Origin: a virus | Taxonomy: Duplodnaviria > Caudoviricetes | DNA length: 61,874 nt | Virus record (IMG/VR): IMGVR_UViG_3300021404_000012 | Span: 1 to 61,874 of that record | Strand: one strand, 5' to 3' | Shown: one piece after another, positions 1-61,874 of the stretch | Layout of the letters: every line of letters starts with the position of its first letter | Numbering within the stretch: the first letter of the stretch is position 1 | Position numbers and translations under genes: made by a program | The notes under the pieces: model-generated | Told to the model about the DNA's origin: nothing | The model's input: the letters and a program-made list of their open reading frames with translations, nothing else | Databases searched by the model: none

Positions 1-126
1 CGCTTGTCTGGGGGATCGTCCCACCACAAGCGGGCGATCTCGTAGTTATCGCGTGCGCCCTCGAAGGGGTTCTCGATCCGGTCGATCACCCCGGCGTGTC
101 CGCGCCAGGGTGAGTGATCTCCGGTA
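1..126. repeat. Terminal direct repeat/assembly overlap, identical to 61744-61869
   Basis: Bases 1-126 match 61744-61869 exactly and are followed by a 2-nt indel; indicates a circular or terminally redundant complete genome. Confidence 0.95.
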
Positions 127-170
127 TAGACCCAACGCTCGCCCTTCTTGACGGGTAACTTAGGCTCCAT
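1..170 (-). CDS. Hypothetical protein (74 aa) spanning the circular junction; continues 61743..61689
   Basis: ATG at 170 with GGAG RBS; MEPKLPVKKGERWVYTG...QWSRE* reads in frame across the overlap and ends in an ATGA overlap with the next gene. Confidence 0.7.
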   Translation of the reverse strand, partial: MEPKLPVKKGERWVYTGDHSPWRGHAGVIDRIENPFEGARDNYEIARLWWDDPPDK

Positions 171-194
171 GTCGTCTCCACTACGGTAGTGGTC

Positions 195-413
195 ACGCTC
201 CACACTTGGGTTCTCGCTCCTGATCGGGCTCGCGCTCACCTAAGGGGTTCTCGCAAGTACGAGGGCTCGCGCATGAGGCTGGGTTCTCGCAGTTTAATGG
301 GCTCGCGCGTGGGGCAGGGTTCTCGCTGATTGTGGGGCTCGCGCATTGACTAGGGTTCTCGCAGTACAAAAGGCTCACGCCGCTCGTTGGGTTCTCGCCA
401 GCACTTTGGGCTT
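195..413 (-). ncRNA. TIGR-like dual-repeat guide array (6 units) downstream of the helicase
   Basis: Alternating GCGCGAGCCC and GCGAGAACCC(C) repeats separated by 8-nt variable spacers, 36-37 nt period. Confidence 0.9.
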
Positions 414-1968
414 AATATTCCAGCACCTGCTGGTGAAACAGCTCCAGCAACATGCCCTGGAAAGTGGCACGTTCACGTAGACGCTTGTACGCTAACCGCT
501 CCACCGGGGTCCCAATCAGGTGGGCAATAATTGTTTTCGACAGTTGTCCGGGTCTTACGATACGAGCGTTGGCTTGCTCGTAGGTTTCATAATTATTGGT
601 TGGGCCGAACCAGACGATGAGGTTGGCGGCGGTTAGGTTTAGCCCATGAGACATACAGCCGGGGTGCGCGACGATCACCCTCGGCTCGGGTTCCTCCTGA
701 AAGGCGCGGAAGGTCTTGTTTCTAAACCCGACCGGCGAGCCGCCGTGGATCACCGCAACGCTGGTCTCCTTTTGGAGGGCCGCAGCGACGCCCTCTAACG
801 CGTGGATGAACGGCACGAAGACGATCACCTTGCGGCTGGTGCTCGCGACCAGCTCGCTCAGCATGTCGATCCGGTTGTCGTTGGATAATTTTATTTTAGT
901 TCCCTTGTCGGAGTAGACATACCCCAAGGAAACTTGAAGTAACTTGCTCTGCAGCACGCCCTCGTTGACGGCGGTCACCACCTCGCCGCGCTGGGTCATC
1001 ATCGATGCCTTATCGAACAGCAGCTTGTACGCCTTGCGCGTCTCGGGTTCGAGCTGCACCTGATGGTCCCGATAGATCGTCGGCGGCAGCTCGATCACGT
1101 CGGTCAGCGCGAACCTGACGCTCGGCTGCATCTGCTCGTACACGATGTCCATCGCCTGCGGGCGGTTCACCCACTTGAAGCCGGTGATCTGGCGCATCGT
1201 CATGTCCTTGAACCGGTTCAGCGACGTGCTGGTCCGGTCGGGGGTGAGCAGCCTGATCTGCCCCCACGCATCGGTCGCGGCCTTGGGCACCGGCGAGCCG
1301 GTCAACCCCCACACAAACTGCGGCGGCTTCGCGCCGCTGCGGATGACGGCGTTCGCCGCCTTCCACAGGTCGGTTGACTTATTGCGGAACGTCGCCTGTT
1401 CGTCGATCACAAAGATGTCGAAACCCTTTTTGATCAGCGCGTCGCGCATCAGCGGCAGGCCGTGGTGGTTGATGATGTAGAAGTCGGCGTCATCCTCCAG
1501 GCGCTCCAGCCGCGTGCGCCGGTCGCCGTGCAGCACTCTTACCCTGGCAAGAGGCAACAGCCGAAACAGCTCGGCCTCCCAAACGGGGGTTAAAGTAGAC
1601 AGGGGGGCGGCGATCAGCACCCGCTTCGCGCCGGCGTGCCGGCGTAGATAGTCCGCCGCCCAGATGACGGCGCGGGTCTTACCGGTGCCAAATTCATTCA
1701 GCACATACGCGCTCGCGCTCTCAGTCAGCAGTGCTGCCGTGATCTTCTGGGTGTGCCAGGGTTTCTGGTTGCACCAGTCGTAGCGCGTGAGGATCGGCGC
1801 GGGGACGGGGATGCCCAGGTTGCGCGCGACCTTCGCCTCGGCGTGTTGATTGGGGACCAGCAACATGCGCTGCCCCTGGTAGTCGAGAGCGCGGGCGTGC
1901 GGCATCACGCTCGCGAGGTCCTGCCTCCAAGGCACGACAATGTGATTAGCGTCGGCGGTAACAAACAT
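412..1968 (-). CDS. SNF2/DEAD-like superfamily 2 helicase
   Basis: NEFGTGKT Walker A, VIDE motif II, LTGSP motif III, HGLNLT and QANARIVRPGQ motifs; probable start ATG 1968. Confidence 0.9.
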   Translation of the reverse strand: MFVTADANHIVVPWRQDLASVMPHARALDYQGQRMLLVPNQHAEAKVARNLGIPVPAPILTRYDWCNQKPWHTQKITAALLTESASAYVLNEFGTGKTRAVIWAADYLRRHAGAKRVLIAAPLSTLTPVWEAELFRLLPLARVRVLHGDRRTRLERLEDDADFYIINHHGLPLMRDALIKKGFDIFVIDEQATFRNKSTDLWKAANAVIRSGAKPPQFVWGLTGSPVPKAATDAWGQIRLLTPDRTSTSLNRFKDMTMRQITGFKWVNRPQAMDIVYEQMQPSVRFALTDVIELPPTIYRDHQVQLEPETRKAYKLLFDKASMMTQRGEVVTAVNEGVLQSKLLQVSLGYVYSDKGTKIKLSNDNRIDMLSELVASTSRKVIVFVPFIHALEGVAAALQKETSVAVIHGGSPVGFRNKTFRAFQEEPEPRVIVAHPGCMSHGLNLTAANLIVWFGPTNNYETYEQANARIVRPGQLSKTIIAHLIGTPVERLAYKRLRERATFQGMLLELFHQQVLEY

Positions 1969-1970
1969 TC

Positions 1971-2279
1971 CTACACACTCCTGTTGCCCACTACCGTAGT
2001 GATCCATTGTTCCAGTTCCACTATCCGGTCGTAGCTGTTGATGACGAAGACGCGTGCGCCGCTCTGTTCAATCTCGCTTATTGTCATTTCCTGCATCGGG
2101 GTTGGCTTGCCACCAATCCGTTTCGCTTCGATCGCAAAGCCAAGTCCACAGCAGAAACCTATATAATCCAATGTCCTGCGTCCGTACCCTCCCGGCACCG
2201 GCATATAGGCGTACACATGCGGGCGGTAACGATCCAGCACCGCCTTGATCCCGCGCTTGATCTTCGTCTCTGGGGTCAT
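1971..2279 (-). CDS. VRR-NUC domain nuclease (putative Holliday junction resolvase)
   Basis: TPETKIK...LDYI...AIEAK..GGKPTPMQ PD-(D/E)XK VRR-NUC pattern. Confidence 0.85.
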   Translation of the reverse strand: MTPETKIKRGIKAVLDRYRPHVYAYMPVPGGYGRRTLDYIGFCCGLGFAIEAKRIGGKPTPMQEMTISEIEQSGARVFVINSYDRIVELEQWITTVVGNRSV

Positions 2280-2599
2280 GCCACCAGACACAAATAGGCA
2301 AGGAACGCCTCCGGTATCAGGACGGCGGCATTTCTGCCGTCAGATAACTGCGTCGGTTGCAGGCGGGTCTCGAACTCCCGCCCGTCCTCGGTAACAAACA
2401 CGGCGATGGCGGCAATGAAGTAGGGGTCCATGCGCAGCCGCACGCTCAGACGTTCGCGTAGTCCCTCGGGGAGCTGCTCGTAGAGCGCCGCGAACACGGG
2501 ATGGCAGCGCACCGCATCCATACCGGCAAGCGGAACCCACCGCTTCGTCATTGGCGGCGGCGTCATAATTCCGCGAAAGGTGTTTCCTGGGAGGACCAT
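2276..2599 (-). CDS. Hypothetical protein
   Basis: Translationally coupled at both ends (TAATG, ATGA) within the replication operon. Confidence 0.6.
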   Translation of the reverse strand: MVLPGNTFRGIMTPPPMTKRWVPLAGMDAVRCHPVFAALYEQLPEGLRERLSVRLRMDPYFIAAIAVFVTEDGREFETRLQPTQLSDGRNAAVLIPEAFLAYLCLVA

Positions 2600-3276
2600 T
2601 ACCCTCTCCCGTGATACGGACAGCTCGTGACGTGGCACCACCGCTTGCACAGCCCGTTGGGTTTAGCCGGAAACTCCTGCGTCTTAACCGCCATGCGCAG
2701 CTTGGCGACCCTTGGTAAAACCTCGGACCAGATTTCCGGCAAGCTCTCCTGGGTATACTCCGCGCGCTCGACGTGGTTGTGATTGACGAACATCAGCACG
2801 GCGCGCACCCGTTCGACCTTTGGCATGTAGTGCATGATCGTCGCCGACATCAGGCTCATCTGCGTGTCGTCGCTCGTCACCTTGCCGGTCTTGTAGTCGA
2901 TGACGGAGGCGCGGTTCTTGTTGATGTTGCAGAAGTCGAGCACCGTCCTGAACCACGTCCGCTTGTCGGTCCACCCGCACGGCTGGTAGTCCTCGGTCAG
3001 CGCCAGCTTCTGCTCGGCGTAAATCTCACCGGGCATCGTCATCAGCTTGGCGAGCAGCGTCTCATGCTGCACCAGGGGCAGGGGCAGGGGCGTACCCTTT
3101 CTCACCCGCAACTCGAACGCCTTATGTGTGTCGCTGCCCTCGAACTGCGCCGCGTTGCCGTCGCCCACGTCCTTGGCGATGTCGTAGTGCCAGTGCCGCT
3201 TCGGACATGTTTCAAAATTTTTGAGCCGGGAGTAGCTCCAAGAGAAGCCACTACGGGTAGTGACAACCATGTTCAT
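2599..3276 (-). CDS. Cas4/RecB-like PD-(D/E)XK exonuclease with Fe-S cysteines
   Basis: WSYSRL...CPKR N-terminus, LD...VIDYKTGK nuclease motif, C-terminal CKRWCHVTSCPY. Confidence 0.85.
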   Translation of the reverse strand: MNMVVTTRSGFSWSYSRLKNFETCPKRHWHYDIAKDVGDGNAAQFEGSDTHKAFELRVRKGTPLPLPLVQHETLLAKLMTMPGEIYAEQKLALTEDYQPCGWTDKRTWFRTVLDFCNINKNRASVIDYKTGKVTSDDTQMSLMSATIMHYMPKVERVRAVLMFVNHNHVERAEYTQESLPEIWSEVLPRVAKLRMAVKTQEFPAKPNGLCKRWCHVTSCPYHGRG

Positions 3277-3362
3277 AGCACTGCCCTCACTGCACAAAAG
3301 ATCAGCACCCACAAGACGAGGTTGACGGCGGTTATCAATAACCCAATGTGCCCGCAGGTCAT
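3273..3362 (-). CDS. Small hydrophobic peptide (29 aa)
   Basis: MTCGHIGLLITAVNLVLWVLIFCAVRAVL; ATGA-coupled to both neighbours. Confidence 0.45.
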   Translation of the reverse strand: MTCGHIGLLITAVNLVLWVLIFCAVRAVL

Positions 3363-3622
3363 CGGCGGGGTCCTCCTTGATGGGCGTTCGAGATCGCCCG
3401 GTTGTTCACGCCGAAATGAACCGCCGCGTCCATGTTGTTGTTGGCTGGATGCGTTCTGAAATACTGGACCACCTCGGCCTGCGTGACCTTGCGCTCGCGA
3501 CGCGGCGGCGCCTTGCGGATCGGCGGGCGCCGGTGCAGCTCAGCCGCTAGTTCCAGCAGCCGGGGGATGCCCAGGTTCTGACCGTGCATCAGCAGCTCGA
3601 CGCGTATCTCGGGTATCCTCAT
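3359..3622 (-). CDS. Hypothetical protein with possible C-terminal HTH
   Basis: ORF in operon; NNMDAAVHFGVNNRAISN is HTH-like. Confidence 0.6.
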   Translation of the reverse strand: MRIPEIRVELLMHGQNLGIPRLLELAAELHRRPPIRKAPPRRERKVTQAEVVQYFRTHPANNNMDAAVHFGVNNRAISNAHQGGPRR

Positions 3623-4353
3623 TTGAGTTCGCCCTCGATTTCGATAATCAAAGTATTAATGTGGTCACACCATAGACCAAGGATATCTAATAGTTCGCGG
3701 CGCACTTCTATTTCTGATCCGTCTTTTGTATCGTCATAAGAAGTTACGTACTGGCGAACGGCGCGACGCATATCGTCTATGCCAAATCTTATAGTGACCG
3801 GCGGCTCCATCCACCACACAGTCATGTCGTCATCATCGTACTTAAAATCAGTGTAGCTAAAACCGTTACGGCTAACACTGCGGTCGCCGTCAACCCAAAC
3901 GCTACAACCCCAGTCGAACTCTAACTTATAGGCGCCGATGATCTCCTGAAAATACTTAGATATTTCTTCACATTGTTCGTAGGTAAACCCTTTGTCTTCG
4001 AGTGTTCCGACATATAGCTCATCCATCGAGCTGATATCGTTCGCCGCCGCCATGCGGGCGGGGACCAACGCGTCGCTCTCCAGCGTGGGGTTATAGTCGA
4101 GCGGCTCAGGCTCCGGTTCCGGTTGCCGCCACGGGTTATCGTCCCGCGATCTCGCCATCCAACCGGGCGGCGGTGCTTCGGCCTTGTAGTTGCGCGCCTC
4201 GATGTCATCGGCCATGCGCCGCAACTGCTGTGCGCCTATCTCGTAATGGTCAGCGGCGGCACGATAGATCGTCGCCTGCCGGCGCAGCACGCTGGCGTGG
4301 TCGTCGAGTTGATCGCCGCTCATCTCATCCATGAGCTGTTGCACCGTCTTCAT
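3619..4353 (-). CDS. Hypothetical protein
   Basis: 244-aa ORF with ATGA coupling; C-terminal half is lower GC. Confidence 0.6.
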   Translation of the reverse strand: MKTVQQLMDEMSGDQLDDHASVLRRQATIYRAAADHYEIGAQQLRRMADDIEARNYKAEAPPPGWMARSRDDNPWRQPEPEPEPLDYNPTLESDALVPARMAAANDISSMDELYVGTLEDKGFTYEQCEEISKYFQEIIGAYKLEFDWGCSVWVDGDRSVSRNGFSYTDFKYDDDDMTVWWMEPPVTIRFGIDDMRRAVRQYVTSYDDTKDGSEIEVRRELLDILGLWCDHINTLIIEIEGELK

Positions 4354-4592
4354 TGGTTCACCCTCCGCTCGGCATCGTCTGCCTCCACGTCAGAAATGTA
4401 GATGGCGACAATTTCGGTAAGTCCGCGTGGTGATATGCCTAACTTCCACGAGTGTAGGTGGTAGCCCTCCTTCGCGAAGGCGTTCAGGTCAGCCTCGAAA
4501 TCAACGGTGCAATTGCCCATAATTTCTTCGGTGTAACGGCGAACAACCAGCATAACTCCCCTCCCTTCACGCATTAACTCGTCGCTCCGCAT
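4350..4592 (-). CDS. Hypothetical protein
   Basis: ORF in operon orientation. Confidence 0.5.
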   Translation of the reverse strand: MRSDELMREGRGVMLVVRRYTEEIMGNCTVDFEADLNAFAKEGYHLHSWKLGISPRGLTEIVAIYISDVEADDAERRVNQ

Positions 4593-6474
4593 CGAGCAAC
4601 GTCACACCCCAGCCGCCTTCGCTGGCGAGCGGCAGGTCGGGCGCCCAGGTAGGCGGGGTGCGGAACTGCCAGTCCAGCTCGGCGTCGATGTCCTCCGCTT
4701 CACTAACAGGGACACAATAGTCCAGGCTGTCGTGGGTACTGAGGAAGGGTCGATGCCCGGTGAGCTGGTACACCCGCACCATGATGTCGGTGACGATGAT
4801 GCGCGACAGCGCCTGTGACACATTCTCCGTCACCTTCGCGCCGTACACCCGCTGCGCCCCGCCGTAGGGGTCGTTGTAACAGGGCTCCAAGTCACCCGCC
4901 GGGTTCTCAAAATAACGCATCTCCGGGTAGGCGATCTTGAGCCCGTTCGGCAGTACGATGCTGTCGAAGTCGGCCTTGATCGGCAACCGGTCGAGCACCG
5001 CGTAAGCGGACGAGCGGGCGCGTACACCACGCAACGAACGCTGCCCGATGATCTCGCCGATCAGGTAGCCCAACGCGTTCCACAGGTCGGGGATTTCGAC
5101 AAAGGTAGTGCGGTAGTGGTTGACGATCCGCTTGGCCTCGTCGTCGCTCGCCCGATAGCTGATACCACCGTTGCCGATAAACAGCATGTGGCGGAACCGA
5201 TACGCGCCGCAGCCGTAACCAAGCCCCAGGATCGCCGTCTTCCCGACAAACCTTTCCTTGATGTGCTGGTGCCGGTCCACCACGTAGCCATAAACAAGCG
5301 AAGCAAACTCCGAATACACGTCGCGCCCTTGATTAAAGGCGATGAGTAAAGGTAAACAATATGCCATCCACGCCGTCATGCGCGCCTCGATCTGGCTCGC
5401 GTCGCGATGCACGATGCGCCATCCCGGCGGAGCCAGAATGGCCTCGCGGATGCGTGAGCCCCGCTTGAAGTTCTGCCAGTTCGTCCCGTCATCCCCCGAC
5501 AGGCGGTGCGTCCTCGCGCCTGAATACTTCAGGGGCACCGGCGCCCAGCCCATGCCCTGCATCGGCCAGGAGGTGTTGGCTAATCTCAGCAACGCCCTGG
5601 TTCGGGTTTCCTCGATCGTCGATTTGACGGCGAGCCGCGCTGCCAGCAAGGCTTGCACATAGATAGGCTGGCTCTCGTCGGCGCAGAGTTCCTTAAAGGC
5701 CCAGTCATTTTTTGCAATTGCTGGAATTTCCTCACCGGTCGCCGGCGATATCTTCATCGGCACATCGACGCCGGCATCTTCCAGCAGCGCAGCGAATTTT
5801 TTATTGGACGAGAATACAGCTTTATCAAGCTGTTCCACCTCGGCCATAACCGCCGCCTTCTCGGTCTGCACCTCGTCGAGATGCTCGGCCAGGAGCTGAT
5901 CGTCGAGCTGGACTTGGGGTAATATCCCCATGCGGAGTACGAGGTCGATGATCTGCAGCTCGTGCGCGGTGAAGCACGGGCGCAGCCGCTGGAAAATGTC
6001 GTGGCAATTCTCGTTATCGCGTTCGCAGTACGAGCGGTACGCGCTCAGCTCGGCGGGGGTGAAATCGGCGAGCCGTTTTCCTATGGCCCGCGTGACTTCA
6101 TCGCCCTTGGGCGGCAGCCCGATGTAGTCGGAAACCGCTCGGAGAGAACTCTTGCCGATCCGCCAGTGCGTCGTCGCCCGCGCCATCGACAATGTGTCGA
6201 GATAGAGTTTCGGCACGTAGCCGAAGCGCCACGCGAGGATCGCGCCGTCGAACCGGGTGTGGTGCGAGACCCATGCGACACGCGCCCAGTCGAGTTGACT
6301 GAGCGCGTGCGCGATGGCGTCGTACCCGACATGGGTCACAGTCGGCTGGTTGCCGACCTTAAGGGCCAGCATTATCGCCTCGAACCTAGGGTCGAGGATA
6401 TACTCAGCCTCGGACATTTTTGAGAGGCTGTAGTCCCGATCGTAGTAAGTTTCCCAATCCCCGGTGATGATCAT
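4567..6474 (-). CDS. polA: Family A DNA polymerase with 3'-5' exonuclease domain
   Basis: GDWET ExoI, HHTRFD ExoII, YCERD ExoIII; motif A DASQIEAR, motif B RFVGKTAILGLGYG, motif C THDS. Confidence 0.92.
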   Translation of the reverse strand: MIITGDWETYYDRDYSLSKMSEAEYILDPRFEAIMLALKVGNQPTVTHVGYDAIAHALSQLDWARVAWVSHHTRFDGAILAWRFGYVPKLYLDTLSMARATTHWRIGKSSLRAVSDYIGLPPKGDEVTRAIGKRLADFTPAELSAYRSYCERDNENCHDIFQRLRPCFTAHELQIIDLVLRMGILPQVQLDDQLLAEHLDEVQTEKAAVMAEVEQLDKAVFSSNKKFAALLEDAGVDVPMKISPATGEEIPAIAKNDWAFKELCADESQPIYVQALLAARLAVKSTIEETRTRALLRLANTSWPMQGMGWAPVPLKYSGARTHRLSGDDGTNWQNFKRGSRIREAILAPPGWRIVHRDASQIEARMTAWMAYCLPLLIAFNQGRDVYSEFASLVYGYVVDRHQHIKERFVGKTAILGLGYGCGAYRFRHMLFIGNGGISYRASDDEAKRIVNHYRTTFVEIPDLWNALGYLIGEIIGQRSLRGVRARSSAYAVLDRLPIKADFDSIVLPNGLKIAYPEMRYFENPAGDLEPCYNDPYGGAQRVYGAKVTENVSQALSRIIVTDIMVRVYQLTGHRPFLSTHDSLDYCVPVSEAEDIDAELDWQFRTPPTWAPDLPLASEGGWGVTLLDAERRVNA

Positions 6475-6479
6475 TAGAC

Positions 6480-6516
6480 GCGCCCTCGATTGGGGTTCTC
6501 GCATTGGAAAGGGCTC
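6480..6516 (-). ncRNA. Single TIGR-like guide unit
   Basis: GAGCCC-tttccaat-GCGAGAACCCC-aatcgagg-GCGC in the intergenic gap before polA. Confidence 0.85.
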
Positions 6517-6522
6517 ATCACA

Positions 6523-7242
6523 TTATGATCCTTCTACTTTCGGGGTCAACTTCCAATCTTCAATCGTGCACTGGACCGGTGCCTTATCGACGACGATGCC
6601 GTGCATCTGCGCCCCGGTGAACAGCGCAGAGATCACTTCCATCTTTTCCTCGTTATCGACAAACCAGTCATACGCGCCGCCGCTGCTCGGCCAGTCGAAC
6701 GCGTTGGTATTCCGGGGCAGGTGGCGCACCCGCTCGGCCCACGGGTTGCCCATCTCCTGCGCGACCACCGTCATCCCCGGCCAGCGCTTGATCAGCGAGG
6801 CGAGGGTGCCGCCATGACAGCGGGATAAAAATTCATCGATGATCCTCTTGGCGACGCGCATCTGGCGCGCATACTCAAGCGCCGGGTCGAGCCACGCGTG
6901 GAACGCCTCCCGCTTATCGGCGGTCAGCGCGGCGAGGTTGAACCGCCGGGTCCCGCCGGCGAAGTAAGGATACTTCAAATCCCTCGACACGATCTTCAGC
7001 GTGACCATCGCCTCGGGGGTGACCACTTGCACGTCCAAGGAGTTGGCCTCGTGATGGTACACCTTTGCCTCCTTGACCATGCGCCACGCCTCCTGCAGCT
7101 CACGCGGCCACACGCAGTCGAACGCCTCCTGCGCCGTCAGCGGAAAGTCGAGCAGCCGCAGCGCGAGCGTGCTGTCGATCAGGTCGTTGGCTTTTCTCTT
7201 GAACTGCCGCAGGGGTTCAGGATTGGTCTTATAGTTTGGCAT
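6523..7242 (-). CDS. Hypothetical protein
   Basis: ORF with GGAGTGTGA RBS. Confidence 0.7.
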   Translation of the reverse strand: MPNYKTNPEPLRQFKRKANDLIDSTLALRLLDFPLTAQEAFDCVWPRELQEAWRMVKEAKVYHHEANSLDVQVVTPEAMVTLKIVSRDLKYPYFAGGTRRFNLAALTADKREAFHAWLDPALEYARQMRVAKRIIDEFLSRCHGGTLASLIKRWPGMTVVAQEMGNPWAERVRHLPRNTNAFDWPSSGGAYDWFVDNEEKMEVISALFTGAQMHGIVVDKAPVQCTIEDWKLTPKVEGS

Positions 7243-7519
7243 CTTCACACTCCGTCTGTTCGCCCCGGTGAACCGTCAGTGGCACCGACATGCGATGATG
7301 TTCAAAGGAAACTTGGTAGTAGCCGGTCATGCCGTCTGTCGTCATCCCGACCACTTCAACACTGGTCTCGCCTCCCCAGTTTATTTTTGATAACTCGATC
7401 GCGAACGCCTCCGCTGCCTCCTTCATCCACTGCTTCACCACTACGGTAGTGGTTTGGTCGTTGGTGAAGCGCCAGTACGGCGCTTCACTTGGGTCGTAGA
7501 TGCCGGGGTCCAGGGTCAT
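7229..7519 (-). CDS. Hypothetical protein
   Basis: ORF in operon, ATGA coupling. Confidence 0.55.
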   Translation of the reverse strand: MTLDPGIYDPSEAPYWRFTNDQTTTVVVKQWMKEAAEAFAIELSKINWGGETSVEVVGMTTDGMTGYYQVSFEHHRMSVPLTVHRGEQTECEDAKL

Positions 7520-7707
7520 GCGTCACCTACTTCGTCGACGCTCACCACATCAGGCGGGCCGTTAGTCATAAGAAACCGCCACCCCGTAAAGTCGATTTGC
7601 GCAGCTTTTTCCAGCGCTATGCGCTCAGCATCATCGCTGTTCTCAGCCTCGACGTAGATCGTGGCTTCCTCGCTGAGGAGCTGCGTCAGCCCTACCTTGA
7701 ACTTCAT
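7516..7707 (-). CDS. Hypothetical protein
   Basis: MKFKVGLT... coupled to the vWA gene stop. Confidence 0.6.
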   Translation of the reverse strand: MKFKVGLTQLLSEEATIYVEAENSDDAERIALEKAAQIDFTGWRFLMTNGPPDVVSVDEVGDA

Positions 7708-9098
7708 ACCGTGATCCTCACGGTGTCGCCCCACGGACCCTTGATCTCCGTGGTCGCGCACCAGATGACTGGGTACTTGGGCTCTTGCGGCCAGCTACTG
7801 GGCATCATGTCCGTGAGGTACACGAGGGTATCAGGAATAATATTTCTTTCAGACAACCACTCGAACGCCGGCTGGAACTCCGTGCCGCCGCCACCGGGCG
7901 AACCCTCCTGGCGGATATGCGACAGCTCGTCGAGGCTGCGCGCCTCGTCCACCCGCTGCACCTTGGCGTCGCACCACATGAGCATGACCCTTTTGGGCTT
8001 ACAATCATTCAGCACGCCGCCCACCTCGGCAAAGCACGCGGCGAGTTCCTTCTCACTAACCGAGCCGGAATTGTCCACGACGCACACCACCAGCTCGGCG
8101 CCGTAGCCGCGCCGCCCCGGCATATAGACCATCGGGTTTAAAACTATCCTCCTTCTGTTCGGGTGGTCCCAGGTTTCCCGCCGGTTGCCGACTTTACCGG
8201 TTAGAACTATTCTAATGTGTTCACGCCAGTTAACTTGCGGCTGGAGGATTTCGTCGATCATCCGCTTGATGTTCGCCGGCAGCTTGCCCGCCCGCTTCGC
8301 CGCCTGCTCGGCACGGGCGATGGCCTCCCGAAACTCGACCTCGTGCGGCACGTCGTCTACCCCCTGCCCATCGCGCTCGGGCGGCAGCACCTCGTCAAAG
8401 CGCCCGTTGTTCGCCTGGGCCTGCTTGTCGCGGTCGCCGCCCTTCTTGCCGGTCGCCTCGCCGTAGGTGTTCGGCCTAGGCAATTGCTGTTGCTGACCAT
8501 GTTGCTGACCACTGGCACTACCGGTAGTCGGCTGGCCTTCCTCATCGCTTTCCTCGTCACCCTGTCCACCTTGCGGCGGGCAATTCGGCTGCGGGATCGT
8601 CGGCACCGGCGGGGGAGGCGGCGGTGGGGGAAGTTTCTTGTAGAGCTTGACGTAGACATCCTCGGCCAGCTCGCTGGCCTTGATGTCGGGGTCGTACAGC
8701 CACGCGGGATTGCACGTCCCGATCTTGCTGGCCACGAGGTCGGCGTTGATCACGTAGTCCGCCGCCGTGTTGAACAGGTCCTGCATGAAAGGCAGCCCCT
8801 TCAGCTCGCCGGCCTGAAGGTAGTAGCGCATCCGTATCGGGTGCTTGTAGATGACGTGATACACCTCGTGCGCCAGGGCAAAGCACCGCTCCGTGGGCTT
8901 GAGCGTGGCGAAGTAGGCCGGGTTCACGAAGATGCGCTTGGCGTCCGTCGCGAGCGTCTTGATGGCGCGTGTCGGCCACATCTCCATCTTGTCGTAAAAG
9001 TAATACGAGAAGAACGGAGCGTAGATCACAAAGGAAGCCATGGCTTCCTCCATGATCCGCTGATCGGTGCTGTTGAGGGTTACTTTCGGCGGTAACAT
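7704..9098 (-). CDS. Metallopeptidase plus vWA domain protein (DUF2201-like)
   Basis: HEVYH zincin motif, Pro/Gln/acidic linker, VVDNSGSV MIDAS motif, GGGTEF, YLTD. Confidence 0.88.
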   Translation of the reverse strand: MLPPKVTLNSTDQRIMEEAMASFVIYAPFFSYYFYDKMEMWPTRAIKTLATDAKRIFVNPAYFATLKPTERCFALAHEVYHVIYKHPIRMRYYLQAGELKGLPFMQDLFNTAADYVINADLVASKIGTCNPAWLYDPDIKASELAEDVYVKLYKKLPPPPPPPPVPTIPQPNCPPQGGQGDEESDEEGQPTTGSASGQQHGQQQQLPRPNTYGEATGKKGGDRDKQAQANNGRFDEVLPPERDGQGVDDVPHEVEFREAIARAEQAAKRAGKLPANIKRMIDEILQPQVNWREHIRIVLTGKVGNRRETWDHPNRRRIVLNPMVYMPGRRGYGAELVVCVVDNSGSVSEKELAACFAEVGGVLNDCKPKRVMLMWCDAKVQRVDEARSLDELSHIRQEGSPGGGGTEFQPAFEWLSERNIIPDTLVYLTDMMPSSWPQEPKYPVIWCATTEIKGPWGDTVRITV

Positions 9099-9109
9099 TT
9101 CACACTCCA

Positions 9110-9487
9110 TTACTCGGGTTGGTTGGGTAGATCATCGATTAAATCGGCGTGCGGCATCTCAGGTTGATCGGGCAACTCGACCTGTTCGAGTTCCTCAAGT
9201 TCAACCTCGGTCCAAGCCTCCATCCAGTTGGTGTAGGCTTGCCCCGCGTCGCCGTCCTGCCACTTCTCGGAACGTTCCTCGTAGTAGTCCTCCATCTTCT
9301 GTGCGATCTCGTCGCGAAACGTCACCGCGTCGCCGAGCACACCGTTGTATTCGTCGATCGCCAAGCCGAGCCGCTCGTGCGCGCCCTCAAAGGCTATCCA
9401 CGCTTCCTCGATTGCGTTACCTCGAAGGTTCAACACCTCCACAAACAACTGACGTTGCGTCATCTGGTCCTTGCTGAGCCTCTGCAT
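9110..9487 (-). CDS. Hypothetical acidic protein
   Basis: 125-aa ORF containing ERSEKWQDGDAGQAY. Confidence 0.7.
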   Translation of the reverse strand: MQRLSKDQMTQRQLFVEVLNLRGNAIEEAWIAFEGAHERLGLAIDEYNGVLGDAVTFRDEIAQKMEDYYEERSEKWQDGDAGQAYTNWMEAWTEVELEELEQVELPDQPEMPHADLIDDLPNQPE

Positions 9488-9490
9488 TTT

Positions 9491-10411
9491 TTACAGCCCC
9501 CACTTCGCCAGCTTGTCGATGATCTTCTGGCTCTCCGAAGCGGTCTCCTTGCGCAGACCGTCGTTCTTGCGCAGCGTCTCCGCGTCGAGCCCGGTCAGCA
9601 GCACGTCGATATCACGAGCGATTTCATCTGCCAGTGTGTTTCCTGTAACGTTCCACCCTGGCAACATCGTGATCAGGTCACGCACCGCCTCGATGGACGC
9701 CGCCTTGAAGATTTTACCCTCGCCCTCCTCGTCGGTGGTCAGCCTATCGAGCAAATGCTCGATAGGCGCCCTGACGCGCCGCCACATCTCCTCCTGCACG
9801 ATCTGCGCCTGGGTGTCCTGGCGCCCCTTGAGGTGCTTGCTGAAGCGCTCCAGCATGTGCTCGTCCATCGCGCCGAACTGCTCGCTGTCGGGCACGGGCC
9901 AGAAGTCGAAGTGGACGTTGAACTTCGCCCGCACCTGTTCAGGTGTCGGGTAGCTCATATCGGTCACCATCGTCCCGAGGTTGCCTTTGGCCTGGATCAC
10001 CAGGTCAGGATAGACCGCGCAGAACTCGTCGAGTTCGTTGTAGGCTTCGCGCCGGCGCTCGCCCAGCTCGGCCTCGTATGTATGCACCAAAAGATGGGGC
10101 AATAAACGTGGACCCTCGACCCGCGACGCCCGCCGGTTGCTGACCCACGGCAGGGTCAGCTCCTTGTGCCGCGCCTGCACCGCCTTGAAGGCGTTGCGGG
10201 TGCGCTTCAACTGGCTGTCGGCTCCGGTCATCAGGTACTTGATGACCTTACCCACGTCGCCCCGCGCGCCGTGGGTGCGCTTCACCTCGTCCATGAGGTC
10301 GGGGTCGTTCTGCGAAGCCTCCCACATGGAGAGGCTCACGTCAGCCAGCATGGCCGCTTCCCTGATCGCTTTTGTTAAGTCTTTACTCGATATGGGGGAG
10401 ATGTCGTTCAC
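9491..10411 (-). CDS. DUF3150-like protein
   Basis: Lies between AAA and vWA genes; TLPW...GPRLLP and YPTPEQVRAKF motifs; probable GTG start 10411 with GGAG RBS. Confidence 0.6.
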   Translation of the reverse strand: MNDISPISSKDLTKAIREAAMLADVSLSMWEASQNDPDLMDEVKRTHGARGDVGKVIKYLMTGADSQLKRTRNAFKAVQARHKELTLPWVSNRRASRVEGPRLLPHLLVHTYEAELGERRREAYNELDEFCAVYPDLVIQAKGNLGTMVTDMSYPTPEQVRAKFNVHFDFWPVPDSEQFGAMDEHMLERFSKHLKGRQDTQAQIVQEEMWRRVRAPIEHLLDRLTTDEEGEGKIFKAASIEAVRDLITMLPGWNVTGNTLADEIARDIDVLLTGLDAETLRKNDGLRKETASESQKIIDKLAKWGL

Positions 10412-10514
10412 TTGAGTTACTCCGGTTTCACTACCAGTAGTGGTGGGGGAAAAGCCGCATCGGCCTTTGCACTGGTTGGGACACTGGCTAAGCGTCCCGA
10501 ACCCGAGCCAGCAC

Positions 10515-11723
10515 TTAACTTCTCGCGGCACGAAGAATGTCCTTGTTGTCGACCAGCCACTGCTGGACCTCACGCAGGGGCATCAGCGCCTTGGCACGAC
10601 GGATGTGCGCCATCGTCTGCTCGGTGTCCTTGTCCTCGTGACCGCCCAGCATCACGTCGAACGCGATACGCTGCATCTCGGTGCTGAAGCGCAGCACATA
10701 GCGGGTGATGGCTTGGGCTGTATCTTCAGTAACTTGGTCTGCCAACATGTACGAGCACACCATCTGCGCGTCCTTACCCGCCGGCACCTTCGCAGAACGG
10801 GGGTTCTGGAAGATGTCTTCCAACGCCGGTATCTCGTTGGCAAAGCGCATGTGGGTGAAGAACTGCCCTTGGGCGTGCTTGCCGATCCAGCCCTGGCAGA
10901 TTTCCGCCGCCATCAGGGTCATCGGCAGCTTGTCGTTGGCGATGTCCTGCTCGGTCATCATCACCCGCAGGTCCGCGTCCATCTTGCACAGCGTGCGTGC
11001 GGTGCAGAACGGCTCGGGCTTGTCGGGGACTTCCCTTGGAAAAACAATATCGGGTTGCCTCGCAATGAACGCCCTGGTCAGGATGTGCGGGCGATCGTCG
11101 TCGGGCAGGTCCTCAAGGTGACGTAACAAACAACCCGGATCACCCTCGATCTCCATCAAGCCGTGACGGTTGATGATGTGCATCAGCTCGCGGTTGGTAC
11201 CCGACCGGTCGCTGGTCCGGTTCTTGGCACCGACCACCCGCCATGCAGGAGGGAGAAAATGCGTGCCGACGTTGCCGTCGAGGATCAGCGGCGCCGCCGC
11301 CTTGCGCACGTCCTCGTCCGCCTGACCCCACTCGTCGAGAAAAACCACCCCCACTTCAGGAACCTCACCGTCCCAAGTGCCGGGAGGGTAAACCTCCCCG
11401 TCGGGGGTGAAGACCCAGATGTTGTCAACGTCCGGCATCCACGGGGGTAAAGAAAAAACAGTTCTTGGAACCCCGCCCTTGTCGTCCTTGATGGGGATCA
11501 TAAAACCCCGGATGTCGGGGGTCGTCAGGTTGGCGATCATCTCGATGACTAAACCGACTGGGCAAGCCAGTCGTTTAGCGAGACGAGCGCACATTTGTTC
11601 TATACTCTTGCTCTTGCCGACACCGGGTCCCGACTGCAGCATGTACCCGTTGGCACGGGTGCCCCTGCGGATCGCGTCGATATGGGTGTCGATGAGATGC
11701 GCTCTTGCTTGTTCGATATTCAT
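10515..11723 (-). CDS. MoxR-like AAA+ ATPase
   Basis: SGPGVGKS Walker A, VVFLDEW Walker B, sensor N (GAKNR), TARTL. Confidence 0.88.
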   Translation of the reverse strand: MNIEQARAHLIDTHIDAIRRGTRANGYMLQSGPGVGKSKSIEQMCARLAKRLACPVGLVIEMIANLTTPDIRGFMIPIKDDKGGVPRTVFSLPPWMPDVDNIWVFTPDGEVYPPGTWDGEVPEVGVVFLDEWGQADEDVRKAAAPLILDGNVGTHFLPPAWRVVGAKNRTSDRSGTNRELMHIINRHGLMEIEGDPGCLLRHLEDLPDDDRPHILTRAFIARQPDIVFPREVPDKPEPFCTARTLCKMDADLRVMMTEQDIANDKLPMTLMAAEICQGWIGKHAQGQFFTHMRFANEIPALEDIFQNPRSAKVPAGKDAQMVCSYMLADQVTEDTAQAITRYVLRFSTEMQRIAFDVMLGGHEDKDTEQTMAHIRRAKALMPLREVQQWLVDNKDILRAARS

Positions 11724-11786
11724 CGTAGTCACACTCTCCACTACCGGTAGTCACCAGGGACAATCCCTGGTAACGCCCTGTGTATA

Positions 11787-11815
11787 ATAGTACAATCCTC
11801 ATAGTTTCAGGTCAA
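11787..11815 (-). promoter_or_regulatory. Sigma70-type promoter for the AAA/vWA/replication operon, overlapped by a 21-bp operator
   Basis: TTGACC-N17-TACTAT. Confidence 0.75.
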
Positions 11816-11882
11816 TAAAAATCTTTGACGGTAAAAACAGGGTAAAATTAATCGCTGTGGAATATCAGATAGTTATCGGAAA

Positions 11883-11919
11883 CTGTCACCGACACTACTG
11901 GTAGTGGTGCCGGTGACAG
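11883..11919 (-). terminator. Hairpin closing the 3' end of the main guide array
   Basis: CTGTCACCG...CGGTGACAG stem enclosing a CACTACTGGTAGTG motif. Confidence 0.6.
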
Positions 11920-12385
11920 CTCGCGCTCGAGCAAGGGGTTCTCGCTATTCATGGGGCTCGCGCAGATCGTTGGGGTTCTCGCCAACTGCTGGGCTCGCGC
12001 CTCATCAAGGGTTTTCCGCTAGGTAAAGGGCTCGCGCCGGGGTAAGGGGTTCTCGCCTAACGTTGGGCTCGCGCTTGATCAAGGGTTCTCGCAAGGCACC
12101 AGGCTCGCGCTCATCGTAGGGGTCATCGCAATAAAGGGGGCTCGCGCAAATCGTGGGGGTTGTCGCTTATGACCGGGCTCGCGCTTAGGGCTGGGTTTCT
12201 CGCTCAAGATTGGGCTCGCGCCCACGTTTGGGTTCTCGCTACTCGTAGGGCTCGCGCAATTTCAAGGGTTTGTCGCTCCAGATTGGGCTCACGCTCCTGC
12301 TAGGGGTTCTCGCTGATGGTTGGGGCTCGCGCCGCTCGAAGGGGTTATCGCAACTATTAAGGCTCGCGCCTACTTTCGGGTTGTC
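11919..12385 (-). ncRNA. Main TIGR-like dual-repeat guide array (12 units plus a partial unit) downstream of the Tas-like gene
   Basis: 36-37-nt period, two alternating repeats, 8-nt unique spacers. Confidence 0.93.
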
Positions 12386-12484
12386 TTGATCGCGCGATGC
12401 GACAGCCAAGCCCATTGGTAAATTTCACACGGACACGCAAATGGATGCCGCCTCCATGATGCTCGCATCCTTATTCTCCTGGGC

Positions 12485-13372
12485 TTATGCAGGGATCGGG
12501 GGTGGGATGTAGTCGACGTGGTGCAAATGACCGATGGGGTACGGCACCGGCGACGCTTGCCCGGTGCGGATCAGCCACACTTCGTTCATGTGAGACAAAA
12601 ATAACTTCACCGCCCAGCGTCGTGCCCTCGCGTCTATCTGCGAGGGTGGCAGCCGGCCCTCGGCGTAATGCTTATAAGTGGGTGTATCCTTGGCAAAACG
12701 AGGCAGCCACTCCTTCGCGGTCTCGACCCGTTTGCCGGTATCGGACATCATCTGTTCAAAGGCTTTTCGCTCGCGGTATTTTCTTCCGTAGAAGCAATCT
12801 TCACGGTTCGAGAGTTTCATAAACGACTGCCCCGCGTGCCAGCATATGGTCTTGAGCTGCACGTTGAAGGGGCGCACCTGGCCCGCCTTCCACGGTTTCT
12901 GGTCGGCTGCGGCCCACCCGACGAATGAATTGATATGACCAGCCGTGGGTCTGGGCACCTCCAGATGCGCGAGAATGCCCGCGCTGATCACCGGCCCGAT
13001 CCCGACGATCTGCCGCATCCAACTACCCATTATATGGGCAGTTGTATAGGTATCCAGGGCGCGCTTGATCTGGCTCTCTAAAATTCTCGACTGATTAAAA
13101 AGCCAGTCGATTAGGACGTGGGGTTCTGGCGTTGTCAGAACTTCACCAGCATCTTCCTCGACCACGACGCCCCTCGCCATCGCGCGGATTTGGTTCGCCG
13201 CGCGCTTGCGGTTTTCCTGCGATGTGTAATACGCATCGACCAAAAATCTGGCTTCTTTTGGACCCATCGTGCGGGCGGCGTTGGCTAAATCTCTGGTTAA
13301 CCTGATGACAGACGGCGCGTGCTCGATGATTTCCTCGTCATCGACATAGGTCGCATAGGCTGGCGATGCCAT
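12485..13372 (-). CDS. Nop-domain/IS110-related RNA-guided DNA-binding protein (TasA-like, no RuvC or HNH)
   Basis: Coiled-coil region then GIGPVISAGILAHL (IS110 Transposase_20-like HhH), PFNVQLKT, YGRKYRERK, IDARARRWAVKLFLSH; no N-terminal DEDD RuvC; flanked on both sides by dual-spacer arrays. Confidence 0.8.
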   Translation of the reverse strand: MASPAYATYVDDEEIIEHAPSVIRLTRDLANAARTMGPKEARFLVDAYYTSQENRKRAANQIRAMARGVVVEEDAGEVLTTPEPHVLIDWLFNQSRILESQIKRALDTYTTAHIMGSWMRQIVGIGPVISAGILAHLEVPRPTAGHINSFVGWAAADQKPWKAGQVRPFNVQLKTICWHAGQSFMKLSNREDCFYGRKYRERKAFEQMMSDTGKRVETAKEWLPRFAKDTPTYKHYAEGRLPPSQIDARARRWAVKLFLSHMNEVWLIRTGQASPVPYPIGHLHHVDYIPPPIPA

Positions 13373-13405
13373 GTTGTTCCCTCCCACTTAACTACGGTAG
13401 TGGGA

Positions 13406-13436
13406 TAAGTAAGAACTCCATAGTATGACACGTCAA
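13406..13436 (-). promoter_or_regulatory. Putative promoter and 21-bp operator for the Tas-like gene
   Basis: TTGACG -35 at 13436-13431; operator copy TAAGTAAGA-act-CCATAGTAT at 13406-13426. Confidence 0.5.
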
Positions 13437-13438
13437 CG

Positions 13439-13467
13439 AAAAAAAGGGCCGGTCTCTCGACCGGCCC
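13439..13467 (-). terminator. Rho-independent terminator ending the upstream guide array
   Basis: GGGCCGGTC-gaga-GACCGGCCC followed by a T tract on the minus strand. Confidence 0.85.
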
Positions 13468-13470
13468 CCC

Positions 13471-13765
13471 GCGCTGTACAAAGGGGTCATCGCGCGTTGT
13501 AGGGCTCGCGCCCGACGGAGGGTTCTCGCGGTGATACGGGCTCGCGCCAGTCATCGGGGTTATCGCGGAGGATTGGGCTCGCGCTCGTAGTCGGGGTCAT
13601 CGCTTCTTGAGGGGCTCGCGCCGCTTGTCGGGGTTATCGCTCATGTGCGGGCTCGCGCTCGTTGCAGGGGTTGTCGCATATAGCTGGGCTCGCGCTCACC
13701 TTAAGGGTTCTCGTCGTCAACTGGGCTCGCGCACCAGAAAGGGGTTATCGCTTGCTTCAAGGCTC
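13471..13765 (-). ncRNA. TIGR-like guide array (8 units) upstream of the Tas-like gene
   Basis: Same alternating repeats and 8-nt spacers. Confidence 0.92.
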
Positions 13766-13794
13766 AAGGTGCTTGCGCTCTCGTTATACAACAC

Positions 13795-14349
13795 TCACGG
13801 CGCCGGCCACAACCCGACCCACCCGACGAAGGTCATGTCTCCCCTCAGAATGTTCAACAACTGCGGGAGTTCGTCGATGTTCATCCCACGCATGAAGCCA
13901 CGCATGATGCGGGGGTTGCGAAAATTAAAGCAGTTAAAAACCCTACCGTTCAATCCAGTGCAGGGTACGCGGTGCAGCACCGGCCCCCCATCCAACAGCT
14001 TGATGACAAGCGGGATTACGCATAACAGCGGCAAGAGCACAAGTGTTAATATTGATGCAGCAAAGACATCGAACGCGCGGCTTGAAATTAACGGTTGCGT
14101 GGCCCAGGTGGTTAAATCCTCGATATACACCTGCTCGTCTACCGTATCCGCGCTCAACTGCACGATGACGCCGTACTCGTACAGCATCTGAAGCGGGCAG
14201 TTCATGTTCAACAGCGCAATCAACGCTGTATTCGCGTCGCAGATCGCAACGTCGGGATTGATGCCCGTGCGGTCCACCCAACCGCGAGCCAGCTCGATCA
14301 GCCCGTCGCTGTATTCGAGGTCGATTTCAAACGAGACACGGTGGCGCAT
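13795..14349 (-). CDS. Fusion of an unknown N-terminal domain with a truncated bacterial sugar transferase (WcaJ/PglC-like phosphoglycosyl transferase) fragment
   Basis: SRAFDV..TM helix..GGPVL...GLNGRVF..F.FR...IDELPQLLNILRGDMTFVG; ends where GPRP normally follows. Confidence 0.65.
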   Translation of the reverse strand: MRHRVSFEIDLEYSDGLIELARGWVDRTGINPDVAICDANTALIALLNMNCPLQMLYEYGVIVQLSADTVDEQVYIEDLTTWATQPLISSRAFDVFAASILTLVLLPLLCVIPLVIKLLDGGPVLHRVPCTGLNGRVFNCFNFRNPRIMRGFMRGMNIDELPQLLNILRGDMTFVGWVGLWPAP

Positions 14350-14466
14350 GGGGGATGCCTCCGAGGTTCGTGCTCGGATAAAAACAACGCCCCTGGCGGG
14401 CGTTGTCAAACAATTTATCGGCTTATAGATGTTATCTTTGTAATGCTGGCGGACGCCAGCATAAAC

Positions 14467-14506
14467 AAAAAAACCCGGCAGCGCAAGGCTGCCGGGTTGG
14501 TTTTTT
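14467..14506. terminator. Bidirectional rho-independent terminator
   Basis: AACCCGGCAGC-gcaag-GCTGCCGGGTT with A tract upstream and T tract downstream. Confidence 0.8.
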
Positions 14507-14529
14507 AACTACTACCGGTAGTGGGACTG

Positions 14530-14823
14530 TCAGTGGCAGTCGACCGTCCACCCTACAGGCAAGGAAATTATCCCGCCGTTGCAGTCACGCACCAGCTTGT
14601 GCGGCAGCACCGCTGGTGCAGGCAGCGGTGCTGCCGTGACGGGGCTGCGCAGCATATCACGCACCCGCTGCTCGTTCTGCAGTTCTTCGAGCTGTATGCT
14701 CAGGTCCTGGGCATGTTCCTCGATCGCATCCTCGATGTCATCGAGACGCGATGTCAGGCTCTCGGCGTGCGCGACCTGGGTTAACCCCAGGATCGCGACC
14801 CCAGCCAGTAGAAATTTCCTCAT
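14530..14823 (-). CDS. Small secreted protein
   Basis: Signal peptide MRKFLLAGVAILGLTQVAHA. Confidence 0.7.
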   Translation of the reverse strand: MRKFLLAGVAILGLTQVAHAESLTSRLDDIEDAIEEHAQDLSIQLEELQNEQRVRDMLRSPVTAAPLPAPAVLPHKLVRDCNGGIISLPVGWTVDCH

Positions 14824-15278
14824 CAGAACCCTCCCGGCGCGCACTGGAGGCAGGTATACCCCAGCTCACGCCACATATCGACCACCTGCTGGCGGTCATC
14901 GACAAACAGAATGGGTTCATACCCATCCTTCAACATGGCCGCGAGCAGGTCCTTCTTACACTTGTAGTCGGGCCGGTGGTCGCCCGCTTTGCGCATGTAG
15001 AGCGCGTCGTACATCAGGCCCGCACGCTCCAGCCACGCCTCGGTCTGCTCGCGACATTCATCTGATCGCCCCGACATGATCACCATCTTGCAGCCGGTGT
15101 AGCTGCGGAACGTCGAACACCTGAGCGTATTATACAGCTCGGCGACGGGCTCGATCACCGCATCCTCGCCGCACGCAGCGAAGAAACCCGACCAATCCTT
15201 ATCGGGCTTCAAGACGTACCACAGCCGGTGGGTAGGATCGGCTAGCGTCCCGTCGAGATCAAACACGTAACATTTCAT
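14823..15278 (-). CDS. HAD-superfamily phosphatase (T4 PNK 3'-phosphatase-like)
   Basis: FDLDGTLA, SGR, MRKAGDHRPD, FVDDRQQVVDMWR. Confidence 0.9.
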   Translation of the reverse strand: MKCYVFDLDGTLADPTHRLWYVLKPDKDWSGFFAACGEDAVIEPVAELYNTLRCSTFRSYTGCKMVIMSGRSDECREQTEAWLERAGLMYDALYMRKAGDHRPDYKCKKDLLAAMLKDGYEPILFVDDRQQVVDMWRELGYTCLQCAPGGF

Positions 15279-15281
15279 TAC

Positions 15282-15491
15282 TCACCATCCTTTCGCACAC
15301 GCGATCAGCACAACCGCGATGAACCCGAAAATGAACACCATCTGCGCCATTTCCCGACGCTCGTACACCCACCAATACGCCGCGACGAGCCGTGCCCATA
15401 GCCATCGGCTGATATGCCACACAAGACAGAACACCACCACATCCACCGCCGCAACGACGTAACCCTCTAGTGACGGAGCCTCGTACACCAT
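15282..15491 (-). CDS. Small membrane protein
   Basis: Two hydrophobic segments; GGAGG RBS. Confidence 0.6.
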   Translation of the reverse strand: MVYEAPSLEGYVVAAVDVVVFCLVWHISRWLWARLVAAYWWVYERREMAQMVFIFGFIAVVLIACAKGW

Positions 15492-15545
15492 TCTAATCCT
15501 CCACTACGGTAGTGGAGCGGCGGTTATCCCGCCGCTCCATTGGGT

Positions 15546-16166
15546 TTAATGCTCTAAGTACGGCTGCGTCCGGCTCGTGTCCGGGAGGTTTGTATAAGGT
15601 TGCGTCACACCTGTATAAGGCTGCGTCGTCCCAGGTGTACCAAGGGTCTCGACGATGCACCTGCCCATGTCGTGCATCGCCGCTTCGGAGCCCGCGAGCG
15701 AGCCTTTCCACGAGCCCTCGTTGCCGTCGAAGAAGATCGTTATTTCCCGACCGGTTCGCAACATGTCGAGAAACTCCTTATACCAGTGCTCGCCGCTGCG
15801 CGGGTTGGTGTGATTGTTGAACGTATACTCAAGCATGCTGCCGCCTTGGGGGTTGCGGAAGCCGGTCATCGGGTACTGCACCACGGGTGCGTTGTCGACC
15901 TGTACCCGCACGTTCACCTGGGTGCCGTCAGGGATGTTCCAGCTTTGCTTCCAGACGTGAAAAAACAGCGATTGAGCTACACCCATCTTCACCGCGAACA
16001 TGCGCTCGGGACCCCTGGTGATAGCCGCGCATTGCGGCTTACCATTGGTGTCCAAAGCCTGCAACGTCTCCCACGAGCCGTAGTAATGTCGGATGTCGTT
16101 CGCGTGCGCCTGACCCGACCCAAATAACACAGTCGAAAGTGCTGTGCTCATCAACAACTTACGCAT
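15546..16166 (-). CDS. Secreted/periplasmic protein
   Basis: Signal peptide ending AHA; YGSW...C...SLAGS..AM...C pattern; C-terminal TQPY repeats. Confidence 0.7.
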   Translation of the reverse strand: MRKLLMSTALSTVLFGSGQAHANDIRHYYGSWETLQALDTNGKPQCAAITRGPERMFAVKMGVAQSLFFHVWKQSWNIPDGTQVNVRVQVDNAPVVQYPMTGFRNPQGGSMLEYTFNNHTNPRSGEHWYKEFLDMLRTGREITIFFDGNEGSWKGSLAGSEAAMHDMGRCIVETLGTPGTTQPYTGVTQPYTNLPDTSRTQPYLEH

Positions 16167-16256
16167 AGTCTGTCACCTTTCACACTCAGTTGATGCAGTC
16201 ACTACCAGTAGTGCTGCTAGCTGCCCACCGTCGTGGCGATGGGCAGTTGAGCAGAA

Positions 16257-16511
16257 CTACACCGAGTACGCCGCGCTGCCGCACTCGGGACAATTCTTGG
16301 GGATGTAGAACTCGTTGAGGCACTCGCCGCAACGGTACTTCACCTCACCCTGAGGCTTCTTTTTTAACACTTTTCGCAAAACTTCCATGCGCTCACGCGG
16401 GATCGCGTAGGCGTTACAGTCCGCCGGCCCCCGAAAACTCGGTGCGCGAGACAGCAGCACGAGCGTGTCGAACTGTTCCTTGGTAAGTTTCAAGGTAACC
16501 ATTTTAGACAC
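16257..16511 (-). CDS. Small zinc-ribbon protein
   Basis: CGEC...CPECG. Confidence 0.65.
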   Translation of the reverse strand: MSKMVTLKLTKEQFDTLVLLSRAPSFRGPADCNAYAIPRERMEVLRKVLKKKPQGEVKYRCGECLNEFYIPKNCPECGSAAYSV

Positions 16512-16779
16512 CTTTCTCGTTGTAACCGTTGATGGTCAGGTTGATCAGTAAGCACACATTGGCCGGGTTGAGGTACAACCCGAACGCACGCACGATCAGC
16601 TCGGGGTGCTTGTTGTTTCTCGACCAGCGAAAGGAACCCTCGTTCACTTTCACCATCATGTCGGGATGCGCGTCGTAACGCAGGCACGCCGCCGCGAGCG
16701 CCTCGCGCTGGGTGGGATACCAGCGGTCGCGCTGTTGACCGTACTCATCGTTGAGACGCCACAGCATTACATGTTCCAT
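16504..16779 (-). CDS. Hypothetical protein
   Basis: GGAGTGTGA RBS. Confidence 0.65.
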   Translation of the reverse strand: MEHVMLWRLNDEYGQQRDRWYPTQREALAAACLRYDAHPDMMVKVNEGSFRWSRNNKHPELIVRAFGLYLNPANVCLLINLTINGYNEKGV

Positions 16780-16835
16780 AAGTCACACTCCTGAAAGTGC
16801 CGCCACTACCGCGTAGTGGCAGTGGCGGCGGTTTA

Positions 16836-16985
16836 TTAGAAACAGGTGGTGTTGCAGTATTGTTGATTACCGATAGTGTAACAACTCGTATGACATGAAT
16901 ACGCCTGCGCCTTGGATGCGGCGAAACCGCAGAGCCCGAGCCCGACGATGGCGAACAGCGCAACACCCGTAATGTACTTAACCAT
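16836..16985 (-). CDS. Small secreted cysteine-rich peptide (49 aa)
   Basis: MVKYITGVALFAIVGLGLCGFAASKAQA-YSCHTSCYTIGNQQYCNTTCF; below the ORF-track cutoff. Confidence 0.65.
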   Translation of the reverse strand: MVKYITGVALFAIVGLGLCGFAASKAQAYSCHTSCYTIGNQQYCNTTCF

Positions 16986-17081
16986 TTCAGTCACTTTCAC
17001 TAACACCAGGGGATTTCCTGGCAGCCGAAAACCCCGACGCCATCACGCGTTCGGGGTTCGGGGTTAGATGTTACACCGCAG

Positions 17082-17276
17082 TCATCTTACAGTCCTTCCC
17101 TCGGCGAGGCGGCGCGCCTCGATCCTGCGGATGGTGTCGCGATGCCCCTCGATGGCAGTACGGACATTGCGTCCGTACTCACCAAAGCGGTTGTCACCTT
17201 GACCCAGAGTGTACTCAAGGCGCCGGATCGCTGCGTGCGCCTCGCGATAAAGTTTTTCCTCCGCGTCGTATTTCAT
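17082..17276 (-). CDS. Hypothetical protein
   Basis: GGAGAGTGTGAC RBS. Confidence 0.6.
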   Translation of the reverse strand: MKYDAEEKLYREAHAAIRRLEYTLGQGDNRFGEYGRNVRTAIEGHRDTIRRIEARRLAEGRTVR

Positions 17277-17278
17277 GG

Positions 17279-17359
17279 TCACACTCTCCACATCCCGAAA
17301 ATGGTCATCAATATCGCCGCAAACGCGATCAGGTGTATGTACGGTGCTAGGTCACTCAT
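17279..17359 (-). CDS. Small membrane peptide (26 aa)
   Basis: MSDLAPYIHLIAFAAILMTIFGMWRV; GGAG RBS. Confidence 0.4.
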   Translation of the reverse strand: MSDLAPYIHLIAFAAILMTIFGMWRV

Positions 17360-17423
17360 CACTCACTCCACTACGGTAGTGGCGGTGAATAGTACCATCG
17401 TACTTTCACCGAACAAATCGTGG

Positions 17424-17603
17424 TTACGCGCGCTTAGTCGCTGCGACCTGGCGTGCTGCCGTGGCGATCACCCGACTGGCGAACAGGGGGTCGTGCTCGT
17501 GGTTGTCCGCGAGCGCCTGAAGCTCCTCACGAGACATGCCGTACATGCCCAATGCACGTATGGCTGCCCAAAGATCATAGTTGTTAATCTCTCTCACACT
17601 CAT
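17424..17603 (-). CDS. Hypothetical protein
   Basis: GGAG RBS; first gene after the promoter at ~17700. Confidence 0.55.
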   Translation of the reverse strand: MSVREINNYDLWAAIRALGMYGMSREELQALADNHEHDPLFASRVIATAARQVAATKRA

Positions 17604-17688
17604 CTCGACCAACTCCAAAAAATAAATCGCCGACCACTACCGTAGTGGCGGTCCGTTCTCGGTACACGCAACCTGCGAGTAACGAGAT

Positions 17689-17720
17689 CATTAGTTTAAA
17701 CTAATGGTTGAGTTTGTCAA
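17689..17720 (-). promoter_or_regulatory. Early promoter with a perfect 18-bp palindrome over the -10 box
   Basis: TTGACA-N16-TAAACT; palindrome CATTAGTTTAAACTAATG at 17689-17706. Confidence 0.65.
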
Positions 17721-17899
17721 TAGAAAATATTAGGGGCATATTTTCAGGTGGTCTCGACGCGGGGGATATTTGTGGGTGGTGTCCTCGTGATGACGCACGT
17801 AAATGCGCCGCCGCGACGTGGTGCCGCAACGCAGAATTTATCTGTATGCTACGACGGCACTACAAAGTTGAGTTGGCTAACTGCCTTATACCAAACGAA

Positions 17900-18480
17900 T
17901 AATTAGTGCCAACAATTCTAGGGTTGAGTTTAAAAATATCCTCGACTACTGGTAGTTGGTTGTAATGGCGTTTTGGCGAATTAGGACATATTTAAAAGTG
18001 GCGTAATTTCCTCATATAATATCAACGTCTCAAGTGCATTATTCCATTATTCCATAAGATTTTTCACCATAAGACCATACACACACCCCCAATCTCGAAA
18101 CGCATCGAATGTAATCGAGCACTCGATTTCACGTATCCTCTTGTGCGGAAAAACGGGGTAGAAAAGTGGAATAATTAGGCTAACCCCCTGCTATATATAT
18201 ATATATTATTCCATTTAAAATAAAATAATAATGGCCTAATTGCCGTCGCGCCGTTTGTTTACGGTTGACCGTGATCGTTCTCGGGATAGCATGCGTGACA
18301 ACTGGCATTAATCCACATCGGGAGCCCGCGCGAAATGGCTCAATGCCCTAATCCAGTCTCAGCGTGCATTAGGTATCGGTAGATTATTTAATGAAATCAA
18401 TGCGTTAAGATGCAATTGGCCGGTTACCCACGATAAAAACCCACATCAATTGATCCATGTCGCACTACGGGTAGTGGATC
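17900..18480. other. AT-rich non-coding region, candidate replication origin
   Basis: No credible ORF; (TA)n tract at ~18192-18206; repeated TTATTCCA and AATTAGG. Confidence 0.4.
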
Positions 18481-18519
18481 ATTGCGCGAACTTTCACGCG
18501 CGCGAAAGATCGTGGGCAC

Positions 18520-18553
18520 AAAAAAACCCCGCACGGCGCAAGCCGTGCGGGGT
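18520..18553 (-). terminator. Rho-independent terminator
   Basis: CCCCGCACGGC-ttgc-GCCGTGCGGGG followed by a T tract. Confidence 0.85.
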
Positions 18554-18572
18554 CGAGTGTGAGCGTCGCTGA

Positions 18573-19532
18573 CTAGTCAGTCAGCTTGCCGACGCCAGCG
18601 TTCGCCTTGGCGTTCGCCGCAGCCCTACGTAGGTCGGGCTTGCCGCGCATCTTCGCAGCGCGCTCTGCCTGCCGCTTCTCAGCGGCGGCAGCGTCTTCGC
18701 GAGCCTGGCGCGCCGCTTCGAGCCGCTTGTAGTCGATACCTTTCAGGTATTCCATGACGACATCCCACTCGTCGCAACCTTCCGGGTATTCGTCGGCAAC
18801 GATCTCCAAGCTCTTGAGAGCTTGCCGCACGAGGTTGGCGCAGCGCTTGGGATCGCGGCGCAACTTCTTGCCCCGAGCCTCACAGAAATCCTCAAGGCTA
18901 TCAAAGATAGCCTCGTCCTCGGGTGTCGTTGCCCCAGCACGGGCGTCGAGCAAACCGCCTTTCTGGAACACGGCATGGTAGGACTTAGCGAAGCTATCAT
19001 GCAGCGGGGTATCGACGTCATCCTTTTTGAAGGATTTGCCAGCCGCTTTCGCCTCGTCTCTTGCCACTTTTGTGGCAGCAGTTTCCTCTGCCCACATCTC
19101 ACGCGCTCTCGTGAGATCGCTCTCGACGTGCTCACGGGCTTTCGGGTGGATGGCACGCTCGATCTCGCTACGCAATTGGGTGAGCGTGTCCTCGGTCGAA
19201 TTGCGCTCGTCACGATATGCGGCGATTGCGAGATCGACGCCTTGCATAACGTACTGAACTTCGTTCCACTCGTTTTCGATCGCCGCCTTGACTATCGTCA
19301 AGATGAGCGACACGCGGGTTCCATCGTGCGCATCGCTAGCCTTGTCAAAATCCGACTTGGCTAAACCTTTGGTTTGATCCGACTTGGCATACTTGCCAAT
19401 GATGTCATCCATGACCGCTTTAGCGGCAGTCGTGATGGGGTCGACGGGCTTGGGTGTCGCCACCGCGTCAGGCGTCGGCTTCGCCTCGTCTGTGACGAGC
19501 TGAACGGGGGACTTCGTGTTTGTGTTTGCCAT
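18573..19532 (-). CDS. Hypothetical helical early protein
   Basis: 319-aa Ala/Lys/Glu-rich ORF with its own terminator. Confidence 0.75.
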   Translation of the reverse strand: MANTNTKSPVQLVTDEAKPTPDAVATPKPVDPITTAAKAVMDDIIGKYAKSDQTKGLAKSDFDKASDAHDGTRVSLILTIVKAAIENEWNEVQYVMQGVDLAIAAYRDERNSTEDTLTQLRSEIERAIHPKAREHVESDLTRAREMWAEETAATKVARDEAKAAGKSFKKDDVDTPLHDSFAKSYHAVFQKGGLLDARAGATTPEDEAIFDSLEDFCEARGKKLRRDPKRCANLVRQALKSLEIVADEYPEGCDEWDVVMEYLKGIDYKRLEAARQAREDAAAAEKRQAERAAKMRGKPDLRRAAANAKANAGVGKLTD

Positions 19533-19873
19533 GATTGCGAACTCACACTTTGGTTGTCGGGACGATGTTGTCCCATCAATGGCGAAGCTGATTTGAACTA
19601 CCGGTAGTGCCACCTTCACCGTCACAAAGTGACGGTGCGGACCTGGCCCTTGTGCATGATGCGTGCGTCATTATGCGTGCATCCCGTGCGCGTCACGAGG
19701 CTTCGGCCAGCCCCCGGCCCCGGTCTGTCCATGGCCCCCGGCCTGGCTCCCGCCGCCACCTGCAGCGCCTAGACGAGAGTGACCCAAAAAGTGAAGTTAA
19801 CTTTTATTAACGCCACTTCACCACTACGGTAGTGCGGTACGTCGCACCGGCAGCCCTAGGAACTGCCGGTGCC

Positions 19874-20201
19874 GCGCGTCACTCTGGGTTTCACGCCTAA
19901 AAAAGGGCTCGCGCCATCTGTTGGGTTCAATCGCACATCCTTGGGCTCGCGCCGCATCAAGGGTTTTCCGCTCACCTAAGGGCTTACGCTACTTGCCGGG
20001 TTTTCCGCTTTCCATTTGGTTCGCGCGTTTCTTCGGGGTTCTCGCACAAGGTCGGGCTCGCGCTGCCTGTCGGGTTCTCGCTCAGGACTGGGCTAAATCG
20101 AACCGCCGGCGCCGCCGGCGGCTCACACGCAGAGTGTCGGGGTTTTCGCCTGTAACTGGGTTCGCGCAATACATAGGGTTCAACGCGTGTCCTGAGGGCT
20201 C
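19874..20201 (-). ncRNA. TIGR-like guide array (6+2 units, split by a GC hairpin at 20103-20121)
   Basis: Alternating repeats (loop variants GCGGAAAACCC, GCGATTGAACCC) with 8-nt spacers; 3' hairpin at 19843-19872. Confidence 0.85.
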
Positions 20202-20341
20202 CGTGGTTGTTCACCACGGTTCACAGAATATCACCGTCGTAAATACAGGTCTACAAGTTTCGTATTTTTGAGATTGAGGATTTTCAATAACTTAACGTTT
20301 CTCTTGCGCGCGAATGACATTCTCGTTACGGTTTTATTCCC

Positions 20342-21034
20342 ATGATCCTCCCCCCAGACGGTCAAGGCCACATCCGGTTCGCCGCGATCTCGCGCACGGC
20401 GCTGGGCACGCGCTGCGCGCGGCTAAACGATCTGCAAAAATTCTACTCTCGATTACCTAAACTACAGTGCGACAAGGTAATTCACCTCGGCGGGGTTACC
20501 GAGACGGCGGCGCCCGAACTCGCGAAAATTTACCCCCGCGTCGAGGGCGTGACCACCGTCGAGCTGGCAAACGGCAGCTTCGCCCCCTGCGGCGGGCGTA
20601 TGCTGCGGGAAGGCCGCGCCGACTGGGTTACCACCCCAAATAAGATACCCCTCGCCCTACGGGCTCTGGAGGGCATTAAAAACGAAACGGTCCTGTGTCT
20701 TTATTATGACCGGTCGGGGGATCGGGGTTTATCTGAAATTGCCGATGAGGTGTATGAGCGCGATAGCGAGCGGGGGCGAATGGAAGGTGGTAACACTTCG
20801 TTTGTGATCTTGGTCGGGGGCCAGCGCCGGCTGGCGCACCGGTACTTTCAGAATACCACGCGCACCACCTGCTTTGTCGGCAGCGTCGGGGTGTTCGACG
20901 CCCGCGCCAGTGTCAAGAACCCGCCGGCGCCCTACGGCGGCAGCATCGTCGAGGTGAAGCTGCACGGTGACGGCAGCTTGGACACCTGCACGCTGACCTT
21001 TCGCGACATGTCTGGGGGGATGCCGGATGTCTGA
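20342..21034 (+). CDS. Degenerate calcineurin-like metallophosphoesterase-fold protein
   Basis: IRFAAISRTALG, VIHLGG, ILVGGQR and GGSIVEV fall at the positions of the DxH, GD and GHxH motifs, but the metal ligands are lost. Confidence 0.5.
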   Translation: MILPPDGQGHIRFAAISRTALGTRCARLNDLQKFYSRLPKLQCDKVIHLGGVTETAAPELAKIYPRVEGVTTVELANGSFAPCGGRMLREGRADWVTTPNKIPLALRALEGIKNETVLCLYYDRSGDRGLSEIADEVYERDSERGRMEGGNTSFVILVGGQRRLAHRYFQNTTRTTCFVGSVGVFDARASVKNPPAPYGGSIVEVKLHGDGSLDTCTLTFRDMSGGMPDV

Positions 21035-21239
21035 AGTGCGTGAGCGAGTGAAAGTAAGTGATAGGGTGATTGTCACCGATCACAGCGAGGTTATCCAAAT
21101 CTCGGTCTACCGCGACGCCGACAAGCTGGTCTGCGTCGAGCAGTCTCCCCTGCAATCGCTGATGATCGCCGAGCGGCTGCTCGACGCCGCGCTGCGCCGG
21201 CTGATCGTGGACAGCGAGACCCGCGCCAAGTTTTTGTAG
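21027..21239 (+). CDS. Hypothetical protein
   Basis: Overlaps the upstream stop. Confidence 0.55.
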   Translation: MSEVRERVKVSDRVIVTDHSEVIQISVYRDADKLVCVEQSPLQSLMIAERLLDAALRRLIVDSETRAKFL

Positions 21240-21608
21240 GGTTTTGTAGGGTTGTGTAGGGTGTTGCGTGGTTCCGCGACGTTCTGTCGCACGCCCCGCA
21301 AACCTTACGGCAGGGGTGCGTTCCTTACACATGGCTGTCATTCAGGGTTGTGGACAATCTGCCGGTCATCCCGATAAGTGGTTTCATATAAAATGTTTTT
21401 CACGCCTCCGTGAGCCCCTGGCCCCACGGGCCAGGGGTAGGAGCTGATGTGAACATACATGGTACATACGCAATGTGATAGTATAACCTCCATAATAAGG
21501 CGGCTAAAATTACAATGGCCTAAGGGACGGTAATAAAATATAAATATGAACCTTATACACCGGCGTTCTGTTGGTTGTGGGCAGAAGCGTGATCTGTGGA
21601 GGTTATAT

Positions 21609-22133
21609 ATGAGAGGAAGTGGAGCGGCGCGTGGGGGCGCCGCTGCAGGGCGTGGGGAACCAGAAACGCTGCCGCCGGTTAATTCGTATGTCATCAGCGG
21701 AATAACCGAGTGGTTGTACGGTCGGGAACGTATGCAACGCCGGCCCGAGGCGACGGCGAAAGTGTTGTGGCTCGTGTGCGTGCTGCACAAGGATAGGATA
21801 CCTTGGCCCACAAGGCCGGCGGTCTCAACGCACCTGGGTGTGTCGATGCCGTTGGTGGACGTGGCGATCTCGCAAAGGCGGGCCGATGGTTTGCTTACTG
21901 TGGTGATCGAGACCAAGCGCGGGCACGTCAAGCAACGGGCGTCGGTGGTAACCGACAAATACATCGAGCCTAGCGAGGAACTCTTTAAGATTTTTCGCGA
22001 TGCCGAGAAAGCCGAGAAGAAATTACTTAAGAAAGCCGCGACGGCGGCGAAGTCCGTGGCGTTTATCACCACGGGCGCGACGGCCCTTTGTTTGGCCCAG
22101 TTATGTTGCGCTTGCTTTCTCCACTATATATAG
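21609..22133 (+). CDS. Putative winged-HTH DNA-binding protein
   Basis: WPTRPAVSTHLGVSMPLVDVAISQRRADGLL is wHTH-like; GGAGG RBS. Confidence 0.55.
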   Translation: MRGSGAARGGAAAGRGEPETLPPVNSYVISGITEWLYGRERMQRRPEATAKVLWLVCVLHKDRIPWPTRPAVSTHLGVSMPLVDVAISQRRADGLLTVVIETKRGHVKQRASVVTDKYIEPSEELFKIFRDAEKAEKKLLKKAATAAKSVAFITTGATALCLAQLCCACFLHYI

Positions 22134-22257
22134 GTAATATAGTTGCACTGCCTGCCGCTTGGTGTTTGCTGGCGGGCTGGGTTAGACGGCGAGTGCCATA
22201 AAAACCCCGTCATCGGGTGGGGGCCTTTTCACACTCGGCCCCGCGACCCGATTTTTT

Positions 22258-22294
22258 GAGCCCGGCCAGGGGCGAGAACCCCACCGCATAGCGC
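22258..22294 (+). ncRNA. Single TIGR-like guide unit
   Basis: GAGCCC-ggccaggg-GCGAGAACCCC-accgcata-GCGC followed by a terminator. Confidence 0.85.
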
Positions 22295-22296
22295 GG

Positions 22297-22323
22297 AACC
22301 GGCCCCCTGCGGGGCCGGTTTTT
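22297..22323 (+). terminator. Terminator after the single guide unit
   Basis: AACCGGCCCC-ctgc-GGGGCCGGTT followed by TTT. Confidence 0.75.
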
Positions 22324-22342
22324 ATGGTTACTACCGGTAGTG

Positions 22343-22630
22343 CTACTGACCTGAGGTGCTGCCCCCGAGGATGTAGCCGGCGATCGCCGAGAGCGCGGCG
22401 AGCGCGGCCTCGCCGCTGATCTTCTCCTGCAAGCACAAAAGCGCGATCGTCGGGACTATCAAGAATAATACGATCGCCCGCGAGATGATCCGCCCCTCGA
22501 TCATCTGCCGGACCGTCGCGTCGCTGCCGGGGGCGAAGAAGATACTGCCAAAAACCAGCAGGCCGGTGACGGTGACTAAAATCCCCACCATGCCGAACGC
22601 CGCCCAGATCAGGCGATCGTGGCTGTCCAT
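22343..22630 (-). CDS. Membrane protein (holin-like candidate)
   Basis: Three hydrophobic helices, ends AIAGYILG. Confidence 0.55.
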   Translation of the reverse strand: MDSHDRLIWAAFGMVGILVTVTGLLVFGSIFFAPGSDATVRQMIEGRIISRAIVLFLIVPTIALLCLQEKISGEAALAALSAIAGYILGGSTSGQ

Positions 22631-22634
22631 CGCG

Positions 22635-22841
22635 TCACTTAATTTCCATGCAGCGGGTGACGATCTGCGTCACCAGCGCGGTTCGCCGGTCGATCTGATC
22701 GGCGAGGAACCACATCACCAGACCCAAAAACACCACATTAAGCAGCACCAGCATGAGGAAAGCCGGCGGCAGCGCGCCGATCAGCTTCGAGCTGATATCG
22801 GTGACCGCGCCGATCGTGCCCTCGTGTTGAGGTTCGCTCAT
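22635..22841 (-). CDS. Small membrane protein
   Basis: Single transmembrane helix. Confidence 0.6.
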   Translation of the reverse strand: MSEPQHEGTIGAVTDISSKLIGALPPAFLMLVLLNVVFLGLVMWFLADQIDRRTALVTQIVTRCMEIK

Positions 22842-23026
22842 TGATCAAGATGATCCCTCAGATAGTCCCCCAGATGCTGGCATATGTCGTGTGCCCGCAC
22901 TAAGGGACTGCTTCCTACGTGAGCTACATTTAGCAACAGCGTCACAAGGTCTTCGAGCATCTCCTGCGAGGGGTCTTCAAGCGCGGCGACGGCGCCCTCG
23001 TGTTTGGGATCGGGAGGTTCACTCAT
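22838..23026 (-). CDS. Hypothetical protein
   Basis: ATGA-coupled; N-terminus resembles that of the neighbour (MSEP..HEG). Confidence 0.55.
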   Translation of the reverse strand: MSEPPDPKHEGAVAALEDPSQEMLEDLVTLLLNVAHVGSSPLVRAHDICQHLGDYLRDHLDQ

Positions 23027-23232
23027 GGTGTCTGCTGCTGTTCAGCCGCCTCCAGGCCCAGCGGGCCGGGGGGCGGCACCGGCGGGGCCGCGCCAAACCG
23101 CGCGACGTACTGCCGCGTCAGCGAGTGGCGGCAGTACATCCATAGGTTTGTATCGTTGCTCAGTTGAGTAGCCCGCGTGGCGGGGGTGGTCGAGAGGTTG
23201 ATCATGCGCTGGTAATAAAGCCGTGATGCCAT
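23023..23232 (-). CDS. Hypothetical protein
   Basis: AGGAGG RBS. Confidence 0.6.
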   Translation of the reverse strand: MASRLYYQRMINLSTTPATRATQLSNDTNLWMYCRHSLTRQYVARFGAAPPVPPPGPLGLEAAEQQQTP

Positions 23233-23243
23233 TGGTTCCTCCT

Positions 23244-23459
23244 TTAAGACCGAGGCGTCCCGTCAGGGTGCCGGGTGATGGCGATGTTGGCCCACATCGC
23301 GACTTCGCGGAGCTTGCGCATCAGGTAGGTTTTGTCAGGCCCTTCGGGGATGATCAGATCAAGGTCTTTCGCCAATTCGCTGAATAGCTCGCGCGCCTGG
23401 CCCATCGTTGTCATCTGATCGTCGGTTGGCTTTAGGTATTCAAATGTAGACTTGTCCAT
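23244..23459 (-). CDS. Acb2/Tad1-like helical hairpin protein (candidate anti-defence nucleotide sponge)
   Basis: FEYLKPT..Q...R...ELA....IPEGPDKT..MRKLREVAMWANIAI pattern. Confidence 0.5.
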   Translation of the reverse strand: MDKSTFEYLKPTDDQMTTMGQARELFSELAKDLDLIIPEGPDKTYLMRKLREVAMWANIAITRHPDGTPRS

Positions 23460-23470
23460 CGTTCCCTCCT

Positions 23471-24883
23471 TCACGTCCACGCCGCTGATGAATACGGCGC
23501 TAACCCTGTGCCTTGCGTAGGGTTAAAGAAGCGGCGTTCTCGCATGAGAACCCTGCCGGTGAGGTTGCTCTGGGTGCCCAGGCAGAAATACTGGAGCGCG
23601 TCGCAGATATCCGACCAGGGGTGTAATTTCTCAGGTATGTCGTCGAGGACGCCGTCGCGGCGCCGCCTGTATCGATACTTATTACCGAGGGCGGAAATCA
23701 GGATCGGGCACCCGATCCTGCTTATTTGCAGGGCCGGCTGGCCCATCACCTGCTGTCTGAGGAATTTCTCGACGGCCAGCAACCGCATATCAATTACATT
23801 CGTACTCGCAGGGTAGGCTAAAAATCCCTCCTCCTTCAACACGTCGAAGGGGGTTTCTTCCCTGGTTTGCGACCGTTGGCGACCCGCAGGATCACCCACC
23901 ACAAAAACTCTTTTCCCCGCAAACGGCGGCGCCAGTAAGACCGGCTTGAGGTGCTCCTGCAGCATCTGCACCAGCCCCATGCCCTCGGTGACGATCTCCT
24001 TCATAATTATGGCTCTGCCGTAATTATCGTGCTGCCCGATCAGCGCGCACGGCGTGCGTCCGAAGTCCAAACCGATCATCAGGGGTTTGTTTGGATTAAC
24101 TGTTACACTCATGTCCTTGACGTGGGTGGGCGCGTGGAAGGTTCGCCTGAACACCGCCTGGCCGGCGTTGCTCTCGCCCCACTGGCTCTCGACGTGAACC
24201 AGGGACCACTCAACATCCTTGTCCCCCATTAATTCATCATAGTAGCCGTCAGGAAGGTTCTCGACGTTCTCGGCGTCGGGGCCGATGCCTGACGGCTGGT
24301 GATACAGCGCCCATGACGGGTGCGGATTTAATACCAGCCGGTCGTGGTAGGGACTTTCTGTATCCCAGGGATTTGTATCGGCGATGATCCCGCGCCAAGT
24401 GGCGCCGCCGAGGGCCTTGGAGGGATATCTTCCACACCGACCCAGTAGTGGGCGGATGATGTCGAACGGCACTTCACGCAGCTCGTTGATCCACGCGCCG
24501 GTGAGCTGCATTGAGAGTAACCTTCGGACATCTTCCTTGTTGTCCAACGGCAGTAGCATCCAGTCGCTGTGAACGCCTGTCCCATCCGGCAGGTGCAGCC
24601 TCACCTGCAGCGTGCTGTCGGTGACATAGTAGTGAACCGTCTCGCCCATGTACTGGATCGCGTCGGCTAGGACGGTCTGGCGGAGTTGCTGCAGCGTGTT
24701 TCTGATGAGCGCGAAGCGGGTGTAGCGGACGCCGTTGCTCGGCTCCTGCTCGATCGCCCGCCGCAGCAGCTCCATAATGCAGCCCATGGTCTTGCCCGAA
24801 CCGAGGGGGCCGACCAGCACGCGGATGACGTGTTGATCATCCAGCATGAAGTCCTGCACGGTTGGCGGGGGCTGGAAGAACAT
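23471..24883 (-). CDS. terL: Terminase large subunit
   Basis: GPLGSGKT Walker A, AWINE Walker B, DTNP, GLDFGRTP RNase H fold, GDPAG, DALQY. Confidence 0.93.
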   Translation of the reverse strand: MFFQPPPTVQDFMLDDQHVIRVLVGPLGSGKTMGCIMELLRRAIEQEPSNGVRYTRFALIRNTLQQLRQTVLADAIQYMGETVHYYVTDSTLQVRLHLPDGTGVHSDWMLLPLDNKEDVRRLLSMQLTGAWINELREVPFDIIRPLLGRCGRYPSKALGGATWRGIIADTNPWDTESPYHDRLVLNPHPSWALYHQPSGIGPDAENVENLPDGYYDELMGDKDVEWSLVHVESQWGESNAGQAVFRRTFHAPTHVKDMSVTVNPNKPLMIGLDFGRTPCALIGQHDNYGRAIIMKEIVTEGMGLVQMLQEHLKPVLLAPPFAGKRVFVVGDPAGRQRSQTREETPFDVLKEEGFLAYPASTNVIDMRLLAVEKFLRQQVMGQPALQISRIGCPILISALGNKYRYRRRRDGVLDDIPEKLHPWSDICDALQYFCLGTQSNLTGRVLMRERRFFNPTQGTGLAPYSSAAWT

Positions 24884-24902
24884 TGTCTACCAGTCCCCGC
24901 CC

Positions 24903-24944
24903 GCGCATGGGACAGGGTTTTCACGCGGGTTCGTGGGCTCGCGC
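24903..24944 (-). ncRNA. Single TIGR-like guide unit between terS and terL
   Basis: GCGCGAGCCC-acgaaccc-GCGTGAAAACCC-tgtcccat-GCGC. Confidence 0.8.
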
Positions 24945-24954
24945 CAATCTAGCA

Positions 24955-25521
24955 TCATACTTCGACATCCTCAAACTCGGCGTCGTCCTCGTCGGGACGC
25001 AGCGAGATCGACTGCCGGGGCGGCGGGATTTCATCGGCTTCCACTACGGTAGTGGCGCGGTAATCCTTGCGGCCCCCGGCGAAGTTGATGGTCAGGTTGA
25101 ACGCGGCGCCGAGGGACTTTTGCTGCGCGTCCTTGGCGCCGGCGGGCGCCCCATCCACGCCGGCTCCCCTCTGGAATTGCTTAAAACCGTCGATCCGCTG
25201 CGCGATCGGTGTCCTCGGGTCGTTGATCAGCGCCGTCATCGGGATGATTAATTGTTCAGTGGCGTGCATGAACTTGTTGCGTATCCGCACCTCGGTTGCT
25301 TCGTCGCTCAAGTAGAGCGCCCGCAGTTTGCGCGCCTCGTAGACAATAACCGGGTGCAGCCGCAGGTATTCCTTGAGCGCATCCTTGCCGTCGAGCCCGT
25401 AGCGGTGGGCGATCGTCTCGGCGTCGTGCATCCCCATCGCGAGGTCGTACTGCAGCCGCAGTATCAGCGCGTCTTCCTGCGCCGGGTTCGGGTCGTAGAT
25501 CGAAGGATAAGGGCTGCTCAT
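24955..25521 (-). CDS. Probable terminase small subunit
   Basis: Immediately upstream of terL; N-terminal HTH-like region, FNLTINF strand, acidic tail. Confidence 0.65.
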   Translation of the reverse strand: MSSPYPSIYDPNPAQEDALILRLQYDLAMGMHDAETIAHRYGLDGKDALKEYLRLHPVIVYEARKLRALYLSDEATEVRIRNKFMHATEQLIIPMTALINDPRTPIAQRIDGFKQFQRGAGVDGAPAGAKDAQQKSLGAAFNLTINFAGGRKDYRATTVVEADEIPPPRQSISLRPDEDDAEFEDVEV

Positions 25522-25597
25522 ATTTTTACACGCCCTTGCGTTGCGAATTTTTCGAGGTATAACGTATGAAGGTCATATTTTCAAATGGGGGTGATAG

Positions 25598-27781
25598 TTG
25601 CCGCCGGCGTTGCCCGTAGGGAACCCGCCAACGATCTCGCTGGCACGCGAGAACGGGCCAGGTTTTCTGCGCGTGGTCAGCCCCGCGACGCTGGATCGCC
25701 AGGAACAGGACCGCCTCGCGGTCGCCTCGCAGGCGAACCGCCCGCAGGCGATCGACAACCTGGCGCACTTCATTCGCGGGCGGTGGGACCACATGCGGAA
25801 CCACCGCAATTCCAACCGCAACCCGCTCAACGAGCGCCTCCTGCGCGCGCAGCGCATGTTCGAGGGCCAGTATGACCCGTCGAAGCTGAACGAAATCAGG
25901 AAGTTTGGCGGTTCCGAAGTCTACTCGCGGCTGGTCGCCGTCAAGTGTCGGGGCGCTACAAGCCTGCTCCGCGACGTGTACCTGGGGCCTGAGCGCCCGT
26001 GGTCGATCGACCCCCAGCCCGATCCGCCGGTCCCGGCGGGGGTTATCCGCAACATCACCGAACTCGTCGCCGCCGAGGCCGCGCAGCTCGCCCACGCCAA
26101 TCAGCACTTGGACGACGATGAGGCGCACGGGCGCTACATCGGCCTGATGCGGCAGGCGCAGAACGCGGCGCGGCGCATGGCCGACAGCCAAGCCGAGGCG
26201 GCGTCCAACAAGGTCGATGACATCCTGACCGCCGGCGGGTTCTACGATGCGCTGGCGGAATTTCTGGTCGACGTTGCCCTGTACCCGTTCGCGGTCATCA
26301 AGGGGCCGGTGGTCCGCATGGTGCAGAAGCTGGTGTGGAACGGGCGCCAGCCCAGCGTCAACATCGTGCCGCAACTGTTCTGGGAACGCGTCGATCCCTT
26401 CAACTTCTACTGGGACCCTGGCGCCACGGACATCGAACGCGCCGAGCTGATCGAGCGCAAGCGGTTCAAGCGCAGCGATCTCAACGAGGTGCTTGGTCTA
26501 CCGGGGTATAACGACGCGGCGATCCGGGGGGCTCTGCAGGATTACGCGAATGGCCTGCGCGACTGGATGGACAGCCCCGACACCGAGGCCGCGCTGAATG
26601 TCGGGCGCGAGGCGCCGCAGCAGAACCTCTCGCAGTTTATCGACGGGATCGAGTATCACGGCAGCGTCCAGGGTAAGACCCTGCTCGACGAGGGGATGAA
26701 CCCCGCCCAGATACCCGATCCCGATCGTGATTACCTGGTTCAGTCTTGGGTTGTTGGGCGGTATACTATCAAGACCCAACTAACGCCAAGTCCGCGCCAG
26801 CGGCATCCTTACTACGTTACTAGTTTCGAGAAAGTACCCGGCACTATTGCTGGGCATGGACTGCCGGATATTCTTGAGGATTTGCAGGAAGTCGCCAACG
26901 CCACGCTGCGCGCGCTGGTCAATAACATGAGTATAGCGAGCGGCCCCCAGGTTGTTATCAATACCGAATTACTCGACCCCACCGTTAACGAAGACCAATT
27001 ATATCCTTGGAAACGCTGGAAAGTTAATAGTGATCCGCTGGGCATGACCCGCGAGCCGGTGACCTTCTTCCAGCCGCAGTCGAACGCCCAGGAGTTGATG
27101 ACGATTTATCAGGCCATGTCGAGCCTGGGCGACGACATCTCGGCAATTCCTCGGTACGTCACGGGTGAGAGTTTGTCGGGTGGCGCGGGGCGCACGGCGT
27201 CTGGCCTGTCCATGCTGATGGGCAACGCTCAGAAAGTATTGCAGACAGTAGCGGCAAATATCGACATCGACGTTATGCGGGGGGTTCTTAACTCCCTGTA
27301 CGACATGATCATGCTGACCGATACAACCGGGCTGTTGTCTGGCGACGAACAAATAAAAGTCAACGGCGTTGTGGTCGCGCTGCAAAAAGAGACCGAGCAC
27401 CAGAAGCAGCTACAATTCTTACAAATAACGGGTAATCCCATTGATATGCAAATTGTTGGTTTGACTGGCAGAGCCAGGGTGCTGCGCGCGCTGGCGACCG
27501 GGCTGGGTCTGCCGGACGACATCGTGCCGGACGACGACACGATGCAGCAGAAGGAAAAAGACGCCAAGGACATGCAGACGGCAGCCGCGATGGGCGCGGC
27601 TCAGGGCGCGGTTCAGGGGGGCGGTCCACCCGGCGGTCCTCCTGGGGCGGCTCCTCCCGGCCTGCCAGGGTCTTCCCCTCCCACACAAGGGCAGGCTGGG
27701 CAGGGGTCGCCCGCAATTCCCCCGGCCTCGCTGTCGCAGATGGCGCCGCCGGTCAACACCGTTCAGCCGCGCGCGGCTTGA
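25598..27781 (+). CDS. Portal protein
   Basis: 727 aa, first gene of the structural operon; VDPFNFYWDP, GAGRTASGLSMLM, Gln/Pro/Gly tail. Confidence 0.88.
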   Translation: MPPALPVGNPPTISLARENGPGFLRVVSPATLDRQEQDRLAVASQANRPQAIDNLAHFIRGRWDHMRNHRNSNRNPLNERLLRAQRMFEGQYDPSKLNEIRKFGGSEVYSRLVAVKCRGATSLLRDVYLGPERPWSIDPQPDPPVPAGVIRNITELVAAEAAQLAHANQHLDDDEAHGRYIGLMRQAQNAARRMADSQAEAASNKVDDILTAGGFYDALAEFLVDVALYPFAVIKGPVVRMVQKLVWNGRQPSVNIVPQLFWERVDPFNFYWDPGATDIERAELIERKRFKRSDLNEVLGLPGYNDAAIRGALQDYANGLRDWMDSPDTEAALNVGREAPQQNLSQFIDGIEYHGSVQGKTLLDEGMNPAQIPDPDRDYLVQSWVVGRYTIKTQLTPSPRQRHPYYVTSFEKVPGTIAGHGLPDILEDLQEVANATLRALVNNMSIASGPQVVINTELLDPTVNEDQLYPWKRWKVNSDPLGMTREPVTFFQPQSNAQELMTIYQAMSSLGDDISAIPRYVTGESLSGGAGRTASGLSMLMGNAQKVLQTVAANIDIDVMRGVLNSLYDMIMLTDTTGLLSGDEQIKVNGVVVALQKETEHQKQLQFLQITGNPIDMQIVGLTGRARVLRALATGLGLPDDIVPDDDTMQQKEKDAKDMQTAAAMGAAQGAVQGGGPPGGPPGAAPPGLPGSSPPTQGQAGQGSPAIPPASLSQMAPPVNTVQPRAA

Positions 27782-27799
27782 AAGTAGGAGGTTGGTAAG

Positions 27800-28003
27800 A
27801 TGGTTGCATCGACACTCGGCAGCAGTAAGCAGCTCTCCAGTAAGCCCCTGGACATGCTGAAAGCCGGCGGTTCCAGCAATCTCAGCGGGCCGACGACCAG
27901 CAAGCGCGACTACCCCAAGGGCAACGCGCCCAGCGATACCCGCGCGGCGCCGTTCAACCCGCAAAACGTCGGGACTACAGGCATTTACGTGGAGGGCGTG
28001 TGA
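27800..28003 (+). CDS. Small protein, paralog of the next ORF
   Basis: Shares YPK...APFNPQ.V....IYV.GV with 28000-28194. Confidence 0.65.
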   Translation: MVASTLGSSKQLSSKPLDMLKAGGSSNLSGPTTSKRDYPKGNAPSDTRAAPFNPQNVGTTGIYVEGV

Positions 28004-28194
28004 TGGCTCGCAGCACTTCCGACAGCGGCTACGACAGCGCCGAGGACAGCTCGAACGAGGGCATGGGGCCGACCGGCAGCTCGCGCTCGTATCCCAAGAG
28101 CGGTCCGCACTCTCCGCCGCCGGGGGACAGCCAGGACGCGCCGTTCAACCCGCAGAAAGTAGACGCCACTGATATCTACGTGGGCGGCGTGTGA
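28000..28194 (+). CDS. Small protein, paralog of the previous ORF
   Basis: Shared C-terminal motif. Confidence 0.65.
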   Translation: MMARSTSDSGYDSAEDSSNEGMGPTGSSRSYPKSGPHSPPPGDSQDAPFNPQKVDATDIYVGGV

Positions 28195-28493
28195 TGGCGG
28201 CGACATCATTCGGTGGACCGCCGGCGATGCGCGCGGCGCGTTCGGTGACCCAGACACCGCCGATGGCATCGTCGGCGATGGGCAGCCTCGGCTATCTCGG
28301 CCCCTACGGGCAGATGGATGACCCGGTAAGCAGCGGCCCCGGCAAGTCCATGCAGACGCAGCACATGGGCTCCGTGGTGGGCCGGCGCGGCGCGGGCCGT
28401 TCGCAGATCACCGGCGGCGATCAGGTCGCCCATTCGGTGGGGCACTACGGCAAGAACAACCCGCTTGCCGGCCTGTCGGGGGGTGGCACCTGA
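28191..28493 (+). CDS. Hypothetical protein
   Basis: Coupled ORF in the head operon. Confidence 0.55.
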   Translation: MMAATSFGGPPAMRAARSVTQTPPMASSAMGSLGYLGPYGQMDDPVSSGPGKSMQTQHMGSVVGRRGAGRSQITGGDQVAHSVGHYGKNNPLAGLSGGGT

Positions 28494-28494
28494 C

Positions 28495-28761
28495 ATGTCG
28501 GTCAACCTGGGCTCAGCCGCTTACGAGGCGGTGACAAACCTCAAGAACAGCTCCGACTGGCGGCAGTTCGTCAACGCGCTCGACGAGCAGGTGCAGAATT
28601 TTATGCACAAGGCGCTGGAAGTGCCTGTCTCCGATCGGCCCGACGCGACGGGGTACGCCCGCGCGTTGCGTGACCTGCTCGCGCACATCGCTCAGATCGA
28701 GAGCCCGCTGCCGGGAGGCCGTGTGCCCAGACCACCCGTTAAGACACCGCCGGCGAGGTAA
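28495..28761 (+). CDS. Hypothetical head-region protein
   Basis: Small helical ORF between portal and scaffold. Confidence 0.65.
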   Translation: MSVNLGSAAYEAVTNLKNSSDWRQFVNALDEQVQNFMHKALEVPVSDRPDATGYARALRDLLAHIAQIESPLPGGRVPRPPVKTPPAR

Positions 28762-28765
28762 TACA

Positions 28766-29785
28766 ATGGCCGACGAAGACACCTCTCACCTCCCTGAACA
28801 GGTTCGTCGTCAGATCGAGCGGGCGAACGAACTATCGCGCGAGTTGGCGACGGAGCCCGGTGAGGGTGACCAGCCGACGGCGGAGGCGCTGCTGCAGGAT
28901 GGCACTACGGTAGTGGAGCCGAGGTCTGAGCCTCGCTCGGAGCCACTACCGGTAGTCGACCCCTCGGCGGCGCCTCCTGTCGCCGGAGAATGGGAGCAGC
29001 GTTACCGCACACTTCAGGGCAAGTATGACAGCGAAATACCGCAGCTACGTGCTCAGGTCCAAGGGCTGGAACGCCTTATCGCAACGCTCCAGGCGGCGCC
29101 GTCACCGGCGTCACCGGCGGGGCCGCTGCAGTACGACGAGAGTGACGTTGACGTTTACGGACAGGACTTCCTCGATGCCGCCGCACGCGCGGCTGCCGCA
29201 CGCTACGAGCCGGTGATCGCCGAGTTGCAGGCGAAGCTTAATCGCCTCGAAGGCGGGCAGACAAACCTCAACGCGCAGTCGCTGGAAAACCAGATGTTCG
29301 GGGCGCTGGACAAGGACCCCGAGCTGATCGGCTGGCGCGAACTCAATCAGGACCAGCGGTTCATTCAGTGGCTGCAGGGTCTCGACGAGTACGCTGGCAT
29401 ACCGCGCAACGATATGCTCCAGCACGCCTACCGCAACGGAGACGCCATGCGTGTCGGTAGGTTTTTCAAGCGTTACATGGCGGAGCATACCGTACCACGC
29501 CCTGCTACGACGGCACCCCAGACTGGCTACCCTGCCCGCCCGAACGGAAACGGACAGATGGTTTCAGCGGGTGGCGCACGCCTAGAGGACATGGTGGTTC
29601 CGGGTCGGGCTGCAGGTCCCGGCGGATCAGGAAACGGCGCTCAAAATTCCCGTATCTGGTCACGAGCCGAAATCACACGCTTCTACCGTGATCGCACTGC
29701 TGGGAAGTTTAGGGGCCGTGAGGATGAAGCCACACGCCTTGAAGCCGACCTTTTTGCTGCGGAGCGGGAAGGGCGTATCCACTAG
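28766..29785 (+). CDS. Probable scaffolding protein
   Basis: Precedes the capsid gene; coiled-coil WEQRYRTLQGKYDSE; ends AEREGRIH. Confidence 0.75.
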   Translation: MADEDTSHLPEQVRRQIERANELSRELATEPGEGDQPTAEALLQDGTTVVEPRSEPRSEPLPVVDPSAAPPVAGEWEQRYRTLQGKYDSEIPQLRAQVQGLERLIATLQAAPSPASPAGPLQYDESDVDVYGQDFLDAAARAAAARYEPVIAELQAKLNRLEGGQTNLNAQSLENQMFGALDKDPELIGWRELNQDQRFIQWLQGLDEYAGIPRNDMLQHAYRNGDAMRVGRFFKRYMAEHTVPRPATTAPQTGYPARPNGNGQMVSAGGARLEDMVVPGRAAGPGGSGNGAQNSRIWSRAEITRFYRDRTAGKFRGREDEATRLEADLFAAEREGRIH

Positions 29786-29798
29786 GAGGGTACGTTAA

Positions 29799-30752
29799 AT
29801 GGCTATTTCACAGGGCACCCCGTATGCGGGTTCTGCCGCCAACCCCGCTTATTCGGGGGCGCCGGCAGGTGGTGTGTTCGTTCCTGAAATCTGGAGCGGC
29901 AAACTGATTGAAAAATTCTACGCCGCGACCGTGCTCGCTGCCATCAGCAACACGGATTACGAGGGCGAGATCAAGAACATGGGCGATAAGGTGAAAATCC
30001 GCACCAAGCCCACGATCCAAATCCGTGACTACCAGCTCGATCAGCAGCTCACCGTGGACCGCCCTTCGGGCTCGACGGTGGAACTGACGATCGATTACGC
30101 CAAATACTTCAATCTGGTGCTGGACGACATCATGGAGCGCCAGAGCGACATGAACCTCATGTCGATGTGGGCCGATGATGCCTCGGAGCAGATGAAGATC
30201 GTCATCGACACAGCGGTGCTGGCAGCTATTCCCGCCGGCATCGACGCCAAGAACAAGGGTGCGACGGCGGGGAACAAGTCGGGCAACATCAACCTTGGTG
30301 TCCTCGGTACGCCAGTTATCCCCACCAAGGACAATATCATCGACCACATCGTCGATATGGGTCAGTGCCTTGATGAATATAATATTCCAGAAACGGGGCG
30401 CTGGCTGGTCATTCCGCCGTGGATCGGCTCGATGATCAAGAAGTCGGACCTGCGTGATGCGTCGATTTCCGGCGATGGTGTTTCCCTCGCCAGGAACGGG
30501 CGCCTCGGCATGATCGATAGGTTTACGCTGTATAGCTCGAACCTCCTGTCAACGGTGACCGACGGCACCCACCAGGCGACGAACGTCCTCGCCGGCCACA
30601 ATGCGGGGTTCACCTTCGCCTCGCAGATCAGCCAGATGGAGACGCTGCGGTCGGAGAGCACCTTCGGCACGCTGCTCCGTGGGCTTCAGGTGTACGGTTA
30701 CAAAGTGATCGATGGCACTACGCTGGTCGACCTCTACGTGGCTCCGACGTAA
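29799..30752 (+). CDS. Major capsid protein
   Basis: FVPEIWSGKL, NTDYEGEIKNMGDKVKI, GRLGMIDRFTLYSSN, RGLQVYGYKV; strong RBS. Confidence 0.9.
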   Translation: MAISQGTPYAGSAANPAYSGAPAGGVFVPEIWSGKLIEKFYAATVLAAISNTDYEGEIKNMGDKVKIRTKPTIQIRDYQLDQQLTVDRPSGSTVELTIDYAKYFNLVLDDIMERQSDMNLMSMWADDASEQMKIVIDTAVLAAIPAGIDAKNKGATAGNKSGNINLGVLGTPVIPTKDNIIDHIVDMGQCLDEYNIPETGRWLVIPPWIGSMIKKSDLRDASISGDGVSLARNGRLGMIDRFTLYSSNLLSTVTDGTHQATNVLAGHNAGFTFASQISQMETLRSESTFGTLLRGLQVYGYKVIDGTTLVDLYVAPT

Positions 30753-30824
30753 GTCGAAAGTACGACCCTGGTACTTTTGTCACTACGGTAGTGGAGGGGG
30801 GCGACCCCCTCCCAGGAGGCCGGC

Positions 30825-30983
30825 ATGATCATAGAAATTCTACTGGTCGTAGACCTGTTTCTTTGGTTCCTGAGCCTGTTGCCGGTGCCGCAGGTGACAC
30901 CGTTTGGCTGGGCGAGTAATTGGCTGGCGTGGATCGCAGTCTTGTTACTTGCGTTGTTCTTGTTCCTTCCGGCGCTACGATGA
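30825..30983 (+). CDS. Small two-TM membrane protein (52 aa)
   Basis: MIIEILLVVDLFLWFLSLLP...WLAWIAVLLLALFLFLPALR; GGAGG RBS; ATGA coupling. Confidence 0.55.
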   Translation: MIIEILLVVDLFLWFLSLLPVPQVTPFGWASNWLAWIAVLLLALFLFLPALR

Positions 30984-31345
30984 GCCGCACGGTCGGGGGA
31001 TTGATCGCGGAGGCGCGGCAGCTCCTCAACGATACGGTGCCGATCTCGGGATTGCCGCGCTTTCCCGATGGCGACCTCGTGAACGCGCTCAACGACGCGA
31101 TGGTGCAGACCCGCAGCAAGCGGCCCGACGCGTTCTTGAAGTTCGGTCTACGCCAGCCGGTGCCGGCTTACGTGCTGCCGGATGACAGCAGCACCGAGTT
31201 TCCGTTTGAGGATCAGTTCTACCCGGCGCTTTTGTTTTACATCGTTGGCCGCAGTGAACTCACCGAGGATACGTTCTCCGACGATGGGCGCGCGGTTACG
31301 CTGATGAGCAAGTTTACCAGCCAGTTGTTGAGGGTTGTGTCGTGA
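30980..31345 (+). CDS. Head-tail adaptor-like protein
   Basis: ARQLLND....RFPDGDLVNALNDA....KRPD pattern. Confidence 0.65.
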   Translation: MSRTVGGLIAEARQLLNDTVPISGLPRFPDGDLVNALNDAMVQTRSKRPDAFLKFGLRQPVPAYVLPDDSSTEFPFEDQFYPALLFYIVGRSELTEDTFSDDGRAVTLMSKFTSQLLRVVS

Positions 31346-31980
31346 GCGGCGGTAGCGATCCCTGTGACGCCGGCGGGCTCTTTCAGGGGGGCAGCGGTCT
31401 CGACCGCTTGCTCGACAACGTGGGCGGCGTGGTGCCGGGGCTGACCACCGACGTGCTGACGATGGTGTGCTGGAACACGATCGAGGACTTCTACATGAAG
31501 TCCACCTACCGGCGCGAGCATGTGTACTGGCACCTGCACCCCGGCGAGACGGTGCTGCGCTTCGACCCCTACAATCAGGACTGGCGGGTCTGCCGGTTTA
31601 TGGCGTTCAGCGGGCTTAGCAAGGTAAAGTTCACACCTCCCGGCACGGTCACGGACCTCACCTATCCGACACCGGATAACGATCGCAGTGGCGAGGCGCT
31701 GCTGGCGCTCAGGCCAAAGAACCTGGGTGTGGCGCTGCCCGACGATGTGTGGACGACCTATTTCGATCCGTTGGTGAGCGGTGTTCTGTACCGGCTCTAT
31801 ATCCAGCCGGGGAAGCCGTACAGCGATCTCAACGCGGCGACGGCCTATGGCCGGCTGTACCGCTCGGGCATTGCCAGCGCGCGAGCGGATGCCCAGGCGC
31901 AGCACCTGCGCGAGGGGCAGAGCTGGGCGTTCCCGTACTTCGCGGTCGGGGGACACGCCGATGGCCGACAAGGACTATAA
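31342..31980 (+). CDS. Adaptor/head-completion protein
   Basis: Position in operon; LYRLYIQPGKPYSD motif. Confidence 0.6.
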   Translation: MSGGSDPCDAGGLFQGGSGLDRLLDNVGGVVPGLTTDVLTMVCWNTIEDFYMKSTYRREHVYWHLHPGETVLRFDPYNQDWRVCRFMAFSGLSKVKFTPPGTVTDLTYPTPDNDRSGEALLALRPKNLGVALPDDVWTTYFDPLVSGVLYRLYIQPGKPYSDLNAATAYGRLYRSGIASARADAQAQHLREGQSWAFPYFAVGGHADGRQGL

Positions 31981-32755
31981 TTTCAAGGTCTTCGCCGATA
32001 CCCTCGACCCGCTGGGGCCGGTCGAGAAGGAGAACCTCGACGTTATTCGGCTGATTTACGACTGGTCGTGCTGGTGTGATACTGGCGAGCATCTCGCCCA
32101 GATCGACTTTCCGACGGTCCAGGCGCTGCCTCCCGGCGCGTCGCCAACAAACTGGCGCCAGGACTATCCACCCGACGCCGCGAGCGATACTCCGCCCACC
32201 GACGATTATCCGCTGCGCATTCTCTCCGAGGCGATTACCACTGCGATTACGGGTTCGCCTGCTACGACCGTCGAGATCAAGGTGATTGCCGGGACGCCTG
32301 GTCTCAGCTACGTGGTGAGTTATGTTGTCACTGGCAATACGAGCCGGCGTCGCAAGCAGATCGATACGATCGTCACTATCCAGCAACCGCTCAACACGCT
32401 GATGGTCGGGCCGGGTGACCTCGATCCCGACACTTTACCGCCGATCGTCATTACCGGCGGCGTGGCTCTGCCGATGGGGTTCGACGGTCTGGTGATCCTG
32501 ACCAATAACGCTAATACCACTGACATCGTGATTACGCTGCCGCCCAACCCCGAGATGGGGCAGAAGGTTAAGTTCATCGACGCGCTTGGTACGGACCAGG
32601 CATTTCCGGTGACGTTCCGCGCCGATGGCGACGCGATCATGGACGGCGACGGTTCGACGAGCTTTGTCAGTACGATTAACTACGAGGTGCTTGAATGGAC
32701 GTGGACCGGCTCTAACTGGCACCTCGACGCACAACGTTTCAATTTCCTGGCGTGA
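31961..32755 (+). CDS. Tail-associated structural protein
   Basis: ITLPPNP..GQKVKFID C-terminal fibre-type repeat. Confidence 0.6.
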   Translation: MADKDYNFKVFADTLDPLGPVEKENLDVIRLIYDWSCWCDTGEHLAQIDFPTVQALPPGASPTNWRQDYPPDAASDTPPTDDYPLRILSEAITTAITGSPATTVEIKVIAGTPGLSYVVSYVVTGNTSRRRKQIDTIVTIQQPLNTLMVGPGDLDPDTLPPIVITGGVALPMGFDGLVILTNNANTTDIVITLPPNPEMGQKVKFIDALGTDQAFPVTFRADGDAIMDGDGSTSFVSTINYEVLEWTWTGSNWHLDAQRFNFLA

Positions 32756-32762
32756 GGCAGTA

Positions 32763-34493
32763 ATGGCTATTGTTCTCACCACACTGATCACGCTCGATCC
32801 GAATAATCAGCTTGCGCATATTGCTGATTTTACGGGTCTTATTAACACCACGCAGTACGTTATTAGTGGGACGTACTTGGCGGTTGATACGCGTTTTACG
32901 TTTCATGGTTTTAACGACATCACCCTGACAAAGCCGCCGGTTGGTGTGCCGGCGCCGTCAACTCAAGTTTCCTGCCAGATCAGCACGGTGCCGGTGCCGG
33001 CTCCGCCACCGCCGCCCGCGAAGTACCCCTACGGAACAAAGGACCGGTTGGCCGGGGTCAACCTCAATCTCGACCTGTCGTCGAACCCCGGCACGGCGCC
33101 GCCATCCTCGGCGCATGGCAGGGCAACACAGGGGAAGCTTTGGCTCGATACCAGCGTCACCCCGGCGCAGCTTCGCGTGTGTGCGGTCGCCACGGCTCAG
33201 GCGGGGTATGTGGCAGGAGATTGGTTTACGTTGGCGAACGTTGCTGGCGGTTCTGACCTTGGTGCATTGTATTTACCACTTACCGGAGGTAGTTTAAGCG
33301 GCTCGTTGGCTGTAGCGGGTACGATCAACGGCTATTCGTTAGCCTCGACCGGCATTGTCTACCCGGCCTACGGTCATGCCATCTCTTTTGAGTGGAACGG
33401 TGCCAACCTTGTCGGCCATGTCGATGGCACCGGGGCACCGGGCGCGCTCGCGATCCTTAATCAGCCAGCTATTTTTGCGTCCCTCACTGTTAGCGGCGGG
33501 ATCACTGCCGGCGGTGGGATCAATGCGACTGGCAATATAGTTTCCGGCAATACTGTTCAGGGCGCGAATATAGTCACTGGCGCAAATTTCGCTGGCCCGA
33601 GCGGCTACACCTTTTACGGTCCTGGTTTTGGCGTCGCCAGCACGATCCAGTTCAACGCCTCGACGACGGTGGCGCTGAGCGATTTGCAGGTTAACGGCAC
33701 TGGTCGCTTTCAGCAGTTAATCACCGTTGGGGGTCTGACACTCCAGAACAATTCCGGCTATCTCTACAGCCCCTCCAATATGCGGACGACCGGACTGGTT
33801 GTTGACGGCAGTATTGTTCTTGCTGGCACAATCAATATCAACGGCATCACGATTGGGAACAACGCCGGCTACTTCTACGCTCCGAACATGCGAACGTCTA
33901 GTATGCTCGTTGACGGTGATGCTAACATCAGCGGTGTTCTCAGCGTCGGCGGTAACCTTGGCGTCGGTGGGGCGTATCTCTACCTCCAAAATGCTAACGC
34001 AGGGAACGACATCGCGGCGAATGGCGTGTTTCGCCGGAGCACCGTTGCTTTTGGCGGGCCTAAGGGCGCGCGGATTGAGTGTTGGGGCGGTGACTGGGAC
34101 TATACGGTGTTTGCGATGAGCGGCGGGTCGTTCAACGTCAGCCCCGATAGTGGGGCGAGCGGATTTTACTTCATCCCCTCCGGCGGCTTCTCCGACGCCC
34201 GGTTAAAGGACACCATCCGTGATACCAAGGTCGACGCTTTGGCGTCGATCCTCGCGACCCCGGTGCGAGCCTTCGAGTGGAACGAAGAGGGCAAGAGGCT
34301 CATGCCCCACGCCGCGCCGGAAGTATCTATCGGTCTTGTCGCTCAGGAACTTGAGGAAACGATGCCCGCCGTGGTGGGCGTGAACGAGTTGGCCGATGGC
34401 ATGCGCTACATCAACGATCAGCATCTCACCCCTTACCTTTTCCGCGCGATCCAGCAGCTTGCGGAGCGCGTTGCAACCCTGGAGGCAAAATGA
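32763..34493 (+). CDS. Tail fibre with C-terminal intramolecular chaperone (peptidase S74)
   Basis: YLPLTGGSLSG, Gly-rich beta repeats, SDARLKD...GLVAQE...AIQQL. Confidence 0.85.
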   Translation: MAIVLTTLITLDPNNQLAHIADFTGLINTTQYVISGTYLAVDTRFTFHGFNDITLTKPPVGVPAPSTQVSCQISTVPVPAPPPPPAKYPYGTKDRLAGVNLNLDLSSNPGTAPPSSAHGRATQGKLWLDTSVTPAQLRVCAVATAQAGYVAGDWFTLANVAGGSDLGALYLPLTGGSLSGSLAVAGTINGYSLASTGIVYPAYGHAISFEWNGANLVGHVDGTGAPGALAILNQPAIFASLTVSGGITAGGGINATGNIVSGNTVQGANIVTGANFAGPSGYTFYGPGFGVASTIQFNASTTVALSDLQVNGTGRFQQLITVGGLTLQNNSGYLYSPSNMRTTGLVVDGSIVLAGTININGITIGNNAGYFYAPNMRTSSMLVDGDANISGVLSVGGNLGVGGAYLYLQNANAGNDIAANGVFRRSTVAFGGPKGARIECWGGDWDYTVFAMSGGSFNVSPDSGASGFYFIPSGGFSDARLKDTIRDTKVDALASILATPVRAFEWNEEGKRLMPHAAPEVSIGLVAQELEETMPAVVGVNELADGMRYINDQHLTPYLFRAIQQLAERVATLEAK

Positions 34494-34696
34494 TCGATGT
34501 CAACGCGACGATCCAACTGACCCTCACCGCCGGCCACTGCGCTACGGTTTTGCAGGGCCTCGATGAGCTGCCGCACAAGCTCTCGCGCGCGGTGTTTGAT
34601 GAGGTGCGCCGGCAGATCGCCGAGGCGCACCCGCAGGCTTTTGAACAGCCGCCGGAAAGCCAGCAGCCGCTTGCCAACGGTCATACGACGGCCTGA
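34490..34696 (+). CDS. Small fibre-associated protein
   Basis: Coupled to the fibre gene. Confidence 0.6.
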   Translation: MIDVNATIQLTLTAGHCATVLQGLDELPHKLSRAVFDEVRRQIAEAHPQAFEQPPESQQPLANGHTTA

Positions 34697-34727
34697 AAGT
34701 ATGACACTCGTAAGTTAGGAGGGTGCG

Positions 34728-34964
34728 ATGCACGGGCAGATTGGCGGGCCTTACTACAAGGGCAAAGGCGGTGGCGGCAGCGTCGCCTCGACGCATGACG
34801 GCAACACCTCGAACAACACGGGCGGCACCGGCGGCGAGAGCCTGCCGCAGAAGCCGATCCCCGGAGCCGAGGGCACGTATTCGCAAAAGAAGGGTACGTC
34901 GCCGCAGGGTTCAGGTCCTGGGCTGCCCAACAAGAGCACTAGCTTTGCCGGTTCGGTTCGATAG
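34728..34964 (+). CDS. Gly-rich hypothetical protein
   Basis: AGGAGG RBS. Confidence 0.55.
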   Translation: MHGQIGGPYYKGKGGGGSVASTHDGNTSNNTGGTGGESLPQKPIPGAEGTYSQKKGTSPQGSGPGLPNKSTSFAGSVR

Positions 34965-34973
34965 GAGGTAAGC

Positions 34974-35615
34974 ATGGCAGCACAATATCAGCACGCATCC
35001 GACGCTGTGGGCGGGATGCCGTATTCGGGGGTGATCCGCGCTGACGGTAAGTGGGTTGCGTGCGCATCCGATAGCACGGATTGGACCGACTATCTGACCT
35101 GGGCCGGGACCGAGGGGAATGTCGTTGACCCCTATCTGCACCCGGCGCAGGGCGGGGTGAAGATTGTCCTCGAAGAAGGCCAGGTGCCGGTCGGGGTGAT
35201 GCTCAACTCGTTGCCGCCGGAAGAAGGCGGCAATACTTTGGCGGGGTTGCCGCCAAAGAACGTCGACGTGCCGATGGTCTCGGGCGACGCCGTAGTTGGC
35301 GGGACCCTTACTTGCACAATGGGGAACTGGGAGGGCGAGCCAAAACTCTATTCCAGTGGGTGGGTCAGCGACGGCGGTGACCAAGCGCTGGCGTATGGCA
35401 GCGAGTACGTTGTGCAGGCGAACGACGCCGGCCACTCTATTTCCTGCATCGTCCTGGCGACCAACGACTACGGCTCGACTACTGCACCGCCGTCCAACGC
35501 AGTGGCGATCCCAGCCGCTGGGGGCGTGACACGCTCGACTGAGCGCGCAGTGCCGCCAGTGCCGCCGCGTCAAGCGGAACATGAGGAGCACCGGCATACC
35601 CGCCGCAAGGAGTAG
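34974..35615 (+). CDS. Ig-like domain virion protein
   Basis: P.VSGDAVVGGTLTCTMGNW...YVVQANDAGHSISC.V.ATN..G. Confidence 0.7.
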   Translation: MAAQYQHASDAVGGMPYSGVIRADGKWVACASDSTDWTDYLTWAGTEGNVVDPYLHPAQGGVKIVLEEGQVPVGVMLNSLPPEEGGNTLAGLPPKNVDVPMVSGDAVVGGTLTCTMGNWEGEPKLYSSGWVSDGGDQALAYGSEYVVQANDAGHSISCIVLATNDYGSTTAPPSNAVAIPAAGGVTRSTERAVPPVPPRQAEHEEHRHTRRKE

Positions 35616-35620
35616 TCTGT

Positions 35621-37363
35621 TTGGTCGCATGGGAGATCAAGGGTATGGGGGGCGTGATCCCCCGGCAGGACGACCGTCTTATTGGCGACAATATGGCGGT
35701 GGAGGCGGCGAACTGCGACCTTACCGGCGGTCAGCTTGTTGGTCTCCCACAGGCCGAGCTGCAGATCGATCTCAGCGGCCAACTACCAGTAGTGGAGAGG
35801 GCTTATCGGTTTCCGCCCGACGACACCGGAGCTACTGTCTGGCTGCCGTTGCCTTCGCGCTACAGCTCCGTTGTCCGCTCGCCGCTGGCGAACGACGACA
35901 CGAACCGGGTCTACTGGACAAATCCCGGCGACCCGGTGCCGTGGTTCAACACGCGCGACCGCATCAAGGCGGGCCAGCCAGCCTATAATCTGGGTATCGT
36001 ACAGCCGACGACAGCGCCGTCGATCACCGACGTAACGGGTGGCGATACGACCGTACCGGCGATCGATCGCGCGTATGTCTATACATTTACCAATAGCTTC
36101 GGCGAGGAAACCTCACCCTCGCCGGCAAGCGCCATCGCGACGGGTCCGCCCGATGCGACGTGGACCGTTACCGGGTTCCCCACGGCGGCACCGGCTAATC
36201 CTGCGGGTGTGAATTACGCACCCATTACTAAGTATCGGATTTACCGGACGATCACCGGGCAGACGACCGGGGCGCAATTTTACTTCGTCGCGGAAGCGGC
36301 GCTGCCGAATGGCAATCCGACCTATGTTGACACTCAGCCGGACAGCACTGCGGTCTATAACGAGGTGCTGGAAACCGTGGGGTGGGGCAACCCGCCTTCC
36401 GGGCTCGACGGCCTGGTCGCGATGCCGGGTGGTTTTCTCTGCGGCTTCACCGGCAACACGGTGCATTTTACGGAGCCCAACCGCCCGCACACCTGGCCTT
36501 TCGTTTATGACCAGAGCGCGCACTACAAGATCGTCAACCTCGCGGTGTGGCAACAGTACCTCATGGTGCTGACGCAGGGTTACCCCTCGGCGGGCTCGGG
36601 CAATATGCCCAGCAACATCATCCTTGTGCAGTCTCAGGTCGCGGAGCCGTGCATCGCGCGGGGCTCGGTCATGGTCGATTTGTCGGGGGTTTATTACGCC
36701 TCGCAAAACGGCTTGGTTCTGTTCACCGGCTACGGGATGCAGAACATGACGGCGGGGGTCGTCGAGAAGAACGAGTGGCTCAACTACTATCATGCCGAGG
36801 ACTTGGTGGCGTGCCGGCACCGCGCGCAGTTTATGGCGGTCAACGGCACCGATCAGGGTTTCCTCATCGACTACGCGGAGGTGCGGCTGGGGTTCGAGGA
36901 CCTCACCACGCTAAAGGACGTGGTGTGCATCTGGAACGACGAGTACACCGGCGACACGCTGATGTGCGCGGACGGGCGCATCTATGAGTGGGATTGTCCC
37001 GATACGCCCCCGCAGGTTTACCGGTGGAAGTCAAAGCAATGGTTCACGCCGATGCCGCTAAGCCTTGGCGCGGCGCAGGTTGAGCTGGACCCGCAGATAT
37101 ACGACACAGCACCGACTGACCCGATCCCGCTCGACAATGGCGACCCGGCGATGCAGCTCCCGGCGGGGATCAACGCGCAGTTCCGCTACTACGCGGGGCC
37201 AAAGCTGACGTTGATTATGACCCGCAACCTGACAAAGCAGATGGAGATTTTCCGCCTCCCGAAAGGCTTTAAGGCGTTCGACCATCAGGCCGAAGTCCTA
37301 TCGCGTGTACCCATCTCGTCGATCCAACTGGCTTCAACGCTCACCGAATTAAAGGTGACGTGA
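35621..37363 (+). CDS. Tail nozzle/stabilisation protein
   Basis: 580-aa beta-rich protein; [34 protein letters not shown]. Confidence 0.7.
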
Positions 37364-39612
37364 TGCCACCGCCAAACGAGATCGTCCTCCGTGGTTCGCC
37401 GACGATTGGCTCGCAGACGCCAAGGCTGGTTTCGACGCGCCCGGTTACCAACCCGTTTACGCCGCCCATCCCGCAGCCGCTGACGGGTGACGCGCAAAAC
37501 ACGGCAGCGTGTATTAGTGCTCTGAAAGCCTCCGTCGAAAGTTTGATCGGGCAGCGCGGCGACGCATCCAACCGCGCGGTGTTGTTTCGCGATCTCGTGT
37601 CTTATGGGCTCCTCGATCCTAATGCGGTCAAGAGCGCGCACGGATCAGCGGCTCCGATTGGTCCGCCGGGGCCAGAGGGGCCGAAGGGGGATCAGGGTCC
37701 GCAGGGGGCAACGGGGCCGTCAGGCCCGCAGGGACCGACCGGTGGGACAGGCCCGCAGGGACCGGCAGGCCCAACCGGGGCGACGGGTACAAAGGGCGAT
37801 AAAGGTGACACCGGAGCGACTGGCGCGACGGGTGGGACAGGCCCGCAGGGACCGAAAGGCGACACCGGGGCAACCGGTGCGACCGGAGCGGCGAGCACGG
37901 TGCCGGGACCGACGGGTGCGACCGGTGCGACTGGTGCGACCGGAGCGGCGAGTACTGTGCCGGGACCGACGGGGGCGACGGGCGCTACAGGCCCAGCGGG
38001 ACCGACCGGGGCGGTTGGGCCAACCGGGCCGACGGGGGCAACCGGCGCGACCGGCTCGGGGAGCTATCAAGCGGGCAGCGGGATTGCCATTAATACCGGC
38101 ACGACGCCGCCGACGATCTCGACCGCGACACCCTATCTACCGCTTACGGGCGGTACCCTCTCGGGGCCGGGAAACCTGACGGTTAATGGCTATCTGGGTG
38201 TCGGCACCACGCCGCCCTCGGACGCCATCGCTGGCACCATAATGGCGAGTGTTCTGACCACATCGTCAGGCACCGCACTTTATAACAACGTCTACAGTGG
38301 GAGTGGTGGCGCTAAGTTACTGACCGCCGCCGCCGCGAGCGCGTTCAACATGGGAAGCGGCAGCTTTGTTTTCTACACCGCCCCTTCCGGCGCTGCGGGA
38401 TCGACCCCGGCGTGGACGCAGCTTGCGGGGCTCAGTAGCGCCGGCAACCTCCAGCTCGCCGGCAACTACCTCTACTTCGCCAACGCCACCGGCGCGGCTA
38501 ACAGCACAGGCGGACCGCTGATCTATGGTGACGCTGGTACGATGGTGTTTAAAAGTACCGGAAGCAACGGCTTTTGGTTCCAGAACAGCACTGGCACCAA
38601 TATCGCGCAGATCACTAGCGCGGGGCATATCATTCTCGGCAACACCAGTATTTATTGGGGGAATGTTGCGGCCGGTTCCGCAGGGCCACGGATGACCGCC
38701 GACACCACGAACTTTGGGTGGATACTTGGCACTGGAAATGGTGCCTTTAATTGGTACAACAACAGCCAAGCTGTAGTGCTGACGGTTACTGCTGCTGGTA
38801 TTCTCAATACCTTAGGCACAATTAACGCGGGAGCCAACGTCAACGCCGTTCAGTTACAGGCCACGACTGCCAGCGCGATGGTGGCAACCTTTCAACGTGA
38901 TAATTCGAGCATAAACTGGGGTTTTTATGGCAGTGGGGGTACAGGAAGGCTATGGAACAGTTCTAGTGGTGATGTTTTACAATTCAGTAGTGCTGGTCTT
39001 AATCTCAACTCTACTAGTTTCGCTACTGCCAATGCCACGAATGCCGGTTACAACATAGTCAAAGATAATAATGGCGCTGGTTCGCTTTATTGTGGTAATG
39101 CCAGTGATCAGACCAATTACTATCGGCAGAACAGACATCTTTTCCAGGGCACCGATAGCGGTGGGTCAGTAAGCTTTGCCCGCATCGACCCCAATGGGGT
39201 CACGAGTTTCAATCATGTCTACCCGGCCACCGACAACTCGTCGTGGTGCGGCGTGCAGCCGTGGGCGCAAAACTGGTACGCCGTTTCTGCCTATAACTTC
39301 ATCAATGCTTCGGATGTTCGCGAGAAGACCGACATCGAGGGACTGCCGGATTGTCTCGATCTGGTCCGCGCGCTGAACCCGAAACGGTACCGGCTGCGCA
39401 ATTGCCCCGAATACGACCGGCACCGGCTGCACTGGGGCTTTGTGGCGCAGGAGGTTGGCGAGGTCATGGACGCCGCCGGTCACGATTTCAGCGGCGGGCA
39501 CCTGATCTACAACGACCATCACGGACTGAGCAACCAAGCGCTGACGGCGGTCCTGTGGAAGGCCGTCGCCGAACTGGCGGCCGAGGTCGCGGCGCTGAGG
39601 GGGGCGGCATGA
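37360..39612 (+). CDS. Collagen-repeat tail fibre with peptidase S74 chaperone
   Basis: Gly-X-Y run at ~37660-38060; SDVREKTDI...HWGFVAQE. Confidence 0.85.
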
Positions 39613-39983
39613 GCACTTACGACGATATCCCGAAGATCAATGCGCTCCATGCCGAGCAGCAGCTCGTTCAGCAGGCGCTGACCAACCTCGCGGTCGGCGG
39701 CACGATGAGCTTGTTCACGATCGGTGCGCTGGTAACCGCGCCTGGCCCGACGCCAACGCCAGCCCCGACACCCATGATCGGCCCGCCGCCAGACCCTGAA
39801 CCGGCAAGGCCGATGACGCCGGTCAATATCACCGTCACCCAGGAGATGCCGCCCAACATCATGAACCAGATCCAGCGTTGGCTGGAGGATCAGATGCAGC
39901 GGATCAATGATGATCTCGCCGAGCTGGGGGTGACCGATACGCCGGCGCCGCCGACCATGACGACACCCCTACCAGCAAAGTGA
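39609..39983 (+). CDS. Hypothetical protein, paralog of the next ORF
   Basis: [10 protein letters not shown]...GGTM...LAELGVT. Confidence 0.65.
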
Positions 39984-39990
39984 GGACGCG

Positions 39991-40293
39991 ATGGCCGAGT
40001 ACAGCGACGTTCCCGAAATTAACTCGCTCTATGAGGAGCGGGAGAACCTCACCAACGGTATCGCCTATGTCGATGGCGGCGGCAGCATGACGTATTTCAC
40101 CATCGAAGCGGAACCGCCAGCGGAGGGCGTGGTCCTGACGATGCCGCAGGTGCCGGTCCGCGTCGTGATGCAGCCGCCGACGCCGCAAGCAACGCTCGAC
40201 AATATCCGGGCGTGGATGGTGCAGCGGCAGGCCGATATCGACAGTCAGTTGTCATTGCTTGGGGTTACCAATACCCCGGCAGCACTACGGTAG
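39991..40293 (+). CDS. Hypothetical protein, paralog of the previous ORF
   Basis: YSDVPEINSL...GGSM...LSLLGVT. Confidence 0.65.
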   Translation: MAEYSDVPEINSLYEERENLTNGIAYVDGGGSMTYFTIEAEPPAEGVVLTMPQVPVRVVMQPPTPQATLDNIRAWMVQRQADIDSQLSLLGVTNTPAALR

Positions 40294-40302
40294 TGGCGAC
40301 CG

Positions 40303-40758
40303 ATGGCTCGTGATATCCGCATCAACGAGCCTGGGGCCGGCGAGTGGATCGCGCGCCAGCTTGGTACGCATTTCACGCCGGGGTGGGATAATTCGTTCAG
40401 CTCGCATGACGGCGACCGCATCCTCGGCGGGTTTATCGCTACGCATTTTCTCGGCGGCAGCATGACCTGCCACATGGCCTCGCAGGATAAACGCTGGTGT
40501 TCCAAGGACCTGCTGTGGCTGTTGTTTCATTATGGGTTCGAGCAGCTCGGCGTCCACAAGATGCTGACGACGCTGCCCTCGAACCAGTACGACGTGATCG
40601 CGATGGACATGCGCGCCGGTTGGGGACTGGAAGCGGTGGTTCGCGATGCCTACGCGCCGGGTGTCCACATGATGATCCTCGGGATGACCAGGGATACCTG
40701 TCCGTGGCTCAAGTACGAGCCACGGATATGGGTCCCCCGGAACGCGAAGGCTGCATGA
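40303..40758 (+). CDS. GNAT-fold protein preceding the ejection proteins
   Basis: LFHYGFEQLGVHK...GWGLEAVVRDAY RimJ-like pattern. Confidence 0.75.
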   Translation: MARDIRINEPGAGEWIARQLGTHFTPGWDNSFSSHDGDRILGGFIATHFLGGSMTCHMASQDKRWCSKDLLWLLFHYGFEQLGVHKMLTTLPSNQYDVIAMDMRAGWGLEAVVRDAYAPGVHMMILGMTRDTCPWLKYEPRIWVPRNAKAA

Positions 40759-40759
40759 C

Positions 40760-41857
40760 ATGGGTGGGAAAAGTTCTCCTCCGCCAGCGCCTGACTACAC
40801 GCCCTTCATTCAGGCGTCGCAGAACGCAGCGGCGTCCGATGCGCAGGCTGCCCAAATCCAGGCAGACGTTGCCCGCGATCAGATGGCGCAGCAGAACATC
40901 TACGCCGGTCGCGCTGCCGACCTGGGCGATCGTTATGCCCAGATGGCGCAGGATCAGGCGGCTTACGGGAAGCAGCAGTACGAGGACATAAAACCGTACT
41001 TGCAAGACTACATGCAGTCGCAGTTGGGCTGGTCGAACGCCGCCGAAGATAATGAGCGGGCGCAGGCCCAGGCGGCGGCTATCTCGTCGCAGCAGGCGCA
41101 GGATACTTACAATCGCTACTCGTCTATCTATGCGCCAAAGGAAGACCAGTTCACCAACGAGGCGTTTAACTACGCCAGCGCGGCCCGACAGGATCAGAAC
41201 GCTGCGGCTGCGCGCGGCGACGTGGCGGGGGCGTTCCAGGCGCAGGGGGACGCGGCTAAACGCCAGCTTGCCAGTTACGGCATAGACCCGACACAGGGCG
41301 CCTACGCAGGGCGAACGCAGGCGCTCGACATATCTAAGGCGGCGTCGATGGCAGCCGCCGGCACGATGGCGCGTCAGCAGACGGAGGCGCAGGGCAAGCA
41401 GTACGAGCTGGCGGCGCTGGAGATCGGGCAGAAGCTGCCGGCCCAGGCGATCGGGCAAGCCGGCCTCGCGCTCAATCAGGTGCAGTCGGGTATGCAGGGT
41501 TCGCAGGTCGGCGGCGCGGGGCTCGCCGCCGGGTCCAACTTGCTCACTTCGGGCACCAACGCGATGGGCTCGCCCACTGCTTACGCCCAGCTTAACCCGT
41601 ACACGCAGCTCACCGGCGTCTACGGTACGCAGGCGACGGGGATGTACGGCAATCAGAACCAGGCGCTGGGCAACATCAGCAGCGCGATCGGCGCTGGCTC
41701 CGGGGCGATGAACAACATGTATTCCAATCAGATGGAGAACTACAAGGCGACGGCGGCGCAGTCGCCGTGGGGCGCGATCGGGCAGATCGCCGGCATGGGG
41801 ATGGGCTTCCTCGGGATGCCGACGAGTTCGATCGGAGGCAAACTGTTTGGGTTCTAA
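40760..41857 (+). CDS. Internal virion/DNA ejection protein
   Basis: MGGKSSPPPAPDY start; Ala/Gln-rich. Confidence 0.7.
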   Translation: MGGKSSPPPAPDYTPFIQASQNAAASDAQAAQIQADVARDQMAQQNIYAGRAADLGDRYAQMAQDQAAYGKQQYEDIKPYLQDYMQSQLGWSNAAEDNERAQAQAAAISSQQAQDTYNRYSSIYAPKEDQFTNEAFNYASAARQDQNAAAARGDVAGAFQAQGDAAKRQLASYGIDPTQGAYAGRTQALDISKAASMAAAGTMARQQTEAQGKQYELAALEIGQKLPAQAIGQAGLALNQVQSGMQGSQVGGAGLAAGSNLLTSGTNAMGSPTAYAQLNPYTQLTGVYGTQATGMYGNQNQALGNISSAIGAGSGAMNNMYSNQMENYKATAAQSPWGAIGQIAGMGMGFLGMPTSSIGGKLFGF

Positions 41858-41906
41858 AAGTATGATGTTATTACTTTGATCCCACTACGGGTAGTGGAGA
41901 CGGTTA

Positions 41907-43337
41907 ATGGCTAATTACGATACCGTTGACAGCGGTTACCCCACCTCACCCCTCTCAAAATTCGTGGGCGGGCTCGAAACCGGCTGGCACAACATGCAGG
42001 ATCGCTACAAGCAAGCGATGGAGTTACGCCAGCTCCAACAACAGTATGATTGGGGTGAGGAGGCTAAGAAGAATATCAAGGGACAGCAGGATGATAAGCC
42101 CGCGAAGACGGCGACCCTGCCGGCGGGTGATACCAATAATCCCAGCGGCGGCGGTAGCGCGACCGGTGGCACCGGCAGCGGTAGCAGTGGTGGCGGCGGT
42201 GGCGGTGGAGGTGACTGGGGGCCAGCCGCTACTGCCGTGACGAATTATTTTAAGTCGATCGGCTGGAGCGACGCGGCCATTGCTGGCGCAATGGGGAACG
42301 GGCTTGGCGAGGGCGGCTTTGGGGCGCCGTGGAAGCAGAGCAGCGTCGTCGATAAGAATGGCAACCGCGAGCAGAGTTGGGGTCACTGGCAGTTCCACCG
42401 GGGCGGTGAGCTGGACGGCTACGAGGATTGGCTAACGAAAAACAACCTCGACCCTAAGGACCCGACGGTTTTACAGGATAGTGTCAACCAGGCGAAGTAT
42501 TTTGCCAAGCGCATGAACGAGATCAACCCGAATTTCGGGAAGCTGACAGACGCAAACGCGGCTGGTGATCAGGTTCTGCAAGGTTTTGAAAAGCCAAGGA
42601 ACGCCGCGTCTGGTTCACGCAACAATCTCGTGGCGACAGCGCAGAAGTACCTCGCTAACCCGCCTCAGACAGCGGCAGCCCCTGAGCAGCCGGGGGATAC
42701 GACAGGTTCGATACCGGATGTGCCGCATTACGGAGCGGACCTTCAGCCGGCGGCTGCTCCCACATCGGCGATCGGGGCGTCGGTGCAGGCAGCACCGGCG
42801 CCAGCACCAACACAGACGGCTTCAGCAGCGCCGATCCCGTCGGGTCAGGAACAGTATCGGGGCGGACTAGGGCCGAACGTGAAGTTCAATTCGCAGGGCG
42901 TGCCATACAACCCTGCGATGGTTGCTGGTGGCTCGCAGGGGGCTACACCGTCCGGCGTCAGGATACCGGCAAGACCGAGTGCCGCCGCAGCGGCGCCGGC
43001 GCCTGCTGACGATGGTACGGGTAATCAGTCCTACAATGCGCCGCCACCCGGTTACACGCGCGTCGCGTCTATGGAGCCGCACCCGACGAACCCGTGGGGT
43101 CCATCCCAGGTGGCGATCGGCGGGGTGGCGCAGCAGCGGTTCCCGGTCGACCAGCAGTCGGTAGTTGGCGGTCAGCAGTATGCTCAGGCGCCGACATCGG
43201 CGCCGCCGCAGCCGCAGCAACCGCCGCCGCAACAACCGTCAGCGTGGCAGGGACAGGGGCTTCCGACGGTTCAAGCAGGTAATCAACAGTTTGCGCTTGT
43301 GCCGATTAACAGCGGGCTCTTTGGCTCGACGGGGTAG
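41907..43337 (+). CDS. Ejection protein with phage tail lysozyme-like domain
   Basis: GWSDAAIAGAMGNGLGE...WGHWQF...QAKYF...FEKP. Confidence 0.7.
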   Translation: MANYDTVDSGYPTSPLSKFVGGLETGWHNMQDRYKQAMELRQLQQQYDWGEEAKKNIKGQQDDKPAKTATLPAGDTNNPSGGGSATGGTGSGSSGGGGGGGGDWGPAATAVTNYFKSIGWSDAAIAGAMGNGLGEGGFGAPWKQSSVVDKNGNREQSWGHWQFHRGGELDGYEDWLTKNNLDPKDPTVLQDSVNQAKYFAKRMNEINPNFGKLTDANAAGDQVLQGFEKPRNAASGSRNNLVATAQKYLANPPQTAAAPEQPGDTTGSIPDVPHYGADLQPAAAPTSAIGASVQAAPAPAPTQTASAAPIPSGQEQYRGGLGPNVKFNSQGVPYNPAMVAGGSQGATPSGVRIPARPSAAAAAPAPADDGTGNQSYNAPPPGYTRVASMEPHPTNPWGPSQVAIGGVAQQRFPVDQQSVVGGQQYAQAPTSAPPQPQQPPPQQPSAWQGQGLPTVQAGNQQFALVPINSGLFGSTG

Positions 43338-43340
43338 CCG

Positions 43341-46300
43341 ATGCTAGCCACCGACGAATACAGTCGCAGCGACGACGATAGCGGCGATACGTCAGCGCCG
43401 GTGCAGTTGGCGATCGGTGGAGCCTTATCGTCGCCGACACCTCCACCCGCACCGCCGGAACCGCCATCGCCTGCGCCGGAACCGCCGTCGCCTGCGCCGG
43501 AACCGCCGTCGCCTGCACTGCCGCCTGCGCCGGAAGCGCCGCCGCCGCAAACGGCTATCGGCGGCGCGGGGCGCATAACCGGCATACCGCCATCTGAAAC
43601 GCCAGACACATCGACGATGCCGCCGCCGGTCACTACCGGTAGTAGCCAAGCCGCCGAGAGTGGCGTCGAGCGTTCACTCAGCGCCGAGCCGCAGTCGCTT
43701 CAGGAGGTCATGGGTTCGTCCGGCCACCCACCGCCGGCGATCGGCGAGAAGCCGCCGCTAGTGCCGCACACGCCCCGGCTCGAACCGCCGGTGCAGCGGT
43801 ACAAGGACCTTGAGAAATCGGACCCCCAGCTATTCGACCAGATCAACCGCATCGCCGACATAAGCGGCGTGCCCCGGCGCGACCTCGCAGCAGTCGTCTA
43901 CGCATCGAGCAACAACGACCCGAACGCGCGCAACGGGAACCGGGTCGGGTACGGCGGGCTCACCCCCGACGACGCGCGGTGGGTTGACCCCGACGGGGCG
44001 ATGAACCCGGCGGACCCGATCGATAACCTGTTTATGACCGCCGAGAAACTGAAGCGGTTGGGTGATCAGTTTGGCCGGGGCACCCCCGAGCAGTACGCCG
44101 CCTACTGGGCCGGCGGCGATCGGGTCAAGTCGATGCTGACCCGGCACCCGGACGACCACGCCGATATCGCGCCGCCGGGGACGTTCAACTTTGTCAACCG
44201 GGTCGTGGGACGACCGGAGCCGCACGACGACGGTCAGAAGTCGTCGGATATGCCGGCGTGGATGGCGCGCACCCAGGAGGCAACTGCCGGCGCGGAACAG
44301 ACCGGTCAGTTGGCTACCGGTGCGCAGATGCAGGATGTGCCACCGGGCAGTCTTGACCCGTGGTGGAAGCGCGGCAGCGATGCGGTGAGAGGCGCCGTGG
44401 GGAGCGCGGTGCAGACGGCAGAGCAGTTGCCACAGGCTGTCGGCGCAGCCGTGCAGCCGACGTTGGATCGTGTCGCCCAGGCAAATAAGGACCTCGTGCA
44501 GTCTGCGGTGCAAGGCCAGCAAGCCGCCGGCCAGATGGTGCGGGACGCTGCGGGGAACGTGGTCGGGGCCGCGCAGCAGGTGCCGTCGATCATCGAGCAG
44601 GCGCCGCAGGCGATTGGCAACGCGATAGCAAAGGCTGCGGAAGTTATCCGCGACCCGGCACAGCTTGGTGCGTTTGCGGCGGATACCGTGCGGCAGGCCG
44701 GAACGGCGCTCGCATCGGCGGCGACTGGTGCCGCTGGCGTTGCCCAGCGGGATATCCAGGGCGCGGGCGAAGCGGTGGCTCCGGTAGCGCAGGCGGTTGG
44801 CGACTACGCCAGTAAGTTTGTCCAGGGTGCGTCGGGTAATTATGGCGGCGGCGCTGATAACCCGCCACCGGCGGCACCGGCGGCACCGGGTGCGACGGGG
44901 ACGATGACCGCTGGTGGCGCGCTGCCGTTTCAGCCGTCACCGGCGGCGCCTGCACCGCCGCCGAAGCCAACTGGGCTCATCACGCCAGCGCAAGCAGCGG
45001 GACCACCTCCGCCGCCTGCGGCAGCGCCTCAACCTGTGCCCCCTATCGCGCAGGTTGCGCCAATCGTACCAGAAAAGCCGAGCGCGGCGATCGGCGCTCC
45101 GCCTACTACCGGTAGTGGTTCCGGTGCCGCTCCTACGAGCCCGCCTGTTGGGGGTGCGGGTTCGCAACCGACGGGGGCGACCACTGGAGGCGCGGCACCA
45201 TCACCTCCCGCCGCGCCACAAGCCGGCGCCGCACCCGCGTCAGGTGCGGCGCCGGCGGTGGGGGCCAATGCCCCGACCCAACCGCCGATCACCTCGCTCC
45301 CCGGCGGGCCGAGCCACATCACGCCAGGGGGTGCGGTGACCGCTGCCGCGAATGGCGGGGCGGACGGGGTGCTGACCTACATCGTCGATCACGGTGCGCC
45401 GGGGGCATCCACCGGGCAGAACTGGCGCAACCTTGAGGGTTCGCTTGCGGCGATGATGATCGCCAAGGGTGACATCACGGGTGCGCAGCACGCGCACGAA
45501 TACGTATACCAGCTCCAGCACGCCGGGATGTTTGAGCATTTGAAGAATGCCTACAACGCGATGCGCGTTGGTGGTGACGTTGGTCTGCGACAGGCGGCGC
45601 AAGAGCTTGCGGTCAGCCATAGTTTCGCGACAGACGGCGCGATGGCTGGGTTCCAGATCATCAACGGTAAGCTCTACGTTCAGCGGTTTAGTGAAGACAC
45701 CCATCAGCCGTTAGGTAAGGCGACAGAGGTTGGCTTAGAGAATATCCGGGGGATGCTGAACATCACGGCTGACCCGAAGACGTTTAACGATGTTCTGAAC
45801 TCAGAACGGCAGACCAACAATACGCTCGAACACAACCGCGCGACGGAAGGTGAGGCGGTTGAAGAACGACTTTCTAAGGAACGCATCGCCGACATGCGGA
45901 CGAAAGAGGCCAACACGCGAGCCGAGTTGCAGAGGCAGGCGGCGGATGAACGCGCCAGACTGCAGCGTGAACAAACTATGGGCATCCATCAGGATGAGCA
46001 GCGGGCTCAAACCATTGCCGAGTTGAAGGCACAGCGCGCCGCCGCGATAAAGGAAGCTGACGGGGTTTATGGCGATCTCGCGCCGGCGCCTGCAGTTGAT
46101 GTCACCGGTAGGCAAATGACGCCCGAGCAGCGCCAACAGGCGCAGACGGCTTATGTCGGTGTTCGGACCCACGCGCCCGATATTCCGACACTGATGGCGC
46201 AAGAGGTCGCCAAGAGCATGATCGCGCCGCCGGGTACGAAGGGCATCAGGTTCACCGCGACCCCGGCCAAGGATCAGAGCGGCACGCCGCAGATGGTCAT

Positions 46301-46424
46301 TCGGGACTTGCAGGGGAACAACGTCGCTTACATCCCAACTGCCGATTTGCGGTCGTTGTATCCGACTACAGCTCTCACGCCATCACAGCAGCGGGCGACA
46401 GGTCAGCCCGCGTCAGGCAGGTAA
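43341..46424 (+). CDS. Ejection protein with degenerate lytic transglycosylase (SLT)-like domain
   Basis: GVPRRDLAAVVYASS..DPNA....GYGGL...DPIDNL...AAYWAG. Confidence 0.65.
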   Translation: MLATDEYSRSDDDSGDTSAPVQLAIGGALSSPTPPPAPPEPPSPAPEPPSPAPEPPSPALPPAPEAPPPQTAIGGAGRITGIPPSETPDTSTMPPPVTTGSSQAAESGVERSLSAEPQSLQEVMGSSGHPPPAIGEKPPLVPHTPRLEPPVQRYKDLEKSDPQLFDQINRIADISGVPRRDLAAVVYASSNNDPNARNGNRVGYGGLTPDDARWVDPDGAMNPADPIDNLFMTAEKLKRLGDQFGRGTPEQYAAYWAGGDRVKSMLTRHPDDHADIAPPGTFNFVNRVVGRPEPHDDGQKSSDMPAWMARTQEATAGAEQTGQLATGAQMQDVPPGSLDPWWKRGSDAVRGAVGSAVQTAEQLPQAVGAAVQPTLDRVAQANKDLVQSAVQGQQAAGQMVRDAAGNVVGAAQQVPSIIEQAPQAIGNAIAKAAEVIRDPAQLGAFAADTVRQAGTALASAATGAAGVAQRDIQGAGEAVAPVAQAVGDYASKFVQGASGNYGGGADNPPPAAPAAPGATGTMTAGGALPFQPSPAAPAPPPKPTGLITPAQAAGPPPPPAAAPQPVPPIAQVAPIVPEKPSAAIGAPPTTGSGSGAAPTSPPVGGAGSQPTGATTGGAAPSPPAAPQAGAAPASGAAPAVGANAPTQPPITSLPGGPSHITPGGAVTAAANGGADGVLTYIVDHGAPGASTGQNWRNLEGSLAAMMIAKGDITGAQHAHEYVYQLQHAGMFEHLKNAYNAMRVGGDVGLRQAAQELAVSHSFATDGAMAGFQIINGKLYVQRFSEDTHQPLGKATEVGLENIRGMLNITADPKTFNDVLNSERQTNNTLEHNRATEGEAVEERLSKERIADMRTKEANTRAELQRQAADERARLQREQTMGIHQDEQRAQTIAELKAQRAAAIKEADGVYGDLAPAPAVDVTGRQMTPEQRQQAQTAYVGVRTHAPDIPTLMAQEVAKSMIAPPGTKGIRFTATPAKDQSGTPQMVIRDLQGNNVAYIPTADLRSLYPTTALTPSQQRATGQPASGR

Positions 46425-46426
46425 CG

Positions 46427-49400
46427 ATGGCTGCCGCTTACGACGACGACGAAGACGATGAAGACGATTTTGAGGAGACTACGGCGCAGAGCAGCGACGA
46501 GACTGATCCCGGTTCGCTTAGGTCCGCGCTGCAACCGGCACAGCCCCAGTACAGCCCCCAAACCGAGCCCACGGCTGAACCCGAGCCGACGCCTGAACCG
46601 ATAGCGCCGACGCCGGGTGCGGCTCCTGCATCGGAACCGGCGCCGGCGGCGGCTCAACCGGCAGCGCAACCGCCGCTGCAACTGCCCAAAGGGTGGACCG
46701 CCGATCCCGACGCCCAGCCGGTTTACATCAATCAGCAGCCGGCGGAGGAACCGGCACCCGAGGCCGGTTACCTATCTTCGGCGTGGGGTGGCTTACTCAA
46801 GGGCGGCGCGCAGGAGGTCGAGAAACTCGCCAACCTCACCGCGACGGGGATGCGCAAAGTCGGTAGCTGGACCGATCAGGACTGGGCCAAGAGCGGGGCC
46901 GACTGGCTCGACCAATCGACAAAGGGCTTGTCCGAAGCCGCTGCTAAAAATGCTCCAGTCGGTGACCTGTCAGTCAAGGATGCTTGGGACAAGGGTGTCA
47001 TCGGGCCTTGGATCACCGAGAAGGCTGCCGAGGGCGTCCTGCCATTGGCGGAACTCCTGGCGCTTGGGCGGTTCACAGGCCCGTGGGGGCCGATCGCCTA
47101 CGGCGCGGCGGTGGGCGCGGATCGGGAAGGGCGCCGCCCCGGCTCGACCCCTGAGAGTATAGGCGCGGCAGCGGCTGAAGGCGGGGTTATGTTCGCCGCG
47201 CCGCTTGGCCTGCAGAAGACCACTGAAAATCTCGGTCTCTTTAAGCGCGTCATCGCTAATGTTCTGGGGATGGGCGGGCTTGGCGCGGCTGGCGAGTACA
47301 CCGCGCCCGTACCCGAGGCGGTCGCCACCGGCACCTACAAGGCACCGACAGGCGAGCAGGTCGCGACGGGTGCGGCTACGGGCGCAGTTCAAGGCGCACC
47401 GCTCGCGGCGATGGGCGGACGCCGCGCACCGGAGACCCCGGCGGCGAATGAAGACCCGGCGGTCAAAGCCGCGACCGATGCAGCAGTAAATCCCCAGACC
47501 GTGCCAAATGACCAGGCCGTGCCACCCAATACGCGACCGGTGCCGCCTGGTGCTCCGCCAGGTGTCGATCAGCCGATGACCCCTACGGGGATGCCAAGAG
47601 TTACAGTTCCGACAGATACTGCGCCGCCGGTCGACACCAACCCGCTGCGCGCACGGCAGCAGGGGCTTGGGCAGGGCTACCAGACAACCCCGTCGGACTT
47701 CGCTGCCGGGGGTGCGACGACGACCCCGGCGCCGGATGCAACGGGTCGGGTACGCGGGCTGGGTCCGGCGACGCCGGGTATCGATCCGGCGGCAGAGGCG
47801 GCGCTCGCCGCGACGATGCCGCAAGGCCAGGAACCGCCGGCTAATACCCGCCCAGCACCGCCGGGTCCGCCGGCTGGTGTCGATCAGCCGATGACGCCGC
47901 CGGGGATGCCGCGTGTCGCGCCAACCGAACCCGCCGCGCCGCCCGCAAACCCGCTGCGCGCACGCCAGGAGGGGCTGGCGCAGGGGCCGACGACGCCAGC
48001 GAATTTTGCCGCCGAGGGGACGATCCCGCCGACGCCGCCCGACGTGAACGCGCCGGTGCCGCGTGTGCGCGGGCTTGGCCCGACACCGCCACCGGTGGAA
48101 GCGGCAGATCAGGCGCCGCCTAACGAGCGCCCGGTGCCGCCGGGTGCGCCCCCCGGTGTCAATGAGCCGATGGCACCGGGTGGGATGCCGCGCGTGACGC
48201 CACCCGAACCGGCTGCGCCAACGGAGCCCGTCAATCCCCTGCGCGAGCGGCAGCGGTTCCCCGAGCAGCCGACGACGCCGGCAGACTTCGAGACCGAGCG
48301 GCGCATCCCGACCGCGCCCAGCCCCGAGGAGTTGGAGCCGCCGGGAGGTCGCACGATCCGTCGCTACACAACGGAGCCCGACCACGAAAACCCAGACCAG
48401 CATGTGGCGAAGGACGAGGCTGGCAACGTCGTCGCGCTGGGTAGTACGCCCGAGATAGCGGTCGAGATGGCGCGAGCGCGGGAAGCAGCGGAGGCGCGCG
48501 AGGCTGCTACTGCTCCCACTACCGTAGTGGAGCCGGCGGCTGCACCGGCTGAACCAGCCCCGGTGGCACCGGCTGAACCAAAGGCATCGGCCAAAGCCAG
48601 GGCTAAGGGCGCAAAGATCACCCCCGCCGCTGCCGAGGTGCTCGACAAGGCGGAGGCTAAGCAGGCCGCGCCGGCGCCAGCACCAAAGGCCGCGACCGGC
48701 GAGGCGAAGGCAAAGCCTGCCCTCGTGGAGCTTGTCAGGAAAAGCCTGGGCGTCGGGAAGTCCAAGCCGGTCGAGACCACGGCGCAGACCACGCAGCGTG
48801 GCGAGACGCCCGCCGAACGTAGCGCGCGGATTGCTCGCGAGGTGAGAGCCGATGAGCGCGAGGCCAAACGTATGCCCGCAACGGCGACACCGGCGACGCG
48901 CGGTCTGGAGGATGTCGGCGGGCGTACCGCAGAGGAACAGGTCGAGCGCGTGCCGACAAGGACGCGTGAAGTGCAGACAGTTGCCGAGGCCGAGGGCCGC
49001 GAGACCAGCGAGCTGAAGTCCGATCAGCGCGCTGCCTCGACAACGAGCCTCGCGCTCAAGGCAAGCGATCTGCTGCACGACCATCTGGAAGGCCGGCTCA
49101 AAGACCCGATGGATATTTACGACCGTTACGGTGAGCCGAACGAAGGACGCGGGGCGCCGCGCAAATACGACACCTTCCTCGACTGGCTGAAGGACCGCAT
49201 CAAGACCGCCAAAAACCCCAAGGCGATGGAGGCGATCAACCGCGAAGCGGAGGAACTGAGGACCGACAAGACACTGACACCGGGTCAGCGCAACACGTTG
49301 ATCAAGCGACTGGCTGACCGGCTGCTTACGGAACGCGGCGCGCTCGACAAGATGAAGGCGATGCAGAAGGCGATCGAGATCGGGCTGAAAGAGCGGGCGA

Positions 49401-52400
49401 AACCGGGCGCGAGCGTCTCAAAATCCACGTCGGCGCTGGACAAGATGAAAGCCGCCATCGCGGCGCGCAAGCGGGGTGACAAACCTGCGCTGATGCCCGA
49501 CATGCCGACCGATGCTGCGGAAGTTGTTGCAAACGCGCAACGGCATGGGGTGAACGCGCCGATCGCGAAGCGGCTGGTCGAGAGCTATAAGCGGAATGTC
49601 GGTTTCGACATTCACGATTTTCTCGATGATGTCCTCACCAACCCGCACGCGATGGCGGACACGCCGCACTTCTATGAGCTGGCGCGGATGCTGAAGAACC
49701 TGCCGCGCGGCGCGGTGCGGGTGGCGGAGTGGGGTGTCGCCGGTCAGGACCCGTCGATAAAGGCTGGCGGGTTTTACCTTCACGACCTCATCGGGCTGAA
49801 ACTTGGTCAGTCAGGCGACGCGTCGCATATCGAGGCGCTGCTGCACGAGGGTACGCACGCCGCGACCTTTCACTTTTTAAGTGATATCGGTGACCGCATC
49901 GCGGCGGAGAAAGCCGGCGACACACCTTGGCCGAGGCCGGTGACGCCAGAGGAACGCCGTGTTTACGGCGCGATGCAGGCGTTGCAGCGCGAGCTTAACC
50001 GGATGCTCAAGAGCAGCGCGTCGCGCTCAGACATCGAGAATTTCTACACGCACTACGCGGCTCACGGTGGGCCAAGTCCCTTAACCGAGATGCCTACGAT
50101 GCTGATGACGAACCCGCACGCGCAGGCGTGGGCGCGGCGCACCGCACCGAGCAGGACGCTCAAAGCCGAGCTGACACGCCTCGGCATGGCACCCGAAGAA
50201 ACGACGACCGTGTGGAGCAGCTTTAAGAACGCGGTCCGCCGGATGTTTGGCGGACGGCCTGGGAGTGACAACGTACTCGAATGGGCGCTGCGCCCTCTTA
50301 CCGAGAGTGTCGATACTGGGATCAAGTACCGGGCAGAATACCCCGGTGTCTACGGCGAGGAATTTCCTTCACGGGTTGGCAGCGTCGCGGCGGCGTTGCG
50401 CGATGCCGAGACGAGGGATACCACAAGCCAGCGTGAGCTGACCCGTCAGACCCGCGAGCGGCTGACCGACGCATTGCCCGATCCCGAGGCGCGGCAGCGG
50501 CTGCAGAACTTTGGCGACCGGGTGGCGTACCTGAAGTTCAACAGCACCGACGACCTCAAGACGGCGCTGCGCAGGGCGAAAGGTGACAACCTTAAAACTC
50601 TGCGTTCCCTTGGGCTGCCCAGCATGTCCACGTCGTCGATCGCGCAGTATTACCAGCGTGAGGCGCCGTTCGCGGATGGCATTCGTGACCTGCGTGGTAA
50701 GATGCAGCGGGCGCAGCAGGAGGTGATCGCGAGGCACGGGGATCAGGTGCGCGACTGGTACAAGCAGTTGAAGAAAGCCGGCAATGATTTTGGTGACTTC
50801 CTCAACAATGTGACACTGGCGAAGGCATCGATCGGGCACGCCGATTTCGATGCGCGCAACGCCCACCTCAACGCCGACGAGCTGAAGGTGGCGCAGGGGC
50901 TGCAGCAGCAGTACGAGGCGATGCCGCGTCATCAGCAGCAGCTCTATCAGGAGCTGCGGGACTTCTACCTCGAACGCGGCTGGGCCGAGCGGCACGCGGC
51001 GGCTGACTACGCGATCGACATGGGCCTGTCGGGTGGCGAACACCCGATCACCGACGAACAGCGCGCCCAGCTCAGGCGCATCCTGCGGTCAAAGACCGAG
51101 CTGGATAACCTCCTGCGCAATCCCGACAGCAGCGACTACGCCAGGTCGATGGGCGAAGCCTGGGCTCAGAACGGGGCGATGACCAAGGAAATCCTGCGGA
51201 TGCACCGCCAGGGGTGGATCGATGGCGACTACTTCCCGCTGCGCCGCTATGGCGACTGGATCGTCACCACGGGCGATCCGCTGAACCCGCAGGAGACCGG
51301 GCACGCCGTTCACTTCTTTGAGCGGTCGAGCGAGGCCGAGGCGTTCCGCGACGGGCTTGAGGCTGAAAAGACCGAGCCCGGTCAGCCCCGTATGAAAATC
51401 TCGCCGGTCATCCAGAAGGCGACGCACGCCGCCGGCTACGAGGCGCTGCGGGGCGTGCTTCCCGAGCGGATGCTGGCGCAGTTCGAGAGCGCCGCGACCG
51501 CGCGGGGGATGAACGAGGAACAGCGGTCAACCGCGCGCGACGCGCTCGCCGGGACGCTGATGCACTACCTGACGCAGAGCCAGGGGGCGCGGCTGAACCT
51601 CAAGCGGCGGGGTGTGGCCGGTGCGTCCAGCGACGCCGGCAAGGTGCTGGCGAACGAGCTGACGACCCATGCCGCGCGGATGGGGTTCCTGTCGCACGGC
51701 GCCGAGGAGAACATGGCGTTTGGCAACGCCGAGCGGTACGTGAAGAACTTGCAGCAGGCGCGCGCACCGGCGACCGCCGACGAGATCGCCGCCTCGCGCC
51801 AGCGGCTCAACGAGGCCGAGGCGAAATTCAAGGCTGGCGATCCGGCATACAGCCGCGCGGAGATCGAGGACCTGCGCCAGCAGCACGCGTGGCTGGAGAA
51901 GCCGCCCTCGACCGCTGACCAGAACGCGGCACGGTCGGTGCTCGACGAGCTGAAGGCGCGGCGCGGGCCGATCGACGGCGACGAGAGCACGAAGTGGCTG
52001 GGCGCGGGCGCCAGGGGCTTCACTACCGGTAGTTTCATCTACCACCTTATCCGTCCGGCGCAGATGCTCTACCAGACACTCGACGCGCACGCCAACGCGC
52101 AGGCGTTCCTGGGCGGGCGGTTCGGGCAGGCGCGCGCGGGTGCCGCGCTGGTGCGGGCACTCAAGGATATCGGGCCGATGGGGGTTGGCGGAACCGTCCG
52201 CAACTCGTTCCGCGCCGCACACGGCGCGATGAAGGAGAGCGACTGGCACTTCTCTGACATGTTCGAGAAGAAGCTGGCGACGCTGTTTCAGGGTCCAAAT
52301 GTGACTAAGGAAGCAGCCGCTGCAAAAGCGAAGGCGCTGATGGACGCGGCGAACGATCGCGGCCTGATCAACATGAGCCAGATGCGCGAGCTGCAGCGCA

Positions 52401-53620
52401 TGTCCAGGCCGGGGGCGTTCCAGTTCGAGAACGAGAAGTTCGCCGTCGGGCGCAATATGATGAACCTGTTCACCGCTGCCAACCACGGCACCGATGCGAC
52501 CAACCGCATGGCGATCCTCAAGGCGGGGTATGACCTGGGGATGCGCGAGCACGGCAACGAGGCGCGGGCGATCAAGGAAGCGGTCGATCTCGCCGAGCGG
52601 TCGATGCCTAACTTCAGCTACTGGAATAAACCCCGGATCGCCACCGAGCGCAGCCCGCTGATGCGCGGCAACCCGTTTATCGCCTTGCCGATGCAGTACA
52701 AAATCTACGGGCTCAACATGTACGGCACGATGGCGTCGCTGGTGAAGCAGGCAGTGACCCGCCCCGAGGAGCGGGCGCAGGCGGTCAAGACGCTCGCCGG
52801 CCTGTTCGCGACGCACTCGCTGCTGGTCGGGGCGACAGCCAATGCTTTTGGTGTCCCGATCAACCTGATGACCGGTATCTGGGACTACATCACCGGCAAG
52901 CCGGGGCCGCACGATTACGAGACGGACCTGCGCCGCTGGATGACCTCGACGATGGGCGAGCCGGCGAGCACGTTCCTCTCGCGCGGCGCGCTGGGCTCGC
53001 TGGGGCTCGACGCCCACCGCTCGCTCAAGCTGAGCAACATGATCGACGTGCCCGAGATTGCGAGCTTTGACCGCCAGGGGGTGACGGCGGCGCTGGCCCA
53101 AGCGGCGGTGGGTTCGTCCGGCGAGCTGTCGGAGCAGATCGTGCAGGGGTTCCACCACTTGTTCCAGGGCAACATCCAGCGGGGCGCAATCGAGTTAGCG
53201 CCGCGCATGGTGGCCGACGTGGTGAAAGCGGTTGACCTCAGTCACAAGGGGCTGACCGACACCCACGGCAATCCGATCCTGCGGCCCGATCAGATCGCCG
53301 CGTCGACGCCGATCCTCAAGGCACTGGGCGTCAGCCCGATGCAGACCGCGCACGCCTACGACCAGCGGGCGGCGATCAACGAGTTTGAGAAGGAAGTCGA
53401 TACGGCGCGCCAGGTCGCGCTCGACAAGTTTGTCCAGGGCGACGGCAGCGCCGTCCGTGCCTACAACATGAACCGGGGCGTCGGGTATCCGCCGATCAGC
53501 CTCGACGACCTGAAGAATGCCCGCGCGCGCTGGCTTAACCGGGCGAAGACGCCGCAGACCCTTGGGCTCGCCGTGTCGAAGCGGATGCTGCCGGGGGCTG
53601 TCTCGGCGGGGCAGTTCTGA
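46427..53620 (+). CDS. Giant (2397 aa) polyvalent ejection protein with zincin HExxH and PLxRxG motif
   Basis: LLHEGTHAAT; YFPLRRYGDW; last gene of the virion operon. Confidence 0.75.
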   Translation: MAAAYDDDEDDEDDFEETTAQSSDETDPGSLRSALQPAQPQYSPQTEPTAEPEPTPEPIAPTPGAAPASEPAPAAAQPAAQPPLQLPKGWTADPDAQPVYINQQPAEEPAPEAGYLSSAWGGLLKGGAQEVEKLANLTATGMRKVGSWTDQDWAKSGADWLDQSTKGLSEAAAKNAPVGDLSVKDAWDKGVIGPWITEKAAEGVLPLAELLALGRFTGPWGPIAYGAAVGADREGRRPGSTPESIGAAAAEGGVMFAAPLGLQKTTENLGLFKRVIANVLGMGGLGAAGEYTAPVPEAVATGTYKAPTGEQVATGAATGAVQGAPLAAMGGRRAPETPAANEDPAVKAATDAAVNPQTVPNDQAVPPNTRPVPPGAPPGVDQPMTPTGMPRVTVPTDTAPPVDTNPLRARQQGLGQGYQTTPSDFAAGGATTTPAPDATGRVRGLGPATPGIDPAAEAALAATMPQGQEPPANTRPAPPGPPAGVDQPMTPPGMPRVAPTEPAAPPANPLRARQEGLAQGPTTPANFAAEGTIPPTPPDVNAPVPRVRGLGPTPPPVEAADQAPPNERPVPPGAPPGVNEPMAPGGMPRVTPPEPAAPTEPVNPLRERQRFPEQPTTPADFETERRIPTAPSPEELEPPGGRTIRRYTTEPDHENPDQHVAKDEAGNVVALGSTPEIAVEMARAREAAEAREAATAPTTVVEPAAAPAEPAPVAPAEPKASAKARAKGAKITPAAAEVLDKAEAKQAAPAPAPKAATGEAKAKPALVELVRKSLGVGKSKPVETTAQTTQRGETPAERSARIAREVRADEREAKRMPATATPATRGLEDVGGRTAEEQVERVPTRTREVQTVAEAEGRETSELKSDQRAASTTSLALKASDLLHDHLEGRLKDPMDIYDRYGEPNEGRGAPRKYDTFLDWLKDRIKTAKNPKAMEAINREAEELRTDKTLTPGQRNTLIKRLADRLLTERGALDKMKAMQKAIEIGLKERAKPGASVSKSTSALDKMKAAIAARKRGDKPALMPDMPTDAAEVVANAQRHGVNAPIAKRLVESYKRNVGFDIHDFLDDVLTNPHAMADTPHFYELARMLKNLPRGAVRVAEWGVAGQDPSIKAGGFYLHDLIGLKLGQSGDASHIEALLHEGTHAATFHFLSDIGDRIAAEKAGDTPWPRPVTPEERRVYGAMQALQRELNRMLKSSASRSDIENFYTHYAAHGGPSPLTEMPTMLMTNPHAQAWARRTAPSRTLKAELTRLGMAPEETTTVWSSFKNAVRRMFGGRPGSDNVLEWALRPLTESVDTGIKYRAEYPGVYGEEFPSRVGSVAAALRDAETRDTTSQRELTRQTRERLTDALPDPEARQRLQNFGDRVAYLKFNSTDDLKTALRRAKGDNLKTLRSLGLPSMSTSSIAQYYQREAPFADGIRDLRGKMQRAQQEVIARHGDQVRDWYKQLKKAGNDFGDFLNNVTLAKASIGHADFDARNAHLNADELKVAQGLQQQYEAMPRHQQQLYQELRDFYLERGWAERHAAADYAIDMGLSGGEHPITDEQRAQLRRILRSKTELDNLLRNPDSSDYARSMGEAWAQNGAMTKEILRMHRQGWIDGDYFPLRRYGDWIVTTGDPLNPQETGHAVHFFERSSEAEAFRDGLEAEKTEPGQPRMKISPVIQKATHAAGYEALRGVLPERMLAQFESAATARGMNEEQRSTARDALAGTLMHYLTQSQGARLNLKRRGVAGASSDAGKVLANELTTHAARMGFLSHGAEENMAFGNAERYVKNLQQARAPATADEIAASRQRLNEAEAKFKAGDPAYSRAEIEDLRQQHAWLEKPPSTADQNAARSVLDELKARRGPIDGDESTKWLGAGARGFTTGSFIYHLIRPAQMLYQTLDAHANAQAFLGGRFGQARAGAALVRALKDIGPMGVGGTVRNSFRAAHGAMKESDWHFSDMFEKKLATLFQGPNVTKEAAAAKAKALMDAANDRGLINMSQMRELQRMSRPGAFQFENEKFAVGRNMMNLFTAANHGTDATNRMAILKAGYDLGMREHGNEARAIKEAVDLAERSMPNFSYWNKPRIATERSPLMRGNPFIALPMQYKIYGLNMYGTMASLVKQAVTRPEERAQAVKTLAGLFATHSLLVGATANAFGVPINLMTGIWDYITGKPGPHDYETDLRRWMTSTMGEPASTFLSRGALGSLGLDAHRSLKLSNMIDVPEIASFDRQGVTAALAQAAVGSSGELSEQIVQGFHHLFQGNIQRGAIELAPRMVADVVKAVDLSHKGLTDTHGNPILRPDQIAASTPILKALGVSPMQTAHAYDQRAAINEFEKEVDTARQVALDKFVQGDGSAVRAYNMNRGVGYPPISLDDLKNARARWLNRAKTPQTLGLAVSKRMLPGAVSAGQF
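47522..48290 (+). repeat. Three ~100-codon internal repeats in the giant protein
   Basis: N.RP.PPG.P.GV..PM.P.GMPRV...NPLR.RQ at ~47522, ~47837 and ~48116. Confidence 0.8.
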
Positions 53621-53716
53621 GTTGCCGTGGATGGGCGTAACGACGCTGGACCCAGCGTCCGACCTGAAACGCGGACAGTCGCTATCCGCGACGGCACCTA
53701 GTGGAGGAGGTTGACT

Positions 53717-53863
53717 ATGCCATTGAAGAAGGGTTCGTCCCGCGAAACCATCTCCTCGAATATCAAGACCGAAATTGCCGCCGGCAGGCCGCAGAAGCAG
53801 GCCGTTGCCATCGCATTAAACACGGCTGGCAAGAGCCGCCCCTCGGGTGGTAGAAAGAAGTAG
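53717..53863 (+). CDS. Small basic phage protein (48 aa)
   Basis: [34 protein letters not shown]...; GGAGG RBS. Confidence 0.75.
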
Positions 53864-53965
53864 CCCTACCTCGGGCGAGAACCCCTAAAGAAGCGCGAGC
53901 CCTGTTGGCAGCGCGAACCCAGCTACAGGCGCGAGCCCCGGAGGAGGTGCCAACCCCCGTAACAA
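53861..53965 (+). ncRNA. TIGR-like guide array (about 3 units) at the end of the virion operon
   Basis: AGCCC-N8-GCGAGAACCC-N8-GCGCGAGCCC-N8-GCGCGAACCC-N8-GCGCGAGCCC. Confidence 0.8.
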
Positions 53966-54118
53966 AGGTTGACACCCCCCCGACTATGGACGCACGATCT
54001 TGACGACGATGCGTAAGATCAATACGATCCTCAGCCGGAACCGCCGATGCTTTGCCATCGTCAGTTCCTCCGAAGGTGCCGGATGGTCCACCCATCCGGC
54101 ATTTCCTTTTTAGCACAT

Positions 54119-54295
54119 ATGCCTGACGATCGCCCCGATCAAAAGTTGACCCTCGACGAGCAGATCGAGCGCGCTTACTGCGCCCAATATATGCGTCGGG
54201 TGGTCGAGGCTGAGCTGGACCCGACAAACTTTACCAAGGCGATGCGTGAGGGCAAGCGGCGGCAGCCATCGCCGAGGGCGCTGCCCACGGGTTGA
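54119..54295 (+). CDS. Hypothetical protein
   Basis: 58-aa ORF. Confidence 0.4.
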   Translation: MPDDRPDQKLTLDEQIERAYCAQYMRRVVEAELDPTNFTKAMREGKRRQPSPRALPTG

Positions 54296-54320
54296 CTTTA
54301 CCCGCCGCAGGTTGCATATG
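54292..54320 (+). promoter_or_regulatory. Promoter of the structured RNA
   Basis: TTGACT-N17-CATATG. Confidence 0.55.
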
Positions 54321-54325
54321 GGAAA

Positions 54326-54536
54326 GCGGAGCCTACAAACTCCCACGACGGACCCGGCTTGGGTTCGCGTCGCAATTCGGTGAAGCGTGCCCACGGCTGG
54401 CTACTTAGGTGACACTAACGCACCTTTGCCGTGGGCGCGACCGGCCAGCTATGCCGGGAGTGTCACGGCTATACAAGAACCTTCGGGTGAAGGTCGCGGC
54501 GCACGTTTTCACCGACGTGTTTGTAGGCTCCCGGTA
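54326..54536 (+). ncRNA. C4-like antisense/structured RNA
   Basis: 13-bp inverted repeat 54328-54340/54519-54531, nested stems, TATGCCGGG...CCTTCGGG hallmark. Confidence 0.6.
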
Positions 54537-54641
54537 CCAGGGTCTTCCCGGTAACTAAGGGTCTATTACCGGTACAAATTCCGTTGACATCCGTGAACCT
54601 ACGATAGTTATAATAACGCTAAGAAACAACGGGAGGCGGCA

Positions 54642-54791
54642 GTGGTGTTATCGCCGTTGGCGATCCACCTCGCCAACGTATCGCCGGGACGGCTCAGTAA
54701 CGGAACACGTCTCCGTGTTTTGACGCTGGCGCGCTGGGCGCTCGAAATCCTCATCATCGCTGTGCTGGTTTTAGCGGCCCACTACGGGTAG
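54642..54791 (+). CDS. Small membrane peptide (49 aa)
   Basis: GGGAGG RBS, GTG start, C-terminal TM helix. Confidence 0.35.
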   Translation: MVLSPLAIHLANVSPGRLSNGTRLRVLTLARWALEILIIAVLVLAAHYG

Positions 54792-54823
54792 TGGCTGGCC
54801 CATAACAAACATCTGAACAGGAG

Positions 54824-55192
54824 GTGAAAGTGCCCCATACTATCGATGTGTATGTTGGGCAACGTATTCGGATAAAGCGGTCACTCTTACAGCTCTCGCA
54901 AGAAGAACTAGCCCGCCAGTTAGGGATAACGTTTCAACAGGTTCAGAAATATGAGAGAGGAACTAACCGGGTCAGCGCCTCGCGCCTGTTCGAGATTGCG
55001 GCAGTGCTTAACGAACCTGTGAATTTCTTTTTTCCGGAGGCCCACCGCGATGATGATGTCTACGATCTCGTTGACGACCAGCAAATGGTAAGTTTGCTGC
55101 GCAGCTTTGCTACGATCGGCAGCCCCCTGATCCGCAAGAAAGTGGTCAACCTCATTATCGCGATGGCCGGTGTGCTTCCCGGTAGTGTTTAA
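54824..55192 (+). CDS. XRE-family HTH transcriptional repressor
   Basis: VGQRIR...SQEELARQLGITFQQVQKYERGTNRVSASRL (alphaproteobacterial type). Confidence 0.9.
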   Translation: MKVPHTIDVYVGQRIRIKRSLLQLSQEELARQLGITFQQVQKYERGTNRVSASRLFEIAAVLNEPVNFFFPEAHRDDDVYDLVDDQQMVSLLRSFATIGSPLIRKKVVNLIIAMAGVLPGSV

Positions 55193-55466
55193 ACACGTCG
55201 TCAACCCTGACGCCGCATGCGCGGCAGAACCCGACTTTGGCATGGTAGGTCGAGTGCTCAGCGTAAGCCGGTGCCGCCGAGGTTAGGTGGTGGTGACCGT
55301 TAGCGAACGGTGCCCCCGGCGGGCCGGTGAAGCCAATCCGCTCCGTGACCATTTTGCTCAGCACGTCGTTGACCGTGCGGCCAAGGATGTGGGCGGTGTC
55401 GCGCAGGCTAACCCCGCTCACGGCGTAGCGGTGCAGTGCCGCTACGTCTTCCTGGCTCCAGCGCAT
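55155..55466 (-). CDS. Small HTH protein with possible Zn-binding tail
   Basis: WSQED...GVSLRDTAHILGRT; CRAC. Confidence 0.55.
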   Translation of the reverse strand: MRWSQEDVAALHRYAVSGVSLRDTAHILGRTVNDVLSKMVTERIGFTGPPGAPFANGHHHLTSAAPAYAEHSTYHAKVGFCRACGVRVDDVFKHYREAHRPSR

Positions 55467-55467
55467 G

Positions 55468-55644
55468 TCACGCCGCCAGCGACTGGATGTACTCGATGGG
55501 CGACGTGGTGATCAGTCGCTTCTTGCCGGCTTTGACCGAGGCGATCGTACCGGCATTGATGAGGATGTAGACGTAGGTCTTCGACAGGCTGGTTTGTTCA
55601 GCCCAATCGCGAACGGTCCAGGCGACAATCGGGGGGGTTGTCAT
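55468..55644 (-). CDS. Excisionase (MerR/AlpA-like HTH)
   Basis: TVRDWAEQTSLSKTYVYILINAGTIASVKAGKKRLI; adjacent to the integrase. Confidence 0.8.
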   Translation of the reverse strand: MTTPPIVAWTVRDWAEQTSLSKTYVYILINAGTIASVKAGKKRLITTSPIEYIQSLAA

Positions 55645-55704
55645 AGTAGGACCCTCATAAGATCGGGTGCTCATATAAGAGCACCCGTGGTCTATGGTCA
55701 ACGA

Positions 55705-56916
55705 TCATGCACAGCAGTACGCATCCCAGGCTTTCATCAAGGGGATACGCCGCTCCAGCAGGTCGCTGCGCATGTAGGCCCGCGACGCCTTGTTGCCCAC
55801 CTTGTGGCCGATGGCTAGCTCGCAGGTTTCCCAATCAGCGAGCCCGACTTGCTCCCCGGCCCAGTCGCGGAAAGTCGAGCGGAAACCGTGGATGGTGATC
55901 TTATAGTCCACCAATGGGTAGCACACGGCGGGTAACACACCGTCGTTGATTGGCCTATCGCCTGCGTAGAAGCCTGGAAGTATGTAGCTGTTGCGTCGCT
56001 CTGTAGCGAGGATATCGAGAACTCCCCGCATCCGCTCGGTGATCGGGACGCGAAAATGTTTGAGAGGCGTACCCTCAAGCAGCTTCTTTAAGCCTCGCGT
56101 ATCCTTGGGGATGTTCCATAATTCGCCGGTTAGATCAAAGTCGTCCCACTTCGCATTGCGCACGACGCTCACCCGCATCCCCGAGAGCATCACCAGCTCA
56201 GCGCCTCGCGCAGCCATGTGGTCAACCTCGCGCAAGCGCGTCATGAACGCCGGGGCGTCGGCGGGCTCTAGGCGGGCATAGTTCTCCGTGCTGGGTTTGA
56301 CCAGTTTCGTGTCGATGCGATCTACCGGATTGATGAGGACGTAATCGTTATTCGCTGCGTAGCGGAACATTCGGTTCAACAGGTCACGCACCCGCCGTGG
56401 TACGTCCTTGTGTTTCGCTTTCAGTGACAGAAGGTGGTCACGAAGTTGTAGAGGGGTGATCGACCGAATGGGGAGTAACCCGAACTTTGGTAAGATGTGG
56501 AGTTCCGCTACTCGACAGCAGGTGCTCCTGTGGAGATAGCTGGTCTCGCCCAACAGTAGTTCTTTTGACCATTCTCGCCAGACTTCCTCGACTGTCCGCG
56601 CTTCGACTACTGCGACAGAATTTGCTCGCCGGCTGGCTTCCTTCTCAGCTTTGCGCTGAGCAATCGGGTCGCTGCCCCGGCGCAGGAGCTTCCTCGCGTC
56701 GTTACGGGCTTCGCGTGCGTCCGCTAGCGTTACGTCGCGCAGCGAACCCAGCCCCATCTCGCGGGTCTTGCCGCCCGACGGGTAACGGTACATCCACGAC
56801 TTAGCATTCTGATTAGTGATCTGCAGATAGAGCCCACCGCCATCGGCGTAGAGACCTGGGTTCCTCAGGTTCCTGACTTCTCTATCGGTCAAACGGTTGT
56901 GCTTAATCACTGGCAT
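55705..56916 (-). CDS. int: P4-like tyrosine integrase
   Basis: Arm-binding N-domain (YADGGGLYL), GMRVS, HGFRSTFRDW, IGH, RAY catalytic residues. Confidence 0.93.
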   Translation of the reverse strand: MPVIKHNRLTDREVRNLRNPGLYADGGGLYLQITNQNAKSWMYRYPSGGKTREMGLGSLRDVTLADAREARNDARKLLRRGSDPIAQRKAEKEASRRANSVAVVEARTVEEVWREWSKELLLGETSYLHRSTCCRVAELHILPKFGLLPIRSITPLQLRDHLLSLKAKHKDVPRRVRDLLNRMFRYAANNDYVLINPVDRIDTKLVKPSTENYARLEPADAPAFMTRLREVDHMAARGAELVMLSGMRVSVVRNAKWDDFDLTGELWNIPKDTRGLKKLLEGTPLKHFRVPITERMRGVLDILATERRNSYILPGFYAGDRPINDGVLPAVCYPLVDYKITIHGFRSTFRDWAGEQVGLADWETCELAIGHKVGNKASRAYMRSDLLERRIPLMKAWDAYCCA

Positions 56917-56929
56917 GTTGAGCCTCTTT

Positions 56930-57230
56930 CGATACCCACGAACCTACCCACGCCAGATAGCCGCTACCCACAAAAGCAAGCATTTTTTTATGCTCGCTTA
57001 GTGGGTCCCGCTAAAAACCCATAACCTACCCCACGATAAGTTGCTGGTTTTGGGTGAACGTCCGTGGTCTATGGTGAACTATGGTTGTCGCCTAAGCGAC
57101 TGGACTATAACAGCTTTGTGGTCTGCGGTGTTATACTATCGTCATCCTTCGGTTGCCTATCGAATACTCGCCGATTGATGTAATATCAATGGCTTACCCA
57201 TAAATCCTAATACAACCCAAGGTAAAATCC
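56930..57230. other. Probable attP region
   Basis: Non-coding gap upstream of int with clustered TACCCA/AACCCA arm-type repeats on both sides. Confidence 0.55.
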
Positions 57231-57241
57231 AAGAATAATTT

Positions 57242-60136
57242 TTAAGGGCTATTTGGCGGCTGCTTCGTAGGCCGGGGGCGGATCGGAATGACGTTGGTTC
57301 CAGCCGGCACTACCGTAGTGGGAACCCCATTGAGGATGTGGATAAGGTCGGGGTGGTTCAGGTCCAGCTCGACGTAGTTCACCCTGCCGTTGGTGCGCCA
57401 ACGATCACCCGCGCCGATCATGCCGCGCAGCGTCGGCCCGACTGCGCCATCCGCTTGCCAGCTCTCGTGCATCAGGCGGAAGACCACCATAGGCGATTTA
57501 CCTTGCTTATAGAGCCATACCTTGAACACGTCCTTGTCAAAGCGCAGCTTGCCGTCGTGGGTAGCAATCTGCGTGCAAGGTGCGTCGCGCGCGACGCCGT
57601 GCGGATACCGCCCACGGGGATCGTTGCCATGCGGACTAGCCCCCGGCTTCGTCTTGATTTCCTCGGTGACGATCAATCCGTTCTGGTGCGCAACGAGGTA
57701 TTCGTCGAGCACGTCGGTCAGCCGGATGCCGTCCTTACCGGGCTCGATCTCGGTGCGCTCCTGGCGTGATGTGGTGATCGCCCGCGCGAGGACGCGCACG
57801 ATGCCGGGAACATCGAACGTCGGGACTAGGCCAAGCTGCCGCGCGATGGCGGCACCGGCGACGATGCTTTTTGCCATGCTTAGATGAAAGCGTTCCTCCG
57901 GTCCGTAGGACCCGATCGCGTTGACGATGATGATGCCGGCCTTATCAAGCAGCGCCTTTACCTGCGGCTGGTGGGTCGCGATATACTGCGCGTACACCCG
58001 ACCTGCGTGTCCGTAGTTGTGCCTGAGCGGGGCTATGCGCGTCTCGGCCTGCGGGTCGCCGGCGTACTTGTGGGTCAGCTCGATCTCCAGCACACGCAGC
58101 AGCGTCGCGGACCTGTAAGTATGTTGGGCGGCGATCAGCTCGGTGATGCTGGCGTTCGCCGCCAGGGCGTAGATCGTCTCCCAGGTCCCTTGCTCGCGCA
58201 TACGGATGTCGCTCGTCAGCCGCCCCTTCTCGCGGCCTTGGGTGAGGGTATGCAACAACTCGAACGCTTTTTCATAGCTGTCCTTATTGACCATCGCCTC
58301 ATCCCAATACTGCGGAAGCGAGCGCGTCTGGCCGAGGCTTGCCATCTTGAAGTTCTCGGTGTCGGACAGCGACATGAGGTTTGTGAACTCGCTCCACACC
58401 GTCGTGCTGACGCGGAAGACGGAGGTTTTGCCGACGCCCGAGCGCCCGTTGAACGCGATGCAGCCGCCGGTCCCGCCGGCAAGTTCCATCAGCGGCGCAC
58501 CGAACGACAGCGCCAGGGCGACGTGCAGCTCCGGTACGCTGTCGATGACAAAGGCCGCGATGTCGCGCCACACGTCGAGCTTACCGACAGGCGTGTAGCG
58601 CGCCATCAGAACCTGATCGGCGCCGGCGGTATTATGCTCGACGCCATCGTGATTGTAGAAGCATCCACCGACAGCGAACCCGTCGTACTGGGCGTTGTGC
58701 AGCCAGCCGAATGTCGGGAGCGCCGCACGCGCCGCGCACGCGCCCATCAGCTTTTCGATCCATCCCATCAGCATCCTCGTAACGTTGAGCCAGTTGTCCC
58801 CCGAAACCAGTAAGCCTCGCTTGGCAATCTCGGCGCACCGCCGGTCAGTCAGCTCGGACCATAAGACATGCAGGTTGTCGATGACCCTGCCACCCGGCTC
58901 GGCGTAATCAAACGCGATGCGCTTGTCGCCTCCGACATACTCGACGCGCGGCCCCCTGATGTCGCCGGCTAGGAGCCGGTGCCATTGTTTATCCCGGTAG
59001 ACCTCGAACCCGTCAGTGCTGCGCCGGTATCCGTCCGGCGGTTCGTCGGGGCTGACGATCGCCTGCGCGGTCGCGAGCCCCAGCGTGAATGGGCTCTTGC
59101 CCTGCTGGTGCAGCGGGCAGCCGGTGCAGACGCCGGAGCGCTCGGTGTCGAAGTAAGCGCAGGTCGTCGCGCCGAAATTTTTGCGCTGGTGTTCCTGATC
59201 GATCCGGTCGAACTCGGCATCGGTGTCGTCAGGTTTGTAGTCAGTATGCTGCTCGCCGAGCTTGTGAGCCCAGTCGCGCCCGTCTTCACAAAAGAAGGCG
59301 AGGGTGAGCATCCCGCGCCAAAGCTGCCGCCCGTCATGCTCGCCACCCTCGGCCAGCGAGCGCGCCACCTGGGCGCAGCGCTGCGAGATCACGGCGAAGT
59401 CGCGCGGCGCTGCCGTGAGCCCCGCCTTGGCGTTCGCCGCCATCGAGGTTGCGGCCCGCTGGAACGCCGTCGCCGGTCGGCCACTACCGGTAGTTGGAGC
59501 CCAACCCAAGCTTCTCAATAAATCGTTGCGATCATAATCCGGCGCCGGTTTGGAGATCATTAAACAGGGCGCCGGGTTAGCGGGGATTTTGTAGTTGAAG
59601 GTCTCGATCGGGCGCAGGATGCGCGCCGCGTCGGCAACCACGCTGGCATCGCCCTTGACCCCGTGCGCGATGAGCGCGGCCTTGAGCGTCTCGGCGTGCG
59701 GCTGCCACTCGTCGCGCGTCATCGGCGGGTCGAACGTCCAATAGAGATGCACGCCATATCCCGATCTGACCCACACGTTAGGCAGCAGGATGCCGGTCGC
59801 CTTGCACATGGCGGCGACGCTGGCCTTCAGCTCGTTGAGGTCCTTAGATGCCTTGGCCGGGTCCGTCTTGCCGCCGCCAATTAAATCGGCGTCGAACCAG
59901 AACGCCCGCAACGCTTCGGCGTTTATCTGGAGACGGCGCTTCTTGGTGAAGGACGCGACGGCGAACCAAACATCGAACCCCTCGCTTGATTTCTGTTCAC
60001 AGAAATCGGCGGCAAGCTGGATGTCGGTGCGGGAAAACGAGGTTTCAAAAAAACGCGCGGGCTTACGTTGATACGCAACGACAATGTAACGGCCCGGCGG
60101 TATTATTCGATCAAGAAAACTGCTCAGAGGTGTCAT
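57242..60136 (-). CDS. Primase-helicase with DUF927 domain
   Basis: FDAD, SGYGVHLYW and RILRP primase motifs; Cys cluster; GRSGVGKT; WDE; QGREKGRL. Confidence 0.88.
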   Translation of the reverse strand: MTPLSSFLDRIIPPGRYIVVAYQRKPARFFETSFSRTDIQLAADFCEQKSSEGFDVWFAVASFTKKRRLQINAEALRAFWFDADLIGGGKTDPAKASKDLNELKASVAAMCKATGILLPNVWVRSGYGVHLYWTFDPPMTRDEWQPHAETLKAALIAHGVKGDASVVADAARILRPIETFNYKIPANPAPCLMISKPAPDYDRNDLLRSLGWAPTTGSGRPATAFQRAATSMAANAKAGLTAAPRDFAVISQRCAQVARSLAEGGEHDGRQLWRGMLTLAFFCEDGRDWAHKLGEQHTDYKPDDTDAEFDRIDQEHQRKNFGATTCAYFDTERSGVCTGCPLHQQGKSPFTLGLATAQAIVSPDEPPDGYRRSTDGFEVYRDKQWHRLLAGDIRGPRVEYVGGDKRIAFDYAEPGGRVIDNLHVLWSELTDRRCAEIAKRGLLVSGDNWLNVTRMLMGWIEKLMGACAARAALPTFGWLHNAQYDGFAVGGCFYNHDGVEHNTAGADQVLMARYTPVGKLDVWRDIAAFVIDSVPELHVALALSFGAPLMELAGGTGGCIAFNGRSGVGKTSVFRVSTTVWSEFTNLMSLSDTENFKMASLGQTRSLPQYWDEAMVNKDSYEKAFELLHTLTQGREKGRLTSDIRMREQGTWETIYALAANASITELIAAQHTYRSATLLRVLEIELTHKYAGDPQAETRIAPLRHNYGHAGRVYAQYIATHQPQVKALLDKAGIIIVNAIGSYGPEERFHLSMAKSIVAGAAIARQLGLVPTFDVPGIVRVLARAITTSRQERTEIEPGKDGIRLTDVLDEYLVAHQNGLIVTEEIKTKPGASPHGNDPRGRYPHGVARDAPCTQIATHDGKLRFDKDVFKVWLYKQGKSPMVVFRLMHESWQADGAVGPTLRGMIGAGDRWRTNGRVNYVELDLNHPDLIHILNGVPTTVVPAGTNVIPIRPRPTKQPPNSP

Positions 60137-60154
60137 ACCAACCTCGTGCAGACA

Positions 60155-60190
60155 AAGAGGGCGCGGCGGGCACCGCGCCCTCTTATTTTG
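60155..60190. terminator. Hairpin/terminator between the SSB-like gene and the primase
   Basis: AAGAGGGCGCGG...CCGCGCCCTCTT. Confidence 0.6.
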
Positions 60191-60192
60191 GG

Positions 60193-61269
60193 TTAAGCCG
60201 GGATGTCGGTCAGGAGATCATCGATCGCGCTCTCCAGATCGGGCGGTGCAGCGGCGGGCGGCTGCGCTGCTGACCCGCGCGGGCGTCCGCGCCCGTTGGC
60301 TTTTGGTGCAGCCGCCGGCTGCACCGGGCGTGTCGCCGCCGCGAACGGGTTGACCCTGCCCCGCGCCGCCGGCTCGGGCTCGGGCTCAGGTTCGGGCTCC
60401 GGTGGAGGCGGAGGCGGATCGGGTTCCTGCACAGGCGGGGGCTCGGGCTCTCCACCACCGCCACTGGCGACGCGGCGCGGCATCCGCAGGACCGTCGCCG
60501 GTTTACCGGGGATGTCAGCGTCCGCCGCCGGTGCGGCTGCCGATGCGGTAGGGCCGGCATCGTTCAGCAGGCGATCGATCAGCGGGCTCTCCATCGCCGC
60601 GAGTACGTCCGCCGCCTGAGCCTCATCGAGATACCCTAGCGCGGTGAAGTCTATCTTAGGGTATGCCACCTCGGGATCGAAGGTTAGGCGGGTGCCCACC
60701 CATGGCACGTCGGCGCCCTTGCGCGACAGGAAGTCGGCGTAGTTGGCGAGATTGGGCAGTGACGTTGGCGGGATGCGCAGCAGCATCGGCCCGCCCAGGC
60801 TCTCGTTGAGGATGTCACCCAACGGAACGATCGCGATCCGCCGGCTGTCCTGGCACGACTTGGCGCGCTTGCCGGCGTCGGTGATGCGCGAACCCCACTG
60901 GTTATGAGCACAGTTGCCGCAAGTGGGGTTCTGCTTCTTGGGTGCGCCGGCGTCGGGGGTGACACCATCGAGCGAGAAACAATCCGGCGCACTATCGTCA
61001 CCTTCGACGTAGGCGCGGGCATAATAAATCTTGCTGATCGACGGAGCGACACCGACGATCACCACGTCCAGCTCGGGCATCGGACGGTTCTGCGCGTCGC
61101 GCAGCAGCGTCTCCTCGCCCCGGTGTTTGAGCCGCCACGACCGGCCCTTGTAGCCAACGACAGCGAACGAGGCTTGCACCCCGGCGCGGGCGTTGTCGAG
61201 CATACCTGAGCTTTGGCGACCCTTGAACGCGGCAGGTGCGTGACCGTCCAGAGGAATAAGCGAACTCAT
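60193..61269 (-). CDS. Putative ssDNA-binding/annealing protein
   Basis: PDCFSLDG, CGNC, CQDSRR, LRIPPTSL core; Pro-rich linker; acidic tail IDDLL; located in replication module. Confidence 0.6.
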   Translation of the reverse strand: MSSLIPLDGHAPAAFKGRQSSGMLDNARAGVQASFAVVGYKGRSWRLKHRGEETLLRDAQNRPMPELDVVIVGVAPSISKIYYARAYVEGDDSAPDCFSLDGVTPDAGAPKKQNPTCGNCAHNQWGSRITDAGKRAKSCQDSRRIAIVPLGDILNESLGGPMLLRIPPTSLPNLANYADFLSRKGADVPWVGTRLTFDPEVAYPKIDFTALGYLDEAQAADVLAAMESPLIDRLLNDAGPTASAAAPAADADIPGKPATVLRMPRRVASGGGGEPEPPPVQEPDPPPPPPEPEPEPEPEPAARGRVNPFAAATRPVQPAAAPKANGRGRPRGSAAQPPAAAPPDLESAIDDLLTDIPA

Positions 61270-61311
61270 GGGGGAGCCTCATGTTTGAAAGTATGAGACT
61301 GTTACTTTCAC

Positions 61312-61692
61312 CTATGCGGAGCGGACGCGCAAGACCGTTGCCTGGGAAATCTTCACACCGGGGATCGGTTTTTTGGTTTCTTCGAGCACTTCTAAACTGG
61401 CGTTCTTCGCGACGCGAGCTTCGAGCAAATCCCACAACTCATGCTCGCGGATAAAGTCCAGCGTCCGTTCCCAGTTCTCGACCGTGACGCTGGTGCTGGT
61501 TTGCTTAAAGGCCGTGCCGGCGGGGCCGTTCACGCTGTCGAGCTTGGTCGCGTGCAGGTGCCGCATCAGCTCGGTTTCCAGTTGCTGCATCATGTTGATG
61601 TAGGGCTCCAGCTCCTTGACGTGCTTGCCCTTAATCTCCGCCGATTTATTGCGCAGCTTGATGTACTTCTCGATCATGTCCGCTGGCGTCAT
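61312..61692 (-). CDS. Conserved hypothetical replication-module protein
   Basis: MTPADMIEKYIKLR...W...LLEARV...IPGV. Confidence 0.7.
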   Translation of the reverse strand: MTPADMIEKYIKLRNKSAEIKGKHVKELEPYINMMQQLETELMRHLHATKLDSVNGPAGTAFKQTSTSVTVENWERTLDFIREHELWDLLEARVAKNASLEVLEETKKPIPGVKISQATVLRVRSA

Positions 61693-61743
61693 TCGCGGCT
61701 CCATTGCTTGATATTGTAGGGGGTGAGGTAGGCGAAGTTGATC

Positions 61744-61869
61744 CGCTTGTCTGGGGGATCGTCCCACCACAAGCGGGCGATCTCGTAGTTATCGCGTGCG
61801 CCCTCGAAGGGGTTCTCGATCCGGTCGATCACCCCGGCGTGTCCGCGCCAGGGTGAGTGATCTCCGGTA
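61744..61869. repeat. Terminal direct repeat/assembly overlap, copy of 1-126
   Basis: Exact copy of the window start. Confidence 0.95.
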
Positions 61870-61874
61870 GACCC

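Follow-up and report, generated by a model that had tools for sequence, protein, structure and literature searches.

In phages P1 and phiC31 one repressor serves many operator copies scattered over the genome (the C1 operators and the conserved inverted repeats, respectively). Stoperators are tens of near-identical short sites distributed across the genome of a temperate phage, in intergenic gaps as well as in genes; they are oriented relative to transcription and are bound by the phage repressor, which stops transcription elongation. In the Cluster A mycobacteriophages, our comparison system (PMC6550527, PMC9283540), a monomeric two-domain repressor recognises the stoperators, which are asymmetric (PMC9283540). 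Start-associated sequences (SAS) of Cluster K mycobacteriophages are 13-bp repeats, and half of them are preceded by inverted repeats (PMC3203893). The closest known case is the 17-bp dyad repeats of Corndog and its Cluster O relatives, whose function is given as unknown and for which the authors predict dimeric DNA-binding proteins (PMC4351075).

The window analysed here is the whole 61.9-kb record of a temperate soil phage. It contains 33 exact copies of ACTAC-N1-2-GTAGT and one N3 copy (ACTACCGCGTAGT, 16805-16817), 34 in total (Table 1). A first-pass annotation had listed 34 positions for this mini-palindrome, and the motif was present at all of them, to within 0-3 bases. The same annotation had made its proposal dependent on enrichment over background and on conservation in relatives; the former was clear, as 100 dinucleotide-preserving shuffles gave a mean of 0.02 exact copies and a maximum of 1, against 33 observed. 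The spacer is one base (N1) in 14 and two bases (N2) in 19 of the 33 copies, and the centres are as reported (G, C, CG, GG, CA, TG): G or C in the N1 form, and CG, GG/CC or CA/TG in the N2 form. The word is kept exactly. A single one-mismatch variant was found in the window (at 41007), which is about the chance level, and inverted arrangements of the half-word with N0, N4 or N6-8, as well as everted and direct arrangements, occurred in the window at zero or near zero; the only N5 match merely overlaps the site at 14511.

The symmetry extends into the flanks, the full site being CCACTAC-N1-2-GTAGTGG. A C and a G enclose the core in 20 of the 33 window copies. Flank and orientation statistics were collected for 87 sites from four genomes (G000, G002, G008 and G003), in which a C precedes the core (position -1) in 76 cases and a G follows it (+1) in 77, and positions -2 and +2 are C and G, respectively, in 58 cases each. 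The central base of these 87 sites showed no bias toward the transcribed strand (C 21 vs G 15), nor did the N2 centres (CA 5 vs TG 3; GG 4 vs CC 3). The word was absent from four bacterial genomes searched, and in one bacterial order 7 of the 401 genomes had it, each in a single copy. Judging from sequence, we propose, with a probability of about one half, that the copies are putative double-stranded DNA sites for a dimeric phage protein, acting as dispersed operators or roadblocks, and that the MarR-like protein encoded at 21609-22133 is the best candidate for the binder.

Table 1. Motif copies in the window and genes discussed in the text. Gene calls and strand assignments are heuristic and were made for this analysis.
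Feature	Position	Strand	Context	Relatives
N1 site ACTACGGTAGT	180..190		CC/GG flanks; GGAG and ATG 9 nt away on - strand	
N1 site	1990..2000		final 19 nt of VRR-NUC-like gene 1971-2279(-); 21 nt before helicase start	same place in G008 and G002
N2 (GG) site	3250..3261		codons 6-9 of exonuclease-like gene 2599-3276(-)	
N1 site	7440..7450		within 7229-7519(-)	same place in G008
N2 (CG) site	8517..8528		within DUF2201 gene 7704-9098(-)	same position in G003, nearby in G002
N2 (CA) site	10430..10441		intergenic; 18 nt before start of 9491-10411(-)	gap also occupied in G002, G003, G004
N2 (CG) site	11740..11751		intergenic; 7-16 nt before ATPase gene 10515-11732(-)	gap also occupied in G002, G003
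N2 (TG) site	11894..11905		non-coding, or in doubtful 34-aa ORF	
N1 site	13391..13401		18 nt before start of 12485-13372(-); ~40 nt after terminator-like hairpin 13470-13443	
N2 (CG) site	14511..14522		non-coding; adjoins two-way terminator-like hairpin 14472-14498	
N1 site	15503..15513		11 nt before start of 15282-15491(-); with flanks a perfect 19-bp palindrome	
N2 (CA) site	16201..16212		34 nt before start of 15546-16166(-)	
N3 variant	16805..16817		CC/GG flanks; between 16504-16779(-) and 16836-17006(-)	
N1 site	17370..17380		non-coding	
N1 site	17636..17646		32 nt before start of 17424-17603(-); downstream of promoter-like 17720-17693(-)	
N2 (TG) site	17945..17956		within 970-bp non-coding stretch 17604-18572	
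N2 (GG) site	18464..18475		~50 nt after terminator-like hairpin 18554-18525(-)	
N2 (CG) site	19597..19608		divergent region; 64 nt before start of 18573-19532(-)	
N1 site	19823..19833		divergent region ahead of rightward operon with winged-helix gene	
N2 (CG) site	22330..22341		between convergent 21609-22133(+) and 22343-22630(-); directly after hairpin and T-run	
N1 site	25043..25053		within 24955-25521(-), gene upstream of large terminase	same position in G002, G003; displaced in G008
N1 site	28904..28914		within 28766-29785(+)	same position in G008, G007; remnant with one mismatch in G002
N2 (CG) site	28945..28956		within 28766-29785(+); 41 nt after site 28904	
N1 site	30782..30792		30 nt after major capsid gene stop; 32 nt before 30825	gap also occupied in G008, G002, G004, L097; Rhizobium phage has its own palindrome in the matching gap
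N2 (CA) site	35782..35793		within internal-virion-protein gene 35621-37363(+)	same place in G008
N1 site	40284..40294		overlaps stop of 39991-40293; 8 nt before start of 40303-40758(+)	
N2 (GG) site	41884..41895		followed by GGAG; 11 nt before start of 41907-43337(+)	gap also occupied in G008
N2 (CG) site	43632..43643		within ORF 43341-46424(+), or 66 nt before alternative start 43710	
N2 (CG) site	45105..45116		within 43341-46424(+), Pro/Gly/Ser-rich stretch	
N1 site	48518..48528		within 2397-aa gene 46427-53620(+)	
N2 (CG) site	52022..52033		within 2397-aa gene 46427-53620(+)	
N2 (GG) site	54781..54792		37 nt before Cro/CI-type HTH gene 54830-55192(+)	G008 also has a site upstream of its HTH homologue
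N1 site	57309..57319		within primase/helicase gene 57242-60136(-), 67 nt from end	G008 site 69 nt from gene end
N2 (CG) site	59483..59494		within primase/helicase gene 57242-60136(-), 642 nt from start	nearby in G008 (682; other frame) and G002 (705)
174-aa MarR-like winged helix-turn-helix protein	21609..22133	+	candidate binder; start may be 21546	
120-aa Cro/CI-type HTH protein	54830..55192	+	Pfam HTH_3 E 7.9e-13; second candidate; adjoins excisionase-like and integrase genes	
Integrase-like gene	55705-56916		beside Cro/CI-type HTH gene	

Conservation in relatives, the other point on which the annotation had staked its proposal, was also found: in six syntenic relatives the same word recurs, in many cases at orthologous positions. 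The ACTAC type comprised G000, G002, G003, G008, G004, G007, G011 and L097. At 7 of the 15 in-gene or gene-end sites at least one relative has a copy at the aligned place, the proteins at the conserved in-gene sites being 29-71% identical between the window and the relatives, and some of these copies are displaced by a few codons or stand in a different frame. At orthologous places an N1 form in one phage can correspond to an N2 form in another. The word itself turns over between lineages, the more distant relatives having mini-palindromes of their own. G001, at about the same distance from the window as G004, has 22 copies of ACTCC-N0-1-GGAGT; a Rhizobium phage has GTTACCT-N3-4-AGGTAAC, with 59 sites at two or fewer mismatches from this palindrome against ~0.25 expected. 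The central spacer varies by one base in these palindromes, too.

About 18 of the 33 copies are located in non-coding DNA, which makes up 9.8% of the genome (P ~1e-10). Mostly they lie directly upstream of ribosome-binding sites; non-coding copies were also found after terminators and between convergent genes, and several sites adjoin terminator-like hairpins. Sites occur in every module and on both gene strands. Most of them have no overlap with a predicted promoter, so that this result does not indicate classical operator action. The copies in genes (12-15 of 33) are written with rare codons (ACT 10% of Thr, GTA 6% of Val, AGT 10% of Ser), and 11 of 15 are read in the frame ACT-ACN-..., in agreement with the earlier remark that embedded copies impose TTVV/TTGS peptides. 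The non-coding excess, the rare codons and the conserved places point to selection on the DNA word.

Many copies had been said to precede a ribosome-binding site, and indeed ~12 sites are 7-37 nt upstream of a start codon in the heuristic gene calls, and GGAG adjoins the site downstream in 25 of the 87 sites, whereas CTCC adjoins it upstream in 3. The frequency of downstream GGAG leaves room for a role linked to translation start. The copies might thus be start-associated sequences of the kind described as 13-bp repeats at translation starts in Cluster K (PMC3203893), that is, an extended translation-initiation context with the in-gene copies as by-products, and the G001 word, which contains GGAG and in most of the first ten sites stands ~7-10 nt before ATG, would suit such a role. 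However, our word is palindromic and orientation-free, whereas SAS are reported as asymmetric and in one orientation (PMC3203893). Moreover, the flanks of the 12-15 in-gene copies, when inspected, held no following in-frame start, in-gene copies are conserved in relatives, and the copies after terminators and between convergent genes do not fit either. We consider this explanation very unlikely, and with a palindromic word, 12-15 of 33 copies in genes and GGAG at only 25 of 87 sites, the repeats were not assigned to the Cluster K SAS.

The variable centre had been taken by the first-pass annotation to favour a DNA or RNA hairpin with a 3-4-nt loop over a rigid dimer site. Short RNA or single-stranded DNA hairpins with the stem CCACUA/UAGUGG could act before ribosome-binding sites as processing, stability or translation-control elements, the stem being read by a protein. 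The one-base variation of the centre in the window and in the relatives' palindromes, the closeness of many sites to start codons and to GGAG, and the terminator-like hairpins beside several sites are all compatible with this idea. Against it, the 11-12-nt core had a predicted folding energy of 0, i.e. no hairpin; with 4-nt flanks the mean was only -4.2 kcal/mol, and 7 of the 33 sites did not form the motif hairpin. As noted above, the would-be loop has no sense-strand bias, and the in-gene sites are far from starts. A search of Rfam gave no match for the element. In G004, 7 sites are exact and a further 25, of the N1 form, differ at one arm position; of the 25 pairs broken in this way, 23 are not wobble pairs on either strand. 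Sites altered in both arms numbered 8 (7.7 expected), and only 1 of them is compensated. For the Rhizobium phage the corresponding figure is 2 compensated among 14 double-arm changes, and its 68 broken pairs consist of 28 unpairable, 20 sense-wobble and 20 antisense-wobble cases. Thus arm changes are neither compensated nor biased toward sense G-U pairs, and a structured-RNA or REP-like hairpin, for which compensatory or wobble-kept pairing was sought in these two phages, was not supported. Hairpins appear decidedly unlikely to us. The argument from the variable centre was not supported either, and of the candidates named by the annotation the stoperator-like protein sites fit best.

Spacing of the sites was more even than random in G000 (CV 0.69, P 0.016) and G008 (CV 0.47, P 0.0002), and so was that of the Rhizobium phage's own palindrome (CV 0.71, P 0.003). 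This would suit DNA-metabolism signals marking the phage chromosome about once per 2 kb, for example recognition sites at which the small terminase selects self DNA for packaging, the primase/helicase primes or loads, or a site-specific nickase cuts. Self-marking would also agree with the abundance of the word in the phage and its near absence from the bacterial genomes searched, with the occurrence of sites in all modules and on both gene strands, and with the persistence of such sites in G004 and G001, complete relatives in which no tyrosine integrase was detected; the presence of sites in these two phages means, therefore, that their role is not only prophage silencing. But even spacing is expected for any sites tied to gene boundaries, and it was absent in G004 and G001. 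The search for a nickase or an obvious site-specific nuclease yielded only the VRR-NUC-like and exonuclease-like genes, and the priming and nick signals that we know of are asymmetric. On balance a role of this kind seems unlikely.

A host protein was considered as well. The sites resemble the box bound by the repressor NrdR, a partially palindromic word whose conserved positions are matched by the N2 form (PMC13584703): with its flanks the latter fits C4, A6, T11 and G13, and also c2, a3, t14 and g15, of the 16-bp box. Single NrdR-box-like sites on multiplying phage DNA could draw NrdR off the host ribonucleotide reductase promoters and raise the dNTP supply. If true, the host reductase would be switched on for a phage that has no gene for the reductase large subunit, a case of transcription-factor titration by a viral genome. 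According to the data given in PMC13584703, the natural E. coli nrdAB box 2 contains ACTAC-AG-GTAGT (Table 1 of that paper), its A39C mutant, which contains ACTACCGGTAGT, still binds with a KD of 127 nM, and NrdR binds boxes of distant species. The same source describes NrdR sites in reductase promoters as pairs of boxes separated by 15-16 bp, the critical C and G of a box being separated by 8 bp. The phage sites are single: no minimal partner box was enriched at 31-32 bp in the 87 sites, and one pair (28904/28945) is 41 bp apart. While the 19 N2 copies fit C4/A6/T11/G13 with the 8-bp spacing, the 14 N1 copies (42%; 7 bp) and the N3 copy do not, and nearly all G004 and G007 copies have 7 bp as well, a spacing with which binding was lost in the single test reported (PMC13584703). 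An A6C change, as in the G001 word, cut affinity more than 20-fold, and AT content between C4 and G13 is 63% in that work compared with 50% in the phage sites (PMC13584703). The G001 and Rhizobium phage words misfit the box, none of the phage sites is at a reductase gene, and the rare bacterial copies (5 genomes examined) are not beside reductase genes. Lacking both the paired boxes and the location in reductase promoters, the sites were not classed as NrdR boxes, and titration of NrdR is highly improbable.

We return to dispersed sites on duplex DNA for a phage-encoded protein. Each site would be made up of two (CC)ACTAC half-sites in inverted orientation, separated by a centre of one or two base pairs, and the binder would be a sequence-specific protein with two-fold symmetry, i.e. 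a dimer. A rigid dimer does not usually accept half-sites whose spacing differs by one base, which counts against this part of the proposal. The sites would sit where an exact 15-16-bp word costs least, in short intergenic gaps, where the outer GG often also begins the GGAG ribosome-binding site, and in tolerant linkers of long genes, where the word is written with rare codons. Bound sites would most likely damp or time transcription through the long operons, a roadblock action like that of stoperators and like the one predicted for the Cluster O dyad repeats.

As the binder, the product of 21609-22133 is the best candidate, to judge from its modelled structure and its distribution. The AlphaFold2 model reaches a mean pLDDT of 78, most blocks between residues 21 and 100 scoring 85-96, and the best Foldseek matches in the PDB are MarR-family regulators (E ~1e-3, probability 1.00), so that the predicted fold is of the MarR winged helix-turn-helix type, at TM scores of only 0.3-0.5. 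By sequence the protein did not match a MarR-family profile: no Pfam family was found at E up to 0.05, and no PDB sequence match below E 0.79. Homologues were found in G008, G002, G003, G004 and G007 and, cut, in G016:C125; none was detected in G001 or the Rhizobium phage. The gene is present in all 7 ACTAC-type lineages in which the region is covered, and 7 of 7 viral-contig loci encoding a homologue sit on motif-carrying contigs, a co-occurrence confounded by shared descent and amounting to one or two events. That G001 has no homologue, though ACTCC-N0-1-GGAGT looks like a one-base variant of the word, speaks against the operator or roadblock proposal. A weaker, second candidate is the Cro/CI-type HTH protein (54830-55192), which among the relatives searched has a homologue only in G008.

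Compared with known systems, the sites differ from the promoter-associated operators of P1 C1 and phiC31 in that most of them are not at promoters. Like stoperators, they occur in many copies across a temperate phage genome, both in intergenic gaps and within genes; unlike the asymmetric stoperators with their one orientation, site and flanks are symmetric and orientation-free here, and integrase-less relatives also carry such sites. The likeness to Cluster K SAS lies in short conserved repeats directly before the starts of a subset of genes, which in related phages are conserved along with particular gene families and whose function is given as unknown (PMC3203893). SAS are described as containing the ribosome-binding site and as asymmetric, with 11-19 copies, nearly all in one orientation (PMC3203893), whereas our palindromic word is upstream of GGAG or shares two bases with it, and has 12-15 copies in genes. 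The Cluster O repeats, as described in PMC4351075, resemble the present sites most: both are short inverted repeats with invariant arms and a short variable centre, present in more than 30 copies spread over the genome, many of them intergenic and about one third in genes, most away from promoters and without meaningful orientation relative to transcription. The two differ in sequence, host phylum and virion type, and in geometry, the Cluster O repeats having 7-bp arms around a fixed 3-bp centre (PMC4351075) and the sites in the window a 5-bp core arm (7 bp with flanks) around a centre of 1-2, once 3, bp. Unlike what is described for Cluster O, the word of this integrase-carrying phage changes between related lineages, and many of its sites adjoin ribosome-binding sites.

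The word ACTAC-N1-2-GTAGT, in which N stands for a central base, was found in 33 copies in the window, whereas 100 dinucleotide-preserving shuffles gave 0.02 copies on average and never more than one. The centre consisted of one base in 14 copies and of two bases in 19. A single copy with a three-base centre had identical CC/GG flanks, and with this copy included all 34 places listed in the first-pass annotation were confirmed. The half-words were essentially never present in everted or direct arrangement, and only one variant differing in one arm position was detected in the window, which is about the chance level. Flanking symmetry was studied in 87 sites pooled from the window phage and the three relatives closest to it, oriented approximately, by the strand of the nearest mapped gene. 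The base at -1 was C in 76 and the base at +1 was G in 77 of the 87 sites; C at -2 and G at +2 each occurred in 58. Thus, the symmetric unit is CCACTAC-N1-2-GTAGTGG. Past ±2 a bias, toward A and G, was seen on the downstream side only; GGAG directly followed 25 of the 87 sites and CTCC directly preceded three. In approximately 30 per cent of the sites the outer GG of the unit doubles as part of a Shine-Dalgarno GGAG.

The window, an entire IMG/VR virus record (61,874 bases, estimated 98% complete and classed linear), contains 79 genes covering 90% of the sequence according to our own heuristic gene calls. The phage encodes a helicase, a family A DNA polymerase, a DUF2201 metallopeptidase/VWA-like protein, an ATPase and a primase/helicase, a large terminase, a portal, a major capsid protein and tail fibre proteins, two further large proteins (1027 aa, and a virion-type protein of 2397 aa), and an integrase-like gene adjoined by the genes of an excisionase-like and a Cro/CI-type protein. 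By this gene content the family appears to be podovirus-like, its relatives being phages and prophages of Proteobacteria. No nucleotide-level relatives were found among isolated phages; judged by capsid protein (61%), the Rhizobium phages RHph_TM3_14A, TM27A/B and TM29 are the closest isolates. Coordinates are collected in the table.

Features of the window (nucleotide positions unless marked kb)
Feature	Coordinates	Strand	Remark
Leftward gene blocks	1-19.6 kb; 55-61.9 kb		
Rightward genes	19.9-54.8 kb		Interrupted by the terminase block
Leftward terminase block	22.3-25.5 kb		
Two early-region genes	13795-14409; 14823-15278	-	No homologue among relatives compared
Low-G+C divergent region	16.2-19.8 kb		Seven sites
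Zinc-ribbon protein	16257-16502		
Three-base-centre copy	16805-17		Listed as 16803 in the first-pass annotation
Stretch without called gene	17604-18572		970 bp; three motif copies
Winged-helix protein	21609-22133	+	174 aa; MarR-like
Acb2/Tad1 hairpin domain protein	23244-23459	-	71 aa; Pfam PF24729, E 9.8e-8, above cut-off
Gene with two sites	28766-29785		
Virion-module gene	41907-43337	+	476 aa
1027-aa protein	43341-46424	+	Weak transglycosylase SLT match
2397-aa protein	46427-53620	+	Only C-terminal 380 residues resemble DarB-like antirestriction PHROG
Cro/CI-type HTH_3 protein	54830-55192		
Excisionase-like HTH_17 protein	55468-55644		

Several other genes deserve mention. The 1027-aa and 2397-aa proteins are conserved in all relatives but evolve fast (26-56% identity over part-lengths). 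The Acb2/Tad1 hairpin domain is a domain of phage proteins that sequester defence signalling nucleotides, and the 71-aa protein carrying it has a 66% identical homologue in the related record G004. One of the two early-region genes encodes a bacterial sugar transferase domain, the other a HAD phosphatase domain of the polynucleotide kinase-phosphatase type. The 476-aa virion-module gene, which has a motif copy and GGAG ahead of it, had no homologue in the nine relatives compared.

About 18 of the 33 sites lie in the 9.8% of the window left non-coding by our own gene calls (binomial P about 1e-10). Some 12 sites are located 7-37 nt ahead of a start codon, five have a terminator-like hairpin within some 50 nt, and one is situated between convergent genes. 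Seven are crowded into the low-G+C divergent region, which includes the 970 bp without a called gene. This stretch, the lowest-G+C part of the genome, contains several sigma-70-like promoter matches on both strands and ends on the right in a strong terminator-like hairpin; it gave no Rfam match and may serve as a control region, a non-coding RNA locus or an origin. Twelve to 15 sites fall within genes, two each in the genes for the 2397-aa protein, the 1027-aa protein and the primase and in the gene at 28766-29785. The suggestion that in-gene copies impose TTVV/TTGS peptides was borne out, the frame being ACT-ACN-... in 11 of 15. These copies bring in rare codons (genome-wide, ACT makes up 10% of Thr, GTA 6% of Val and AGT 10% of Ser codons), and several are in Pro/Gly/Ser-rich, linker-like stretches. 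Spacing was somewhat more even than random in four of the six genomes tested, which would arise anyway if the sites were tied to gene boundaries.

A scan of the collection with a 15-mer form of the site returned 52 stretches. Among the viral records, G002 (62.9 kb) had 20 copies, G008 (50.5 kb) 21, G003 (17.8 kb) 13, G004 seven, G007 six and G011 three, whereas the reversed control pattern occurred zero or one times in these records. All six are syntenic with the window phage, with capsid proteins 65-88% identical. The site was often found at orthologous places. The gap after the capsid gene is occupied in the window, G008, G002, G004 and L097 (a betaproteobacterial MAG contig), and the Rhizobium phage RHph_TM3_14A has its own word there; other such places are the end of the gene before the helicase gene and the gaps on either side of the ATPase gene. 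The terminase-neighbour gene at 24955-25521, the gene at 28766-29785, the DUF2201 gene and the primase gene also have sites at fixed places. For seven of 15 in-gene or gene-end sites, one or more relatives had a copy at the aligned position, where local protein identity was only 29-71%. Some of these copies sat a few codons away or in a different reading frame, and an N1 form in one genome can correspond to an N2 form at the orthologous place in another. What is selected here is the DNA word at a given place and not the peptide. In G004 and G007 only the one-base centre is used and arm changes are tolerated; G004 has seven exact and 26 one-mismatch sites.

G001, a relative with terminal repeats (L160-L163), is about as distant from the window phage as G004 (polymerase 53% for both; capsid 68% and 65%, respectively). 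No ACTAC sites were detected in G001, which has instead 22 copies of ACTCC-N0-1-GGAGT, many of them directly ahead of ATG. Most of its first ten copies are followed by an A-rich spacer and then, about 7-10 nt on, by ATG; thus the right arm itself is the ribosome-binding site. G001 carries neither the winged-helix gene nor a detectable integrase. RHph_TM3_14A (L073/L165, MN988472.1) contains neither an ACTAC- nor an ACTCC-type word but has 59 sites within two mismatches of GTTACCT-N3-4-AGGTAAC, as compared with about 0.25 expected. According to the deposited annotation, half of these are intergenic and the other half lie within genes. The inner arm positions of this palindrome vary most. No description of these repeats was found in the literature searched by phage names, supplementary files aside. 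Candidate words in prophage-like loci were TGCTC-N2-4-GAGCA (seven copies in L074) and TAACC-N2-GGTTA (three in L087). L115, a MAG contig of a magnetotactic candidate bacterium, has 18 copies of GTGCG-N4-CGCAC and nine of GTGTG-N4-CACAC in 21 kb around a related capsid gene, which may be a repeat array of another kind.

The variable centre had led the first-pass annotation to prefer a hairpin to a rigid dimer site. This preference did not hold up, and we regard a hairpin as improbable. Its main support is the one-base play in the spacer; this play is common to all lineages and so is a property of the system. For the invariant core alone, however, no hairpin was predicted. When four flanking bases were included, the mean was -4.2 kcal/mol, and seven of the 33 sites did not adopt the motif hairpin. 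The centre shows no sense-strand bias in the 87 sites (C 21 and G 15; CA 5 and TG 3; GG 4 and CC 3), which also speaks against a hairpin. In G004, sites with one perfect and one changed arm are common: 25 have one change and 15 have two (6.6 expected), whereas eight sites are changed in both arms, which corresponds to chance (7.7 expected), and only one of these is compensated. Twenty-three of 25 broken pairs in G004 are unable to pair on either strand. In the Rhizobium phage only two of 14 double-arm variants are compensated, and of 68 broken pairs 28 are unpairable, 20 are sense-strand and 20 antisense-strand wobbles. The two half-sites therefore change independently of each other, a pattern that fits a pair of half-sites contacted by protein on duplex DNA and does not fit a stem. 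Rfam and tRNA scans of the window gave no matches. A search for related loci, started from the four closest rows as the six-row alignment was too little conserved, returned same-lineage contigs only and provided no independent covariation test.

In four alphaproteobacterial genomes with related capsid genes the core word was absent, whereas the reversed control pattern occurred 46, 27, 7 and 15 times. Among 401 genomes of the order of one of these four, seven had one copy each of the 13-14-mer and none had more than one. Part of this scarcity presumably reflects the usual avoidance of words with TA in genomes rich in G+C. A scan of bacterial genomes with the capsid protein yielded only prophage-like loci of 57-64% identity, in Rhodospirillales, Bradyrhizobium, Xanthobacteraceae, Pseudolabrys and others. 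The sequencing runs sharing words with the window were soil-metagenome DNA only (best share 0.23), with no RNA run among the runs listed.

As a text string in the literature (supplementary files aside) the word was found only in immunoglobulin sequences, primers and a 2026 study of NrdR boxes. That the sites act as NrdR boxes, by which the multiplying phage DNA would draw off the host's NrdR repressor and raise reductase expression, is very improbable. The N2 form with its flanks fits the conserved positions of the 16-bp NrdR box, and the window phage has no reductase gene. In the available text of PMC13584703, box 2 of E. coli nrdAB, a natural box, includes ACTAC-AG-GTAGT, and a mutant box with ACTACCGGTAGT retains NrdR binding. 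However, according to the same text NrdR requires a pair of boxes separated by 15-16 bp, and the phage sites show no enrichment of a partner box at that distance; N1 spacing abolished binding in the sole test it reports, and A6C, as in the G001 word, cut affinity more than 20-fold (PMC13584703). Moreover, no phage-encoded NrdR was found in five genomes, and the bacterial copies in five genomes did not adjoin reductase genes.

About 70 of the 79 gene calls were profile-scanned in at least one library. Only three DNA-binding candidates were obtained by profile search: the Cro/CI-type, the excisionase-like and the zinc-ribbon protein. The Cro/CI-type protein is unlikely to be the general binder of all ACTAC-type phages, having a homologue only in G008. 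The 174-aa protein, for which no Pfam hit was found, has homologues in G008, G002, G003, G004 and G007, and one cut by the contig end on G016:C125, a contig with ACTAC-W-GTAGT; no homologue was found in the L074 genome, the Rhizobium phage or G001. AlphaFold2 modelled the protein as a winged helix-turn-helix that has a long C-terminal helix (mean pLDDT 78, and mostly 85-96 for the ten-residue blocks between residues 21 and 100); in the PDB, the model comes closest to regulators of the MarR family (Foldseek E about 1e-3, probability 1.00, TM 0.3-0.5). The window phage and G008 share the same predicted recognition helix; in G002 and G003 it is similar, whereas it differs in G004 and G007, which use one-base centres only. 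Homodimer prediction (score 0.23 against a mark of 0.42) gave no evidence either way. Because of its homologue distribution, MarR-like model and recognition-helix pattern, this putative winged-helix protein is the best candidate binder, through an association that comprises very few independent events.

Taken together, the palindromes are a real, strongly selected and lineage-specific set, read here as duplex-DNA sites with a putative binder that can be tested. The sites do not behave as sigma-70 type promoters: in six of the approximately 12 start-proximal ones only 7-18 nt separate the site from the start codon, too little to accommodate both a transcription start and a ribosome-binding site, and few promoters are predicted near the sites. 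A restriction or methylation target is opposed by the two spacer lengths, and there was no methyltransferase among the proteins scanned, a set leaving out some small ORFs. A mobile mini-element was rejected on the unconserved flanks past ±2. Prophage silencing cannot be the only role, because G004 and G001, both rated 100% complete, bear sites and have no detectable tyrosine integrase. Since most sites are away from predicted promoters and are found in long genes, 5' leaders and the gaps between cistrons, we favour dispersed operators or roadblocks that would act on transcription through long operons.

Dispersed near-invariant palindromes have so far been described in a few actinobacteriophage clusters, where their function is open; the same kind of feature is now seen in an unrelated, podovirus-like family. 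Here orthologous places retain the word even as the proteins around it diverge, sister lineages have other words in its stead, and one putative DNA-binding protein tracks the ACTAC form. With these three handles and a cultured relative, RHph_TM3_14A, which has Rhizobium etli as host and bears 59 copies of its own word, repeat function becomes directly testable. If the sites were roadblocks or self-marks, they would offer phages a general means of controlling or labelling an entire chromosome through a single protein. The window sites are distributed in the way reported for stoperators and the Cluster O repeats; for the latter, the available text of the original report infers a dimeric binder with a role other than initiation control (PMC4351075). 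The sites belong to a known but unexplained kind, the dispersed dyad repeats of phage genomes.

Follow-up and report, generated by a model that had tools for sequence, protein, structure and literature searches.

TIGR-Tas systems were first described in 2025. In the dual-repeat form, two repeats alternate with spacers of 8–9 nt and the units are ~36 nt long (Faure 2025, Science, PMC12045711, sections 4 and 8). Arrays open and close with truncated edge repeats, and the tigRNAs are cut in the middle of the edge repeat (Faure 2025). TasA proteins are RNA-guided repressors (Xu 2026, section 12). Both published surveys (Faure 2025, Xu 2026) were confined to the surroundings of tas, with 5 kb on each side of the gene covered in one of them (Faure 2025, section 24). 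The natural role in phages, the targets and the origin of the arrays are listed as open in the discussions of both papers.

Here we describe a dual-repeat system in the complete, ~62 kb record of a soil phage (Caudoviricetes, IMGVR_UViG_3300021404_000012). The whole stretch of 61,874 nt was analysed and is called the window below. Like the TIGR-TasA systems, e.g. the Flavonifractor plautii locus, it has a Nop-only effector, 10-nt edge and loop repeats, 8–9 nt spacers, units of ~36 nt, truncated edges at the array ends and a terminator after the array. Published TIGR-TasA systems have their arrays upstream and/or downstream of tas, whereas here 20 of the 40 units are found 6–40 kb away at six loci, three of which consist of a solitary unit within an operon. 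Another difference is in the box motifs, GCG/CCC in the window versus UG/CCA in the published TIGR-TasA systems.

The SpTasH-TIGR system of Salicola phage CGphi29 (NC_020844; PMC13421893) is similar in being phage-borne and dual-repeat, with 8-nt spacers and a Y/H dyad that aligns with that of the window protein. Its array lies within a phage operon, among head genes, which is a further likeness. In contrast, CGphi29 TasH carries an HNH nuclease that the window protein lacks, and CGphi29 has one array beside tasH with at most one candidate solitary unit 5.7 kb away (8642–8676).

The layout also recalls box C/D snoRNAs, where one Nop protein (Nop5/Nop56/58) serves many small guides with box C/D-like ends, spread over the genome and in part located within other transcription units. 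It is important to note that TIGR systems target DNA through two spacers on opposite strands and not RNA methylation sites, and that there is no fibrillarin or L7Ae partner, no K-turn stem and a unit of only 36–37 nt. A passage of Faure 2025 sets clustered tigRNAs against the "more sparsely distributed" snoRNAs.

Guide repeats away from effector genes, or without them, are also known as orphan or mini CRISPR arrays and as solitary repeat units in viruses. These have another repeat architecture and effector family, and in the window the effector is encoded in the same genome with solitary units inside operons.

The tas gene and its protein

A genome-wide search found a single tas gene, in agreement with the first-pass annotation, which had proposed that one protein serves all guides. 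Translation probably begins with the ATG at 13372 (MASPAY...), preceded by a GGGAGGG ribosome-binding site. A Pfam search of the protein gave no family at E<=0.01. When the PDB was searched with phmmer, TaTasR (9MTY) was matched at E 1e-6; with a profile (A1) the E values were 3.2e-20 for TaTasR 9MTY, 1.2e-12 for TasH and 3e-4 for IS621, and the alignments were confined to the Nop parts (residues 144–324 of TasR and 89–303 of TasH). An AF2 model (pLDDT 81.5) predicts a disordered N-terminus followed by helices. The ten best Foldseek matches of this model are all TasH or TasR chains (E 8e-5 to 9e-4, probability 1.00, TM 0.44–0.62). By sequence profile and predicted fold the protein is a Tas. 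No HNH or RuvC domain is fused to the Nop domain, and the protein is therefore assigned to TasA.

In an hhalign comparison of A1 with CGphi29 TasH (probability 97.6%), Y283 and H290 align with Y289 and H296, the catalytic dyad of SpTasH (PMC13421893). The histidine is kept in 35 of 35 homologues; at position 283, 24 of them have Y and 11 have F. The alignment indicates that this TasA retains the Y/H dyad for pre-tigRNA processing in the C-terminal loop of the Nop domain.

Guide units in the window

The first-pass annotation had reported about 40 guide units at eight loci. We parsed 40 dual-repeat TIGR units from the sequence, and all eight loci are present where they had been placed:

L1, 195–413, minus strand: 6 units, consensus loop repeats in 6/6
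L2, 6480–6516, minus strand: solitary unit, GAGCCC-8-GCGAGAACCC-9-GCGC
L3, 11923–12365, minus strand: 12 units immediately downstream of tas; a 13th, degenerate stub reaches to about 12395
tas gene, 12485..13372, minus strand: TasA-type protein, Nop domain only, about 295 aa
L4, 13471–13765, minus strand: 8 units upstream of tas, starting with GAGCCT and ending with GCGC
L5, 19874–20201, minus strand: 8 units, sub-arrays of 2 and 6 split by a 12-bp GC hairpin
L6, 22258–22294, plus strand: solitary unit with consensus repeats, in a convergent gap
L7, 24903–24944, minus strand: solitary divergent unit, full 5' edge, loop lengthened to GCGTGAAAACCC
L8, 53861–53969, plus strand: 2 units and a third without 3' edge, in a convergent gap

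The edge repeat is GCGCGAGCCC and the loop repeat is GCGAGAACCC. These two distinct repeats of 10 nt alternate, both with GCG at the start and CCC at the end, and the centre of the loop is A-rich (AGAA or a variant). Spacer A has 8 nt, rarely 9–10, spacer B has 8–9 nt and the unit period is 36–38 nt. Note that GCG/CCC takes the place of the canonical box letters UG/CCA; the box letters may differ from the canonical ones if edge and loop repeats covary (Faure 2025, section 8). L3 and L4, which flank the single tas gene, hold 20 of the 40 units and are the only loci next to tas, as arrays of dual-repeat TIGR-Tas systems are expected to be. The other six loci, three of them solitary units, are distal and hold the remaining 20.

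As a check on the units, the first-pass annotation had suggested a pattern or covariance-model scan. The half-unit pattern GAGCCC-N8-9-GCGAGAACCC has 13 matches in the window and 0 in each of 100 shuffles; the full strict unit pattern has 11 matches versus 0 in the reversed control. A chance origin of the unit patterns is excluded. A sequence model built from only the 20 tas-adjacent units (R1) was run on the whole window with filters off. At E<0.01 it recovered 12 of the 20 distal units; seven further ones were found at E 0.037–5.8, L7 included, and one was unlisted. Outside the units, R1 gave 13 rows at E<=10, all partial matches, and 0 full-length matches. Rfam and tRNA scans of the window gave no matches. 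The distal units are genuine TIGR modules of the same type as those flanking tas, as had been claimed.

The distal units are not equally well preserved. Those of L1, L2, L6 and the first one of L8 have R1 scores of 21.6–23.9 bits, within the range of the proximal units (17.9–29.9 bits), and all six L1 loops are perfect; these units are therefore not decayed. Degeneration affects eight of the 20 distal units, namely L7, most of L5 and the last two of L8. Of all arrays it is strongest in L5 (E<1e-3 for 4 units and 0.037–5.8 for the other 4), and L7 is not significant on its own with E=1.3. The E values are 3.6e-6 to 1.9e-3 for five L1 units and 0.14 for the sixth, 4.8e-6 for L2, 1.7e-5 for L6, and 1.9e-5 and 0.052 for L8, where the third unit was not found by R1. 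The spacers of distal and proximal units are similar in composition (46.7% and 44.4% GC, respectively; genome 61.1%). Moreover, distal and proximal units have seven half-spacer pairs in common at one mismatch, as compared to a null mean of 2.0; seven is reached in 6 of 1000 shuffles.

The ends of the loci are regular. An edge truncated at its 5' end, (G/A/T)AGCC, opens 7 of 9 array segments, and GCG(C/T) without a full edge closes 7 of 9. A solitary unit is exactly one mature-guide length (GAGCCC...GCGC). The proposed guide boundaries, (G)AGCC and GCGC, fit the published truncated-edge ends and the mid-edge cutting of tigRNAs (Faure 2025).

The distal loci were also correctly placed in gaps of the replication, packaging and virion genes: they adjoin genes for a SNF2 helicase, DNA polymerase A, the large terminase and a 2397-aa virion-type protein. 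Specifically, the start of L1 overlaps the stop codon of the gene for the SNF2 helicase (412–2007), and 25 nt separate its end from the following start codon on the minus strand (170). The stop codon of the 241-aa gene at 6523–7248 and the ATG of polymerase A (6474) are 48 nt apart, and L2 takes up 37 of these; the ATG is supported by an alignment that begins at residue 1. The 3' end of spacer B together with the half edge of L2 forms a GAGG Shine-Dalgarno sequence 8 nt before this ATG. L5 is located in a divergent gap (19626–20341) at the head of a leftward gene block and is followed by a 13-bp hairpin. L7 fills part of a 71-nt gap between a gene for a 188-aa protein and the large terminase gene (23471–24883). 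L8 comes after the 2397-aa DarB-like gene (PHROG family match), at the end of the rightward virion block.

The statement that the units always follow the local direction of transcription agrees with 8/8 loci, of which five are informative. L1, L2, L3, L4 and L7 have same-strand genes on both flanks; L5 in its divergent gap and L6 and L8 in their convergent gaps say nothing about orientation, because either orientation would fit there. The three informative distal loci (L1, L2 and L7) are all in sense. A terminator or strong hairpin follows L3, L4, L5a, L5b and L6, in agreement with the strand implied by the motif at each of them. L4 is directly followed by an intrinsic terminator (13470–13443; 12 pairs and a T run), and L3 ends with a nearly full edge and a long hairpin (11880–11925; fold z −6.1). 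L6 is preceded by a structured stretch ending in TTTTTT and followed by a 10-bp hairpin and TTTTTAT. A strong plus-strand terminator (54074–54104) lies ~100 nt downstream of L8. No such element is directly after L1, L2 and L7, which read into the next gene. A promoter search for L5 and L6 found none.

Relatives, other Tas phages and target searches

The first-pass annotation had also suggested a comparison with relatives for gain and loss of units. Two tas-less relatives share the backbone of the window phage: G004, in which polymerase A is 53% identical, and Rhizobium phage RHph_TM27A, in which the portal protein is 53% identical. The relaxed unit pattern has 0 matches in both. The gap of RHph_TM27A that is homologous to the gap of L7 is 37 nt long and has no unit. 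Among cultured phages, the closest ones have Rhizobium as host, and their portal protein is only 53% identical. A phage collection searched with the Tas protein and with the window DNA gave no match to either.

Identical repeats together with tas are found in otherwise unrelated phages, where only tas and the array can be aligned at the DNA level. The closely related Tas protein P0002 (88% identical) is encoded on a contig of 61,898 bp, and P0003 (77% identical) on one of 58,858 bp. Among the Tas phages compared, most have their arrays beside tas and a minority have them dispersed. Among relatives with repeats identical to those of the window, every unit of G001 and of G002 belongs to a single cluster adjacent to tas, and G003 has its three clusters inside a stretch of about 3.4 kb. 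The system can therefore work without dispersal. G006 belongs to the dispersed minority. It is a complete phage genome of 82.5 kb whose Tas is 50% identical and whose repeats are different, with 67 units in nine clusters over 26 kb. Its solitary units start with AGCCA and end with GAGCG, the same mid-edge position as in the window. One 9-unit array of G006 runs against both neighbouring genes as a transcription unit of its own, so co-orientation is not a rule of the family. In addition, one unit of G006 is identical in two arrays on opposite strands, and the neighbouring units are different. Two candidates were rejected. A solitary unit in G001 at 47671, picked up by a looser regular expression, is false, being located at a gene boundary and lacking edges. 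"Arrayless" Tas loci that would be fed by distal arrays (G010, G011) both carry small adjacent arrays missed by the first detector.

A search for RNA runs containing the window sequence listed none. Contigs of three soil DNA runs are short fragments, and the listed pieces span neither L2 nor L7. The contig of a related strain seems to lack one 37-nt unit of L3 (skip at 12323/12361), a weak indication from one contig at depth 3.8 and a likeness threshold of 85. Equally weak is a skip of 83 nt inside L5 (19952/20036), seen in a single low-depth contig at likeness 85.

Self-targets were searched in the window as spacer A plus the reverse complement of spacer B and in the opposite geometry, with gaps of 0–2 nt and <=3 mismatches. 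The counts equal those of the mispaired control (4 versus 3.1 at two mismatches; 1 site at one mismatch). The one-mismatch site, 17398–17413 for the guide at 232–268, was rejected as a target, being within chance: by our rough estimate ~0.16 such sites are expected over 40 guides, and the mispaired controls gave 0 and 0.3. Cross-phage targets among 12 Tas-phage sequences numbered 1, below the 8 of the control. Hundreds of chance occurrences of an exact 16–17 nt pattern are expected in a genome collection.

Interpretation of the distal units

Our results are probably best explained by a dual-repeat TIGR-TasA system whose guide genes extend beyond the neighbourhood of tas. Within the surveyed ±5 kb the family habitually has its arrays next to tas, but this is no mechanistic requirement. 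The distal units are embedded in transcription units of the phage or located at their ends. We infer that they are transcribed within the replication, packaging and virion messages, then processed and loaded on TasA, possibly at different stages of infection. In edge and loop repeats alike, TasA dimers would bind the box-D-like GCG at one end and the box-C-like CCC at the other, and the Y283/H290 dyad would cleave inside full edge repeats. The outer half-edge ends of arrays and solitary units may be set by flanking hairpins, terminators and trimming. According to the part of Faure 2025 that deals with minimal arrays, these required full edge repeats for processing, and solitary half-edge units may for that reason mature differently. 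The resulting guides of 36–37 nt would lead TasA to DNA, spacer A pairing with one strand and spacer B with the other. The outcome would be binding or repression and not cutting, because TasA has no nuclease domain. A necessary by-product would be the cutting of the carrier messages at the unit sites.

That by-product could also be the main effect. The distal units may have been selected mainly as cis-acting RNA elements at which TasA binds or cuts the polycistronic messages of the phage and thereby uncouples or throttles neighbouring genes, with the guides as a by-product. The Y/H dyad of TasA is in line with this, and so is the position of solitary units precisely at cistron junctions, with L2 ahead of polymerase A and L7 separating the gene for the 188-aa protein from the large terminase gene. 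Since the GAGG ribosome-binding site of polymerase A is made up by the 3' end of L2, translation of the polymerase would be affected if TasA bound or cut there. However, a pure binding site needs no variable spacers, and the distal spacers are all different from one another and have the composition of array spacers. Moreover, L1, L5 and L8 are multi-unit arrays and not single sites, and L6 and L8 come after the last gene of a block with no downstream cistron to regulate. We regard selection as cis-acting elements as unlikely.

It is also improbable that array rearrangement or unit copying has left the distal units behind as neutral remnants, tolerated only in intergenic gaps and without present function. 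Degeneration of L5, L7 and the tail of L8 is in line with remnants, but consensus repeats are combined with spacers that are all different in L1 (six units), L2, L6 and L8 (first unit). Unit-sized copying does occur in G006, in the unit shared by two opposite-strand arrays, and the single array of two same-repeat relatives and the three close clusters of the third are consistent with such an origin, as is, weakly, the possible loss of one L3 unit on one contig of the related strain. Neutral copies would nevertheless not be expected to keep exactly the parts of a mature guide, as the solitary units do, or to be in sense at 3/3 informative distal loci.

It is very improbable that these short, regularly spaced repeats in non-coding DNA are unrelated to Tas and serve another protein as DNA-level binding sites, for instance as iterons or in partition, since the same repeats travel with tas between otherwise unrelated phages, are absent from the tas-less relatives, and resemble transcribed TIGR arrays in being strand-asymmetric, truncated at the ends and accompanied by terminators.

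A further reading can be considered with considerable doubt. The tigRNA units may be unit-sized copy-and-paste modules, where a piece of mature-guide length, cut mid-edge, inserts wherever the phage genome is transcribed and then seeds arrays. Solitary units of two unrelated Tas lineages end mid-edge in the same way (GCGCG|AGCCC here and GAGCG|AGCCA in G006), which fits this idea. The G006 unit copied alone between opposite-strand arrays and the possible one-unit polymorphism in the related strain are compatible observations.

What is new in the window is that half of the guide units of a phage are away from tas, a layout that has not been described for TIGR-Tas systems. We did not find a dispersed layout in the published TIGR-Tas text; multi-locus cases may appear in TIGRSafari or in supplementary items such as fig. 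S4 and table S1 of Faure 2025. Single guide genes can be wedged between essential genes of early and late operons, and array censuses, as well as the target predictions built on them, undercount guides. The supply of guides and the cutting of carrier messages may follow the infection programme. The solitary units are natural minimal substrates for studying the requirements of processing, and unit-sized insertions offer a handle on the birth of arrays. If the copy-and-paste idea is true, it would answer how TIGR arrays arise and grow, and the organisation of tigRNA genes would resemble that of snoRNAs.

Guide units at eight loci

The TIGR-TasA system of the window is real, and its layout is an undescribed one: one half of the guide units stands away from the tas neighbourhood, in part as single units within essential operons. 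On the strand with the A-rich loop, the dual repeat consists of an edge GCGCGAGCCC, spacer A of 8 nt, a loop GCGAGAACCC and spacer B of 8–9 nt. Tandem Repeats Finder places arrays with a period of 36–37 at 245–367, 11919–12333 and 13520–13697. Parsing gave 40 units spread over eight loci, which bears out the count (about 40) and the coordinates of the first-pass annotation. L3 and L4 flank tas and the other six loci are distal.

Unit loci of the window (coordinates, strand, content)
L1: 195–413, minus, 6 units
L2: 6480–6516, minus, 1 unit
L3: 11923–12365, minus, 12 units
L4: 13471–13765, minus, 8 units
L5: 19874–20201, minus, 2+6 units
L6: 22258–22294, plus, 1 unit
L7: 24903–24944, minus, 1 unit
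L8: 53861–53969, plus, 2 units and 1 incomplete

The half-unit pattern has 13 exact matches in the window and none in 100 shuffles, which excludes chance. A scan for units was run over the entire window with filters off, using a sequence model trained on the 20 tas-adjacent units alone in order to avoid circularity. It recovers 12 of the 20 distal units at E<0.01, namely L2 (4.8e-6), L6 (1.7e-5), the first unit of L8 (1.9e-5), five units of L1 and four of L5. Seven further distal units have E-values of 0.037–5.8 (only 1.3 for L7), and the listed matches do not include the last L8 unit. No full-model match falls outside the eight loci in this whole-window scan.

Boundaries, strand and genomic setting

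Seven of nine array segments begin with (G/A/T)AGCC and seven of nine end with GCG(C/T) without a full edge; the solitary units L2 and L6 are exactly GAGCCC-8-loop-9-GCGC. The earlier inference that (G)AGCC...GCGC marks the guide boundaries was right. It agrees with two statements in the accessible text of Faure 2025 (PMC12045711), that edges are truncated at both array ends and that both ends of mature guides lie in mid-edge. The mid-edge rule is thus already known from that source and is not new here. At 6472–6490, the last bases of the L2 spacer B and the half edge jointly yield a GAGG ribosome-binding site that precedes the start codon of DNA polymerase A by 8 nt.

On the assigned sense strand the repeats open with G-C-G and close with C-C-C around an A-rich loop centre, which fits the TasR guide architecture described in the same text (Faure 2025, PMC12045711). 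An intrinsic terminator lies directly 3' of L4 on this strand, strong hairpins follow L3, L5a, L5b and L6, and a strong terminator stands about 100 nt 3' of L8. The claim that units always follow the local direction of transcription holds for L1, L2, L3, L4 and L7, which have same-strand genes on both sides. L5 occupies a divergent gap at the head of the leftward block, and the gaps of L6 and L8 are convergent, with rightward genes ahead of the units; these three carry no weight on orientation, because either strand would count as local there. A search for sigma-70-like promoters gave none at L5 or L6.

Gene blocks and genes of the window
Leftward block: about 20.2 kb to 1, then across the overlapping ends to about 54.1 kb, minus; SNF2 helicase, DNA polymerase A, ATPase, tas and others
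SNF2 helicase gene: 412–2007, leftward block
DNA polymerase A gene: 4567–6474, leftward block
tas frame, 300 aa: 12485–13387, minus; ATG at 13372 is the probable start
Short rightward block: 20.3–22.1 kb, plus
Packaging block: 25521–22343, leftward; includes the large terminase
Large terminase gene: 23471–24883, packaging block
Virion block: 25598–54104, rightward; SU10-type portal first, 2397-aa DarB-like protein last

The window takes in an entire IMG/VR virus record of 61,874 bp, classed as linear, without end repeats, at an estimated completeness of 98%. Since its first 126 nt (1–126) recur at 61744–61869, near the record's end, the genome is circularly closed or terminally redundant. The nearest cultured phages are Rhizobium phages (portal identity 53%). 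Some 900 nt at 17650–18560 are non-coding (45% GC against 61% in the genome) and include several matches to sigma-70-like promoters as well as a (TA)7 run; they may serve for early control or as a replication origin.

A second dispersed element is the palindrome CACTAC-N1-3-GTAGTG, often CCACTACGGTAGTGG, with 21 copies in the window and none in 100 shuffles (for example 179–191, 7439–7451, 15502–15514, 17369–17381, 19822–19834, 25042–25054, 30781–30793, 40283–40295 and 41883–41896). Most copies precede a start codon, at distances between a few nt and about 25 nt, in leftward and rightward blocks alike, and the palindrome often continues into a GGAG ribosome-binding site. The palindrome stands 3' of arrays L1, L3 and L5; variants occur 3' of L6 and, at 13391–13401, upstream of tas. 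It could be a phage promoter, operator or RNA hairpin.

The Tas protein and other Tas phages

The genome has a single tas gene, whose product has no Pfam family. Its match to the solved TasR structure 9MTY has E 1e-6, and the protein's 35-sequence profile finds TasR (3.2e-20), TasH (1.2e-12) and IS621 (3e-4). With its AlphaFold model (pLDDT 81.5), the best ten Foldseek matches are all TasH or TasR chains. Because matches are restricted to the Nop part of TasR and TasH, the product is a TasA, a Tas without nuclease domain. Y283 and H290 align with Y289 and H296 of Salicola phage CGphi29 TasH (profile alignment, probability 97.6%), the residues reported in the available text of PMC13421893 as cutting pre-tigRNA; H290 is present in 35 of 35 homologues.

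Two phage genomes with repeats identical to those of the window, G001 (61.5 kb, 31–32 units) and G002 (43.7 kb, 13 units), have all units beside tas, and G003 has three clusters inside 3.4 kb. DNA-level similarity of the window with these three is limited to tas and the array. Third-position GC of tas (12485–13387) is 0.68, compared with 0.73–0.86 in most phage genes. Against other Tas phages, only tas with its arrays can be aligned as DNA; this and the base composition suggest that the tas module moves between phage backbones. The two tas-less backbone relatives contain no units at all; ahead of the terminase gene, Rhizobium phage RHph_TM27A has a gap of 37 nt without a unit and the window one of 71 nt with L7.

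We surveyed 86 Tas loci (80 viral, 6 metagenomic, some from near-identical phages) over up to 10 kb per side. Arrays were detected at 65 of them, with one multi-unit cluster in 39 and two in 17. Six surveyed loci (L062/L063, L077, L102, L025/L032) have a multi-unit cluster at least 3 kb from tas. In five loci with about 70% identical Tas (L025, L026, L027, L028, L032) the tas-adjoining array is on the opposite strand, convergent with tas, whereas the window's array shares the strand of tas.

G006, a complete 82.5-kb genome (Tas identity 50%; repeats GAGCGAGCCA and GAGAGCACCA), has 67 units in 9 clusters spanning 6.3–32.9 kb. Units at 8547, 14799 and 32843 are solitary; their limits, AGCCA and GAGCG, fall at the mid-edge position seen in the window. 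A hairpin adjoins each, and two of the three have same-strand genes on both sides. Its 9-unit array at 16819–17175 opposes both neighbour genes and forms its own transcription unit behind a bidirectional terminator, so co-orientation is common, not universal. Unit 17034–17068 (minus) of G006 (surveyed as L111/L112) is identical, both spacers included, to unit 24636–24670 (plus) of another array, while neighbouring units differ; this is copying at single-unit scale. In CGphi29 (L123, NC_020844) a candidate solitary unit, AGCCA-8-AAAGACACCCA-8-AAGCG, lies at 8642–8676 in an 808-nt gap before the small terminase gene, 5.7 kb from tasH and directly after a hairpin with a T run; a rough chance-match estimate is 0.005–0.07.

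Spacers and the proposed guide repertoire

The cut geometry given in the accessible text of Faure 2025 (PMC12045711; 8-nt 3' overhangs) led to the target form used here, spacer A and then the reverse complement of spacer B. Searches for such sites showed no enrichment in the window or among related phages. Spacer GC is 45.5% (genome 61.1%), alike in distal and proximal units, and half-spacers are shared across loci beyond expectation, with TTAGGTGA-like halves in L1, L4 and L5. The shared low GC and the recurring half-spacers suggest that distal and proximal guides form one functional pool.

In its available text Faure 2025 (PMC12045711) places arrays upstream and/or downstream of tas, from a survey of 5 kb per side. 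The accessible part of Xu 2026 annotates arrays as 'surrounding tas loci', reports transcription repressed by TasA, and names as unanswered questions how spacers are acquired and what the natural targets are. We found no mention of genome-wide dispersal of TIGR units in the accessible main text of the TIGR literature. The most economical reading of the layout is that a single TasA would draw on guides transcribed along with early and late messages.

Follow-up and report, generated by a model that had tools for sequence, protein, structure and literature searches.

The stretch of DNA analyzed here, called the window, is a virus record of 61874 bases and corresponds to a circularly permuted phage genome, with positions 1–139 repeated at 61736–61874. 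Adjoining the 3′ end of an SNF2-type helicase gene (412–2007, minus strand) lies TIGR array 1, and positions 309–334 are the core of the third of its six units, u3, as read on the minus strand. The features of this array, of the other arrays in the genome, of the gene for a Tas-family protein and of the gene matched by u3 are:

190–417, minus strand: TIGR array 1, units u1–u6 at a period of 36–37 nt, its first edge repeat truncated at the 5′ end and its last one degenerate
327–334, minus strand: spacer A of u3, CACAATCA on the minus strand
317–326, minus strand: loop repeat of u3, GCGAGAACCC, A-rich and different among units, as are the loop repeats in PMC12045711 (section 8)
309–316, minus strand: spacer B of u3, TGCCCCAC on the minus strand
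11918–12395, minus strand: TIGR array 2, 12 full units
12485–13387, minus strand: tasA, encoding a 300-residue Nop-domain protein without a nuclease domain, between arrays 2 and 3
13471–13790, minus strand: TIGR array 3, six full units plus terminal units, ending in the 3′-truncated edge repeat GCGCG
13443–13470, minus strand: terminator-like 12-bp hairpin with a T-run, directly after array 3
19886–20200, minus strand: TIGR array 4, degenerate
24898–24945, minus strand: solitary TIGR-like unit
53874–53940, plus strand: small TIGR array on the opposite strand, after an open reading frame of 2397 residues
60193–61269, minus strand: SSB-like gene of 358 residues, with a four-cysteine zinc knuckle, a linker rich in proline and alanine, and an acidic C-terminal tip that is conserved

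The minus-strand arrays alternate two repeats of 9–10 nt each, GCGCGAGCC(C) and GCGAGAACC(C), which separate variable spacers of 8+8 nt at a period of 36–37 nt; 22 full TIGR units were parsed in the window. This is the dual-repeat anatomy described by Faure et al. (PMC12045711, sections 4, 5 and 8), in which box D and box C motifs are common to both repeats and the loop is A-rich and non-specific (section 8). In keeping with it, both repeats begin with GCG and end with CC(C) and differ in their middles (CGAG versus AGAA, and variants), and the second repeat has an A-rich middle part that changes from unit to unit, GCGATAACCCC and GCGACAACCCC being among its variants. The strand and phase of the arrays are fixed by array 3, because it ends in GCGCG followed by the 12-bp hairpin and T-run, so that a truncated terminal edge repeat and a terminator stand together there as in described arrays. 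No terminator-like site was found after array 1, despite its truncated first edge repeat. The initial annotation had located the guide in a ‘helicase-distal’ array, a label that is ambiguous, as array 1 adjoins the 3′ end of the helicase gene.

Read on the minus strand, positions 300–344 give GCGCGAGCCC-CACAATCA-GCGAGAACCC-TGCCCCAC-GCGCGAGCCC. That u3 is a TIGR guide unit is borne out by this succession of repeats and spacers and by the presence of a Tas-family protein in the same genome. Its mature tigRNA would be 36 nt long and would consist of half an edge repeat, CACAATCA, the loop GCGAGAACCC, TGCCCCAC and another half edge repeat. Array 1 would be transcribed and processed into tigRNAs that are predicted to bind and repress their targets; among RNA runs, none was listed that contains the sequence. 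An Rfam scan of the whole window returned no family at the gathering score.

In sequence and length, the tasA product agrees with a Nop domain plus a coiled coil. No Pfam family was matched at E ≤ 0.01; the protein matches PHROG 4285, ‘transposase’, and in phmmer it matches the TasR chain 9mty_A with an E-value of 1e-6. Homologues are numerous (1318 at E ≤ 0.001 among 1953 candidates, some of them with PF02371), and the closest relative found, P0003, is 88% identical; the phage GenBank set yielded no relative of the protein. An AlphaFold model built on 36 sequences (pLDDT 82.6, pTM 0.79) is almost wholly helical, with one short hairpin (E74–77, E83–86) and no RuvC-like sheet. When this model was compared with the PDB by Foldseek, all 10 matches with E ≤ 0.001 were to TasH or TasR (E 1e-5 to 3e-4, TM about 0.5), with IS110-family recombinases next. 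The protein was assigned to TasA because neither a RuvC nor an HNH nuclease domain was seen.

Several observations concern the arrays as a whole. TIGR units far from tasA (19886–20200, 24898–24945 and 53874–53940) would be missed by surveys restricted to the surroundings of tas genes. The spacer TTAGGTGA recurs: in array 1 it is spacer B of u5, array 3 has it as TAAGGTGA, and in array 4 it serves as a spacer A. Duplicated spacers are also found in TasA-bearing relatives, GAAATTCA twice in genome G002, and CATTGAAT and AATGTCTT twice each in genome G004; the recurring spacers suggest that TIGR arrays grow by duplication of units. Contigs from soil metagenomes, which are short fragments of near relatives, contain joints within array 2 (11939–12369) that skip 37, 110 or 383 nt and may reflect strain variation in the number of units or an assembly artefact in repeats. 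The spacers have a GC content of 0.41, against 0.61 for the genome, and of 0.39–0.53 against 0.64–0.66 in three relatives (G002–G004; loci L025–L033), which is compatible with targets that are themselves AT-rich, for instance promoters or genomes of lower GC, or with a preference for easily melting DNA. The open reading frame of 2397 residues that precedes the small array lies in the structural region (46427–53620). An integrase gene (55705–56916; PHROG 1, E 1.5e-42) indicates a temperate lifestyle, and a prophage could express the TIGR-TasA system.

Cleavage guided by tigRNA is reported to obey a ‘C-5 rule’ on each strand and to leave 8-nt 3′ overhangs (PMC12045711, sections 7 and 8). By our derivation, both features result only if spacer A is joined in the target strand to the reverse complement of spacer B. 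Built by the tandem-spacer rule, the 16-bp target of u3 is CACAATCAGTGGGGCA, that is, CACAATCA followed by GTGGGGCA, the reverse complement of spacer B, as it had been constructed in the initial annotation. That annotation had further proposed that the guide encodes HNQWG of the phage’s own SSB-like gene. The site in question (60891–60906, minus strand) does match at 12 of 16 positions in the frame of the SSB-like gene, CAT AAC CAG TGG GGT T, and the complete codons differ from those of the guide target synonymously only. It lies 1138 nt downstream of the u3 guide on the circular map, on the same strand, close to the 1.2 kb claimed.

These sequence facts, the geometry and the position of the site in a conserved zinc knuckle stand; the single match does not rise above chance. 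The window contains three other sites with at least 12/16 identity to the u3 target, two of which are better (511–526 and 28429–28444, 13/16; 31378–31393, 12/16), and a 12/16 match is expected about four times per guide in this genome. All 22 guides together have 80 own sites at ≥ 12/16, compared with 51–101 in controls with wrong geometry or mispaired spacers. At least one synonymous-only match at ≥ 12/16 arose in 35–68% of control sets (24 guides per set, 40 sets per control type), with a mean of 0.5–0.9 such matches per set over 400 sets per type, against three among all 24 guides of the window (P = 0.018–0.055). By itself, the likeness of u3 to HNQWG is at chance level. Moreover, according to preprint 10.64898/2026.08.11.744272, most single mismatches strongly reduce the activity of SpTasH over its 16 guide nucleotides and adjacent double mismatches abolish it; because 4 of the 16 positions are mismatched, the phage’s own SSB-like gene is most likely not bound by u3. 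These counts make it quite plausible, if just short of an even bet, that u3 is a genuine tigRNA guide whose resemblance to HNQWG, together with the array-1 cluster described below, is pure coincidence, its real targets lying elsewhere, in the host, in unrelated mobile elements or in unsampled phages.

The SSB-like label is plausible but weakly supported. In common with T4 gp32-type SSBs, the protein has a putative zinc-binding subdomain, a disordered linker and an acidic C-terminal tip, and its fold weakly matches that of the gp32 core (1gpc, E 0.056, probability 0.80). It differs from them in that it has no Pfam match, the phiC31 recombination directionality factor is its top match in the PDB (E 7.6e-3) and the TM-scores of its PDB matches are low (0.26–0.41). 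Across an alignment of 37 family members, C97, C117, C120 and C139 are invariant and W-G-S is invariant or nearly so, with the H, N and Q positions variable; among 244 homologues, HNQWG is the commonest variant, found in 21. With 4366 representative clusters at E ≤ 0.001, the family is very large.

The initial annotation had pointed to related phages as the place where homologues with guide-perfect codons should occur. A degenerate C-x-x-C-x-HNQWG pattern retrieved at least 119 viral stretches and 34 genomic ones, giving 153 sampled sites, 127 of which match the SSB-like protein by tblastn at E ≤ 1e-3. The identity of these 153 sites to the u3 target is distributed as follows:

11/16: 10 sites
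12/16: 25 sites
13/16: 40 sites
14/16: 59 sites
15/16: 19 sites
16/16: 0 sites

From codon frequencies, about 1.2% of the sites would be perfect, or 0.4–0.9% by GC class, which corresponds to 1–2 of the 153. The exact u3 16-mer occurs 15 times in the viral_contigs set, never in an SSB-like homologue. In the metagenome_contigs set, the 16-mer preceded by zinc-knuckle codons occurs twice, and both occurrences are homologues: locus L022 (44.5% amino acid identity over 238 residues, GC 0.56, replication gene order kept) and locus L021 (38% over 112 residues, GC 0.46, against 0.61 in the window). Guide-perfect codons thus exist in the family, in two distant members; among the closest relatives the site reaches 13/16 to 14/16, namely 14/16 in G005 and G006 (78–80% amino acid identity in the SSB-like protein) and 13/16 in G001 (about 59–68%, depending on the method). 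The best SSB-like matches in the phage GenBank set are Rhizobium phages, at 44.5%. In a family of this size perfect codon variants must exist; this speaks for coincidence, as does the absence of a perfect site where 1–2 were expected, with the two metagenomic ones in distant homologues. Because the family is very large and perfect sites occur at or below the rate set by codon usage, guide-perfect codons cannot separate the explanations considered here.

The genomes G005, G006 and G007 (loci L187–L196), which are closest to the window in the replication module, have about 23 kb in common with it at about 71% nucleotide identity. They carry neither tasA nor the edge repeat, and TIGR-TasA is for this reason considered variably present in the phage group.

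What gives the u3 match its interest is the company it keeps. Five of the six guides of array 1 have own near-matches of 12–13/16 within about 600 bp, located ~0.6–1.1 kb downstream of the array, a stretch that runs from the preceding gene through the region upstream of the SSB-like gene into the 5′ part of that gene. In the order of the units, the near-targets are:

u1: 61454–61469, plus strand, 12/16, inside the upstream gene (61312–61770, minus strand)
u2: no own match of ≥ 12/16 at the locus
u3: 60891–60906, minus strand, reading CATAACCAGTGGGGTT, 12/16, encoding HNQWG
u4: 61275–61290 (minus strand) and 61285–61300 (plus strand), 12/16 each, overlapping within an inverted repeat that lies shortly before the start codon of the SSB-like gene
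u5: 61300–61315, plus strand, 13/16, in the upstream region
u6: 60921–60936, minus strand, 12/16, in the SSB-like coding region

The matches of u4 and u5 hit a region of 42 nt just ahead of the SSB-like start codon. As a statistic we used the number of guides with an own match of ≥ 12/16 in one window of sequence, defined after the pattern had been noticed. Starting from 60890, array 1 places four of its six guides within 500 bp and five within 1000 or 2000 bp. Against spacers re-paired from all arrays (600 trials each), these values correspond to P = 0.003, 0.002 and 0.007 for 500, 1000 and 2000 bp, respectively. None of 265 mispairings within the array attained them, and among 1000 letter shuffles two did so at 500 bp and one at 1000 bp. 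Five wrong geometries built from the same spacers, as well as an alternative repeat phase, gathered only two or three guides. The cluster also survives a change of measure: when the best identities are summed without a threshold, the maximum falls in the same position (P = 0.0075–0.01 against shuffles, 0–0.005 against mispairings), and the four complete units alone put three of four guides within 425 bp (P = 0.013–0.023).

The restriction of the cluster to true pairing and published geometry, and its robustness to window size and measure, argue against coincidence, as does the fact that the synonymous-only match of u3 falls in the very locus of the cluster. The same is true of L021, where u3 matches at 16/16 and u4 at 14/16 at position −24, just upstream of the start codon of the same gene and 357 nt away. 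Among 24 combinations of array and genome, moreover, array 1 on its own genome is the only one to exceed all 60 shuffles. Weighing in favor of chance, the test was post hoc and becomes marginal after broad correction, P being roughly 0.03–0.05 once the 24 tests are taken into account. Nor does the cluster have a counterpart elsewhere, since the same test found no clustering for arrays 2 and 3, and the arrays of the TasA-bearing relatives G002–G004 have no excess of matches at ≥ 14/16, whether the genome scanned is their own, that of another of the three or the window.

Perfect matches in close relatives, with mismatches in the carrier, would be the signature of guides directed against kin. The guides reach 12–13/16 at the locus in the window and at most 14/16 in the closest relatives. 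G005 and G006 show no cluster, with u3 at 14/16, u4 at 11–12/16 and guides other than u3 at 12/16 or below. No genome with perfect targets for several array-1 guides was found in the contig sets searched. The exact 16-mers of u4 and u5 have nine and three matches, respectively, in viral_contigs, none in a relative (no tblastn matches of window proteins nearby), and a joint u5 and u4 pattern has no match in genome_contigs; the scan of metagenome_contigs covered only the u3 pattern. The guides of the window and of the three TasA-bearing relatives were also run against two loci and seven genomes. At ≥ 14/16 there were 11 matches with the real geometry versus 5–7 in controls, and at ≥ 15/16 two versus none, a difference that is not convincing; the count of 11 leaves aside the perfect u3 sites of L021 and L022, since the guide’s own sequence had served to retrieve them. 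At the protein level, the near-matches of u1 and u6 would need three amino acid changes each in rival proteins, and one of the required changes, K to D before the invariant Q113, is absent from the 37-sequence alignment.

Several guides also have matches elsewhere in the window. The predicted target of u5, TCGTACTTTCACCTAA, is matched at 15/16 at 17398–17413 and at 13/16 at 30750–30765; by estimate, about 0.03 matches of 15/16 are expected over all guides. Both sites are non-coding, lie 15–16 nt from a copy of a 15-bp palindrome and have in common GAAAGTACGA...GGTACT, just upstream of the palindrome and of the ribosome-binding site of the next gene; they may represent a repeated promoter-like module that is a real TIGR target. 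For u4, a 13/16 match at 11795–11810 falls inside the spacer of a promoter-like TTGACC-17-TACTAT (11815–11787, minus strand). The last unit of array 2, with predicted target CATGAATATCGAGCAA, has a synonymous-only 14/16 match at 11709–11724, at the start codon of an ATPase gene about 200 nt downstream of the array.

The palindrome itself, CCACTAC(C/G)GTAGTGG, occurs at 14 places, that is, 28 strand matches versus 1.3 expected. Several copies stand just before a Shine-Dalgarno sequence and start codon, and others lie within coding regions. Its positions are:

178–192, 1988–2002, 7438–7452, 13389–13403, 15501–15515, 17368–17382 and 17634–17648
19821–19835, 25041–25055, 28902–28916, 30780–30794, 40282–40296, 48516–48530 and 57307–57321

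A 13-bp core of the palindrome is found four times in G005, nine times in G006 and once in G001, and is absent in G002–G004 and G007. The palindrome may act as an operator, form an RNA hairpin at 5′ ends or serve as a site of recombination.

The cluster might also be self-directed, with the guides autoregulating the phage’s own downstream replication operon by imperfect pairing, or with spacers that were copied from adjacent DNA and then drifted. In favor of this reading, the near-matches are best in the phage’s own genome rather than in any relative examined, and they lie a short way downstream of array 1, on the same strand, with no terminator-like site found after the array. It also draws on the placement of u4 and u5 ahead of the SSB-like start codon, on the 15/16 match of u5 in its intergenic promoter-like module, on the match of the last array-2 unit to the start codon of the next gene downstream, and on the action of TasA as a repressor (preprint 10.64898/2026.09.09.750476). 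However, the own sites carry 3–4 mismatches per 16 nucleotides, spread over central and outer positions, and SpTasH, according to preprint 10.64898/2026.08.11.744272, is sensitive to single and adjacent double mismatches. TasA-bearing relatives have no self-matches at ≥ 14/16, and near-matches are weakly enriched in non-coding DNA (P = 0.05–0.23 at ≥ 13/16). We regard self-direction as unlikely.

Because five of the six array-1 guides near-match the same ~600-bp locus, we favor, with a probability of roughly 45%, the reading that array 1 is aimed at variant alleles of the phage’s own replication locus in related rival phages. This reading supposes rivals that carry perfect targets. With tigRNA as their guide, TasA proteins bind DNA and act as repressors of transcription (Xu et al., preprint 10.64898/2026.09.09.750476, section 12). 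Loaded with array-1 tigRNAs, the nuclease-less TasA of this phage would sit on the target DNA as a roadblock: u4 and u5 would occupy the promoter or 5′ untranslated region of the rival SSB-like gene, u3 and u6 its 5′ coding region, and u1 the preceding gene. A phage or prophage armed with TasA would thereby silence early replication genes of superinfecting relatives. The outcome would be heterotypic superinfection exclusion by RNA-guided repression, in which 3–4 mismatches per site would spare the phage’s own copy.

A comparable logic has been proposed for virus-borne mini-CRISPR arrays, whose guides are directed against closely related viruses and serve heterotypic superinfection exclusion, according to Medvedeva et al. 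2019 (PMC6858448). As described there, however, mini-CRISPR is another RNA-guided system, which borrows host Cas proteins, and closely related viruses in one population were shown to carry mutual spacers; in the present case the searches turned up no close relative whose targets are perfect. The system of the window resembles described dual-repeat TIGR-TasA (PMC12045711; preprint 10.64898/2026.09.09.750476) in its edge and loop repeats of the form GCG...CCC, its 36-nt unit, its location on a phage, its truncated terminal edge repeat followed by a terminator and its Nop-domain protein of about 300 residues without a nuclease. It differs in that its arrays occupy six or more loci, as far as tens of kb away from tasA and one of them on the other strand, and in the statistical hint of a target for one array. 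With SpTIGR-TasH of Salicola phage CGphi29 (PMC12045711; preprint 10.64898/2026.08.11.744272), it has in common the 8+8 = 16 guide nucleotides, the dual repeats and the phage host, and no structures match the TasA model better than those of TasH. In contrast to TasA, TasH has an HNH nuclease and cuts DNA, and the identity in the structural alignment is 15–18%.

The system is thus an ordinary dual-repeat TIGR-TasA, with 8+8-nt spacers as in SpTIGR, and a nameable natural target would be new. Both Faure et al. (PMC12045711) and Xu et al. (preprint 10.64898/2026.09.09.750476) give the natural targets of TIGR spacers, and with them the biological role of the system, as undetermined, on the grounds that short spacers produce many false matches; this warning by Xu et al. 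(2026) speaks for coincidence. A literature search found no paper naming natural TIGR targets, and supplementary tables or TIGRSafari may list this locus. We put forward only tentatively, at somewhat less than even odds, that array 1 is the first natural TIGR array with nameable targets, the rival alleles of the phage’s own replication locus. Should the convergence be due to chance, u3 would be an ordinary guide of a phage TIGR-TasA system without a known target. With five of its six guides resembling one neighbouring locus, array 1 gives a hint of a natural TIGR target, and, if the reading is true, the concentration of most guides of one array on a single locus would make the question of TIGR targets testable at the bench.

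Follow-up and report, generated by a model that had tools for sequence, protein, structure and literature searches.

Positions 6480 to 6516 (minus strand) of a 61.9-kb phage contig are a genuine single guide, a complete dual-repeat TIGR unit that makes up one 37-nt tigRNA gene, and the guide does look, from its match to the coding sequence, like a different allele of the neighbouring 239-aa gene. The window, by which we mean the whole stretch of DNA that was analysed (61,874 nucleotides), carries five TIGR arrays, solitary units and a Tas gene without a visible nuclease domain. As the best explanation we tentatively propose heterotypic superinfection exclusion, with the guide acting on a non-resident allele of the 239-aa gene in co-infecting relatives; we regard this as possible rather than probable.

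The unit has the same repeats as the five arrays and, read from 6516 to 6480, consists of a half edge, 8 nt, the exact loop, 8(+1) nt and another half edge, with the loop and half edges at array spacing. Its parts, all on the minus strand, are the 5' half edge GAGCCC (6511 to 6516), spacer A TTTCCAAT (6503 to 6510), the loop repeat GCGAGAACCC (6493 to 6502), an extra C (6492) between the loop repeat and spacer B, spacer B AATCGAGG (6484 to 6491) and the 3' half edge GCGC (6480 to 6483), followed by gtcta and then the polymerase ATG at 6476. The unit occupies the 46-nt spacer between the 239-aa gene (6523 to 7242, minus strand), which has no assigned function and falls into neither a Pfam nor a PHROG family, and a gene for a family-A DNA polymerase (4567 to 6476, minus strand) whose start codon was inferred from its ribosome-binding site; this site, GAGG, sits within spacer B, 9 nt ahead of the ATG. 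The pattern of half edge, N8, loop, N8/9 and half edge has 11 matches in the window (nine in arrays, this unit and a second solitary unit at 22258 to 22294, plus strand), compared with a mean of 0.00 and a largest count of 0 in 100 dinucleotide-preserving shuffles, which bears out the original prediction that the unit is a single guide. Gene calls in the window are rough, being based on open reading frames and GC3 with hand corrections; no Rfam family and no tRNA was found in the window.

Both the edge repeat GCGCGAGCCC and the loop repeat start with GCG and end with CCC, a box D-like start and a box C-like end in the analogy that the literature, in its available text, draws from UG...CCA of TasR, and these ends covary across the two repeats. 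Further likenesses to dual-repeat TIGR-Tas systems with TasA, as described in the accessible parts of Faure 2025 (PMC12045711) and Xu 2026 (10.64898/2026.09.09.750476), are two alternating 10-nt repeats that are both GCG...CCC, 8- to 9-nt spacers, a 36- to 37-nt unit, a Nop-type Tas gene, a phage host and tandem-spacer geometry. Unlike the systems in those accounts, the unit here is single, has truncated edges, lies 6 kb from tas and inside a putative operon and overlaps a ribosome-binding site, and its contig combines five arrays with solitary units and has guides with near-targets in their own flanks. The unit is without full edge repeats, having only GAGCCC and GCGC(G); as far as the available texts go, minimal arrays needed full edge repeats for processing in E. 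coli (Faure 2025, PMC12045711), natural TIGR arrays typically start and finish in truncated edges, and a mature tigRNA of about 36 nt is released by cleavage midway through the edge repeats. The predicted mature RNA of this unit would be 37 nt long.

Four of the five arrays lie on the minus strand. The largest, with 26 repeats (11917 to 12387), has a last unit (11923 to 11959) that matches the region of the start codon in the following gene at 14/16 (11709 to 11724); one with 15 repeats (13484 to 13751) stands upstream of tas; and of the two with 12 repeats, that at 191 to 398 has a unit (232 to 268) matching 17398 to 17413 at 15/16, while the last unit of that at 19868 to 20081 matches 19776 to 19791, 77 nt downstream, at 14/16. 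The fifth is a short array on the plus strand (53875 to 53956), co-directional with late genes. The second solitary unit had no flank match at up to five mismatches.

The Tas gene (12485 to 13372, minus strand) encodes 295 aa and is Nop-type and TasA-like, with matches to PDB 9mty_A (E 9.3e-07) and PHROG 4285 (E 2.6e-29). The top five Foldseek hits of its structural model were all TasH-tigRNA complexes (probability 1.00, TM 0.38 to 0.54, for a low-confidence model of pLDDT 60). No nuclease domain was seen: only 97 residues stand ahead of the Nop match, the model, at this pLDDT, is all-helical without strands, and no conserved His/Asn/Cys pattern was found across 13 sequences. At the C terminus, the motif H..DYIPPP lines up with HVDYIKPP in 9mty_A; among 13 homologues H285 never varies and Y288 hardly does, and the C-terminal Tyr/His is described in the available text of Xu 2026 (10.64898/2026.09.09.750476) as the processing loop of dual-repeat systems. 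Because Tas has no visible nuclease domain, "targeting" would here mean binding, and nuclease-less TasA guided to DNA represses transcription according to the accessible part of the same preprint.

To read the guide, the spacers were joined as A+rc(B), giving TTTCCAATCCTCGATT. This joining agrees with the strand numbering of the TasH structure paper (PMC13421893, in its available passage), and the alternative rc(B)+A is ruled out by that passage and by our data, which showed no excess of flank matches for it. The reverse complement of the guide word, a-ATC-GAG-GAT-TGG-AAA, matches the coding strand from 6565 to 6550, g-ATT-GAA-GAT-TGG-AAG, at 12/16. This near-target on the minus strand, equally 12/16 to B+rc(A), comprises the codons (T)IEDWK in the 3' end of the upstream 239-aa gene and stands 33 nt from the unit. 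All four mismatches (6550, 6559, 6562 and 6565) fall on third codon positions and are synonymous, just as originally predicted; in the guide they correspond to position 1 of spacer A and to positions 1, 4 and 7 of spacer B.

In the whole genome the guide has only four matches at up to four mismatches, and two of them flank the unit. The other geometry gave three matches genome-wide, none of them local. We compared the 120 nt on each side of the unit with 676 recombined window spacer pairs and 20,000 random 16-mers: at least one flank match was found for 16/676 and 252/20,000, respectively, two flank matches for 0/676 and 3/20,000, and flank matches with every mismatch at a third position for 0/676 and 4/20,000. 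Shuffled spacer pairs had been put forward with the original prediction as the test that might refute it; they failed to do so, as synonymous-only flank matches numbered 0/676 for recombined pairs and 0/20,000 for random words.

The second of the two local matches, at 6451 to 6466 (minus strand), was absent from the original prediction. It covers polymerase codons 4 to 9 (TGDWE), also at 12/16, with non-synonymous mismatches, and is unexplained by exclusion of relatives.

The same pattern recurs elsewhere. We assembled 45 records with 62 arrays and 372 parsed units (373 with the 6480 unit added); loci L032, L042 and L048, the same contigs as G002 and G001, had been dropped before counts, as had units with spacers other than 8 to 9 nt and chains with fewer than two near-exact repeats. 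Among the 372 units, six matches with at most three mismatches lay within 300 nt of their own array, versus a mean of 1.04 and a maximum of 4 in 300 mispaired shuffles, and all six were on the side nearest the unit, no more than three units from that end (in shuffles, mean 0.46 and maximum 3). With at most four mismatches, the 373 units had 29 such matches versus 12.0 in shuffles, and five of these were synonymous in an open frame versus 0.067 (a single one in 4 of 60 shuffles and never more). With the wrong geometry, rc(B)+A, there were 9 versus 10.7 matches at up to four mismatches and 0 versus 0.1 synonymous ones. Since the two spacers of a unit run in opposite orientations, plain duplication could not have produced these flank matches, which follow the targeting geometry of Tas.

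Of the independent replicates, the best is the L031 array's first unit (AAA CAG GCT ATT GCA versus AAG CAG GCT ATC GCC, KQAIA), whose resident site lies in the upstream gene, 24 nt from that unit. The L031 guide word occurs in the homologous gene at 31 of 80 retrieved IMG/VR loci, in phages of low GC content (mean 0.40, versus 0.60 for L031 itself), and the resident version is as common or commoner in the same gene family (59 of 80), so that the existence of the guide allele is not proof of a target. Two other flank-mirroring guides had no perfect allele among their IMG/VR homologues (9 and 32 loci), and four other solitary units had no flank match at up to four mismatches.

Several candidates were set aside. 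The flank match at W 511-526 is non-synonymous. Two of the five counted as synonymous are doubtful: that at G005 333-348 is so only when read in a frame other than that of tas, and that at L007 7014-7029 is ambiguous and beside a loop-like motif. One match common to L040, L045, L051 and L060 is a single event that entered the count four times, a redundancy equally present in the shuffles. The idea that tas genes are favoured targets was rejected (2 distinct guides versus 1 to 3 in shuffles), as was the idea that many guides aim at the palindrome, which only one guide, on L047, matches. Cross-targeting among eight records yielded 16 matches at up to two mismatches, about the number estimated from sequence length. 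Self-matches at up to two mismatches showed a weak excess in the window (3/26 guides versus 3/130 mispaired), and no excess of whole-genome self-targeting was found in seven other records.

The original prediction went further and held that the guide fits the allele of a relative. The resemblance to another allele of the neighbour stood; a relative with the guide-perfect allele was not found. Selection may have recoded the resident copy, or else the guide may stem from a diverged allele. A word-indexed search of 5.8 billion non-redundant proteins with the 239-aa protein listed the protein itself and one other homologue, P0002 (78% identity), which reads QCTVEDWK, with V for I, and would match at best at 15/16, as far as the protein alone can tell. 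With both proteins as queries, no homologues were found in IMG/VR or JGI metagenomes; tblastn against 50,697 phage records gave no match for the 239-aa protein or Tas; and none of five IMG/VR records sharing the repeats had a homologue of the gene. The perfect 16-mers that were to be sought in IMG/VR homologues did not materialize either: the exact guide word occurs at 34 IMG/VR loci, in unrelated genes at all 34. In the closest relative, L030, whose tas is 77% identical and stands in the same palindrome context, the contig ends inside the homologue before the IEDWK site. No RNA run turned up, and contigs of four soil runs with at least 80% likeness cover parts of 5500 to 8000 and none of 6424 to 6591. 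Only one relative (G004) had an HNH-motif open reading frame next to its arrays. The 239-aa protein has 52 distant representatives, and all 13 aligned sequences keep the Trp of the site.

For exclusion of relatives, we envisage the following sequence of events. The unit would be transcribed together with the 239-aa gene, the polymerase gene and a small gene at 7229 to 7426, all on the minus strand, and the phage's own nuclease-less Tas would bind it and trim it to a 37-nt tigRNA. In tandem geometry, spacers A and B would each pair with a different strand of the DNA, so specifying a 16-bp site that is a silent-codon version of the conserved C-terminal T-I-E-D-W-K motif of the upstream gene. The guide would thus be aimed at the non-resident allele in co-infecting relatives, where a Tas dimer at the rival's site, just ahead of the polymerase gene, may block transcription or replication, and the resident copy would be spared by its four synonymous mismatches, of which those at positions 4 and 7 fall in the spacer B pairing region. 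A single mismatch at spacer position 5 abolishes cleavage of that strand and a mismatch at position 1 is tolerated, according to the available text of PMC13421893; with these effects, protection of the resident site by four mismatches is plausible.

This explanation is backed by the synonymous-only match, its recurrence, the geometry, repression by TasA and the precedent set by mini-CRISPR arrays that viruses carry, which are the closest precedent for the guide by analogy. Mini-CRISPR arrays, as far as the available text of Medvedeva et al. 2019 (PMC6858448) shows, target close relatives near the array, with the carrier's locus mutated. The two cases share a viral carrier of one or two guides, targets in the genes of relatives, a site near the array (here 33 nt) and an altered orthologous site in the carrier (here four silent mismatches). 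They differ in that the system here is another RNA-guided one with its own virus-encoded effector, and in that perfect targets of mini-CRISPR arrays were found in co-occurring viruses, whereas here none was found. Counting against exclusion of relatives are this missing guide-perfect allele, the two flank-mirroring guides that likewise lack one, the GC difference and the common resident version in the L031 case, cross-targeting at chance level, the lack of preference for tas genes, the four solitary units with no flank match, the doubtful G005 and L007 matches, the second local match in the polymerase gene and the truncated edges of the unit.

A second explanation, which we consider doubtful, is that the spacer was captured in cis: TIGR adaptation made the guide, as it did further units at array ends, from its own flank, Tas became a harmful roadblock before the polymerase gene, the gene escaped by silent changes, and the guide is a relic without an external target. 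Flank near-targets lie close to their units (24 to 193 nt), always on the side nearest the unit, the mismatches sit at silent positions alone, which fits a history in which the gene was the only partner free to change, the IMG/VR 16-mer loci and homologues yielded no external perfect target, and the TIEDWK peptide is found only in the resident lineage among 13 aligned family members. However, the 16 nt differ at four of their six silent positions, beyond what escape needs, and the guide is unchanged at ten non-silent positions, which suggests that it was kept by selection or is young. Furthermore, no adaptation machinery is known for TIGR in the available text of Faure 2025 (PMC12045711) and Xu 2026 (10.64898/2026.09.09.750476).

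It is unlikely, in our judgment, that the unit instead serves self-regulation of the polymerase, with Tas binding and trimming that would cut the operon mRNA 5 nt ahead of the start codon of the polymerase and remove the ribosome-binding site in spacer B, and/or the tigRNA weakly guiding Tas to both 12/16 sites. The GAGG of spacer B is the sole Shine-Dalgarno-like motif ahead of the ATG at 6476, and two of the four genome-wide matches at up to four mismatches bracket the polymerase start, as seen for 3/20,000 random words. Other window guides match promoter-like sites at 17398 to 17413 and 11795 to 11810 (13 to 15/16), and matches to non-coding sequence are 6/14 from 27 window guides versus 60/220 from 702 mispaired ones. 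Repression by TasA (Xu 2026, 10.64898/2026.09.09.750476) and the action of TaTasR on a natural site pairing at 9/9 and 6/9 (Faure 2025, PMC12045711), both as given in the available texts, are also in line with it. Self-regulation nevertheless leaves the all-synonymous mismatches at 6550 to 6565 unexplained, Tas may not bind at all at 12/16 when spacer B is mismatched at positions 3 and 4, the non-coding excess is weak and the RNA fold of 6455 to 6580 is unremarkable (z -1.31).

Coincidence, wherein a normal guide has its real target in the host or an unrelated element and the 12/16 match is a chance resemblance among many guides and windows, is likewise improbable: any 16-mer gets about 12/16 somewhere in the genome (the best self-match has four mismatches for 15 of 26 window guides), most flank matches at up to four mismatches are chance (12 expected, 29 observed), short spacers yield many false matches (Xu 2026, 10.64898/2026.09.09.750476, in its available text) and the finding was picked from a very large scan, but the local controls gave 0/20,000 and 0/676, independent loci gave four further synonymous flank matches versus 0.067 expected, and window-wide synonymous coding matches were 3/66 versus 9/1798 for mispaired guides.

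Other systems offer partial parallels. Related to the Nop-type protein of IS110, with two-part guides matching element-adjacent DNA like those of its bridge RNA (Faure 2025, PMC12045711, in the text available), the system here differs in having no DEDD recombinase domain, guides in arrays and no sign of mobility. Its unit resembles certain regulatory guides in being solitary, with degenerate repeats and a partial match to an adjacent site. These are the degenerate mini-CRISPR CreA and the long tracrRNA that autoregulates Cas9, natural, partly complementary guides that regulate and do not cut. They pair with promoters of own-system or toxin genes, whereas the sites here, around a polymerase gene, lie in coding ends, and the mismatches of our guide, unlike theirs, follow codon phase. 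Phage homing endonuclease genes are selfish inserts between conserved genes, with their site in the neighbour of insert-less relatives and the resident site protected by silent differences. Unlike them, the Tas here has no visible nuclease domain of its own, and recognition would be by RNA; homing-like copying of the unit into a rival is pure conjecture. We think it quite unlikely that TIGR units are RNA-guided homing or allelic-exclusion elements, in which end and lone guides aim at the unit-less or foreign allele of the neighbour, Tas binding stalls the rival's replication or transcription, and recombination spreads the unit with its silent "immune" flank. If true, this would also explain the origin of TIGR spacers.

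What TIGR spacers target in nature, and how arrays acquire them, is stated to be unknown in the available text of Faure 2025 (PMC12045711) and Xu 2026 (10.64898/2026.09.09.750476), both of which add that spacers this short swamp a search with false matches. No report of flank-matching guides was found in the literature on natural TIGR targets that our search covered; Table S1 and fig. S4 of the former and TIGRSafari of the latter lie outside that search and may list the locus or guides. When only an array's own flanks are searched and mismatches are required to follow codon phase, the signal clearly exceeds that of shuffled controls (5 versus 0.07) and names candidate protospacers, and the flank-mirroring pattern may point to the natural targets of TIGR systems. 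If the flank signal holds, the role of phage TIGR-TasA would become directly testable, with inter-phage exclusion, homing and self-regulation of replication genes as the candidates.

The observation that a solitary TIGR unit (6480-6516, minus strand) encodes a guide related through silent differences to the adjacent gene is confirmed and was generalized, and its interpretation as a fit to a relative's allele is partly supported. Read on the minus strand from 6516 to 6480, this unit comprises the half edge GAGCCC, spacer A TTTCCAAT, an exact loop repeat, C, spacer B AATCGAGG and the half edge GCGC. A pattern with the extent of a mature tigRNA was found 11 times in the window, versus a mean of 0.00 and a largest value of 0 in 100 shuffles, which bore out the single guide predicted here; nine of these matches lie within arrays and two are solitary (6480-6516 and 22258-22294). 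Every sequence feature tested, save its truncated edges, places the unit in the dual-repeat TIGR family. On its upstream side, a 239-aa gene (6523-7242, minus) ends; on its downstream side, the family-A DNA polymerase gene (4567-6476, minus) starts with an ATG at 6476. The unit takes up most of the 46 nt from the stop codon of the former to this ATG, and the sole Shine-Dalgarno-like GAGG ahead of the ATG lies inside spacer B.

The available text of the TasH structure paper (PMC13421893) has the 5'-most base of spacer A paired with position 1 of target strand A, a strand that enters positions 16-14 from a flanking duplex at positions 17-23; the two strands thus read 5'-B+rc(A) and 5'-A+rc(B). 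By this numbering, the original prediction was right to join spacer A to the reverse complement of spacer B. Joined in this way, the spacers give a 16-mer that agrees with the coding strand (6565-6550) at 12/16 positions, and, as had been claimed, all four mismatches fall at third codon positions and are silent, leaving T, I, E and K unchanged. In the entire contig, this 16-mer has four matches with at most four mismatches, two of which flank the unit (6550-6565 and 6451-6466); the latter covers the polymerase codons TGDWE, and its mismatches are not synonymous. Over its final ~14 codons (6523-6570), the 239-aa gene has mostly A/T at the third position, with a whole-gene GC3 of 0.83, and the protein's tail after LTP is unlike that of the one close homologue.

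The window makes up the entire assembly, one contig of 61,874 bases, and has the appearance of a tailed-phage genome, with early genes on the minus strand up to ~25 kb (SNF2-type helicase, exonuclease, family-A DNA polymerase, ATPase and large terminase) and long late genes on the plus strand. Its arrays have a period of 36-37 bases (Tandem Repeats Finder) and, when read in the direction of the genes around them, alternate the 10-nt repeats GCGCGAGCCC and GCGAGAACCC with 8-9 variable bases between them, sharing the dual-repeat architecture described in the accessible portion of Faure et al. 2025 (PMC12045711). All five are codirectional with adjoining genes, with RNA sense minus at 191-398, 11917-12387, 13484-13751 and 19868-20081 and plus at 53875-53956. 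Outside these arrays, further isolated or degenerate repeats occur at 20140-20167, 24897-24944 and 22258-22294, and the spacer of the first (agttacag) is akin to one of the 53875 array (agctacag). Three arrays share the half-spacer TTAGGTGA or a closely similar form of it (232-268, about 13686-13722 and about 19965-20000), which serves as spacer A in one case and as spacer B in two. Within the first, cut-off gene, 57-90 (plus) resembles the 6480 unit in having GCGC, 8 nt and a loop repeat with one mismatch, with about 19/21 bases in common with the loop-plus-spacer-B part. In a related locus (G004, also L018), an ORF at 1762-2163 (minus) with an HNH-like motif (..DHI..N..VLC..CN..) adjoins both TIGR arrays.

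In 62 kb of sequence, a 12/16 match at some position is ordinary, as the best self-match has four mismatches in 15/26 window guides; the location and codon phase of the match at 6550-6565 are not. Within 120 nt on either side of the unit, at least one match was obtained for 16/676 combinations of window spacers and 252/20,000 random words of spacer composition, and two matches for 0/676 and 3/20,000, respectively. Mismatches confined to third positions were seen for none of the combinations and 4/20,000 words, and a synonymous match for neither set (0/676 and 0/20,000). Shuffled pairs therefore do not do equally well.

The relation also recurs at other arrays. A repeat-pair scan identified the window's repeats at 7 loci in IMG/VR and 40 in metagenomes, from which, after removal of three duplicates, 62 arrays with 372 units on 45 records were parsed. 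With the comparison confined to the correct geometry and to the 300 nt beyond each unit's own array, six matches had at most three mismatches, against a mean of 1.04, never above 4, in 300 mispaired shuffles of the 372 units. All six lay on the unit's side of the array, at most three units from its end (shuffle mean, 0.46; maximum, 3). With up to four mismatches, the 6480 unit included, 29 matches were found versus 12.0 in shuffles, and five were synonymous in an open frame versus 0.067 (one in 4/60 shuffles, more in none). Wrong geometry gave 9 matches versus 10.7, with 0 synonymous versus 0.1. The first unit of locus L031 matches, with three silent mismatches, 13/16 positions of KQAIA codons at the upstream gene end, 24 nt off. 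In the window, the unit at 11923-11959, last of its array, matches 14/16 positions of G-ATG-AAT-ATC-GAA-CAA at the next gene's start, with one mismatch ahead of the ATG and one silent. For the last unit of the window's 19868 array, a 14/16 match lies at a noncoding site 77 nt downstream. On record G001, the third unit matches MNEIWL codons of its own tas at 13/16 and, at 14/16, the MNEVWL allele, which the window and G005 carry. The first unit of L007 matches an opposite-strand ORF at 13/16 with three silent mismatches, beside a loop-like motif that makes it ambiguous. A flank match in G005, synonymous in a non-tas frame only, and the nonsynonymous match at 511-526 were discounted. In each guide one spacer runs inverted with respect to its partner, so that simple duplication of flank or array cannot give rise to any of these matches.

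The silent-only pattern points to shared descent of guide and gene site, with differences that arose under protein-coding constraint; either a diverged allele was the source of the guide, or the resident gene changed later. Of the prediction that a relative carries the guide-perfect allele, the synonymous relation stood, and the allele itself was not found: no DNA of a homologue of the 239-aa gene was detected in IMG/VR, phage records or metagenome contigs. A word-indexed protein search returned the protein itself (P0001) and one homologue (P0002; 78% identical, on a 61.9-kb contig), which reads QCTVEDWK at the site. A full HMMER search yielded 52 distant representatives; the site Trp is invariant in 13 aligned sequences, and TIEDWK occurs in the resident protein alone. 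The exact 16-mer is present in 34 IMG/VR loci, by our own estimate about the chance number for such a collection, and in none of them within a related gene. The L031 16-mer occurs in 100 stretches, and the homologous KQAIAIA gene carries it in 31/80 of those fetched, the carriers being low-GC phages; the resident version, carried within that gene family by 59/80 fetched loci, is no less common. Homologues of the sites of two more guides yielded no perfect allele. Two soil metagenome runs, each from a different study, contain contig fragments 90-99% identical to the 5500-8000 region, which shows that close strains exist in soil; none of the fragments spans the unit. An alternative in which the phage captured the spacer out of flanking DNA of its own, with escape coming afterwards, seems somewhat unlikely to us.

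Alternatively, the unit might serve self-regulation of the polymerase gene, whose ribosome-binding site would be removed when Tas trims the unit, or which would be subject to weak guidance to the two bracketing sites. The GAGG within spacer B fits this explanation, which we regard as improbable. Elsewhere in the window, guide matches at promoter-like sites (17398-17413, 30750-30765, 61300-61315 and 11795-11810) suggest possible promoter self-regulation; noncoding matches numbered 6 from 27 guides versus 60 from 702 mispaired guides, a weak excess. The guide at 232-268 matches 15/16 positions directly 5' of a TACTAT box plus palindrome and 13/16 at two similar sites, and that at 269-304 matches, at 13/16, the sequence that separates TTGACC from TACTAT ahead of gene 10515-11723. 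The palindrome, CACTAC[C/G]GTAGTG, is strongly overrepresented (29 strand matches with at most three mismatches versus 4.0 expected), with sites at 178-192, 1988-2002, 7438-7452, 13389-13403, 15501-15515, 17368-17382, 17634-17648, 19821-19835, 25041-25055, 28902-28916, 30780-30794, 40282-40296, 48516-48530 and 57307-57321. It often lies directly 5' of GGAG and a start codon, occurs also within late genes, and is found in relatives (four sites in L030, one in L053). On an unrelated metagenome contig, the guide of a 1.5-unit mini-array (L047, 2144-2207, minus) has as its tandem target the palindrome plus three flanking bases; it matches 28900-28915 and 57305-57320 at 15/16 and is the only guide among 372 to match the palindrome with at most two mismatches. 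Coincidence, which the ordinary frequency of 12/16 matches would allow and the flank controls and recurrence argue against, has a similarly small chance of being the explanation.

Between two of the arrays lies a gene (12485-13372) whose product is placed in the Tas family by several lines of evidence. It matches PDB chain 9mty_A, a protein of 331 residues deposited as an IS110-type C-terminal-domain protein (E 9.3e-07, with the C-terminal H-DYI-PP motif within the match), and PHROG 4285 (E 2.6e-29). An AlphaFold model built from 13 homologues has a mean pLDDT of 60, and, at that confidence, its five top fold matches are TasH-tigRNA-DNA complexes (9w04, 21kl and 9vzx). Since just 97 residues, predicted to be helical, precede the Nop match, this Tas may be labeled TasA-like, on a weak model.

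Three features appear to be new, a lone unit set within a replication operon, a statistical association of array-end guides with neighboring gene ends, and a codon-phase signature of guide mismatches; they are unreported in the available main text of the two primary TIGR papers and in the literature searched.

We tentatively favor a scenario in which the Tas-bound guide stops expression of a rival's polymerase with the resident copy protected. A nuclease-less Tas would have to act through binding, and DNA-bound TasA represses transcription, according to the available part of Xu 2026. A target at the extreme end of a gene, ahead of the polymerase gene, would be a good place for such a block. 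The guide has kept all ten nonsilent positions, and the mismatches to the resident site fall at position 1 of spacer A and positions 1, 4 and 7 of spacer B. For TasH, as far as the text of PMC13421893 goes, a mismatch is tolerated at position 1 and, at position 5, prevents the strand concerned from being cleaved; by analogy, protection of the resident copy is plausible. The same logic as would apply to the 6480 unit has been shown for virus-borne mini-CRISPR arrays.
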